The position numbers and the translations under genes were made by a program. DNA of 64,000 bases. Origin: Zancudomyces culisetae HAW-14-8 (taxonomy: Eukaryota > Fungi > Kickxellomycota). Below are positions 1 to 64,000 of this stretch, one piece after another. Every line of letters starts with the position of its first letter. Positions within the stretch are counted from its first letter, which is position 1. The stretch is from contig JBNJNM010000013.1 of NCBI GenBank assembly GCA_052426225.1, forward strand, positions 1 through 64,000. Reading direction: 5' to 3'. The notes under the pieces were generated by a model, which was not told where the DNA came from, ran no database searches, and saw only the letters and a list, made by a program, of their open reading frames with translations.

Positions 1-12640: not shown

Positions 12641-13524
12641 GCTCCAACACGGAAAGTCGGTCTTCAAGGTAATTTTTCCAATGAATCGGAAGAACTTTAA
12701 ATCAACCTCACAAACTCTGATAAATAATTTTGGAAATTCAAATTACCAACCTAATCACAAATTTACTTAGCACTATGTTTGACTATCTCAATTTTAATCT
12801 ATATTTAAAAAATATTTTCAGATCTAAGATTTAAAAATTATGCTATTTATACCAAATACCATTTTTAGTGATAATATCATTATCGTTACTAGAATTAATA
12901 TTTATTCTTATACTTTTCACAAATACATAACGATATCAAACAGCTGACTAAGTAACTTTAATATTTTTAATTATTTTAATAATAGTTTAATAGATATAGC
13001 TTTCTACACCTATTATTAGATAAATAATATATTAACTTTTTAAAGCAGCTTCGAATAGATAAATATGTAACTACCAACGAAGAACAATACATGGTTATTC
13101 ATATTTCTAAATCATAAAGAATATAACTATTATAATCAGATACAACCAACAACATTAATTTATAGATAGAAAGTAGCAAAAAGCAAGAACATAATATAAA
13201 ATATGCACATATTTAAATATCAAATTCAATTAAATTTACAAGTGACCGTTATGATAATACAATTACAATCTACAATCATAATTTGAGTTTATTAAAAAAT
13301 ATTTTACATTAATAATTCATTAATTCTACTTTAGTAAACTTGATTCAATATAAATATATATTCAAATCATAAAATCAATTATATTAATTCATAACACACT
13401 GAAGAGGAACAATAAATTGAACTAGAAACGAAATCTGCAGACCTTATTATTAAACCATAGATACATAATTATTACTTTGCAACAACATAGGACTTTTAAG
13501 TCATTATATAACTTTGTATATATA

Positions 13525-15074
13525 ATGTGAGTTTCAAAAATGTCTTAAAATATTGAAAATAAATTACAAAGTGTGATATCTCGCTCAATAATATCCAGAT
13601 ATTATATGTTTTTTATATTATATAATGCACAAATGTTACATAATAATTTTATATAAACTGTATTTTTATTGATTAAAAATTCATTATGAAATTAAAATTG
13701 AAAATTTTTTTAAAATGAGACTATTTTGGGAATATTCAAAAAAAAACTTTAAAATTCTGTCCACCTTCCGTTAGACTTGATAACTGCCTCAACTGTTTTG
13801 AGAATACTATCTATAAGACCAAGTATTGTTTCCACTGAAATTATATTCCATTCCGTTTCTATTCGCTCCCATAATTCGATCATCCCGGACGGAGGTTTAC
13901 TGTATCTATTTAGGCGTCTTTTGATGATTGCTCATATAGTTTGGATTGGGTTTAAGTCTGGAGATTGTGGCGGCCAGTCCAATGTATTATATTTCTGGTT
14001 TTCAAACCAGCATGTAACTAACTTTGAGGTATTTTTAGGATGATTGTCATGTTGAAATATTATTGACTTGGGATCAAACTTGTAGTACTTTATTGTATTG
14101 CTAAGCTCGTCTTTTAAAATGTTTAAATAACCTTCCTTGTTTAACATTCCTTCTGTTCGGCACATGTAGCCAGTTCCAAATGCTGTGATGCATCCCCAAA
14201 TCATTAATGATCCTCCACCGTGTTTTACGGTCTGGTTAATATTGTGCGGCTGTAGACTCACACCATCACGAACCCAAGTCCATTCATTTCCATCAGATCC
14301 AAATCTATTGATTTTAGTTTCGTCGGACCAAATTACTCGTCTCCAATCATCAGTAGTCCAGTGGCGATGAGATTTTGCGAATCTCAACCTTTTTGCAATA
14401 TTTTTAAGGCTCAGTTTCGGTTTGGAGGTTTTTTTTTTTGCAACGGCTTTTAAATCATTAAAAGCCCTACATATTGTAGACTAACTAGACCTAAAAACAT
14501 TATCCATTTCTAACTTCTTTTGATCGAAGTAGCAGATCGATACTCTACAGATAATACCATTCTAGTACACAATCGCTTGTTTAGCGGTGAAAGCTTTGCT
14601 GGACGACATCCTGAGTTAGCCGTGATATTATTCCTCATATTAGCTATAATTTTTGAAATTGTTGACTTGCTGACTCCACATGATATTGAGATATTGCTAT
14701 AACTTTTGCCCTCAAGTAGAGAATTTAGATATCGCTATTTTACTGGCTAGATAACTTTTTCATAATATTTTTTTAGGATTGTAATATATAATTTAATAAA
14801 TAAGTGCGCCAAGTTTAAAAGAATTTAAAATTATTCATAAATTTATGATAATTTAAATTGTATTTTTAAAAGTCACAAAACCGTTTCAATGTTTTAATTT
14901 TTATAATTTAATTTACTCGCTGGTTTATTAGCAAATCAAAATAATATTAATTATGTAAATGTGCTACTAATATATAATTATATATGTAAAAGCTAAGATT
15001 CTATGTATAATATTGGTGGAAAAATTACAATAGAACATTCTATACTAAACATTGAAACCGTTTGAGACTCACTG
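13525..15074 (-). mobile_element. Decayed Tc1/mariner (Tc1-type) DNA transposon
   Basis: Imperfect TIRs atgtgagtttcaaaa (13525) and gtttgagactcactg (to 15074), each flanked by TA; contains a transposase relic. Confidence 0.85.
13745..14763 (-). pseudogene. Tc1 transposase pseudogene
   Basis: WSDETKINRFGSDG, TVKHGGGSLMIWGC, FQHDNHPK, WPPQSPDLNPIQ (catalytic E replaced by Q), with stops and frameshifts. Confidence 0.92.
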
Positions 15075-15359
15075 TATAAAACCGACAAATAAAGAATTTA
15101 TTAATAAATTATTTTAACATGCAAAAATATGAATTAAATTTATGATCACTAATGTCGGAAATATTATGATCAAAAATTCAAGAGAAAAATCATAATTGAA
15201 ATAATACCATAAAAAGAATTTATTAATATTAGAATGTATCAATCATCATAAAAGTAAAAATACGAGTATGAAAAATGCGACCAAATATGGATGAAAAAAT
15301 AAGTTAGCGATTAACCAAATTAAGCGTATAAGAAATAGGCATTTATTATAATTTAATAA

Positions 15360-15830
15360 ATATTATATATATAGTTAAGATAACTCAATCGGTGTTACTT
15401 TAGCTCTTTTAGTAGATTAAAACGTATTAGTAACTTTAGGAAATAAAGACATTGAACAAGAAGAATTATGTTTAGTACAACTTTATTTAAAAGTCAAAAT
15501 AATAATAATTGTGCTTCGGCTAAAAGTTTAAATAGTAAATAGTAAATGGTAAAAGTTTAAAATTACAAAAATCTCAAGTCAGGTCTCATGCAGCAACTAC
15601 GTGCAGCCATCATCCAACAGTTCAAGAATGAGGGTCGTTACTCTCCGGACAGCGACCGTTCCGGAGCCACCTCTATGGAGTTGGATCATACCGAGTCACA
15701 TAATCCATTTGCTTTTGTTCAAAAGCATGCGCAGCTACAGTTCCTTAGCATGATAAACCCGACCAAAGAACGTGACCCGCCCGGTTTTGTCCGACAGAAT
15801 ACACACGACAGAAGCTACGTTACGAAATAA
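15360..15830 (+). repeat. Dispersed repeat copy 1 with short ORF relic ((S)GLMQQLRAAIIQQFKNEGRYSPDSDRSG...), probably a retroelement 5' fragment
   Basis: Homologous at DNA and protein level to 24690-25110. Confidence 0.6.
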
Positions 15831-17345
15831 CTATCCGCATAGTAAAATATACTCCCTCCTTTATTTCTTGCCCTGTATAAAATTTATCTTAGTCTAATTT
15901 AACTGCCTAAAAGGAATGAAATCCTAAAAGCTATAATTCTTGAAATTTTGTGATATGATTTTGGTTTTGAAGATACCTATTTCTTCCCCCTATTAACGCG
16001 TAGAATATCTATACCATATTCTGTTGGTGTTCTAATTTTATGTTATTGTTCAACAGCCATCTTTTGTGGAATATTCTGTACATACTTTTGAACTATAGTT
16101 GAAGCATATTTGATTCAGGCTTTGTGAAATGCCAAATTCCTGCTTAAAATATTCATCAATTTAGAGTGTACTTTTCTTAACAGGTTTATTGAATATTACT
16201 GATATGCGTGTACTTTAGTATATTTAGTTAAGGTTTTTAATTTCGATTTACTTGAAAAAGAAGTATAGCGGTTTACAATTCTAGTATGGTCTAATTCAAA
16301 TATTTACAAAAAGCTTTGTTGCTATATACTACAATAAGCATAACTGAGAATTATTGACTTGGCATAAAAACACATCTTTAATTTGTATTAAAGTTTCAAG
16401 TGTGTTATTGAGTGTAAATCAAATATTCAAATATTCAAACCAAAAAAAAAGAATTGAAGATTATATGCACATTAGTTCCATGACATTATTTTCATAGCAT
16501 AACTTTAATTTTTCTCATTCTATCATTATACACAGCTATTCTATTTATGCTACAACTATAGCCTGACAACATTTATTTTGAATGGATATCATGAATATGT
16601 ATAATTTATATCTAGCCTACTTCATTTAGCTACAATAAGCCTATAAATTTGATTGATCAAAAAAACTAAAAATGAATGAATGGTAGCTTATAATGCAACT
16701 TTACTCAACTATTGTTCTAGTGTTTTTAATATTGAATTTTTTGTTCTGGAGTGTGTGCTACTTTAGCTAAAGAGGATGTTTATTACTATTTTTATGAAAC
16801 CCCCTCAAATAGTTCAAATATGTACGGCAATGTTTTTTGCATAAATTGAGCTGCACAGCAATCTGTTAATCAATTCTCAAAGTTTGATCTCCATTAAGTG
16901 CTAACATCATGTCATAAACGATTTGTTACTATTTTTTCAATATGATAGCTCTTAAAACCTAACAGGTTAGCATATCATAAAGTACAATAAATATATTAGA
17001 ATTGATAATCTAGTCATATGATATTCGTATAGCGACTTACACACTTGGAGTTATGCATCATATGCACTACTACCTTTTTAAACTAGTAATTTCTCAACAT
17101 TTGCCAAAGGTTGATTGACTGTTTTAAAACGCAGTAGATCATAATTTATTATTTTGACAAAATTAACAAAATAGCTTATAACTTTACTTTTACAACACTC
17201 GTCTATACACATTATACTTTGATTTATACTCTAGACTTGTTCAAAACAAAAAAGTATATAAATCCAGCTGGTTTGGAGAATATTTTAAAAATTAAGAAGA
17301 ATAACAATTCAAATATCTACCAGATTATAATTATTAACTGACAAA

Positions 17346-17753
17346 ATGAAGACCATTATAATCGGAACAGCAGCTTTGGGACTAACCTTTGCAAACAGCA
17401 TGGGTGACTTGTCTTTACGCCAACACAATAGATACCCAATTGGACCAAACAGACTTTGTTCTTGTCGAAATCGCAGCGCTAGAATGAAGGTCGAAGTGTT
17501 CAAAGAGAAAAATCTCCAAAGTCCAGGTGAAACCCTAAATATAAGACCAAACAGATGTGTCTCATTACCAAGTGTCCTATCACTTCGATTTGACGATGGA
17601 CAACCAGGGCGCGGATGGGCTGCACTATGCCACAGTAATGACTGTAGTGGAAAATGTACAACTATAAGTAGAAAAGCCTGGCTTTACCCATATGATGTGG
17701 AAGCTGACAATGTTGGAGGACCTGCAAACTCTATGATTTGGTTCCTAGCATAG
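17346..17753 (+). CDS. Small secreted 4-Cys beta/gamma-crystallin-like protein, paralogue A (135 aa)
   Basis: Signal peptide, AAAATG start context, TATATAAA at 17255, and the family motif G-x4-C-x4-C-x-G-x-C-x4-R...S-x2-W shared with four other ORFs. Confidence 0.88.
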   Translation: MKTIIIGTAALGLTFANSMGDLSLRQHNRYPIGPNRLCSCRNRSARMKVEVFKEKNLQSPGETLNIRPNRCVSLPSVLSLRFDDGQPGRGWAALCHSNDCSGKCTTISRKAWLYPYDVEADNVGGPANSMIWFLA

Positions 17754-20387
17754 TTAGAGTCAATATTCGACTATTTTTAATGTATGGATATTTGATTTAG
17801 AGATAGAAAATCTTTTAAATATTAGAGCCAAAATCCATGAATAAAAATGTGCAGTGAAGTTCGTCAACAATAAATGATAATGTTTGGAGCAGAGTTGAAA
17901 AGTGGTTTTGCTAGGAATACATTTCAAATTGGTACAACCTAGATATTACTGTAACAGCCAGTAGATTTTACAGTTTGAAAGGATGTATATTTAAAAAAAG
18001 TGTAAGGATTTCATGTGACATCATTTATCACACTGAATGTTTTAATATAGATTGATAAATATGTTCAGCATTTATCTTCTCAAGCTTATAATATAGTTTT
18101 CAGTGTTAATTAAAGAGGTAAAAATGTGACGCATAATTATCTCATATAAGTAAATACCCGTAATATGAATAATTTGAGATTTAAAAGCATTGTCTAACAG
18201 TGCGAGAATACATGTATCTCTTTCACCTAACATGTGATTTATTCCGTGCAATTTTGTGTTAGGCTATTTAATATATCAAGTTTAATATGTTTAGTTGAAT
18301 GGAGTTTAAACAATTTTCATTGGGTAAATATTCAGAAACAATTATAGTATCATATTCCTGCGATACTTAGTTTTACAATGATAAGAATGATACATATTCT
18401 GATGGCATCTATTCATGACTTTTTAAACTACTATTTTATTTGGCATATTTTAATTATCTACTTATAAAGTGTTTTTTGTTTACCAAATGTATAGTCACTT
18501 ACTTTATTCTCTTTTTATTGATTTTAAAAATAGTCATATCCTTCGCTACATTCATAAATGATACAGTTTTTTTGTATAATTGGTAATGTTTAAAGTGTTG
18601 TTATTCTAAAATATGGTTTTAAATTATGGATGTAACATATTAGCTTTAATTCAAAATGTTACAAGGACAAAAATAAATAACTGTTTATAAAAAAATGTTT
18701 AGAAAAAGTGTTGTATGCTTGAAAGTTTTGAAAAACGCTAAAGGCTTATTACATCAACTTTGTAGCTTGGGTGTATGAGAATAAAAATATATTTTCAACT
18801 ATTTATTAATGTTATTCTTTACTTGTTAAAAAAAGTTATTAGCACAATCTGGACTATTATCAACTTATCAAAGTATATTATTATGAATTTAAAAAGCTAA
18901 ACAAAATATCAAATTATAGTTGTCCTAAACTTGTAAAGCATTAAATAAAACAAAAAGAATATTACCCAATAAACATAGCGAGAATCTCGTTTAATATAGA
19001 AAAAAATGAGTCAACTTCCGTTCATGAGGCCAAAAATAAATGTGAGAATTTTTAGGGCAAGTCTCGGGCATGTTATATTTACAAATCTTTTCAGCTCAAC
19101 TTCATGATCTCCGAAACTCTAAAATCTCAACACCCATACACTTTTACTATACATTTCTATCAAAAAAAAATTAAAGATGACCTTTTTATGAACAAATAGT
19201 GCGAGAGTGTGAGATCATACATTTCAATAAATAACCACCAAACCAATAGCTGTAGTATCGTAAATATTGTGATTGATCTAGATGATTACTACCTCACATT
19301 ATTTCTATATAAAAGTTAACATTCAATTATATTCTTTAGGCTCTAGTAAATTATCAAGTTCAGGTTTGCTAAGTTGATCGGCCTCAATTTTAATAAATTA
19401 ATGACTTTAGCTAGAACTAAAATAAAATCCCTGTCAGTGCGATAAATTAACTTTTTTTTGATCTAGTTCTTAATATGTATATTTGATTGTAACTTTTAAT
19501 AAACATAAATGACGTTTATAAAAGATCTAGAATGTTAAATAGAAGAAAGTGTACATAGTTTAATAATTATTTAATAGTAAAATAAAACTGGAATACTCAT
19601 GTTAAAAGTAAATATCAGAGAGAAGGTCAACTAAACTCAACTACCCACAAGCGAGCTGTATATTGTAGAAAATATGTATTTAAAATTCCATCTAACAAAA
19701 ATATAAAAATGTCAAAAATACCGTGATTTAGTTTAGTATCATTTCGTTGCACTCACAGATAGCTAACAAGCAAGAAGCAGTAATAAAATATAGTAGTGTT
19801 ATATGTCATAATAAAACTTCAGGCACAGGAATACAAATTAAAAAACTTAGAGGTACTGGCAGCCAAGATCTAACAGCAATTCGTTGTGTTTTTTCTAGTT
19901 AGCTAGTCACGCAGATGTAGGAGCTCGGTTATACAAACAAAATTAACACGGAATAAAGAGCCAGAGAATAGTACAGGATGGTTATAATCAAATTGTTGTG
20001 CCTTATTGCACTCTTTTCAGTTTCCGCTCAATCCCAAGATAGTGATCTAGCCAAATTAAAATCTTTAAAAAACTTTTTTCACATAATGGTAGTGTACTAA
20101 AAATAATAATTAAAATAATATAAAAATGAAAGGTTAAACTAACCTCCACACGGCCAACTTAGCCAAATACAAGGTATGTAAAAAAAAAGGTGAACTAGCC
20201 CCAAAGAACGTCTACCTTTCAAACTATAATGCAGGATTTGTAGATCTCAAATGTTGTCGTCGTAAAGTATGCAGACCTTACTGCCACCGTCACCGCCATC
20301 GAAAGTGTAGGCACTAGTGTAGGCAAAAGTATAGGCGAATGTTTTGGCCCCGCCAAAAATGTAGGCCATGACCACCACCACCACCAT

Positions 20388-21512
20388 TGTTTTAGAATAT
20401 ACATGTATCTTAACAATATTGAATATTAAATACAATATAATTAATTTATATTAATGATATACTTGTGTTTCAAATATTTTTATATTACAAGATTATATTA
20501 TTTATTTAATAATAAGTATCAGTTTAAAACATTAGATTGATACTCAAAATCAATAATAAACCTATCAACATTAATATTGTGTATATTAAATAATACGCTT
20601 TTTAGATTAAGTTATATATAAATAATTATTACAAGCTTAATTGTATATACGGAGATAATATACCTTTACAAGTAAAATTTGTTTGTATATCACATTAAAC
20701 GATAATAAAGATAATAACATGTATTATTGCATGATTACTGTGTGTTTTATACTAAATATTAATAATAGCTTTTATAAATTAACTGTGTGTTAATTTGTTA
20801 ATAATATCTTTACTTAGTATAATTTCGGTATCTAACACAGCAGTCACAGCTCCAAGAGCCACACCTGGTTCATGGGCAGTGGCAGCCCCATTTTAATACT
20901 CCTAAGAATAATTTTCGGGGTGGCAACAGCATCAGACCCCGAAAGTAAGGGGTTGACTGAAGCTCTTCCAGGAGGCATGGAAGAAGCTTACCGATCACCA
21001 ATGAGTACTCCAGGTGATCAAGGAAGGGTTCTGAATACCCTTTAATGCGCATTCTCGCACGGTCAAGCAGTGTTAGATACCAATATTATACACAATAATG
21101 ATGGTATTAACAAATTAACACACAGTTAATTTATAAAAGTTATTATTAATTATACTAGTTTAAAACACACAGTAATAATAAAATATTAGTTAATAATATC
21201 TTTATTATTGTTAAACGAGAATGACAAACATAATTGTTCATGAAAAGGAAATGAATCACCTTTTATACAATTAAGTTTGTTATAAATATTAATATAAAAC
21301 TTAAACTAGTAATAAAACCAATTATAATATACTATTAAGCGAACATCATTAATATGCACTATATTAATGTTTAAAACTAATAATATAATAATAATTAAAT
21401 ATATAAACTTATAATTAAATAATATTAATGATATACAAGATTATCATTAATAAACATTAATTTTTATGTATTTAATATACAATACTGTTGTGATACAAGT
21501 GTATTCATAACA
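20388..21512. repeat. Long inverted repeat: ~450-bp arms (20388-20837 and 21071-21512, each TGTT...AACA) around a 233-bp GC-richer spacer
   Basis: 34-nt perfect reverse-complement match 20770-20803 / 21105-21138, with similarity visible along the whole arms. Confidence 0.85.
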
Positions 21513-21844
21513 ACTAATAACATGATTTAATCCAATTAATGCTTTCAAGTTCAATCTCTTGATTAATTATTTGGTTAAAATGCAAACTTTTATTCCCCAT
21601 ATATGTAGATTATCTTTAATAAGATCGGCATACTAGAAAAGTCAGAATTAAAAAAACTTTGATATATATAGATTATTTAAAGCACCAGCTTGTACATTTG
21701 AACTTATAGCAGTAAAATAGTTTATTTCCACTTGCAATATTTAAATTAATAAATATCTATAGAGCAAGTGTCAAATCCAGTTTAGGTATTGAAACTTCTA
21801 TATACTAACTAGTAAAACCTTTTCAAATAGTTCTAAAATACCCA

Positions 21845-22255
21845 CTAGAGAGTCCATCCTACTGATTTTGCATAAGCACCAAGATCAATTCCTGGGATAT
21901 TATCTGGATAAAGTAGAATGCTTCTAGATGCGGTAAAGCAGTGCCCTTGACAGTCTGCCTCTACACAAAACGTAATATCTCCACTTCCTGGTTTACCATC
22001 GTCCATTTTTGCACTTCCGGTACTTGGAATGTTATAGCAGCGACCTGGTTTCAAATGTTTGATTTGACTTTTCCCTTGATAATGGGTTTTACTGAAAATC
22101 TCAAGCTTCATTTTTTTTTGATGATGACAACCGCAAAGGCGGTTGGGACTGTTGTCTGCTTGTTTGTTTTTGGCAGCTTGATTTGAATCTGCGATGCTGT
22201 ATGCACTGGTCATACCCAGGCTCAAGCACATCATGCTGAATACGGAGAACTTCAT
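21845..22255 (-). CDS. Small secreted 4-Cys beta/gamma-crystallin-like protein, paralogue B (136 aa)
   Basis: Signal peptide; shares PNRLCxC, DDG.PG.G and LYP with paralogue A; family Cys motif. Confidence 0.9.
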   Translation of the reverse strand: MKFSVFSMMCLSLGMTSAYSIADSNQAAKNKQADNSPNRLCGCHHQKKMKLEIFSKTHYQGKSQIKHLKPGRCYNIPSTGSAKMDDGKPGSGDITFCVEADCQGHCFTASRSILLYPDNIPGIDLGAYAKSVGWTL

Positions 22256-24689
22256 TTTTTGATTAACTTTTGAAAGATTTTTTCGTCTAATAAGTGAATT
22301 GTTTATTCTACTCGTGATATGTATTCTACTTTGGAGGGAATTGTAACCCCTTTTATACTTTTATTTCTCATGAAATATCTTACTTATACAAAACATCACT
22401 TCACTTTGTTAATATTGTAACGGGCTTATTGTTGCATTATACCTACACGTTTCTAGAATGTCAACTTTGAGCTACAAGTTAATATACTTTTCTAAATTCA
22501 AAAATGATAACCAATACGCTAAATTTAATTTTGAACGCTAGCCTCGACTTACAATTTTCGGTGTTTAATGTACTAAAAATTAATTAATTAATTATAAGTG
22601 GACTTAAACTCTAGGTTACAGTTTAATTAGTTAGCAAAACAAAAACGTTTAAATAAAGCATTTGTCTTTTAAATTAAAGCAGATCCGACTTATGCTTATT
22701 TGCACTTCCAGAGGTCTGCCCAGAATATAAATATAAGGCTTTTGTACATTTTTATCAATCATGTGAGGTCAACCTATGAAATAGTATGTCAGCTCACTAA
22801 TTTCTAGCAAATTTAATATCTTCATTTTATACAAGTACAAATATGGTTATCGTTAATAATTCAGAAATCTAGATTTTGTAGTCACGTAATGTGATTAGGG
22901 GTTATCTCAAATTCAAATGTAAACCTGCCGGGGTGAGTTTGAAACGGGCGTCAGGCTTGTATCAGAATCGAGTCGGTTAAGTCATTTAATTTATATGAAA
23001 CCGGACCCCAACTTTTACAAGGGTTAAATTACCCTTCGTTTTCAAACAGACCGAGAAATAAAATAAAAATAAGAAAGACACTTTACAATATTATCATAAT
23101 AATAATAATAATCTTAATATTTTGAATAGATTAAGGTTTGAGCATTAAAAAATAAAGAAAATTAAACGTAACTTGAAGAATAACTCTTGAACGTTATCCA
23201 GTACTGCGCCTAGTTACGGTGATGAGAGTTACCAGGTGATTATTTGTAAAGTGAACTACATTCAACAAGGACACTTTTAGTAAATACATTTTAGACTAGA
23301 TAGAAAAATAATAAACCTAGCCATAACACTTGATAATATTATCAGTACATAAAGTAAATAAATATGTTTAAAAAATGACAAGCAAGCATTATGAAGATGT
23401 GCTACTTTTCTTTATAAGTACGAGGTTTAGCGGAAAATATAAATTTTATCACCTTTTGAGGATACATATGAGCGAATGGTGAAGAATAGATAAGTGGTTA
23501 GACACAACATTCATTTTTTATAACTGAATTACAGGTAGTAAAGTAGCAACACAGGTTTTTGATAAATTTTTCTAATAATCTGCGCATTTCTGTCTGTTTT
23601 CTGTCTGTTTTCTGTGGGATATTATTAAAAAGTTATATATTAATATCAGGGTAAGCTATTCATAATACCTAAATGGCGCCAAAAAAAATTATCCTAGTCT
23701 ATTGTGCCTTTTCAGTAAGCTGCCTTTGTCTTTCAGGAATTTTCTATTTGTAAAAATAGTGTGTAAAAAAACATTGAAAAACACTCGTATTGAATAGAAA
23801 ACACCACTAGAATGTAGTTTCTTACTTTCGTGCCTGCAAAACCATAAACTCTTTGCGTTTAGTAAATAAATCTGCAAGTTTTGATGGGTTAGTATCCCAA
23901 GAGTTTTCTGGTTCTTGAGGAAGAGGTGATTTGTCTATTAAACTAGAATCAAGCTTTAGTCGATGAAACAGCGTATCAGAGTTCAATTTTGATACCGAGG
24001 TACTTGCTCCAGCGTTTATGTTGCTGGTAGAACTACTATTGTTGTTTGTATTTCGGGAATTTAGGTTTCCAAATCCTGATAAATCAAATGCATTTGTATG
24101 ACGGTTCCCAGATCGATTCGTATTAGCGTTTGTTTGTAGTGTTGGTAGCTATTCTTAAAAGTTATTTATATGACGGGTATTAGTATATTACTATGATATA
24201 ATGGCAACTACCTCTTGAGCAAATAATATATAAATGTCATACTGTTGCGCTGTTGGTTTTCCCTTTGACTGGACTATTGTGTTGCATCTCGGCTAATTAT
24301 CAAAGGTAGAGTTCATTAGCTTATTTTTTTATTATTTTTGTAGACTTAAGAGCTTGAAAGTACTTTATGAGTGTACCCGGATCGTGCTGGACACAATTAA
24401 AACAAATAAATATTTTAATTAACAGTATTTCAATCAACTAATATTCAACAAAAAAAATTTTAAAAATTATGATAACAGTTATCAATGAAATACAGATCGA
24501 ATAGTCACAGAAAAATAATAAAATTGAAATACTAAAAAAAATATTTTTTATTAAATAGTATATCGGTTGTTTGATATAAAAACAAACAGAACATAAAAAG
24601 GAATCAAACACCATAACCACAGGCAAGAACACAGTAAATCAATATTGAAACATACGTTAAATAAATATAGCTATAGTAGTTTTATTTAA

Positions 24690-25110
24690 ATAGTTATATA
24701 TAAACAAAGTAAGCCTCAATGAGGATTTCTTAGCTCTTTTAATAGTTCAAAATTTTATAAGAGTAAGAGAAAAGAAATAAAGAATACTTTAAAAGTAAAA
24801 TGTATTGGTTTTAGTTATAAAAAAAAAAGATAATAGTGCTACGGCTAGTTAAACTTATAAAACTTTAAATATTAAAATCTCAATCAAAATGTCAGGTCTT
24901 ATGCATAAACTGAAAACAGCATGGATCCAGCAGGCCAAGGATGAAGGCCGTTATTCATCAGACAGTGATCGCTCTGGAACCATCAATATGAAGGTGGACT
25001 CCAGAGAGTCACATGGCCCATTTAAAGAGCTTGTTGATCAAGCCTTTTTGCGTATGAGAAGCCTGACAACATGCGGGTATCAGACCGTTCTCTCTCAACT
25101 GGTCTTATAG
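24690..25110 (+). repeat. Dispersed repeat copy 2 with short ORF (MSGLMHKLKTAWIQQAKDEGRYSSDSDRSG...)
   Basis: Homologous to 15360-15830, including upstream non-coding motifs (ttagctctttt, gtgct.cggcta, aaaatctcaa). Confidence 0.6.
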
Positions 25111-26393
25111 TTTTTTACATTATTTATACAATATTTATAAATTGTACCCTCTAAAAATGTGCTGTAGCTATGACATTTATTATTCTTTATTATGATAAAT
25201 ATACTAAATTCTTTTTGTTAATGCTGTCTTTTTGGTTCGACTTTTTAATGAAAGATAGCTGGAATATAGAGTCTAATTAACAACACATGTTTCCAACAAA
25301 GCTAAACTACCTCAATAAAACAATACACAAACTTTGATACATTTTGTTTAGCTGTATAATAATGTTTATTTGTGCCATTAGAACACCAAGATTCACTAGT
25401 GCAATCTAAAAAAGTAAATATGCTTACCTAGTATGATAAAATTTGAAACGCTGCTTCATTCTCACTATTTTACTTATTTTAGACAATTTGTAATCATTGG
25501 GAAGGGGCGATCTTATGGTCATTTACATTATGTTAATAATAGTATTTTTATTATTTTCCGTCTACAACAATTATTTCTCACTATAAAAATGAAGAGTGAA
25601 AGTAAAGAATATTAAGTTCATTAATTTAATAGGATCGGGTCTACTCTATTTGGTTTAGATAATTTTAAACAATTTCTAAGAATAGATTGACTTTAAATAC
25701 TATTTTTAGTTCAATTTATTTTGTTCACTAAATCACCGTTAAATCGATATGTTATTTGCTCTGGATAAATTTCATTAGGATGAATTAGATTACCAATAAC
25801 CCATAAATGGTTAGTACACGGGTATAATTATACTTTGGTATTTGTGAGTCAAAATTAAATATCAATTAAAAATAGATTTTGTTTATTGTTGTGTAAGAAT
25901 TACAAAAATATTTTTAGTATTATACTAAGCTCGCACTATACTTTACCATAAATCAAGTAAACACAATTATCGAACACAAATTAATATTGTTTGCTCTTTG
26001 TGCTCTAACACTTACTACAAAATAACAATTTTTTAAAATATTAGTTAAGGTGAAGATATATTACAAAACCTGATTCTCTAAAATTACACATGCTTTCTAA
26101 ATTTAGCCCTATATTCATTACCAATACTCTTTACGGTTCTAAAATTAGGATTATTACTGGCACTTTAAAATTGATATAGGATACCCGTGAATTGTGTTTA
26201 AAGATTAAATTAAATTAAAAATATGAAAAAGAAAAAGTATAAAATGAGTCAAGATATCACTGTCAAAAAAAAAATATCAACAGTTGAAGATTCTTCAAGT
26301 ATCAATTTAAAGCATAATCATAATCATTTGTATTAAAATATTGCATTAGCGCATCAGCTACACATAACGCTCATTTTAAACTAGATATCAAAA

Positions 26394-26810
26394 ATGGTAA
26401 AATCAACACTCGCACTCTTCACTGCCGCAGTTGCCACAGTATCAGTAAATGCTGCATCCGCTCCAAGACCAAGAGCAAATGTTGGTCCTATGCAACCACC
26501 AATGGAACAGGTTCAGGACTTTGGAAGATATGCTTCACCATCTCGCCCTGCCTTTAACAACCGCTTCGCTGCACCAGCCTACCGCAAGCGTGCTGACGAG
26601 GAGGAGGAAGTTGCACCAGCTGACGACGATTCTGCTCAAACTGTTGATCCTTCAGCAGAAGGCGGTGATGCAGGAAATGGAACCGATGACCGTTGGTGGT
26701 ACGGATACTATGGATACCCATACTACGGCGGGTACTACGGATATCCATCGTATGGCTACGGTTACGGTTACGGTTACAGCTACCCATACTACGGTGGATA
26801 CTACTACTAA
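26394..26810 (+). CDS. Secreted precursor with Kex2 site (RKR), acidic spacer and C-terminal Tyr/Gly-rich peptide (138 aa)
   Basis: Signal peptide, GC-rich coding island, AAAATG start, GTATAAAA upstream at ~26237; the last 38 aa contain 20 Tyr and 11 Gly. Confidence 0.9.
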   Translation: MVKSTLALFTAAVATVSVNAASAPRPRANVGPMQPPMEQVQDFGRYASPSRPAFNNRFAAPAYRKRADEEEEVAPADDDSAQTVDPSAEGGDAGNGTDDRWWYGYYGYPYYGGYYGYPSYGYGYGYGYSYPYYGGYYY

Positions 26811-27416
26811 CTTGCCAGTCTTTAAAACTTTATTGGTTTTAGTCGTTACTTTAACTAATTCTAAGGGTCTTTATATATTATTTAAATAAATAATATCGAA
26901 CAACATACATGAAGATACAATATATTGCTGCATGAATCGATTAAAATTCAGAATTAGAACTTAAATAGCAATTAAATTACCAGTATCTAATTTATTCTGT
27001 TTACTAAATTAGTAATATTACCATAGGTAAAGTACACATAGTTTATTAAGATAATCGCCTTTGATCTACCTAAGGCAGAAAAGACATCATCTGACCAATT
27101 ACCAGTGAGTATGCTGTCTCTAGAGTTGCGGAAACAGACTTTTCATATTATGTTTTAAGAAATTTTTTACCTACTATCTTTTTAATATTTGTGTACTTGT
27201 TGTGACATTAAATTATACTATCAACTAAAATATACGTAAATACTAATGTTTGTGGATCATTTTGGCCTAGTTTTAAAGTAGAATATTGTAATTTATTTAT
27301 GCAAAGATTGGATACTTTAATTAATCTCAGCTTTTTAAGGCTAGAAAAATAATATTTTCATTCACTAAACTTGACTCTAAAGTGATAAAATATTTGTTAT
27401 AAAGGTGTATTAAAGA

Positions 27417-27812
27417 TTATTCGTTGGGGGCAGTACCCATTGACACCCATTTAATTGAAAGTGGACCAGATTTGAGATCTTCAGGGAAATTCCACATACC
27501 AGTTTGTAAAAACCTGGTATTTACTGTACACACACCTCTACAGTCGTTTTCTCTGCATAGCAGCATTCCTCCTGATCTATTCGTGGGATTAAGAAATTGC
27601 GCTGAGGTGCCCTGCTCAATGTTATAACACTTGTGTTTTCTCATTTGGAAGTCGTTTATTACATCTCCTGAAAAGCGGTAGCCTGAGAATACTTTAACGT
27701 GTAAGGTTGGTCGAGAGGACCCATGGTGGTGATGATGGCAATGGCCTGATACTAGCAGGGTTTGAGTAGCTGACAGAAGCTGGATAGCCAATGTATAACT
27801 TGAAACGCGCAT
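27417..27812 (-). CDS. Small secreted 4-Cys beta/gamma-crystallin-like protein, paralogue C (131 aa), His-rich mature N-terminus
   Basis: Signal peptide, HCHHHHH, VKVFSGYRFSG, KCYN, CRENDCRGVC, SIKW. Confidence 0.88.
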   Translation of the reverse strand: MRVSSYTLAIQLLSATQTLLVSGHCHHHHHGSSRPTLHVKVFSGYRFSGDVINDFQMRKHKCYNIEQGTSAQFLNPTNRSGGMLLCRENDCRGVCTVNTRFLQTGMWNFPEDLKSGPLSIKWVSMGTAPNE

Positions 27813-30143
27813 TTTTAGAGGTTTTCTTTTTCAGGAATGAACTTTGTCGTTATTTTGATCTTGTCTCGTTTAGTTATTATGAAGTTAAACTTGAAGTAGT
27901 AATATCGCTATTTATACTTTTTTGAAACTAAACACAAACGGGTCGTTGTAAAAATCTTATTTAAATTACTTGATTAAAAACATACTGTTTTACATGAAAA
28001 ATAGCTAAAGTAAGGACATAAATTTGAGCGAGCCTTAGAATCTAGTATTCATATTTCAATATTTAAGAAATACGTTTGTTTACTCTAGTAAAAATATTAA
28101 TTATGAATAAGCAAAAAATACTAGATCTAAAGATGAGACTAAAAAATCAATAATAAAAGTATAGTATTAATAAAAAGTCCAGTAAAATAGTTGAAATAGC
28201 CCCTGAACCAGTGCTATAAAATTTCATTAAATACTAACATCTCAAGGTGAACAATTTCGTTAATCCAATTTGAAATTTCTTGGCCAAGTCGAGAATGAGA
28301 GATATTAGGGTGTTTAATGAGGAGTTACATTTCTGAACTTGTAGTAATTATAGCTCAAAAATAGGCTAAAATTCTATTGGTTTGGCATTAAAAATTTATA
28401 CGCTGAGGAATATAAATGATATAACTAGGATTTCATTGTTCCTAGTGGTATGAAAATGTAGATCAATTTTAAATAGTATATCACCGTCCTAGACAGTGTG
28501 GCAGCCAAACAGTGTACATTTCTTAACAGGAAAGTTTAATTAAACCTATGTGTTAATATTATCTGCTTTGTATAATTTTTGACTATCGCAATTGCTGAGT
28601 TTGTAGGAAAATATCCAATTTCTATTCTTTTGAATTCTAAAGTAAAGAGGATCGGCTGAACATGATCTAGTCACAATAGCAACTTTTATAATTTACTGCT
28701 TTTTGTATGTGATTTGTCTATAAAACCTATAGTTGTGCACAGTTTTTCAAAAAAGAACTTATAAAAGTTTGTAACTATGGTTAGTAAGAAAAATTAAAAG
28801 TTGGAGATACGAATACGCTGGTGCATTTCAAAATGATTCTATATTTTAATTTGTTTTCATAATATGGTTTTTCATGTTTTATAGAAACTAAAGTTTATAC
28901 TTGATTGGTACATCCGATTATTAAGATGATTGGTGTGACTATCAAAAACTGTTCGGAATAGCCAAAGTTAAATGTTTACTCAATCCACCTATCGTTTATG
29001 TCGTGTTAACACTGAAAGGATAGTTTACTAATTTTATGATTATAGTTAAAAAATAATTAATGAAATCTTCTATTCTATAGCTTTTTCATATTATACTAGA
29101 TTTATTTCTCACACTCTCATACCGCCAAGTAAGTGAAAAATAATTATTTCTTGTTGAGTGATAGCTAAATTTGAATTCAGTAATCTATCTACTATATTTT
29201 TCTGTTTTATATCTCATAAGGAATAAACAGTAAACAATTGAATATTTATATTTATACCAATTTTATTTCAAAAAACATCTTTAATTAATCATAAAAGTAA
29301 TCAGAGTAGATTAAACGAGTGTTTGTATGTCAAACCACAAAAGAAATTAGTAAGATTTGAGAAATGCATTTTATGTATTTGGAAAATAACTATTTGCAAA
29401 CTATATTTTACTCATTACTAAGTTTACAACCAACGAATGATTAGAACTTTAATTTTAAACTTTTAGATCTGTAAGTGTGCATTGATGTTATTTTCATTTA
29501 TAAAATTTAACTATTAATACTAGATTAGTGAGTTTTAATGCTCTAAATAGAAATATCTTTGATATTTATACAAACAACCAGTACAATTATACGTCTACAT
29601 TCCTTATTATATATAGAATATTTTTATCTAGATACTCGTTTAAATAGATAGAACAACAAACCGATAATAAACGAATTAAACTTTAGAATCTTTATTCATT
29701 TGATGTATGAAATGACAGACAAAAAAATACAGTTTTATAAAAAATTAGCCTAACAAATAAAATAATCTTAAGCCGTATGTATATTGATTTTTGATTTCTG
29801 CGATACTGATAATAATTTGATTTGACTATAATGAGTATTTATGAGAATATTAATATTTGGGTGTTCGCATAATAGTAATAGGTTTTCATTTGACTCGACT
29901 ATATACATTAGTGTTTAGCTAAAGTAAACCCTCAAGGACATCAAGAGTATTTTTTGTTAAATACTATAGCAATACTGTGTATTACGAAAACCAAATCAAG
30001 GATATATTGCTAATGTTCTTTTTCAACTTTCCTCTTCTTTGTATTGCTTTTATTTTTTGGAACGTTTAAAAACATTGTTATCTTTACTTTATTTAATTAA
30101 CTATTGACCAAAGCAACAAAACAATATGTAATACTCTAAAATA

Positions 30144-31823
30144 TTATCGAATCTTAAAGTACAACCCCTTGTTTATGCAAAAGTCGCTAAGGGATGTATA
30201 GTGAGAGAATGCGGGTTGTCCATGCTTGTTTTTTTTAACAGCATAATTGGCATGCACCTCGTATTTTCTAATGATCATTGCCAACATCAGCTTCATAAGC
30301 GCAGCTGCATATATTCTTGCTAAACAGACCCGATTCCCAGCACCCCACATTAAATTAGCCAACGAAGCATCTGTTAGTTTGAGACCAAGACGAATATGTC
30401 TCTTGTAGTCGAATTCATTCGCATTTGGTCCAAATATTTCGGGATCCCTATTATGTTCCTGAATGTTAAAACTCACATATTGATGTTTAGAAATACTCAC
30501 GCCATTAGACATCACTACTTCCTGGGTCGTGCAACGGGGCATGAATAAATCCGACCCCGAAAGTCTGATCGTTTCTTTAATGAACGCATCCAAGTACACC
30601 ATTTCGTCCAACATTTCAAATGGAATATGGTTGTTACCACCATTTTTTTCAATAAGCTCATTTTGTTCCTGCAGCAACTCTTTGTAGACGTCAGGCCTCA
30701 GACTAAGCTCTACAAATAAGTTAAACATCCGCCTTGATGCCACTTCCACACCAAGTGATACAGATACCTGTATGCAATACGCTACGCTCGTTAGCTCCGC
30801 TTGGAAAATGCTAAAATTGTCTGTAAAAAATTGTATTATATCAGTTGGTTTACTATATTCGGGAAGGTATTTTCTGCGGCTCGACTCAAGTTCAAAATAC
30901 TCATAAAAGTAGTTATTGCCCAAATACCCCGCAGTAAATAGTGTTGAAAAAAACTCTTGATTATTTACGTTTCCAAGCCTGGTCGGCTTCGTCACTTTTT
31001 TCAAGCTTTCAATCAAATTTCTGTCTCTTATTGCATATGGGCCTAAAAATCTAAATATTATAGCAAACCTAACCATATTTTTTACTGTCTCATACAAGTT
31101 GTTAACCACTACCTCATTTCCATTATACATGCTTCCAGAGGATATAATCTCTCTCCTGATTACTTGTTCCAGGGTCGGTTGGATTGCCTCCATCGATTCC
31201 TTCAAATCAACATATGACAGAAAATATAACAAGTATCTGCTGTATAGAATATCATTCACGTGCATTCCTCTGGCTAATATTGTGTATTTGTGGTGATTTT
31301 TTAGGAAAGCCCGATTTTTATTGAATATCGTCTCTGGATGCTTTACATATTCTGATGAAAACCTTCCGCCGATCAAAATACTTCTTCCTTCCTCCGAATT
31401 AACTATACACAGACTTTGGTTCATGTGCTTCCCATAAACCTTGCCTTTGCCTTTGTATTCCTTAGAAGAATTACGGCTAATACTAGCCTCCATGCATTTT
31501 ACCTTTTTTAAACCATAGGGCACGGCTAGTTCCTTTACTGCTTTCCGAATTTTTCCCGATATTTGGTAACAACACAGATAAAGCAAAATCATGTTCTTAA
31601 TAAACACCAGTATTTCTTGTAGCCATTGATCCGAGACGATGTATTTTAATAGCCATTTTATATCACATACCAATAATGGTATGTAAATAAGATTTGCCAG
31701 TATGTGTCTGTATTCGCTCTCAGTTACAAACAACACAAGGTCGTCAACAAACTGTATTGAAAATAATACACTCAGAATATAGCCGTGTATGTAAAAAATC
31801 AACCCCAGAACTGACCTTTCCAT
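30144..31823 (-). CDS. Cytochrome P450, divergent, intronless (559 aa)
   Basis: Hydrophobic N-terminus, ExxR (KETIR), heme motif WGAGNRVC, HNRDPEIFG; the I-helix lacks the usual Thr. Confidence 0.93.
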   Translation of the reverse strand: MERSVLGLIFYIHGYILSVLFSIQFVDDLVLFVTESEYRHILANLIYIPLLVCDIKWLLKYIVSDQWLQEILVFIKNMILLYLCCYQISGKIRKAVKELAVPYGLKKVKCMEASISRNSSKEYKGKGKVYGKHMNQSLCIVNSEEGRSILIGGRFSSEYVKHPETIFNKNRAFLKNHHKYTILARGMHVNDILYSRYLLYFLSYVDLKESMEAIQPTLEQVIRREIISSGSMYNGNEVVVNNLYETVKNMVRFAIIFRFLGPYAIRDRNLIESLKKVTKPTRLGNVNNQEFFSTLFTAGYLGNNYFYEYFELESSRRKYLPEYSKPTDIIQFFTDNFSIFQAELTSVAYCIQVSVSLGVEVASRRMFNLFVELSLRPDVYKELLQEQNELIEKNGGNNHIPFEMLDEMVYLDAFIKETIRLSGSDLFMPRCTTQEVVMSNGVSISKHQYVSFNIQEHNRDPEIFGPNANEFDYKRHIRLGLKLTDASLANLMWGAGNRVCLARIYAAALMKLMLAMIIRKYEVHANYAVKKNKHGQPAFSHYTSLSDFCINKGLYFKIR

Positions 31824-34096
31824 TCCTCTTTGATTGCTGTTGTCTATATATCTACTAGAAAGTTATTTAAGAAAAAAATAATTTATTAAATTTAAAAGAA
31901 TGTCCCTTGTTTGAAGCCTAGAGATAGTAGGATACCTTTTTGTTTGAAATGTAAACTTGATAATTTCCTTATTATATTGCTTTTATACTATTTTTTACTT
32001 TACTTAAATTTGATTTTTTCTATTTACTAGTATCATCAGCGGTTCGTTTAAATCAGCTACTCAAATGGAATTTGCTGATGTATTCCCTTTCCCCATTCCT
32101 TCAAATGGCAACTTAAGGGGAGTTATAGTCTAATTGATCTTTAATTTGTTTAGATTCTAACTTGCGTTATTTTTTTCATCATTAGCTAATACCTCATTAA
32201 ATTATGTTGTTAGTTAATTATCACCATTAGTCAAGAAAAGTAAAATTAAGAATGATGAAAAAAAATTTCATTTCCAAAACTGCCTGTATTTAATTAAATC
32301 TAGTAATATTTTATCAAATAATATATATTTAATATTACTTCATTATATAATCGTCGTTATTGTATGGTTACCTACTATTAACTTTTTGTTATACCAATTT
32401 CTACAGATCCGAATGTAAAGGTGATATCAAGAAGTAAATCCCATGATTTAATCATATTTACGAGAAAATAGGTGAAAATCTGAAAAATTAATTCATTAAA
32501 CTGGCATGTAATGTGATGTTAAAAGATAATAATTATTTATGGTGTTCGAAATCCAAAAATTACTTGAATTTTTTAAATTAGATAATTTTATTCCTGTTTA
32601 GGATAATTGTATAATTCAGTATCATTTTTCCTCTAAGAAAAAGGGCAAGTAAAGTAGAGGTAAATGATTACAGTTAGTTTACCAAATAAAGACTAATCAA
32701 TAAAGCTTTCACAATACTTCTTGCCCTCCCCCTTGTAAATAACCTACAAATCAAAATTGGCTAATAAAGCTTAAACAAACAATAGCATTAAACTGCTGTA
32801 ACCTCCAGTTTTTCAACCTGCGGGTTACATCTATTTGAGAAAAGTGAGTCAGAATAATCTACAAAAAAAGCTACATTGTGTATTTAATTATGTATATCAC
32901 TAGAGATATCGTTCTGCACGGTTTCCATTACCCTTGTGACACAGCTAAAGCTTGATAACTCTTGTTTCAGAATTTTTATTCTAGCTGATAATTCATGTCG
33001 TTTAAAGGCTGCTGAGACCGACGAGGTCTCTACTATTGAAAAAATAGTTATTATTATCAGGTTTTAATATCTTTAGCTTTTTTTTATAAAAGAATGGTGT
33101 GATATAAAGTCTAGTAATTATCAAAAAACATTTATTAAATAGATTGTAAAATTAAAAGGATTTAGAGCCGGATTTAATGAGACCAAAAATGGTTTTGTGA
33201 TTTGTTAGAATCATCTACAAGTGATTTTTTTGCAAGAAATAATAAAAAAGGCGTCACAAAGGGTTGAGAGAATGTCAAAATTTTCATAACCTAAGTCGAA
33301 ACTAAGTGAACGATACACAGATTGGCAAAATGCCTTTCCAAAATATGCAATAATCAATTGTAAAAAATAAACTACAAAGAAAAAGGGCTAGTCTCAAAAA
33401 TCATCACAGGTCGAATATGAATAACACAACTGATTCGTTTGTAGCTCAGTTTCAAACATGCTAAATAATATTTCATTAACTAATCTTTTCTAATTCCATA
33501 GTTTTTATTTAGTTTTAGATTCCTATTACTAAAGCTAAACCATATAAACAAAATATTAAGAACTAATTTATCAAACCATTTTACCCTATTTGCTATCACT
33601 AATTAGATTGGAGTTTATTATAAAAACCAAATGTTAACAACGTGGTATATATCTTTGGTGTTTCTTTCAATAAATGCCAAAGTTCTCAACCATAGCAGAC
33701 AAAAAGTTGCTCGTATTACCTAAAGTATATATTTAAAATCTAGTAAAAGCTGTTGAGATTAAGAGCACTAACTTATACTCGCCGTTTCTCAGAGTTGTTA
33801 GCCTTAATTATTTTTTCTTGGAAAAATGAAAAGCAGTCTAACTAATTTAAATAAACTTTGACTCGTTATTTTATCGAGATTTGGCAAAGCTAGTGGGATT
33901 CCTTGCTTAATTTTGTTTAATTTAAAAGTGAGCTATCAAAGCTAGAAAGGTTCCATCAACCATTTTTAATTGTGCTTAGCGCTTTCCTCATCAAATACTC
34001 ACTCAGTTCAACTATTTTATCCCCGAATTATCAACTTGTCAAATATTCAAGTTTGGTGCAAGAAATACTGCAAAACGTGAAAAACTGAAAGGAAAA

Positions 34097-35270
34097 ATGT
34101 CGTTCACGATTCTAAACAATAGTCCGGAATTCATAGCAGGTAGCCTAAGTAATGAAAGCGACATGCCCAGGCATTCATTAAGTGATGTACGAATAAGACC
34201 AGCGTTTACAATTGCCAAGGAACCGCTGTCTGTATATATAACAGCAACACACCTAGTTGTTTTATCAGCTGCTCAAAACTCTGGATTTAGCATTGCCTAC
34301 GACTCTATTGCTTTGTACGCAAAATCATTAAAACAGGATAAAGTAGATTTCGAGAACGAAAATAATTTAGGTGATTGCATCTGTTTACAACTAGAGCTCT
34401 CATTCCCATCCTCTGTTGTTAACAATGCTTCTCAAGAGGATTCCCACCTTTCAAGCAGGAAGGAAAGCATAAATGTCGAAAGTCTAAATGACTCATACAA
34501 TGAGAACGAGAGTGCGGATAATTCCTGGGATGAAAATCTCGAGGAGGAAATTTAATTTTCTGAATTGTTTATTTTTCACCAGGATTTGAACAAGCGTGAG
34601 TCCACTTTTTATGTCAGTCGATTTTAACTTTTTTTACAGAGTAGCAGAAAAATACAGTTTGAGCTTTCGATTGCTAAAATATGGAATACCGATAATAGTT
34701 GATGAGCTCTACACTGCTTTATGCAAAGCAATACCCCTTCTTCCACCATTTTTTTCCGATCCTCAAGACCTTTTGGATTACCAGAATAACCAAGCATTTT
34801 CAGATACTTGTGCTCCAAATGATGATTTTTGTCAAGTCCAAAAAGATTCAGGTATTGAGTATAATTACGAGTATGGGATGGAATCCTTAGTTCATAAGAC
34901 AAACAATTCTTCAATAGGAGAAGGCGACTTGAACACAGATAGTGGTGATTCGTCTGTTTTAAAAATTTCACCTTTAGAAGTACTCAATGAAACTGAAGCC
35001 TCTTACTTTACCGATCCTTGTGATATCGATAAATTAACAGAGGCGGGGAAGGTAAGCATATATACTTTGTTCTTCTCAATTCATTTCCTGTAGTATCTTA
35101 AATAACTTTTTGGTGTGCACCGTGTTTATTTTGATACTTAGGCGACATTAGAACGGTTAAGTAACTTGCTGGACAAAGATAGTTCGTGGTTTGGCTTGAT
35201 TTTTTTAAAAAAAAGCACACTAGCTCAGAATTCACAACCTAGCATCGTCTTATTTCGATACTGGCAGTAA
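34097..35270 (+). CDS. ICln/Lot5 (Voldacs domain) protein; exons ~34097-34595, 34699-35051, 35142-35270; in-frame TAA at 34553-34555
   Basis: VYIT..HLV...GFSIAYDSIALYA...CICLQL, then SELFIFHQDLNKL/DELYTALCKAIPLLP across a GT-AG intron, and LTEAGK/ATLERL. Confidence 0.75.
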
Positions 35271-35939
35271 AAGACGACTCAATGTATATTGTATCAGAGT
35301 TGCATCTTTTTATCTCCCTTTTTAGATGTGTAACATTATATATATGTTTTTTCGGGAAAACCTTTTTGTTACATCACATAACTTTTTACTACTATTGTAG
35401 TGTATTTCTAATTCTAAATAATACATGAACCCTATTTATCTAACCTACATATATATAAATATATATAAACAATCAACTACATTCCTAAAAGATTCAAAAG
35501 TCAAAAAAATCAAACGGTTTCAGATTCTGGTTTTCTGGTGTATTAAATGTGCAAAGTTAAATAAAAGAAAAAACAGCACATACTTTCTAAACCTTTGGAT
35601 GCTGTAGGTTTACTACCATGTTTGCCTCATATTTTAAATCTATCTTGCAAACTGGACACATTTTGGATACATTATTTAGATACCAATCCACACAACTTTG
35701 ATGGAATGCATGTTTACATGACAAGTCTCTGACAAGGTCGGAACTAAATAAACCACCATTACATAATTTGTAATTGTGAAAGTTTTCATAATAAATTGGT
35801 GTGTCGGAATCTTTATTCTGTTATGATAGAATTTACCTAATAGGTATTCGTGCTAGGTAAACTAGATTAAAAGATTTGATGTTGACATTAATTTGTTGCA
35901 CGCTAAAATAATCGCAAATAAAATGTAAATAAATCCTAC

Positions 35940-36300
35940 TGGCTAATTCCATATACCATGGCATCGACTGAATTGATGAGCTGTGCCAACACCGCCTGGA
36001 TCTTGTATAGGTTGGCTTCCAATCTCTTTTGCCTGACCGACCATCTCATTGATATTTGCCGGTTTACACTTCATGGTCTTGTTTTTAGTACCCCTTGTAA
36101 ACCTTGATTCTCTCCTGCTCCGTGTACCCAGATCTGTATAAATATTCTTTTACTGTCAGGATTAAAGTGACCAAAACATGTTACACTTCGGGCTCCAATG
36201 GCTCTTTTCTGGTCGTGACATGTGATCCCAATGGCAATCTTGAAGTTGACAGTTGGTTTTTTACAATTATTTTATTGAGTCTATCAATGATATGTCTCAT
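35940..36300 (-). pseudogene. Relic resembling the gag/ORF1 of fungal DIRS-like (tyrosine recombinase) retroelements
   Basis: Frameshifted translation EYLYRSGYTEQERIKVYKGY...MKCKPANINE...KRLEANLYKIQAVLAQLINSVDAMVY matches my recollection of that family's Y-PP-LN...LY-IQ--LA--TRP-D pattern. Confidence 0.45.
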
Positions 36301-38329
36301 TCAAGACTCCATATTTTGTTTTTATTCATTTTATTTATTGTGAACTTATTTATAATATCTGTTATGGATATTTATTAAATGAAACCTTGGGTCTCCACCA
36401 GACCCATTTTTTTCGATAATAAACAAATATATCCATAAAATATACATTCTTTTCCTAATTTATAATTTGGTTATAAAATGGCCGTTTCATCCAAAAACTA
36501 TATAAAAAACAGATTAAACCCACATAGAATGGCAAACTTTACAAAAATGTTTAGTTTAGCCTAGTTTTCTAGTTTTACTTATGAACATTATCAATTAGAT
36601 TAAATAAACATTTTAAGTTCAGTACTTGGCAAAATATCTCTTTTGCAGAAGTTCAAGTGTACCAAGTGCCAAGAAAAAAAACGATATTAATAAAAGTGAA
36701 ATTCGACAGCGTTTTAAATAAAAATAAAACTTTTAGCTTTGAAGGTTCGATTAATAACTAATAAAATTACACACATACTATTGATATTACTCAGAGGTAT
36801 ATTCTCAATCTTATCATCTCCATCTACTATTAAAACGAATATTCAAATTATTTTGTAAACCACATCCACGTATTTCTTATTTCTTTTTGTATAATATCTA
36901 AATATTACCGCTTCTTTTACTGGATTTTAGGTAACTAATCCTTCTTGTTCAATGTATCTGAATTTTTAGTGTATGTTTTTTAGTTTCTTGTAGTTGGTTG
37001 AGTTCATCAACGTTTCATTACCATTGAAAGCAGGTTATTTTTACACTCATCCAGTACAAACTTGGCAAGAAAATATTTACTGAATTGGCTAGTTAGATCT
37101 GAGCAATGACTGTTTTCCTATCTTTCTTTGGCACTATTCTAACTTCTAGGTTTTCTGTGTTTATTTCTACTTGTTTTAACTGCAATGCATAGACACGAAA
37201 AATCGTACTTTTGGTTCTTGCACTAAACAAGAATAAATAAAATTTGGTATAGAAACAGTACTACTTCATCATGTAATTTACCAAGTATAATAAAGTTTAA
37301 TCGCCTAATGAAAGAGTATTAACTAAACAAAAAACCAACTTAGTGCCAAGGCTCTCTCACGCACCCTGCCCCCTCCAGAATATTCAAAAGCACTCATTTA
37401 AACACAAATAAACTTCGACTTTTTCTAATTATTTATATTTTTACTTTTTTCTAGTATGATTAAATAGTCTCCAATGATAGCAAAGTAAATGATATTGCGG
37501 TAGAAATGAAACCCCACCAAAATGAATACCGAAGTACTAGTTCCATTTTTTCGAAAATCTTTTTATTTCATTCTGTTGATTATAGGGTAACTCGTGACTT
37601 TTAATAAATAAACTGACTAGGTTTTCATACATTTCAAAGTTAATACAAAAAAAGATCTACAAATTCACCTTTCTAGACTAGCTATAATAAAATGAATAAA
37701 ACATTGAAAATTGTATTATAAAGATTAGATACCATCAAACAAAGTTGAGCCACAGTCACAACCACTCTCATTCTATAACCGGAGTTTTCCTTATTTTGTG
37801 GTTTTTTTGAAGTCCAGTTAACGTTTAGCCAGTACAAAAAATCGATTGATGACTTTTCATTCAGTCATCATGGTTTTAATTTAGTGAAATGTCTAGAGTA
37901 GTGTAGCTCAGCTAAAGATAGCATATAACAACAACAACAGATATCCCTGGAACTTATGGATGGGTTTATTCAAATAAACTAAATGTAAAAAGTGACCGAG
38001 AATGCAGTAATATTGCAAAAAATAGAAGTGTTCAAAGGTATCTTTGTGATATTGCTACTACTCTAGACTGCAATTTTAATAAGCTGGACTTACTTCAATA
38101 GAGTTTCACTTGTATATTACAGTTTATACAAATTATTAGAATTTGAGTTCGTTATACCATACATTAGTGTGAAAACAATTTAAACTATCAGAATACCACC
38201 TCACTCAAAAGTGTGTAGAGGTAGGGTTCTCTCCTCATGATTTAAAATACACAACAACATTCAAACAGGAAAAAAGCAAATACATCAGAGCAACCCAAAT
38301 CAAATCAAAGAAAACTAAAAAAAATTAAA

Positions 38330-38809
38330 ATGTTCAAGTCATTATTAATCAGTGCTTTGCTCCTCGGTTCAACCTTAGCCAGTGCAGTAAACATGAGCGG
38401 TAACCAACAGAATCAAAATAATGATCTTACTAATTCCGAACACAACAAAAATCTCTCTGGCTGTGAATTTAATGATATGCATCGCCATCGTTGTTGCCGT
38501 GGTCGCTGCAAGGCCAAGAGAACAACTGTTAGATTGTACAAGGCTGCCGGTTTTGTTAATAGATACGAAAAGCGCAGTATCAGACGTGGAAAGTGCTACA
38601 ACACAAGAAAATTCGGATCAATCAAGGTCGGAAGGAAGAGTGGGTTGGATAAACCAGGAAAGGGAGTAATCTTGGTTTGCAAGGATACGGATTGTACCGG
38701 TAAATGTCAGATAGTTCGTAGATCATCAGCCAAGACTATTTCCAATATATCCGAAGTTGTAGGAAGAAGAGCTATTTCATTCGCTTGGCTCAGGGTTAGG
38801 AGAACCTAA
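38330..38809 (+). CDS. Small secreted, highly cationic 4-Cys beta/gamma-crystallin-like protein, paralogue D (159 aa)
   Basis: Signal peptide, N/Q-rich propeptide, VRLYKAAGF, KCYN, CKDTDCTGKC, SFAW. Confidence 0.9.
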   Translation: MFKSLLISALLLGSTLASAVNMSGNQQNQNNDLTNSEHNKNLSGCEFNDMHRHRCCRGRCKAKRTTVRLYKAAGFVNRYEKRSIRRGKCYNTRKFGSIKVGRKSGLDKPGKGVILVCKDTDCTGKCQIVRRSSAKTISNISEVVGRRAISFAWLRVRRT

Positions 38810-41170
38810 TTTATAGGTTATAGATTTCATTCATCCAAATAGGCCATTAAATGCATAGTACTTTAATTTTTGCTACAAACTTAAAAAAACGTTAACTGAG
38901 AAATGGGTTTTAAATAAAATCGTTTTATAATTAACTCAACTTGCGTTAAAATGGAGATCATGGTATACAAAAACGGATATGATAATATTTTTATAGTGAT
39001 TGGGTAGATTTTTTGTAATATAGGTATGAGTACTAGCCAGAGAAAGAGATAATTAAGTTAATGTTCTTTGGATAGTATTTAAAATATACATGTGATGGAT
39101 CTTGTTACAGAGCCAATGACAATACTATTGAAGTAGGATTTGGTGGGTAGCACTAGCATGTTTTGAATATCTTTGTACAAAAGATAAACAAATCCAGCAC
39201 CACTACTTATGCTCGCATTTCTAATAAACAGGTCAAAATCAAAGGGATTATCTCTGAGTTTTGAATCCGCTGAGAATGAGTATTCAGTTTTGAATACACA
39301 GATATTTAGATTATCACTATTGAGCTGTTGATAATAGATATCTAGTTTTTGAGGCCTGCTTCTTGAGAAGAGGCAATAGATTACGACAAATTAATTGCAA
39401 AAGAAAGTGCTTTTTATTTGAGTCAGAGGGCAGATTCTGGATATGCTACTGTGTTGACATTAATAAAATTACCGGTTTAAACGAATCTGTTTATTTCGTT
39501 GGTACACTCAATTAAAGATAAAAGTCTGCAGAGGTAGCTAAAATCTATATACACACGCCACTAGCTACTTATAGTTCTATATTATTTAATACAATAAAAT
39601 ATATTCACACCAATTATTCGATGTTCAAGATCCAATTTTCAGATTATTATGGGCAATAAAAAGGCAAGGTTTTTTGATCTGACTTGATCATTGTAAGAAA
39701 CCGTATAAATACAGAAAGTTGGGCAAAAAGTTGCAATCAGATCAAAAATACATAGAATGATTACAATCATACGACCTCGTTTTACAACGTTAGAAGTATT
39801 GATGTGAATACCCTCTGTATAAAAGAGCACTGGATAACACTTTTGCTAGGATCAACCAGACTTAAGTATGAATGAAAATTTTATCTTTATTTAATATTAA
39901 CAATAATTTCACCTACCAGAATGCAACTATGTGAGTACCATTTTATGTCTCTAATAGCATATTTAACTAATTACTCGTTTTTTTGACGATCTTACCATAG
40001 CAATACTAGGTTGTTAAAACTGGGTATACAGGTTTAAAAACTGTATACAAACCGATATTCATTTTTTCTATTTTTTTCCCAATATTTGAACTAGGCTGGG
40101 CATAATTGTATCTGTGTGTTTGCATAACAATACCAGATTTTAACTTTATTCGACTAAATATATTTCAATTTCAAAAATATTTACTTGGGTAACATTTGCC
40201 TATAAATAGTACAACTTGACCAAATAAAAACAGCGCTAGTAATTTTAATCGAACCTATACCAGTATATTCTTGGTTCGATGCCAATATTGTTACTTTGAG
40301 CTTGACGCATAGTTGTTCGGACTGAACAATCTAGTTTTTCTGCTACTAGTTTTTCCAGATTCTTAATCTAGTTAATTCATCTACTCTTTTCAAGGTCAAT
40401 TGTACCTGTCAAATAAAAAATTCAACTATATAACTCGGCTTGTGAAAACATCAATCTAAACGTATTTTTTAGTCTCATAAAATTAAGCTTCACAAGAATT
40501 ACTACTCCAAGGGAAATGTTTTACAACACCCTGCATCTCACTCGTTTTTCTAAAGATATGACAACTACACGAAAATTGTAGTATTCGCCTTATCTAAATT
40601 TATATTTATTACGAACCAACTCATATATATGATACCTGAAATAGTGGATTCATTGAACTATTTTAGAAGCAGGTTGAAAAAGAAGAATATAAAGCTAGTA
40701 TCAAATAATATTAGATATGTTCACAAATCAACATTTCCATATCTTACTGTACTAAATTTGATAGTGTTGAATATTGATTTAATAAAGATAAGGCTTGAAG
40801 GTTTTGTGTGATAAAGATTTACACTTCGCTTAGTACCAGAAAGTTTAAAATAATAATTAAATCATCCTGAGCAGAAGAAATACTGCTTTTCTTCAAACGA
40901 CACAACAATATAGCAATAGGCAAAACCCTGTAGAAAAATCGAGTAAATGAAATACCTGTACACAACATTATTAATTCTTAATGCTTTTATTTACTATTTG
41001 CGCGAATATATACATACATTCTAAAAAAAGGGAGCATATGATTGAAAAAAAGCAAAACTCATTAATTCTAATTTAAACAGTGTCGATTACTTGGATGCTA
41101 CCACCATCATAACCGCTTTCTCCGGTTAGTGACGATCTTGTCTGTGAACTATTCTGTGACAATGTCTGTA

Positions 41171-41731
41171 TTAATGTCTGTGTCCGTGTCCGTGTCCATG
41201 TCTGTGACCCCATCTGTGACGCCATCTGTGACCGTGTCTGTATCTGTGTCTTCTACCAAATCTATCAAAGTAAAAGCCATCATAGAATGGGTAGTATGAT
41301 GGGTATGTTTCTACACCAACAACTCCTACTCCACCAACGGCACCAGCTCCGTATGCAGTGTTGACAGCTCCAACTGCTCCAACTGCTCCAACGGCACCAG
41401 CATCATATGTAGTGCCAACAGTGCCAACAGTGCCAACAGCACCACTATCATATCCTGTTGCTACGGCTGCACCAGTTCCATAGGTAGTACCAACAGCTCC
41501 GACGGCCCCGACAGCACCAACGGCTCCAACTGTAACTGGTACTGCTACTGCGTATGCAACTGGGTAATCGTACCAGATTCCATTTCTCCAGTATCTGTGT
41601 CTGTGTCTGTATCCTCGGTGGCCGTGACCGTGGCGGCCTCCATGATGTCCTCCGTGACCACCGCTACGTTCTGCAATAGCGGTTCCAGCTGAAAGTGCTA
41701 ATACGGCTAGGGAAAGGGTTAATGATTTCAT
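41171..41731 (-). CDS. Secreted low-complexity block protein: His/Arg/Gly ends, Tyr-rich flanks, (GAV)n core (186 aa)
   Basis: Signal peptide, GC-rich coding island, AAAATG start, intact ORF. Confidence 0.9.
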   Translation of the reverse strand: MKSLTLSLAVLALSAGTAIAERSGGHGGHHGGRHGHGHRGYRHRHRYWRNGIWYDYPVAYAVAVPVTVGAVGAVGAVGAVGTTYGTGAAVATGYDSGAVGTVGTVGTTYDAGAVGAVGAVGAVNTAYGAGAVGGVGVVGVETYPSYYPFYDGFYFDRFGRRHRYRHGHRWRHRWGHRHGHGHGHRH

Positions 41732-43402
41732 TTTACTTTTTTTGAGTGGTTGATAATTTGAGGGTTAGGTTTGTCTGATAAAATGGTAAAGAAACTAATT
41801 CCTGTTATATAGTTTTTTTCTGCACTTTAGAATATCAAGATCCTAAACATACTACAACTATTGCTAATTTAGACTATGCTTTTGTTGTAAAGGAGTTGGG
41901 TTTGAGTGCTTCTAGGTTGAAATTTTTTTATAAACCACAACATCACCTTGATGGTTTATTGCGCTAATAACAAACCGTGAAAGTGTTATTTTTAGTACAA
42001 ACAATATTATGGTTATAGTACAGCCACGAAAATGCAGAACGTTTTGATTTTTTTTTGTTTAACAGCTAGCTATCGTTTTTAATATTTCTAAACATAAAAT
42101 AGAATGCACGCTCGTACAAACAGCTGAACACCAACATATTTGACAAATTTCAATTGAAGCATAGCTCTTGTAGAAGGTGAGCAAATGATAAAAGAAAAAT
42201 AATAAATAAAATGATAACAAGCATTCCGGAAAAAAGAAAAGAATTGAGGACAAATATTATTATTGGTTTTACAAAAGAAAAGCGTTCTAGCACTGTAAGT
42301 ACAATACAGTTATTGTAAATTTGCTTCAAACGAACAATAGGAACATATAGATAACAATACAATTAAATTTTTTTATTGTATATTTACAAAATATTGTTTT
42401 TCTGACTGAGTAATATTTATCTAGATATCAAAAAGTTCGTAAAAAAACAATCAACTAAACTAAGTTCATCGCACTTTCATTCCAACTTTCTAGAATACCC
42501 AGTACCTGAGGGATATTGGTTCAAGGGGAGTGGGACTACAATTAATGCTTTTCATAGCTAGGTAACAAGGTGAAAAGGACTTTGTTCAGAAACCTGCATG
42601 TGGAAGCCACTGCTTTAGCTCAAGAGGTCTTAGTATCCCGAATAATTCCAAAAAGTTGAAGGTTTAACTCCTCCCTCCAGAAGCTTATCTATGATTTTCC
42701 TGCAAAACTCACTATACTCGAAATACGTGTTAGTTAAAAAAAAGCTATAAAAATCTATAGATTCAGCAAGTAAATCATTTCCGTTTGCTACTCATTCACT
42801 GCAATTTTGGAAATTGCCCAATTATTTCTCTTGGTTTATATTTTGTTCAAAAGACCCAATAAATAAACACCAAATAAAAATTGAATAAAACAACTCAATA
42901 TAATATCAACCTAACTAATTCTCCTCTGTCTCTCTAGCAACTCCTTACCCACCGGGCGTTGGTTGAGTGATATTTTATACTCAAGATTGATCCAGATAAT
43001 AATCCTCGTTTGAAAGAATCTATCTAAGAATCTCGTTGTTTGCAGCTTGACTAAACATGAAATTTTGGATTCGCTATCCTTTCTGGTAGAGTAACTATAT
43101 TTTGTGACTCCTATTTAAGAGATAGAACCAACTACCCATCCTCTCAAGTTTCATGTACTTCAACTATTTTGAGGTTTGGAGTTGAAATCTTGAATGTGTT
43201 GTTACTGTGATATATTCCTGGCTGCTCTATTTTGTCATTTCTCATAACCACTAATTATTTGTCGCTCCTATTTCTGGAGTATTCCATTAAAAAATAATCT
43301 AAACAAATTAGCTGAACATTAGAAAGTTAATTGATTTGCTACTAAGGTTTATTATAATGGACTTTTCAAAACCTATAAACCAAAAAAAGATATTAAACAA
43401 AC

Positions 43403-46400
43403 TTAGTTGCTACAGTTAGAAATGCTCTGGCAAGAGAATGTTGGGTTGAAAACAGTGGCAGTGCCTTTGAATGGTGTCATAGCCAATGAAGTCATGTTAA
43501 AGTTGGAAACCTTGTATGTAGACTTGAGCGAGTTGTTGATAAATATTTGAAGCTGAGAGTTCTTGTAAACAATCTTGATGTCTTGCGAGTCGGCTCTTGT
43601 GAAAATATAGCTTCGTTTAACCAAAGCGTATTTACCCTTCTTGATGGAACTGATACCAGATGACAAACCAAATTGAGCTTCAACTACACCGTTAGGGCTG
43701 TAGTATCCGCTGTTGTCCATGAGCGCAACAAAGAAGTCAGTGGTAGCAGAGATGCTAGCAGTGAACTCAAAGTCACTTGTATCACATGGAATTGTAAGGG
43801 CCTGCTTGAAATCATAATCTTTGTTCTTGTTGGTGGAAGATACAATGATATTGGAGCCAACAGAAGTGGAATCACAGGTTGATGAGCTCGAACTGGTGAA
43901 GCTGGTTGATGATGACTCGGTTGATGATGGCTCGGTTGATGATGACTCGGTTGAGCTTGATTCTGTTGAGGATGATTCTGTTGAGGATGATTCTGCTGAT
44001 GATGATTCAGTTGATGATGACTCGGTTGAGCTTGATTCAGTTGAGGATGATTCTGCTGATGATGATTCAGTTGATGATGACTCGGTTGAGCTTGATTCTG
44101 TTGAGGATGATTCTGTTGATGAAGACTCGGTTGAGGATGATTCTGTTGATGAAGAATCGGTTGATGATGACTCGATTGATGAAGAATCGGTTGATGATGA
44201 CTCGGTTGATGATGACTCGGTTGATGATGACTCGGTTGATGATGACTCGGTTGAGCTTGATTCAGTTGAAGATGGCTCGGTTGATGAAAACTCGGTTGAG
44301 CTTGATTCTGTTGAGCTTGATTCAGTTGAGGATGGCTCGGTTGAGGATGATTCTGTTGATGATGACTCGGTTGAGGATGATTCGGTTGAGCTTGATTCAG
44401 TTGAAGATGGCTCGGTTGATGATGACTCTGTTGATGATGATTCTGTTGATGAAGAATCGGTTGAGCTTGACTCAGTTGATGATGAGTCAGTTGATGAAGA
44501 ATCGGTTGAGCTTGACTCAGTTGATGATGAGTCAGTTGATGAAGAATCGGTTGAGCTTGACTCAGTTGATGATGACTCAGTTGAGCTTGATTCAGTTGAA
44601 GATGGCTCGGTTGATGATGACTCTGTTGATGATGATTCTGTTGATGAAGAATCGGTTGAGCTTGACTCAGTTGATGATGAGTCAGTTGATGAAGAATCGG
44701 TTGAGCTTGACTCAGTTGATGATGAGTCAGTTGATGAAGAATCGGTTGAGCTTGACTCAGTTGATGATGACCCAGTTGATGAAGAATCGGTTGAGCTTGA
44801 CTCAGTTGATGATGACTCAGTTGATGAAGACTCGGTTGAGCTTGATTCTGTTGAGCTTGATTCAGTTGAGCTTGACTCAGTTGATGATGAGTCTGTTGAT
44901 GAAGAATCGGTTGAGCTTGACTCAGTTGATGATGACTCAGTTGATGAAGACTCGGTTGAGCTTGATTCTGTTGAGCTTGATTCAGTTGAGCTTGACTCAG
45001 TTGATGATGAGTCTGTTGATGAAGAATCGGTTGAGCTTGACTCAGTTGATGATGACTCAGTTGATGAAGACTCGGTTGAGCTTGATTCTGTTGAGCTTGA
45101 TTCAGTTGAGGATGGCTCGGTTGATGAAGAATCGGTTGATGAAGACTCGGTTGAGCTTGACTCAGTTGATGATGATTCTGTTGATGAAGAATCGGTTGAT
45201 GAAGACTCAGTTGAAGATGATTCTGTTGATGAAGAATCGGTTGATGATGACTCTGTTGAAGATGATTCTGTTGATGATGACTCTGTTGAGGATGATTCGG
45301 TTGATGATGATTCTGTTGATGAAGAATCGGTTGATGATGATTCTGTTGATGATGATTCTGTTGATGATGATTCTGTTGATGATGATTCTGTTGATGATGA
45401 CTCGGTTGATGATGACTCTGTTGATGATGAATCGGTTGATGATGACTCGGTTGATGAAGACTCAGTTGATGATGATTCAGTTGATGATGATTCTGTTGAT
45501 GATGACTCGGTTGATGATGACTCGGTTGATGATGACTCGGTTGATGATGATTCGGTTGATGATGACTCGGTTGATGATGGCTCGGTTGATGATGACTCAG
45601 TTGATGATGATTCAGTTGATGATGATTCAGTTGATGATGATTCTGTTGATGATGACTCGGTTGATGATGACTCGGTTGATGATGATTCGGTTGATGATGA
45701 CTCGGTTGATGATGGCTCGGTTGATGATGGCTCGGTTGATGAAGACTCGGTTGAGCTTGACTCAGTTGATGATGATTCTGTTGATGAAGAATCGGTTGAT
45801 GAAGACTCAGTTGAAGATGATTCTGTTGATGAAGAATCGGTTGATGAAGACTCGGTTGAGCTTGACTCAGTTGATGATGATTCTGTTGATGAAGAATCGG
45901 TTGATGAAGACTCAGTTGAAGATGATTCTGTTGATGAAGAATCGGTTGATGAAGAATCGGTTGATGATGGCTCGGTTGAGCTTGATTCAGTTGAGGATGA
46001 TTCTGTTGATGATGACTCTGTTGAGGATGATTCGGTTGAGCTTGATTCTGTTAAGGGTGATTCTGTTGAAGATGACTCTGTTGATGAAGACTCGGTTGAG
46101 CTTGACTCAGTTGATGATGAGTCTGTTGATGAAGAATCGGTTGAGCTTGACTCAGTTGATGAAGACTCGGTTGAGGATGGCTCGGTTGATGATGAGTCTG
46201 TTGATGAAGAATCGGTTGAGCTTGACTCAGTTGATGAAGACTCGGTTGAGGATGGCTCGGTTGATGATGATTCTGTTGATGATGATTCTGTTGATGATGA
46301 CTCAGTTGATGATGACTCAGTTGATGAAGACTCGGTTGAGCTTGACTCTGTTGATGAAGACTCGGTTGAGCTTGATTCAGTTGAAGATGGCTCGGTTGAT

Positions 46401-47155
46401 GAAGACTCGGTTGAGCTTGATTCAGTTGAGTTTGATTCTGTTGATGAAGAATCGGTTGAAGATGGCTCGGTTGAGGATGATTCTGTTGATGAAGAATCGG
46501 TTGATGAAGACTCGGTTGAGGATGATTCAGCTGATGATGATTCAGTTGATGATGGACTTACACAGGTAGATTCGTTACAGCTGTATGCCACATTTTGAAC
46601 CTTTGCTGAATCATTCTCAGCTCCAAATGCAAGCCAAACGGTTGGTGAATTTGTAAATGTGCTGACGTCATAATCACTTGAGGATAGTGTTAGTACTGGT
46701 GTACTGCTTCCTACCAACCCAATGTTGACACCTGAGCTATCGATTTGAACATATATTTTTTGAGTATCTGCCGCACCTGACATGACATCTTCTTCCTTGG
46801 AGTACACCGAAGATCCAATGTACCATGTTCCTGTATTTACACCAATCACACCTTCAATAACATCACTACCAGTGAGCAAAGTTTTTTGTGTGCTGATTGC
46901 AAAATAAATATCAGAAGTTTGATCAATATCAAACGTAACAAGGTAGTCTTGTGCTGGGCAAGTAACATCAATAGCATTGTCCCAGCTGTAATTGATAACT
47001 GAACTATCACCAGATCCCTGTATAATCTCTATTTGACTGATCGAGTCTGAACAGTTTACACTTCCAGCTCCACTTGAGGTAGATGCTCTCACTATCGGTG
47101 AAAGCAAGCTGGCTAATATCAATGATATGGATGCTGTATATGCTTGTGGTCTCAT
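43403..47155 (-). CDS. Secreted mucin/adhesin-like protein (1250 aa): globular domain, ~175 (E/D)SSST repeats, related globular domain
   Basis: Signal peptide, Cys-bounded beta-rich terminal domains, long Ser/Thr stalk, no obvious GPI or TM tail. Confidence 0.93.
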   Translation of the reverse strand: MRPQAYTASISLILASLLSPIVRASTSSGAGSVNCSDSISQIEIIQGSGDSSVINYSWDNAIDVTCPAQDYLVTFDIDQTSDIYFAISTQKTLLTGSDVIEGVIGVNTGTWYIGSSVYSKEEDVMSGAADTQKIYVQIDSSGVNIGLVGSSTPVLTLSSSDYDVSTFTNSPTVWLAFGAENDSAKVQNVAYSCNESTCVSPSSTESSSAESSSTESSSTDSSSTESSSTEPSSTDSSSTESNSTESSSTESSSTEPSSTESSSTESSSTESSSTESSSTESSSTESSSTESSSTESSSTEPSSTESSSTESSSTDSSSTDSSSTEPSSTESSSTESSSTDSSSTDSSSTESSSTESSSTESSSTESPLTESSSTESSSTESSSTESSSTESSSTEPSSTDSSSTDSSSTESSSTESSSTDSSSTESSSTESSSTESSSTDSSSTESSSTESSSTDSSSTESSSTESSSTESSSTEPSSTEPSSTESSSTESSSTESSSTESSSTESSSTESSSTESSSTESSSTEPSSTESSSTESSSTESSSTESSSTESSSTESSSTESSSTESSSTESSSTDSSSTESSSTESSSTESSSTESSSTESSSTESSSTDSSSTESSSTESSSTESSSTESSSTESSSTDSSSTESSSTESSSTDSSSTESSSTESSSTESSSTDSSSTEPSSTESSSTESSSTESSSTESSSTESSSTDSSSTDSSSTESSSTESSSTESSSTESSSTESSSTESSSTDSSSTDSSSTESSSTESSSTESSSTESSSTESSSTESSSTDSSSTGSSSTESSSTDSSSTDSSSTESSSTDSSSTDSSSTESSSTDSSSTESSSTESSSTEPSSTESSSTESSSTESSSTDSSSTDSSSTESSSTDSSSTDSSSTESSSTDSSSTESSSTESSSTEPSSTESSSTESSSTESSSTESSSTEPSSTESSSTESSSTEFSSTEPSSTESSSTESSSTESSSTESSSTESSSTDSSSIESSSTDSSSTESSSTESSSTESSSTESSSTESSSTESSSAESSSTESSSTESSSTESSSAESSSTESSSTESSSTESSSTEPSSTESSSTSFTSSSSSTCDSTSVGSNIIVSSTNKNKDYDFKQALTIPCDTSDFEFTASISATTDFFVALMDNSGYYSPNGVVEAQFGLSSGISSIKKGKYALVKRSYIFTRADSQDIKIVYKNSQLQIFINNSLKSTYKVSNFNMTSLAMTPFKGTATVFNPTFSCQSISNCSN
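43907..46553. repeat. Coding 15-bp minisatellite (about 175 units) with higher-order duplications
   Basis: Units such as gttgatgatgactcg / gttgagcttgattca; near-identical 120-bp blocks at ~44780-45100. Confidence 0.97.
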
Positions 47156-48578
47156 TTTTATTGAAGCCTCTGGTTGAAGTATAGAAAGTTACTTATTCGT
47201 AATGAATGTAAAATGACTATGAATTTTGATTGTCTATTCTGGTAAATAGTAATGGTTTATATACAAATCTCCTCCATTTTTTTTCGGTCTATTAACCCTA
47301 TACATCAACTCCAATTTAGTGTTCTAATTTTAAATAAAGTTTATAAATATAACGCTCTTCAGCTCTTTTTCACGATATCTTTAGCATCATCTATTTATAG
47401 TTTTGAAGATATAGAGCAATTATGTTAACATTGAAAGTTTTTTTGTAAGGTAGAGGGAAAAGGCGATTTATAATTTAATCGAAAAATATATTGGAATTAT
47501 GGCATTTTGAATCCAAAAAGTTTTTTTTTATTTTGATCAAAGAGGGCAAAAAAATAGCGAATGAATCATTAGCATTTACACAATGTCTTGTTTCACTCAT
47601 AGTGGATGTATTACGATCATTTTCTTATAACAATGCATATTTGCTTTAATTTTATGTAGACCTACTGATTCTATTTCTAGATTATAATTTTATAACAATG
47701 TCGCTAAAACTATCATGAGGTAGCACCTCTACCACGTAAATACGTGATACCAGACCAAAAACAACAATCCGTCTGTTTTACTCTGAAAATCTTAAGATCG
47801 GGCAAACATTTGGATTCAACTTTTAAGGCTTTTACTATCAACCATGTAACTATAAATTCACTGGTGTTTTTAAACATGCTAATAACTTATTAATCTTTTG
47901 AAAGATCGTTTTCAACTTTTCTGGCTACAAACTCCTCATTGACCTATAGTACATGGTTAAAAATTAGTAGTTTAAACAAAAATAGAACCTCGGGATGTAA
48001 CTACTTGAAGTAATGTTAAAAATCATAGAATTTGCTCTATTTTTGGCCTCTAACAACCACTTATCTAAGCTATTTTGTAAAATGAAATATGCATAGCGAA
48101 CAAAATTTTAACAAAATAGACGTTTTTTTATGCCAACTAGTCGTAATTGCTTGGAGTAATTTTTTATAAATCTGAGTCTTTAATCCTGTTCTGAATTACA
48201 ATATGTTATATATTTTCATAAAACTTTTTAATTAAAAAATAAGCTAATAGTTGTAATTGTTATAAATCTTAATCCAAATACAATTAAATGTATTCTCCAC
48301 TGAATTTCATCATTTTCATCAAATAATTTCAACTTTGGAAACCTAGCATATCCATAGTTCAATAACCCCAAAAATAAATAGATTCGTTCGCTAATTTTTA
48401 CGGAACCTACTTTGGAACCTAAAATATTGTATAAGGATTTTGAATAAATTAGCACATTATTAGGTAAAACTAAAATTCAGAAACCCACCAAATATAAAAT
48501 GCTATACATATTAATAGATATTCAACATTATAGGAAGAACAATAAATCTCTATTGAAAACTACCAGGTTCACGACCAA

Positions 48579-49965
48579 TCAGACTAAGGAGTTAGTGGGA
48601 TGGCTTTCGGGTTTCCTATTCATAAACATTGTAGATAAACTAGGGCAATTAGAGAAAAGAGTGGTGATGGCAGAGTGATCAGTAGACCTTACAAATGAAA
48701 GGTTTGGTGTGTGTAGGTTTTTGCATGTTGGAAGAGTAACTGTCGGTGGTGTTTTCAGTTGAGAATTGTTTGTGCCTGTGTTATTTTTACCTTTGCTGCT
48801 ATTATTATCCTCGTCTGTACTGAAAAGAAAAGTACCAGAAAAGGCAGAAAGGCCATTGTTACTTAAAAATTGATCCGCAGAGTGTAGACTCAAATATTGC
48901 AGAGTAGAGCCAGAATGCCTGAGACTGGAAATTAAAGCATTGTCACCAAGATCGTAAACTCCACCCAAATCCAAATGAACGAGTGAAAAACCGCTTAATT
49001 CGTTTTCCACTAGCAGAATCATAAAATCTCAATAACCCATTCGCATCTATTTTTGTGCAGTCATACAACACTAGGTCTGTTCTTTGTTCCTGCGTTGGTG
49101 TTAAGAAGAGCTGAAGTGTGTCGTTATCCAAAAGCCGATATTTACTAATAATCCTACACACTTTATTCATGGCATCTGAAGAGATATCTTCAAATGAAGT
49201 GAAATCCTTTATATGTTTCCCAATTACTCGAACACATAAATCCTGCAAACTGGGAATACCCAAATCTATCTCTAATAACCCGTCTTCAGTTTTCACCACC
49301 TTCTTTTTCCGCGTTGTCTTTTTCATTCCAGTTCCGTTGTTTATCTTTGCTGTATTTGTGGCTGCTCTTACATTTTTTCTAAGCTGTGACACAGAACTGA
49401 CTGACACGCCTTGTTTTTTTAACTCGCGATTTTGTTTCGCTTGTTCATATTTTTTCATGTATTTGTCACAGGTTGGACATAGTATCCTTCCTTTACCATT
49501 ATCATCCATTGACCCTTTCCGTACCAAGAATTTGGCTTTACACATTGAACAATACTCAGCGCGACCACCCTTTCTCGCTGAACTGGTGTTCAACCCTTCA
49601 TTATCTCTGTTTGAGGATTCAATTACAAGTCTTTTTTTTCTTTTGTTTCCTTCCACATCGCTTTCGTAGTCTTTTCCCTTGGATTTGCTCCCCTTTAGAT
49701 CAATCTTGATTTTCTTGTTTTTACTTTTACTGTTGCTACTACGGGTTACTCTCTTTCCAATACTTGACTCCTCTACACCCTCTTCACCACTGGTTTCCTC
49801 ACTTTCTATGACATTTTGCTCCTGGTCTTCCTCCCCTTCGCTCTCATTGTTACTTTCTTGTATTTGTTGGATTTCTTCATTTTGACCTTCGCCTCCTTCT
49901 TCCAAATCGCTATTACTTGCTTGAAACCTTTCTCGAATGTTTTCATTTGTGATTCCCTAATTCCT
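48579..49965 (-). pseudogene. RAD7: RAD7-like nucleotide-excision-repair LRR protein, fragmentary and frameshifted
   Basis: GITNENIRER N-terminal motif, CxxC...CxxC, PSLQDLCVRVIGKHI...LYDCTKID, then a frame change at ~49020 jumping to late LRRs (RHSGSTLQYLSL, LSFVR). No clear first exon. Confidence 0.7.
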
Positions 49966-51817
49966 GTTTTTTTACTTCAAATATATCCTTTGATAAATCC
50001 TATTATTCTTATACACATCTACATTTCACATAAATAATTTTTCCTCTAAGAATCTCAATGATACCCATAAATAATTATGAAAATACCTTTAAAAAGCTAA
50101 TAGATGTCCGGCTTTGCCAACACGCCTAACTTTTCTTCATTCTTATACGCTATTGTTTTTTGGAAATGATTAAATATGCATTTTAGAGTTCTGATTCCAT
50201 TGAATTTCGTACTCATACATTTGAGATCTTTAACCAATTTATAAAGTCGATCTCAAATATAATATATCTAATATTTCATTACTCTTCATAAATGAGTATA
50301 CCACATTGCAAACACGCAATCAACTTGGAAATATTATTACATTAAAAATATATGGGTCAATATTCATAAAGTACCAGCATTTTACTCAATAAAATAAAAG
50401 TACTTTCTGTACATAAACTCACTATTCCATCTTTTCATATAATATTTATTTTTACAGTTTCCTTAATACGTTTTCAATCGATATACCCTTTATGATCATT
50501 TCATTATACATCTTGTATTCTAATGTGTTTTATTTTACCTTTCTGGAATGGATATCTTTACTTTGGATTCATATCGTGACTTTTGTATTTTTCTCTATTT
50601 TCTATTGGAATTAAATTATTCCTATTATCACTAGTTGATAATTGTTATATCAGTCGAATTTAAGCTTCGGATTTCTCAAATAAATAAACATAACTTTTAC
50701 ATGCAAAACTAATATTAAGCTAGTTCAAACATAGCTGGTTTACTCAAAATATACGTCATAGCTTTTTTGTATAGCTTTTTTTTCTCACAGTCACAGGTCA
50801 TGGATATAACAACTTGAATAATCCTTTATTCTAATTTCCTAGTCTAGTCTCAATATAAGAACATCCACCAAGTACTCAAATAGAAATAATTTGATAATAT
50901 TGCCATTACTTGAACCCAGGCATTTAACAACAAATAAATACCCCCTAAATCGATTCTTTTAATTAGAGGGTAATTTATTGATATTCTGGGCCGAGACAGA
51001 AAAATTGATCTACTATCCAAGTAAAGTACATACTATGTTGTTTGCAAATCAGTAAATATTTTGAGCGTATCTAGGTAAATATTTTTTGGTTTTTTCAATG
51101 TGCGAATATCTTATAACACATATATTGCCTATTTCAAACTAATTGGATTTTGTACCAGGTCAAGCACATTTTTCCATACCTTTTCAAGTTCGAGATATTG
51201 AAAAAATAAACAAATGGGATCACCTTAGCAAAAAATGCAAATTGTGGGTGGTATTGTAATGAACTTTGGAGTATGTAGTGACAAGAGCGAATGTTAATTT
51301 AAAAAAATGTAATAAATAAAATATGAATACAAACTATATTGTTGTTATAGCTGGGATAAATGGCCAAAAAAAAAAGACAAAACTAGTTTTATACTTTTTC
51401 TAGGGCCAACAAGCCAACAATATCTTAAAAAGTATGCAACATTGTTATTAAAGAATCTTTCGCGATGATCAATATGTTTAGTTTAATATTGCTACTGCTT
51501 ATCACTTTTTATCTCGAATAAATTAATTAATATTTGTGTAACTCAAAAAAGCATGAGCCTAGGCACTTGTAAAATAAACATTGATAGCTGTTTAGACTAC
51601 TATTATTTAAAGAATAACAAAAACAAAGTTAATATTAAGGCCAGAATATTAATACTAGTGGATGAACATACTTTGGTATTAATATGTTTTCTAGTAGCCT
51701 CTTCAGTTGTGAAAGTATATAAACCACAAAAATTTTCAAGATTTCTAAAAGTCCATATCGCATCCCTTTAAGGCTATACAATCTAAATTAGAACAAAATC
51801 AAGAAAACCTCCCAAAA

Positions 51818-52267
51818 ATGATCAAGTCAGCAGTCCTAACCGCTCTGGTACTTAGCTCAACATTTGCTTACAGTGTACAGGATTCACAGAATGCACAGAA
51901 TGCACAGAATGCACAGAATCAAGGTGTACAAGGGTCAGGCAAAAGCAGTGTCAATGAGTCCAAGTTTAATGAGATGCGTCCCAAAAAAAGAAGGATGCAA
52001 ATGATCCTATTTCGCTCTACCAAGTTTAGACTACCACAAGGCACTTTCTATGCCAGACCAAACAAATGCTATTCGGCGTCTCAGTTTAGAGGCGTGAGAA
52101 TGGGTAATGTGCGTGGAAAGAAAGGTGTTGTGATGTTTTGCACTCTGCCTAATTGTATGGGCAGATGTCATGTAGTATCTAGAAGAATTACAAGTCAGAT
52201 TAGTGACTTTTCTTATCAAATCAGAGGTTATGCGACATCTTACGCTTGGATTTCTCCATATTTTTAA
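51818..52267 (+). CDS. Small secreted, cationic 4-Cys beta/gamma-crystallin-like protein, paralogue E (149 aa)
   Basis: Signal peptide, (QNA)3 propeptide, KKRR, ILFRSTKF, KCYS, CTLPNCMGRC, SYAW; TATATAAA at 51716. Confidence 0.9.
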   Translation: MIKSAVLTALVLSSTFAYSVQDSQNAQNAQNAQNQGVQGSGKSSVNESKFNEMRPKKRRMQMILFRSTKFRLPQGTFYARPNKCYSASQFRGVRMGNVRGKKGVVMFCTLPNCMGRCHVVSRRITSQISDFSYQIRGYATSYAWISPYF

Positions 52268-52773
52268 ATAGCAAACTCATTATTACTTATCAATTTTCTG
52301 ACTATAGAGCTATTTAGAATAGTTGGTAAATATAAAACATTACATACATCAATTTTTCAAATAAATTCGAGGTGGTCAACCTAAACCCAGTACCATATTA
52401 ATGCCAATGAGATATGTCTGAAACAACTACACTTACTAATTGCAAATAATAACCATTAAAGTTATATATTTTTCATGATTATAATGCAAATTTTAATTGC
52501 AATGGCTAATAACCAAATCTAGATTCATACCTCACCCATATCCGAGACCAGCTTTGAATAGGTTTATTTGGGTTGTTTGCACACAATTTACAAAACCACA
52601 CCCACTTCACTAGACGAGGTGCACATAGGCCCAGCAATTAAAAAATAAAAAAGACCATCCAAGATGAACGCATTTACAAATAAACTTTGTTTATCAAAAA
52701 TCACCCTAAAGAAACTATACTAAAAGCAACGCTAGACTAACTAAAAATAAAAGAATTACAAGAAGTGAGCAAC

Positions 52774-53805
52774 TTAGTTTTCGAGAACAACTCTATATCT
52801 GACCTTTCCATCTCTAACTCTTTGAACACCTTCGTTACAAGAGCTCATTGGGAGCCTTTCGATCACTGGTCGAATGTTGTGTTCGGCTGAAAACTCCAGT
52901 GTTTTCTTAATGGAATCTACACCACCGATAAGTGATCCACCGAGATATACTTCATAGGAAATAAACAGGAATGGTTTCAATACCAAATCCGCAGCTGGTA
53001 CTGCCAACAGGCAAATTTTTCCTCCAAAGTCAACCCATGAAAAGAATGTTGCATAGTCGTTAGAGCTGGAGTTTGAGGTTACAAATAGATAATCCAAGGA
53101 TTTCACACAGCTTTTGGATTCATCTTCATTCTTTGTAATCACAAACTTGTGAGCACCAAGCTTCATGCTCTCCTCCTTCTTGTTTGGCGAGTGTGAGAAT
53201 GCAGTTACCTCACATCCCAAAGCACTGGCATATTGGATTGCCAAATGGCCGAGACCTCCAATTCCCACAACACCGACACGGTCTCCCTTCTTCAATCCAA
53301 ACTTAAGCATTGGTGTGAACACGGTCGCACCAGCACACATCAGTGGGGCAGCCTCAGCGGAGCTTATCTTTTCTGGAATCTTGAATGCATAGTTTGCGTC
53401 AACTCTTACAGCTTCAGAATATCCACCATATGAACTTGCTCCGTCAGCGTAGACACCATTGTATGTGAAGACACTCTCAGGACAATGAGGGTCCAACTCC
53501 CTTGAACATGCTGTACAATCTGATTTGAGACAGGCAGCCACCTGAGCTCCTACACCGACTCTGTCACCAACCTGAAGGTTGGTTACTGCATCGCCCTTTG
53601 AAACCACGGTTCCTATGATCTCATGGCCTACTACTACTGGATACTTGGTCGGTCCCCAATCAGAATCCATGGTGTGGATATCTGAACCACAAATTCCACA
53701 ACAAATAACCTTGAGCTCTACATCATTTGGTCCCAATGGTCTTGGCTCATAGCTCCATTCGTGCAATGTACCTTTTGGTTCGTCACATGCCCAGGCCTTA
53801 AACAT
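52774..53805 (-). CDS. NADP-dependent zinc alcohol dehydrogenase (cinnamyl alcohol dehydrogenase / Adh6-like), 343 aa
   Basis: CGICGSD, GHE, structural Zn cysteines, GIGGLG, RYRVVL. Confidence 0.96.
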   Translation of the reverse strand: MFKAWACDEPKGTLHEWSYEPRPLGPNDVELKVICCGICGSDIHTMDSDWGPTKYPVVVGHEIIGTVVSKGDAVTNLQVGDRVGVGAQVAACLKSDCTACSRELDPHCPESVFTYNGVYADGASSYGGYSEAVRVDANYAFKIPEKISSAEAAPLMCAGATVFTPMLKFGLKKGDRVGVVGIGGLGHLAIQYASALGCEVTAFSHSPNKKEESMKLGAHKFVITKNEDESKSCVKSLDYLFVTSNSSSNDYATFFSWVDFGGKICLLAVPAADLVLKPFLFISYEVYLGGSLIGGVDSIKKTLEFSAEHNIRPVIERLPMSSCNEGVQRVRDGKVRYRVVLEN

Positions 53806-55220
53806 CTTTGCTATTTTTATCTTGTAATTCTTATAAAAGCGTCCTAATAAACGACCCTAGTAGAAAAGAAAATTGGGTTCTTGATTCCAAGAGTTACCCT
53901 TTTATACACTTTTTTTTAGCCTAGTTTTCTTGGTGTGTATTACTAATATGATTTTACTGTGCTGCAAATGCCGAAATATATATTTTTTTCCAATCCCGAT
54001 TTTTTAAAACCTTGCCAAATGAAGTTGCGATTGATCAAATAAAAAAATATTCTCATGGATGTTATTGCAAATACGATACAGGTAGAATAGCTGAACCTAT
54101 TGGATTGCTCAATTACTCTATTCACTCCACTAAAATAACCACACCACTTACCTAACAAGATATACATGTGGTTAAAACGATTTACGCACGAAAACGTGCT
54201 GATTTGCTGTACCAGTCTAACCAACATGCTATTTTGTTGTAGCGCTTTAATCAAAGCACTATTTCGCTTGCTAAATTGCAAACCATTATATGCAAAAGTC
54301 TTCAAATTGCATAACTATTTGTATTTCTTTTGCTTTTTTTTTTTAGGAACGTTCTAGAAATATATGATTTGTAATCACAAAATTTTCCCATGTAAAGCCG
54401 CACTTTGTTTAATGCCACACTTGTATTTCTTTACATTAATAAATTAAATTGGAGAAATACAGAGGTTCGGTTTTCTTAATCCGTTTAGCTAAATGGGATA
54501 AATAACAAAATGCAATTTAACCATCCAAACAGATCGTGCCAAAGTCTTGCTATACGACAAGTAGGTGGTGATTTCAAAAGCTCTAGTATAAAAATCACTT
54601 ATGGTTAAGTATGGACATCAATCCATCAGTTCACCAATTCAAGGCTAATTTGTTTGTTCGGTTCGCTGTCCCAATGACACCTCCTTCGCTATTTGGGGTT
54701 TTCTGAAAACAGCTTTAAGACATGATTTTTATTTTTATCAAAATATAAAGAATAAAAAAAACGTGTATATAAAGAATGGTGACAATATCTGCTCTTGACA
54801 GAACAACTATTTATTACAAAACATTTTATAATGTCACTCATTCCGAAATACCAAACCCGGAAGCTGTTCCACATCACCTATTACCAATATACATTGAGCC
54901 CCTACGAGTAAAAATAACACTACCAATAATATTACATGCTACTCGTGCTTGAACACCAACATCACCCCTCCCCCACATACGCTCTCCTATTTTTTCATGT
55001 AATTCTGAAAACACATATTACATCTACGACGCCTAGATTTAGCTCATTTTATGGGTTAAAATCTAGTGTACTATTCTTCTGTCCTTTTAGAGAATAACCA
55101 AATTTTAGGTTAATTTGACCTCGATTACTCCTTTTCTTTACGTTATCATTTTTAATATTCCTAAATAGCAAAAGTTAACCATTACTAAAGTTAAAAGTGG
55201 GCAGGCTATCTAATGAAAAC

Positions 55221-58105
55221 TTAGCCTTCATAGGCATTTGATTTATGTTTGGGGATAAAAGTGAAGTCGGGAGGTGCAGGACCCAAAAACATTTCAGAAA
55301 TCTTAATCCAATCATTAACATTTGAACTTGCCATCAATGTCTCAAGCTCATCTCTTCCTTTAAATAGAGGAGGTCTTTGGTTGATTTTTGCAGGTAGGAC
55401 CTCAAGTAAACCGACCGGGACGTATCTGTGCAAGAAAGACTGCCATTCACACAAATACCTGCGCGTAAACTGTACCCCCTATTTATTCGTTAATTTTTGT
55501 AGTCGTAACTCATAAGTGATAATGGAATGTTTAAGCTATTGCTTTATGACAACATTAAAAACACACTTACAAAATCATCAGAGCCCCAATGGTCGAGACC
55601 ATAATCACAAAACTTCTTTAAAATGTCCAATCTTTCCCGCGATGAAATATCCCACACTTTTTTCTCGGCTATTTCCTTAAATATCCATGGTTTGATCAAT
55701 GCACCCCTATTAAGAATTATATCACAATTAATGATGTTTTACCACTTTTTAAATAATATTTACCATTAATCAAACACCCTAATACGGCGACCTAAGGACT
55801 ATAAATTCGAATATAGGCAATTACCTTCCAATCATTACACCATCAATTTTTTCATTTTCCATATGAGCCCAATAATCCTCCCATGAAAACACATCTCCGT
55901 TTCCTATTTTTTTTTTTTGGTAAACCGCTATACTTAATCCAAGAACCTGTAACTCTTGAAATTAACGTTTGTACACACAACCCGTCTTACTCAAAAAAAA
56001 AGAGAAATATACGTAGTCTCAGAACCTCAGAGTATAGTAGTGAAGATACATGGTAAATATAAAGCTTACCAAAGACCGGCATTGTTGTGGTTGAATCTTT
56101 GCATGACTTTATGTAGTTCCAATCTGCCAGTTTTGAATATCTTTGTAACCTTGTTCTCCCATGCACCTAGATACAGTTAGATAACTAACATTAATTCCAA
56201 TATAAACTTGTATTTAATCACAGGAAAATCGTATACTCCAGTGCTGACACATTAACCAGTATAAATGGCACAAAGAATTTTATCGTTTATACCAACTTAC
56301 TGTTCCTAGCATTACGGAGCTTTCTGCTAGTTTTTTTGTAACATCGGTGGCAATGAGATTTTTGTGACTAATCCCCATTCGATATTTCACGGATATTGGA
56401 ACATTGGAAACCAAACCCATCCCGCGTACTATTGGATATAGTTTATTAACATTTCTAAACATCCCACTACCACACCCCTTTTCGTAAATCGAATCAATTG
56501 GACACCCAACATTAAGATCGATAAAGTCAATGTCAGTCTCATTACACAGAAGCTCTGTGGTTCGCACAATCGAATCAAAATCTTTTCCACATATTTGAAC
56601 TCCAAAGATATCTTCACTAATATGCCTTTTGACTATCGACCATTCAGGATTATTTCCTGCCAAAAGATTATTACACAAAGCCATCTCAGAACATGTTATA
56701 TCTACACCAAAATCTTTACAGATCCTTCTAAACGGTAGGTTCCCAACAGTTGTCAGGGGTGCCAAAAATGTCTTTCCTCTAAAATCAACTGATTTTTTTT
56801 TCATTTCAGGTTCACCTAATGCTCCAAGTTTATCAACTACAGAATCAGATTTGGCCTTTTTCACATCCCAGACCAATACTTCCTCTTCCTTTCTTTTGAC
56901 ACCTATTTTACTAGAATCCGAACAGTTTTCTCCCTCTGATACTTTCTGGTTTCTTTCATTAAATATTATTGATTTTGCGGCTTCTGTTCTAGGATATTCA
57001 TACTATCAATCAAAATAGCCATAATTAGTATTATTTACTAACTGTAGTAACAAATTAAACCATATACTAGCATCTTTTTTGCACCTTTTTTTCCCTGATC
57101 TTTTTTCTCAGCTCAAAATCAAACGGGTTTTTCTCGTCATTCTCACTGCTTAAATACTTTGCTTCACTAAACGATTTAGCATCAACGCGCTGGCTCCCAT
57201 CCTCCGTGGTGTGTATCGATCCAAATCGACACTTTACGCCAAATCTACATCTATTTCAACAAAACCCCCATATTTTAATCTGTAGCTCAAGTTCATTAAA
57301 ATAAGATAAATTGCAAAGTATAAAGTTTCCACTAACTTTCCATGTGCAGCGAATATTGGACATTCTGTAGAAATATCCTCTGGTTTATTATCAAGATAGC
57401 CCTTCACGTTATGACTATACTTGCATCTATTTAATATGAAATAGTATATTTGTAAATTTATATAATATATGAGCCTATAGCTCAAGTAAAAGGGGGGGGG
57501 GGGGGTGGGGGAAGTGGACAAGCACATTATTTTTTATATTTGAAGCTTACTCTTCTCCTCTAGCACATTCTCTCCCTAGTATTGTATCTTTGCACAGCTA
57601 TTTAAGAAGTTATAAAGCATATTATACAATTGACTGAGATATTTTCAAAATACAAAAATAAAAATAATGAAAAAAAATGCACAAAGCTTTGTTGTTACCT
57701 TATCAGATTCAGGTATTCTTTTTATTTTCATTTTCTTGTCTCTATCTTTGTTTTGGCCTCGCTTTTTTCGATCCTTGTACTCATTTTCGAGCTAAAAAAA
57801 CAGATATATTACTGTGTCAACAGTGCGAATTTCAATTAAAGCATTTCAAAGTGTAAATACCTCTCCATGTTGTTCAGCGCCGCTTTTCTCAATCAAAAAT
57901 CTATACCATTTAAAATGTAAATATTAATGATTGCAGAATTCTAAATTGAAATTACCATCACAACGTTACATTCATTAAATATTGTTTGAGTTACAAAATA
58001 AATGATTGCTTACTCTTTTTTAATTGGTGCCACACCACTGAATTCGGTTTTATTCCCGTATATCTCTTCGTCATCTCTGTTATCTTCTGTTTCTCTGGTT
58101 CTCAT
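55221..58105 (-). CDS. DUS3: tRNA-dihydrouridine(47) synthase, multi-exon
   Basis: GVAPIKKE first exon, CCCH fingers (CKYSH, CPIF), [57 protein letters not shown]; GT-AG introns. Confidence 0.95.
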
Positions 58106-58636
58106 TTTATTCCCAGCAATTTTCTCTTTGATTCTCAAAGCTTTTAGGCCTTTTATTTAGAATTTTCTTTTCTCAATAACTGTGATCGCAAAGCGTTACC
58201 AAAAAGTATTTTTCGCTTTTTTGATTTTTTTTGAATAATTAAACGATTTTAAGATGTTTATTTTACCTTACTGACAAATTTTTCAATTCACAAAAATATC
58301 CTACCAAATCTAAAGTAAAAAATATAAACATTATACTCTGTAAAACAAAAGTGGCTTTAGCACATTACTTGATCCTGGATTCAGGTATTCAATACCAATT
58401 CTTCCCTCTCACTTTTTCCACTTTTTTCTTCCCCTTCCCCCATCAGGTTGAGTATATTTTATCATTTTGCTCTACTTTATAACTAGTCTAGTTGTTTATT
58501 TCCAATTTTGTTTCTTCATATGAGGTAAATGGAGTCTATCAACTAAAACCAATCACAAAGAAAATACAAAACGCTAGTAATCTAATATTTCCTTGAAAAT
58601 AATATAATCATAAAACAAAAGGCTGTATAAGATAAA

Positions 58637-59497
58637 CTAGGAATTTCCTGGTGGTGAAACACCTATAGCACCATCTTTAGCTACTCCGCGGTCTTGACTA
58701 GGAATCGGATATAGCACTTCGTACTGAAACTCCTCGCCCTCAGGATAGCTTTCCAGCCCAGAAAAGCCGGTCAATGCTTCCTCTACCCTCTCGTCCACAC
58801 TCAACTTTGATTTTCCTGAACGTAGCTCGGCTGCTACAATTGCTTTTGCTGCAGCAATGCCCTGTGCCTTAATAGCTGCAGCTTGAGCTTGCGCGGCTAC
58901 AGCTGCCTTAAGATTGTTTGGTTGGCCACACTCACATTTTTGAGTATCTTCATTCTGGTTATCCTGTGCATCATTGAGGTTATGTTCCGAGCTTTGCTCT
59001 AAATCCTGGACATTCTTTGCTGAACCTTCTTGTCCACTTTCAGATTGTTTGTGGTCTGTATTATCACTAGAATTTTTACTCCTATCCACATCTACATATT
59101 GTTTTTGTGAGCCCGATTTGTTATCATTTACTTTTATATTGTTCATTAACGAGTATTCAGCATCGCTATCCGATCCAAACTCATAAATATCCTCAATGAA
59201 ATTGTCAAAATTGTTGTACTGCAGGTTTCCCGCGTGAATTATATCACCAACATGTTTGAGAGCACCACCTTGGTCATCCTTTTGTAGAGTGTTTTGCTGG
59301 TTATCAATCATCAACTCTTGGTTCATGCTATTTTCCTTGATAGAATTATTGGTGTCATATCCATACAAATACTTCTTTTCTGGGTATAACACTTTACCAA
59401 GTTCAAAAATGTTATAACCTTCAAGAGGGGACGCAAGTATTTGTATACCAAGCTGAACCAACGGTAGCATGGTAGAGATTCTGAAGCTTACCTTCAT
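58637..59497 (-). CDS. Hypothetical, probably secreted acidic/polar protein with an Ala-rich helix (286 aa)
   Basis: Long intact ORF in AT-rich DNA, AAAATG start, signal-like N-terminus ending ILA-SP. Confidence 0.75.
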   Translation of the reverse strand: MKVSFRISTMLPLVQLGIQILASPLEGYNIFELGKVLYPEKKYLYGYDTNNSIKENSMNQELMIDNQQNTLQKDDQGGALKHVGDIIHAGNLQYNNFDNFIEDIYEFGSDSDAEYSLMNNIKVNDNKSGSQKQYVDVDRSKNSSDNTDHKQSESGQEGSAKNVQDLEQSSEHNLNDAQDNQNEDTQKCECGQPNNLKAAVAAQAQAAAIKAQGIAAAKAIVAAELRSGKSKLSVDERVEEALTGFSGLESYPEGEEFQYEVLYPIPSQDRGVAKDGAIGVSPPGNS

Positions 59498-60774
59498 TTT
59501 TATTATTCTTTTCTCTTGTTTTCTTAACTATATAATTTTTTTTTTCTAAATAATAAACTTTATTTGCAGTTGAGGTTGCTAATAAAATTACGGATTTATG
59601 GATAGCAAGTCTCTTATTTATATACTCCAGCGTTGTACATTGAGAAAGTTCCAGTACAAGTTTAAAATTATTATATTTTGACCCAAAACGTGAAGCTCAC
59701 TTTCAGTTTGGCCATCAAATGCAGGCTTTTTTTTTTGTATACAAGCAAGGAAATGTGTGTTAGGAGAGAGCTGTAATAAAGCAAATGCTGGAATTTGCAA
59801 GTCATTAACAAGAAATTTAATATGCCCATTCGCAAATGATATCTCAGGCATTTAGAATTGTAGATCGAGTTAAATTTTAGTTCCTGGAGGCTAGCCCCTT
59901 GCAAATACATTTGCGACTATTTCAGTTATAAACCAATTAACTATGTTCTGGTGCCTAGCAAATAAATTCAAAAATGGCAATGTTCCGGACTTAAGCTACC
60001 AGCACAAATACTTTCGGAAGCCTTCAGCGAATTGAAAAAAGAGTAATGAGAAGGGACATATTGGTATTAAGCAATAGCTATGTGGTATTGAGCATTAAAT
60101 GAAACCTCGGCATAGGCATATAAACTAGTATTGTACTAGACTTCAAGAAAATATAGTGCTATTATTGTTTAGAGCTTTTACACCGCTCAACTAGCTAAAT
60201 CGAGAAATGGGCTTTGTAAGCAAGTCTTGTGGTCTGCTGATTTAAAATTTTATGGCAATAATTAATCTCATAGTAATATCCTCCTTGTCTGAAAGTAAAA
60301 AAAAAATACCAGTTAAAATTATCGGACTATGGGGAAACGAGGTGTGCTTCTACTACCCACAATACGATATCAGGCTAAAAGTATATTTATTCACGCAGTC
60401 CACGGCAATATCTAATGCGCAATACTGTACTCTAAAACGTCAACTCGCAGTTTATGATGCATTGATATATCCACAACAAAACGAATGGCAACAAAGGGAT
60501 CGTGTGCAATATTGGCGCCATCACATTCACACTCGAAGGTACAAACACTTGCGTTTTTATACTTTAGTTTTCATGAACAAGCCCCTTGATTTGGATCATC
60601 TGGATTTTCGTAAAATGTGGTTCTTATAAAAGGACTGGGAGTACATTATCACTTTTTTTATTATAGCATTGAACTAATTTACCATAATAGTGCGTTAAAG
60701 ATAAAAACTATTGTGGAAAAACTAAAAAGTTGAGGGAGGGAGTATTTTTCACATGAAAAAGGCTACCGCGACCT

Positions 60775-61954
60775 TTATTGTTGAGGTTGTGTTTGCGGAG
60801 CTTGGCCAAACCGAGAGATAAAATCGCAGGCCATTACATACGCCCTTGTTACACTTGGTGGTATTGAAGGCGATGCATTTCCCGGAAGCAAATACTTGTC
60901 TAAAAACGCCTTAACATTTGTGAATGCGGTTCTTGTTGAGGGGCTGGTAACGTATCTGATTCTGAGGAACTGGAAATAGAAAATAGGAACCAGCAAGGAT
61001 ATTCTGAAAAGCAAGGCAAAAAATACACACCATGGCATAACAACAGCAACCTCCCAGGTGCATACAAAGCTTAACACTCTTGAATAATAGGCGCTGACAA
61101 AAGTGCTGATGAACTGGCTGGCCTTTGCGGTGGTTGAAAGAGAAACACTACTTCCTGCGCGTCTGTATGCTTCCAATTCGGTAGAGATATTTGGATTGAG
61201 TATGGGAAGTATAGTTTGTCTTGTGTAGCCCAATGTGTGAAACATTGAATAGACAGTGAATGGCAATAATGTAACTATAAGGTATAAATATGAAGTATTT
61301 GGCAGGTTAAATGAAAGTTCAGAGTAATGATCACGCCCATATCTAGTATTACTCTCTACAAAACCAAGTAAAAAAAAACGCTAAAATAATGGTAGAGGTA
61401 GTGCGAAATTTACCAAGAATTGATGGTCTTAGATAAAATGTAGTTGCCAGAACCGAGTATTGAACATTCTCATCTGCCATAATTCTTTGCAAAAATTGCA
61501 GGTTGAATTGTGGCGCCTATTAATTCAGAGTAACAATACAGTCAACAACAAAAAAAAAACAACAATTGCAGTAGTGCAGGAAAAGAGCGTGTGTGTGTGT
61601 GTATGATTGTAGAACAAAATATTATATTTTATTCTTTTTGCTTACCCCGTAAGTTTTATAAATGGAGATTCCATAGCTAATCATCGAGCCAAGAAGTGCT
61701 CTGTGATAGTGTTTACTGGCGGAGCTGGGATCCAACAGGGCCTTGAGATGAAATATGGTTCCAAACACAAATGTAGCGACGTGGCCTAACCACCAGTAGA
61801 ATTGAGGTCCCTATTCACATTAATGAAGATTTCTATAGTACTAGAAAAGATTATAGCAAAACAGCCCGCACAATCACTAAAATAGGCAATTTACCTTTGA
61901 AAGCTCAATAAATCTAGCCTTGATCTCATCTCGCGGTGTTCTATTTGCGCTCAT
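60775..61954 (-). CDS. POM33: TMEM33/Pom33/Tts1-family membrane protein; exons 61954-61895, 61810-61646, 61516-61414, 61274-60775
   Basis: QFYWWLGH, SYGISIYK, DENVQY, LLPFTVYSMFH, FLRIRY motifs; all four exons join in frame over GT-AG introns. Confidence 0.93.
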
Positions 61955-62856
61955 CTTGTAGTACTGGTTGCAAATGCTTGAAAGATTAAATACTCTTTTT
62001 ATTTTAGATATTGTTTCTATCTTCAAGCTATTCCTATGGTTGAAGGATTAATGAATTAAAAAAGTGCCAGGATTATATTTTGGAATAAATACTTTTTTTC
62101 TGCGAATTTTTTGCGTTGGTTTGCATTGATTTGCAAATCCTGCGATCATTAAAGCAATTGTTATATTTGTGCTAATTTTTCTATTGCGGGCTTGTTTGAA
62201 ATATATGTCAATAAAGGACTGGTAGTCAAATCGTGAGGTGGAAGATATTTTCAATTTTGTTGTACATGCTGGAATTTTCAATATGTGGAAGTGGATAAAA
62301 AACCGATTATTCTCGGGTAATTATAAAAACTCACCAAAAGTTCTAAGAAAAGTCAAAAGGAGAAACGGCTCCGATTGTGCTTGTATTTCTCTTAAGTTCT
62401 TGAGAACAAAATCCTCGGCCTTTAGTTTTTGTGATATTGGCAAATACCTGTACTTTATTGCCAAGCGCACACTCGTTAATGCCACCATTACCATCTTCCT
62501 TGTACTTTCCTTGTGTTTCCATTTAAATTAAACTATCTATTATAGCCTTGAGATGGATGGATACCAATTTTAAAAGTTAATTACATGTGGAAGGCACGCC
62601 ATAATTTGACTTGCCTTTCTCCTGGTCTCAGCTAGCAAAATTAGATATTTGGCATTGGGTATTCGTCCAAGTTAAAGCTACTTTCTTGCTGATTACAATT
62701 TAATCAATTTCCATGTCAAGTTACAACTTTAATATTATAAAAAATTTTCATGCCAATTATCAGTTTTTAAAAGCAAATCTCACTCAAACAATAAAGAAAA
62801 TACTGTAGAGTTATCCTAACAAGTAATACACATATAAATACATATAAACAACTATT

Positions 62857-63033
62857 ATGCTTGGAGGAAAAAACTTGTTGGGCCCAATGATTGCAGCTAT
62901 AGTAGGCGTGGGAACTGCTACCTATACGATGACACCATATATCCAATCCATGAGGGAATTGGAAAGGCAGCGACTCGAGAATCTAGAGAATGAAAAAAAG
63001 ACCGAATCATCGGATGAAAAGCTAGGAGAATAG
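62857..63033 (+). CDS. 58-aa single-TM microprotein, PIGBOS1-like
   Basis: MLGGKNLLGPMIAAIVGVGTATYTMTPYIQSMRELERQRLENLENEKKTESSDEKLGE; GC-richer island, TM segment followed by a charged helix. It falls below the ORF-track length cut-off. Confidence 0.65.
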   Translation: MLGGKNLLGPMIAAIVGVGTATYTMTPYIQSMRELERQRLENLENEKKTESSDEKLGE

Positions 63034-64000
63034 AACACCCTTAAACATGTATAAGGTGTTAACTTGCTGTTTATGGAATTTATGTGGGGCGTTTTAGCAT
63101 GCACTAAGGTAGATTCGAAATGGAATAATATCACACAAATCAGAGTACTCAAATGTACTTATTTACAAGCCAATATTTTTTTTTTGAAGAAGTCATATCT
63201 TTATCCCCTTGTTAATAACATTTGGAACAAAATTGACGCTATAACTATCAATATTACTGGATTTAAAAGGAGCATTCCAAATAGTCAAATTTAGTTACCT
63301 TTAAATAATGTGGTACAGTTCAAGCAAAATTAAGTATATTAGTCCAACTAATTGGTGCATCTAAACGTGTGTATATACATGCGTTTATTATTTTATTTAA
63401 AAATACATTTTTACAGCTTTACAGCTTTTATTCTATCACGTCTTACGGCTACCAAAAAGTGTTGATAGCAAATGCCCTTTGTTCTAAATGTTTCGTTAGC
63501 GGGTTAACCACGCGTGAATGTATATGAGTCTTTGTTTGGAATATGGACACAAGCATCCCTTATTTTTTTTCTTTCAAAAAAATAAGGTTGAGTTTACAAC
63601 TTGCTAGAATTAACTAATCAAATCTGATTGCTATTCATTAACTGATGCCTCATACCCCCACACCACACCACACCACATCACCCCTTCCATTTCTTTGATT
63701 AAATATCAATGTAATTTAATATCTATCAGTCTTAACGAGCCCAACTAGGACAAAATAAGAGCAAGCGGATTTTATAAATGTGGCAATGTATAAAAATATC
63801 ATTTTCTATTACTAAGTTTATTCAATCAAGTTATTACATAAAAGGTAAAAGTTCATGGCTGAAGTAATGGACAAAGCTGGTTTTAATTGAGAATCAAATA
63901 ATTATCCAACTAATTCTAAAGAAACAACAATGGTAAACTAATAAAGTGTTTATATTAATGTGACCAAAAAAAAGAAATTTCTGATGAGTGGTCTGGTAAA

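Follow-up and report, generated by a model that had tools for sequence, protein, structure and literature searches.

Five short open reading frames (ORFs) in a 64,000-nucleotide stretch of Zancudomyces culisetae HAW-14-8 (contig JBNJNM010000013.1, positions 1–64,000; hereafter the window) raise the question of whether they are genuine genes of one family, which fold their products adopt, and what role these products might play. The first-pass annotation had described them as an intronless, five-member subtelomeric family of secreted, diversifying β/γ-crystallin-like proteins. All five ORFs were confirmed, with lengths of 131–159 amino acids, and are listed here together with the associated features:

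1–3300: chromosome end, with (CCCTAA)n telomere repeats at 1–660 and ~2870–3300
17346–17753, plus strand: ORF1, 135 amino acids, subfamily A (profile E-value, 2.8e-54); predicted signal peptide, N-terminal extension with PNRLCSC, and domain at residues 49–135 (nucleotides 17490–17750)
21845–22255, minus strand: ORF2, 136 amino acids, subfamily B (2.2e-55); domain at residues 51–136 (nucleotides 21848–22105), with a perfect F-x4-Y-x-G as Greek key 1
27417–27812, minus strand: ORF3, 131 amino acids, subfamily C (2.2e-42); predicted signal peptide, His-rich HCHHHHHG, and domain at residues 39–131 (nucleotides 27420–27698), with F-x4-F-x-G as key 1
38330–38809, plus strand: ORF4, 159 amino acids, subfamily D (9.2e-52); predicted signal peptide, propeptide (with FNDM and a C-terminal KAKR), and domain at residues 67–159 (nucleotides 38528–38806)
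41171–41731: His/Gly/Arg-rich secreted gene
51818–52267, plus strand: ORF5, 149 amino acids, subfamily E (3.2e-56); predicted signal peptide, (NAQ)n/FNEM propeptide with a C-terminal KKRR, and domain at residues 62–149 (nucleotides 52001–52264)

The gene family and its subtelomeric setting

Each ORF is a single open frame running from Met and a hydrophobic N-terminus to a stop codon and spans the whole family profile (positions 1–134/136), so that no intron is required. The shared motif ...C[YV]...G-x4-C-x4-C-x-G-x-C-x4-R...S-x2-W is present in all five, with Cys71, Gly90, Cys95, Cys100, Gly102, Cys104, Arg109, Ser129, and Trp132 (ORF1 numbering) being invariant in their alignment (A1), and the subgroup marks were also recovered (PNRLCxC and DDGxPGxG in ORF1 and ORF2; FN[DE]M and Lys/Arg richness in ORF4 and ORF5). 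The similarity between the most divergent ORF pairs is far above chance (BLASTP E-value, 1e-8 for ORF3 and ORF5, and 4e-12 for ORF1 and ORF4).

The number of five members applies to the 64-kb window only and is a large underestimate for the 27-Mb genome of this harpellalean fungus, in which at least 150 loci, all with E-values of 2.7e-15 or lower, were scored among 203 candidates. In-frame stops occur in just 10 of the 150, the other 140 being open, and 97 are situated no farther than 80 kb from a contig end (~12 expected), in agreement with the subtelomeric character first ascribed to the family. Since public locus tags reach only ~g8200, these loci could amount to ~2% of the genes. Near-identical copies of ORF1 are found at at least eight other chromosome ends, proteins identical to that of ORF2 are encoded at the ends of C7, C11, C14, and C21, the ORF2 gene is also present in GCA_001969505.1, and ORF5 is near-identical to the public protein P0001 (OMH82290.1). 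Another public homolog, P0027 (312 amino acids), has a long, wall-protein-like N-terminal region rich in Ser, Thr, Val, and Ala.

Outside Z. culisetae, a single homolog was found, in Smittium mucronatum, and a 39-sequence profile searched against protein databases matched Z. culisetae proteins exclusively. No Pfam family was reached by the five ORFs and 39 members; a Conotoxin match of ORF4 was sub-threshold (18 bits; cutoff, 25.1), covered the signal peptide and propeptide only, and was dismissed as compositional. With both profiles, sequence searches of the PDB returned only chance matches (ferredoxin oxidoreductase, E-value 1.6; antibody heavy chain, E-value 0.056), and a literature search found no paper on this family.

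The diversifying character first ascribed to the family was not borne out. In pairs of recent paralogs with dS of 0.05–0.4, the dN/dS ratio of the mature domain (NG86 method) is 0.10–0.27, and no pair with dS of at least 0.05 has a ratio above 1, only short windows reaching ~1; these statistics, like those of the motifs, derive from 43 fetched and 43 public sequences and are skewed to the best-scoring loci. Purifying selection on the domain is thus shown, and the ratios of 0.1–0.3 indicate that the genes are functional. The conserved cysteines and the fold signature are kept at sequence identities of 20–36%. Each of the five ORFs is an intact gene, maintained by selection and belonging to a lineage-specific Z. 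culisetae family.

The chromosome end (1–3300) has a GC content of 0.62 and a GC skew of −0.79, and the noisy C-rich stretch between its telomere repeat runs is probably a long-read artefact. The subtelomere in the window is a mosaic of blocks 86–97% identical to other chromosome ends, and block exchange between subtelomeres would be a likely route for copying and varying the gene set. The His/Gly/Arg-rich gene at 41171–41731 accompanies many D-type copies; a toxin–immunity pair was considered and rejected, because the gene is broken in several of its copies and does not accompany most dispersed D-type copies, and the association is read as block co-duplication with no obligate partnership. 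The same subtelomere also carries further secreted, adhesive-looking genes, encoding a mucin-like protein of 1250 amino acids and a Tyr/Gly-rich precursor.

Fold, Greek-key signature, and precursor design

The β/γ-crystallin fold was borne out by sequence profiles and by structure prediction. Although the five ORFs and 39 members do not match the Pfam family Crystall (PF00030) even at E-values up to 10, the family profile matches two bacterial proteins, P0033 (E-value, 1.7e-5) and P0034 (2.7e-4), among 1.84 billion representatives, both of which are PF00030 proteins (7e-45). Alignment of the family profile with the bacterial crystallin profile by hhalign gave a probability of 88.5% (E-value, 2.7e-6), and Crystall and Inhibitor_I36 clusters are among the ESM-feature neighbors of the family. 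As the members miss the Pfam gathering threshold, the crystallin kinship is visible only in profile-to-sequence and profile-to-profile comparisons. Horizontal transfer from bacteria was considered, but a link of E-value ~1e-5 is too weak for an argument of recent transfer.

The AlphaFold2 models are eight-stranded, with β/γ-crystallins as the best PDB matches. Residues 61–159 of the ORF4 model have a pLDDT of ~90–97, except for one loop, and the domain of the ORF1 model has a pLDDT of ~88. When superposed with VIA-align, the ORF4 model matched γD-crystallin with a Z-score of 8.6 (root-mean-squared deviation, 2.4 Å over 81 residues), and in a search independent of Foldseek its top 14 matches among 48,161 PDB chains all belong to the β/γ-crystallin superfamily. 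With Foldseek, the ORF1 model ranked IPSE/alpha-1 (PDB ID: 4el6) first. We consider the structural and family part of our explanation very likely to be correct.

In common with the β/γ-crystallins, which include the vertebrate lens crystallins and microbial members such as Protein S, spherulin 3a, nitrollin, clostrillin, and Neurospora APP, the family has the double Greek key of ~85–95 residues (Z-scores, 7–8.6; root-mean-squared deviations, 2.4–3 Å over 75–83 residues), largely the [FY]-x4-[FYL] of key 1, the Gly of key 2, and the Ser of each key. The key 1 aromatic pair is kept in 71 of 78 sequences and the key 1 Gly in only 11; conservation is at least 70% in the column of the key 1 Ser and at least 90% at the key 2 Gly, and the key 2 Ser, part of an S-x2-W found in 76 of 78 sequences, is conserved without exception in alignment A1 and to at least 90% in alignment A2. 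Both aromatic positions of key 2 are Cys, as had been proposed, hhalign pairing the C-x4-C-x-G-x-C of the family with the C-x4-[YFLG]-x-G-x-C of the bacterial proteins. The bacterial PF00030 relatives likewise have a C-x8-C pair, and their first aromatic position is also occupied by Cys. The four Cys of the conserved domain core probably form two disulfides, which we regard as putative. The calcium-binding motif [ND][ND]xx[ST]S, present in P0033 and P0034, occurs in none of the 78 family sequences and, as judged from these sequences, is lost in the family. Together with the cysteines replacing the key 2 aromatic residues, its lack sets the family apart from the crystallins, as does the organization as predicted secreted, single-domain prepro-proteins, hyper-cationic in types D and E, and the presence of at least 150 copies in a single small genome.

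The gene products are predicted to consist of a signal peptide, a propeptide often with a dibasic end, and one domain of ~90 residues. Of the signal peptides first annotated, the hydrophobic N-termini stood on all five ORFs, and their designation as signal peptides derives solely from a hydrophobicity heuristic, by which 65 of 86 sequences, fragments counted, have such an N-terminus. In 39 of 78 sequences, the domain is preceded by a [KR]R site no more than 25 residues away; ORF4 (KAKR) and ORF5 (KKRR) have such a site, which is unclear in ORF1–ORF3. From these features we infer that the products would be secreted and processed by Kex2. The mature domains of the D and E types carry charges of +13 to +26 (pI, 10.4–11.8; ORF4, +20 and 11.2; ORF5, +13 and 10.5), and charges in subfamilies A, B, and C are close to neutrality (+1 to +7; ORF1, +1). 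Acidic LADSEYNND-like repeats are contained in the propeptides of dispersed internal copies, and the propeptides of internal D copies have charges of −4 to −11. An acidic propeptide combined with a cationic domain resembles the precursors of antimicrobial peptides.

Possible roles in the larval gut

On this analogy, the family may consist of secreted antimicrobial weapons, a reading that we hold tentatively and at somewhat less than even confidence. The proteins would be released into the hindgut of the larva as compact domains that resist proteases; anionic propeptides would keep the hyper-cationic D/E domains harmless within the producer, and the cleaved domains could then attack rival gut microbes at their anionic envelopes or walls. 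The mode of action is modeled on the same-fold killer toxin WmKT/HM-1 and plant MiAMP1. WmKT/HM-1 of Williopsis (Cyberlindnera) mrakii (PDB ID: 1wkt) is likewise a fungal, secreted, basic, disulfide-stabilized single domain of crystallin-like fold (Z-score against the ORF4 model, 5.7; alignment over 81 of 88 residues), originates from a prepro-protein cut at a dibasic site, and belongs to a type of toxin that kills sensitive yeasts by inhibiting β-1,3-glucan synthesis. However, it has ten cysteines as against four, is not known to form a large gene family, and matches less well than canonical crystallins; no sequence similarity to WmKT, no PDB sequence match to 1wkt, and no match to a Pfam killer-toxin family were detected. 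MiAMP1 of Macadamia (PDB ID: 1c01), which is highly basic and antimicrobial, and SKLP of Streptomyces (PDB ID: 1f53) are also small secreted crystallin-fold proteins (Z-scores, 5.8 over all 76 MiAMP1 residues, and 3.8), but come from other kingdoms, with other cysteine frameworks and no sequence link.

The antimicrobial reading is weakened by the fact that a common fold does not prove a common function: the ORF4 model is closer to the non-toxic crystallins, Protein S, APP, and IPSE/alpha-1 than to WmKT, MiAMP1, and SKLP. Moreover, a charge-based mechanism cannot explain the whole family, given the nearly neutral domains of subfamilies A, B, and C. Gene-wide diversifying selection, which would be expected of an arms-race arsenal, is not seen. 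Also against antimicrobial use, Harpellales are commensals for which a smaller number of secreted proteins has been reported than for insect pathogens (PMC5954228), and a look-up for transcript-derived contigs returned the public genome assembly only, or nothing. In its favor, secreted proteins of the β/γ-crystallin/WmKT fold are a recognized structural class among fungal orphan candidate effectors (PMC10462633). In a further reading, which we hold to be less likely than not, the family, one of the largest gene families of the fungus, would form a subtelomeric arsenal of hyper-stable crystallin-fold toxins, its charge classes aimed at different gut microbes or the host.

The proteins might instead be directed to the host, as effectors or adhesins that bind the cuticle or epithelium of the mosquito hindgut or enter host cells, and thereby serve attachment or host modulation. 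The fungus lives fixed to the hindgut cuticle (PMC5954228), strongly basic proteins adhere to anionic surfaces, and the adhesive-looking mucin-like and Tyr/Gly-rich genes share the subtelomere. Among the best structural matches is IPSE/alpha-1 of Schistosoma mansoni eggs (Z-score against the ORF4 model, 7.4 over 86 residues), also a secreted single crystallin-fold domain of an animal-dwelling symbiont or parasite; its identity is 12%, however, and IgE binding and nuclear targeting are functions of IPSE/alpha-1. As no host-binding motif was found in the family, Z. culisetae is a broad-host commensal, and an acidic propeptide with a cationic domain is more typical of antimicrobial precursors, we judge a host-directed role unlikely. 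By analogy with three microbial β/γ-crystallins, the proteins might have a structural or stress-related function in the wall, spores, or holdfast matrix: Protein S belongs to the Myxococcus spore coat, spherulin 3a to Physarum cysts, and APP is an abundant perithecial protein of Neurospora. Their folds match closely (Z-scores, 7.3 for Protein S, 7.2 for APP, and 7.0 for spherulin 3a, PDB ID 1hdf), numerous near-identical copies would fit a need for bulk expression, and the N-terminal region of P0027 recalls a wall protein. Nevertheless, the calcium motif that such proteins use is missing from all 78 family sequences, and a deep split into many subfamilies and hyper-cationic charge are unlike a bulk matrix protein, making this role quite unlikely.

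Protection of the thallus against larval gut proteases, analogous to the crystallin-fold metalloproteinase inhibitors of Streptomyces (SMPI; Inhibitor_I36), would suit a protease-rich gut, and the bacterial proteins matched by the family profile also match Inhibitor_I36, whose clusters occur among the ESM-feature neighbors. These matches may merely mirror the relatedness of I36 and Crystall, though; Pfam PF03995 (Inhibitor_I36) is matched by none of 39 members even at E-values up to 10, no reactive-site loop was identified, and we regard inhibition as improbable. That the ORFs are non-functional, as frames open by chance or passengers decaying within subtelomeric repeats, could be argued from their position in duplicated blocks adjoining broken transposons and from the lack of transcript-derived contigs in the look-up, but is contradicted by purifying selection, by the predominance of open loci, by cysteines and a fold signature that outlast extensive sequence divergence, and by the confidently predicted fold of ORF4; we give it hardly any credence.

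Significance for fungal secreted proteins and the gut commensals

A “Crystallin” structural family of orphan candidate effectors has been described in plant-pathogenic Dikarya, in which massive expansions are rare (Derbyshire and Raffaele 2023, PMC10462633). The present proteins resemble that set by fold class, as secreted fungal orphans with a double Greek key and scant sequence conservation, but the Dikarya set comes from pathogens, and the present family from an early-diverging insect-gut commensal with at least 150 copies. With this family, the crystallin-fold secreted proteins of fungi extend to an early-diverging lineage and include an expansion of unusual size. The Greek-key signature of the family is a variant, with a putative disulfide framework in place of aromatic corner residues.

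This family with a killer-toxin/crystallin fold is undescribed, has no counterpart in Pfam, and is almost confined to one species. Harpellales are widespread gut residents of mosquito, black-fly, and midge larvae, and to our knowledge almost nothing is known about their interactions with the host or other gut microbes. Comparative genomics has cast them as poor in secreted proteins, and the family provides a concrete molecular handle on these gut interactions. If the arsenal reading were true, the family would represent a new cysteine-for-aromatic form of the Greek-key signature, combined with a conserved propeptide signal of its own, [FP]-N-x-[LM], and the fungus would actively shape the microbiota of the larval gut.

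Five divergent ORFs and a genome-wide family

The ORF scan of the window found five small genes, one for each of the subfamilies A–E, at the positions proposed in the first-pass annotation and encoding proteins of 131–159 aa.

ORF1 (subfamily A): 17346-17753, + strand
ORF2 (subfamily B): 21845-22255, − strand
ORF3 (subfamily C): 27417-27812, − strand
ORF4 (subfamily D): 38330-38809, + strand
ORF5 (subfamily E): 51818-52267, + strand

The whole family profile is spanned by a single frame in each ORF, so that no introns are needed, and the (CCCTAA)n telomere repeats opening the window place all five in a subtelomeric setting; both points agree with what had been read from the DNA. Despite pairwise identities of only 21–36%, the homology among them is not due to chance, as judged from BLASTP E values of 1e-8 (ORF3 vs ORF5) and 4e-12 (ORF1 vs ORF4). 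The invariant columns of the five-ORF alignment (C71, G90, C95, C100, G102, C104, R109, S129, and W132, in ORF1 numbering) match exactly the Cys/Gly/Arg/Ser/Trp motif noticed earlier, and the subgroup marks also hold: ORF1/2 carry PNRLCxC and DDGxPGxG, and ORF4/5 are K/R-rich and carry FN[DE]M.

The description of a five-member family had to be abandoned. When the 27.1 Mb genome that contains the window was searched in six frames with a profile of the five sequences, at least 150 family loci were scored among 203 candidates, every one with an E value of 2.7e-15 or better, and in-frame stops were present in only 10 of the 150. Subtelomeric enrichment was evident, with 97 of the 150 loci no more than 80 kb from the end of a contig (~12 expected). 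About 50 are internal, some of them in tandem segmental repeats (e.g., contig C6 1.04–1.08 Mb, with a spacing of 19.1 kb). The window region of 14–54 kb is a mosaic of blocks with 86–97% identity to other chromosome ends, and the flanks of the dispersed internal ORF4-like copies match one another over at least 1.9 kb, with 79–99% identity.

Dispersed internal ORF4-type copies: loci L045–L061 (e.g., G000:C6:1043258, C11:2036489, and C14:109675), strand not given, with repeat propeptides and shared flanks

Other features of the window are as follows.

4425-8828 and 13932-14387, strand not given: broken transposon remains beside the telomere (Pfam)
26394-26810, + strand: secreted 138-aa precursor with a Tyr/Gly-rich C-terminal tail (GYGYGYGY...), without a match in Pfam (ORF scan)
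30144-31823, − strand: intronless 559-aa cytochrome P450 (PF00067, E 2e-26)
41171-41731, − strand: secreted 186-aa protein, its ends rich in His/Gly/Arg and its middle made of (GAVGAV)n (sequence)
43403-47155, − strand: secreted 1250-aa protein, mucin or adhesin-like (ORF scan)

An extremely C-rich, non-repetitive stretch of ~2 kb (780-2870; GC 0.62, GC skew −0.79) between two (CCCTAA)n blocks looks like long-read basecalling noise inside the telomere rather than biology. The transposon ORFs encode a Ty3-type capsid (DUF4939/Ty3_capsid), RT_RNaseH_2, an integrase (rve, Integrase_H2C2), and a DDE_3 transposase fragment; at least the 4.4–8.8 kb part looks like a Ty3/gypsy LTR element. The P450 gene sits amid secreted-protein genes, in a block that recurs in part both internally and at the ends of other chromosomes. 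The gene at 41171-41731 has ~15 genome copies, most of them 2–3 kb from an ORF4-type gene, with which it is co-duplicated in one block; several copies are broken, and we found no evidence that the two form a functional pair. The mucin-like protein contains ~880 residues of SSSTE-type Ser/Thr repeats with a globular part at each end, and the long opposite-strand ORFs there were dismissed as artefacts of the repeats.

Zancudomyces culisetae is a Harpellales fungus living in mosquito larval hindguts. Three of its public "hypothetical proteins" (P0001, P0002, and P0003) are near-identical to ORF5, ORF4, and ORF1, respectively, and ORF2 is encoded exactly in GCA_001969505.1. Among the 36 HMMER matches of the family profile in 1.84 billion representative proteins, 32 are family members, 31 from Z. 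culisetae and one, the sole homologue found outside it, from Smittium mucronatum (P0008, OLY84601.1), in which three tandem crystallin-fold domains are carried by one secreted protein of 296 aa. The family is not mentioned in Harpellales genomics papers.

Fold and cysteine-bearing second Greek key

A beta/gamma-crystallin domain, as first suggested, is supported by three independent lines, sequence, profile–profile comparison, and predicted structure. The HMMER matches include two bacterial proteins, P0033 (E 1.7e-5) and P0034 (E 2.7e-4), both of them genuine members of PF00030 Crystall (E 7e-45 and 3e-36). When the family domain was compared with their six domains by hhalign (probability, 88.5%; E 2.7e-6), the [FY] of the first Greek key (key 1) paired with the bacterial F/Y, and the bacterial counterpart of G-x4-C-x4-C-x-G-x-C was G-x-W-x-L-C-x4-[YFLG]-x-G-x-C; both have the outer C-x8-C pair. 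This alignment confirms the earlier placement of Cys at both aromatic positions of the second key (key 2).

The AlphaFold model of ORF4, built from a 39-sequence alignment, has eight strands and a pLDDT of ~90–97 over residues 61–159 except for one inserted loop. In VIA-align, all 50 entries listed were beta/gamma-crystallins (gammaD-crystallin: Z 8.6; rmsd, 2.4 Å over 81 residues). In a search of 48,161 representative chains, independent of Foldseek, the best 14 all belonged to this superfamily, including lens crystallins, Ciona crystallin, geodin, clostrillin, and spherulin 3a. IPSE/alpha-1 (Z 7.4), Protein S (Z 7.3), and Neurospora APP (Z 7.2) were also within these 14. The model gave Z scores of 5.8 for MiAMP1, 5.7 for WmKT, and 3.8 for SKLP. 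The ORF1 model, from a shallower alignment, retrieved the same Foldseek match set, and both Crystall and Inhibitor_I36 clusters were among the ESM-feature neighbours. By its modelled fold and a sequence relationship that is weak but significant, the family belongs to the beta/gamma-crystallin superfamily. It falls below the threshold of Pfam Crystall, lacks the calcium motif, and has cysteines in place of the key 2 aromatics; no Pfam family was matched by any of 39 members.

Precursor design and selection

Motif statistics cover 86 distinct members of the family, of which 43 come from fetched loci and 43 are public sequences. The four-Cys core is kept in 78; in these, the aromatic pair of key 1 occurs in 71, S-x2-W in 76, and the key 1 Gly in only 11. 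The calcium motif [ND][ND]xx[ST]S, present in the bacterial relatives, occurs in none of the 78. As a guess, the cysteines (ORF4 numbering) would pair as C117-C126 and C89-C122. A signal-peptide-like N-terminus was found in 65/86, many of the remainder being truncated gene models, and in 39/78, [KR]R is found no more than 25 residues before the domain. Domain charge splits the subfamilies into ORF1/2/3-like (+1 to +7) and ORF4/5-like (+13 to +26; pI 10.4–11.8). Internal ORF4-like propeptides (60–78 residues; net charge, −4 to −11) contain a variable number of acidic LADSEYNND-type repeats, followed by a conserved FNDM motif and then KAKR. A short propeptide motif, [FP]-N-x-[LM], recurs 8–15 residues before the domain across very divergent subfamilies (columns about 95–100 of the wider family alignment), and may act as a signal for processing or sorting.

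Nei–Gojobori analysis of the mature domain gave a median dN/dS of 0.10–0.27 for paralogue pairs with dS 0.05–0.4, in a sample of non-independent pairs in which the best-scoring loci are over-represented. At dS ≥0.05, dN/dS never exceeded 1; it did so in about 1/24 of the youngest pairs (dS 0.01–0.05). Sliding-window values came up to ~1 only in two short segments, ORF1-type residues 103–120 and ORF4-type residues 61–72, the former a candidate surface loop for local diversifying selection. Between-subfamily comparisons were saturated (dS >1.5). Based on the low dN/dS among paralogues, the genes are functional and constrained. Of the earlier term "diversifying", the deep divergence stands, whereas positive selection was not demonstrated.

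Candidate functions

Altogether, these data show a family that is very large, mostly intact, and enriched in subtelomeres, and whose members are predicted prepro-proteins, each with one crystallin-fold domain that probably bears disulfides. As a tentative preference, held at somewhat short of even odds, we suggest that the secreted domains would act in the gut lumen in an antimicrobial or killer-toxin-like way. This reading draws on the secretory prepro design, on the fold in common with WmKT, MiAMP1, and SKLP, and on the cationic domain paired with an anionic propeptide, a combination typical of antimicrobial-peptide precursors. It also draws on published work that counts the crystallin/WmKT fold as one of the toxin-like folds found in orphan candidate effectors of fungi (PMC10462633). 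Against an antimicrobial role are the existence of near-neutral subfamilies, the absence of demonstrated positive selection, and the closer structural resemblance of the model to non-toxic crystallins.

IPSE/alpha-1, as a top structural match, would fit a host-directed effector or adhesin, which we regard as unlikely on balance. A structural protein of the wall, spore, or holdfast appears rather more doubtful, the calcium site having been lost, and a protease inhibitor of the I36 kind, for which the Pfam match is missing, is improbable. That the ORFs are non-functional is hardly credible and is contradicted by the dN/dS values. The family resembles WmKT/HM-1 in design (fungal, secreted, basic, and single-domain) but does not belong to its sequence family. 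What is new here is the unusual signature of this undescribed family, together with its exceptional number of copies, in a fungus of insect guts that belongs to an early-diverging lineage.
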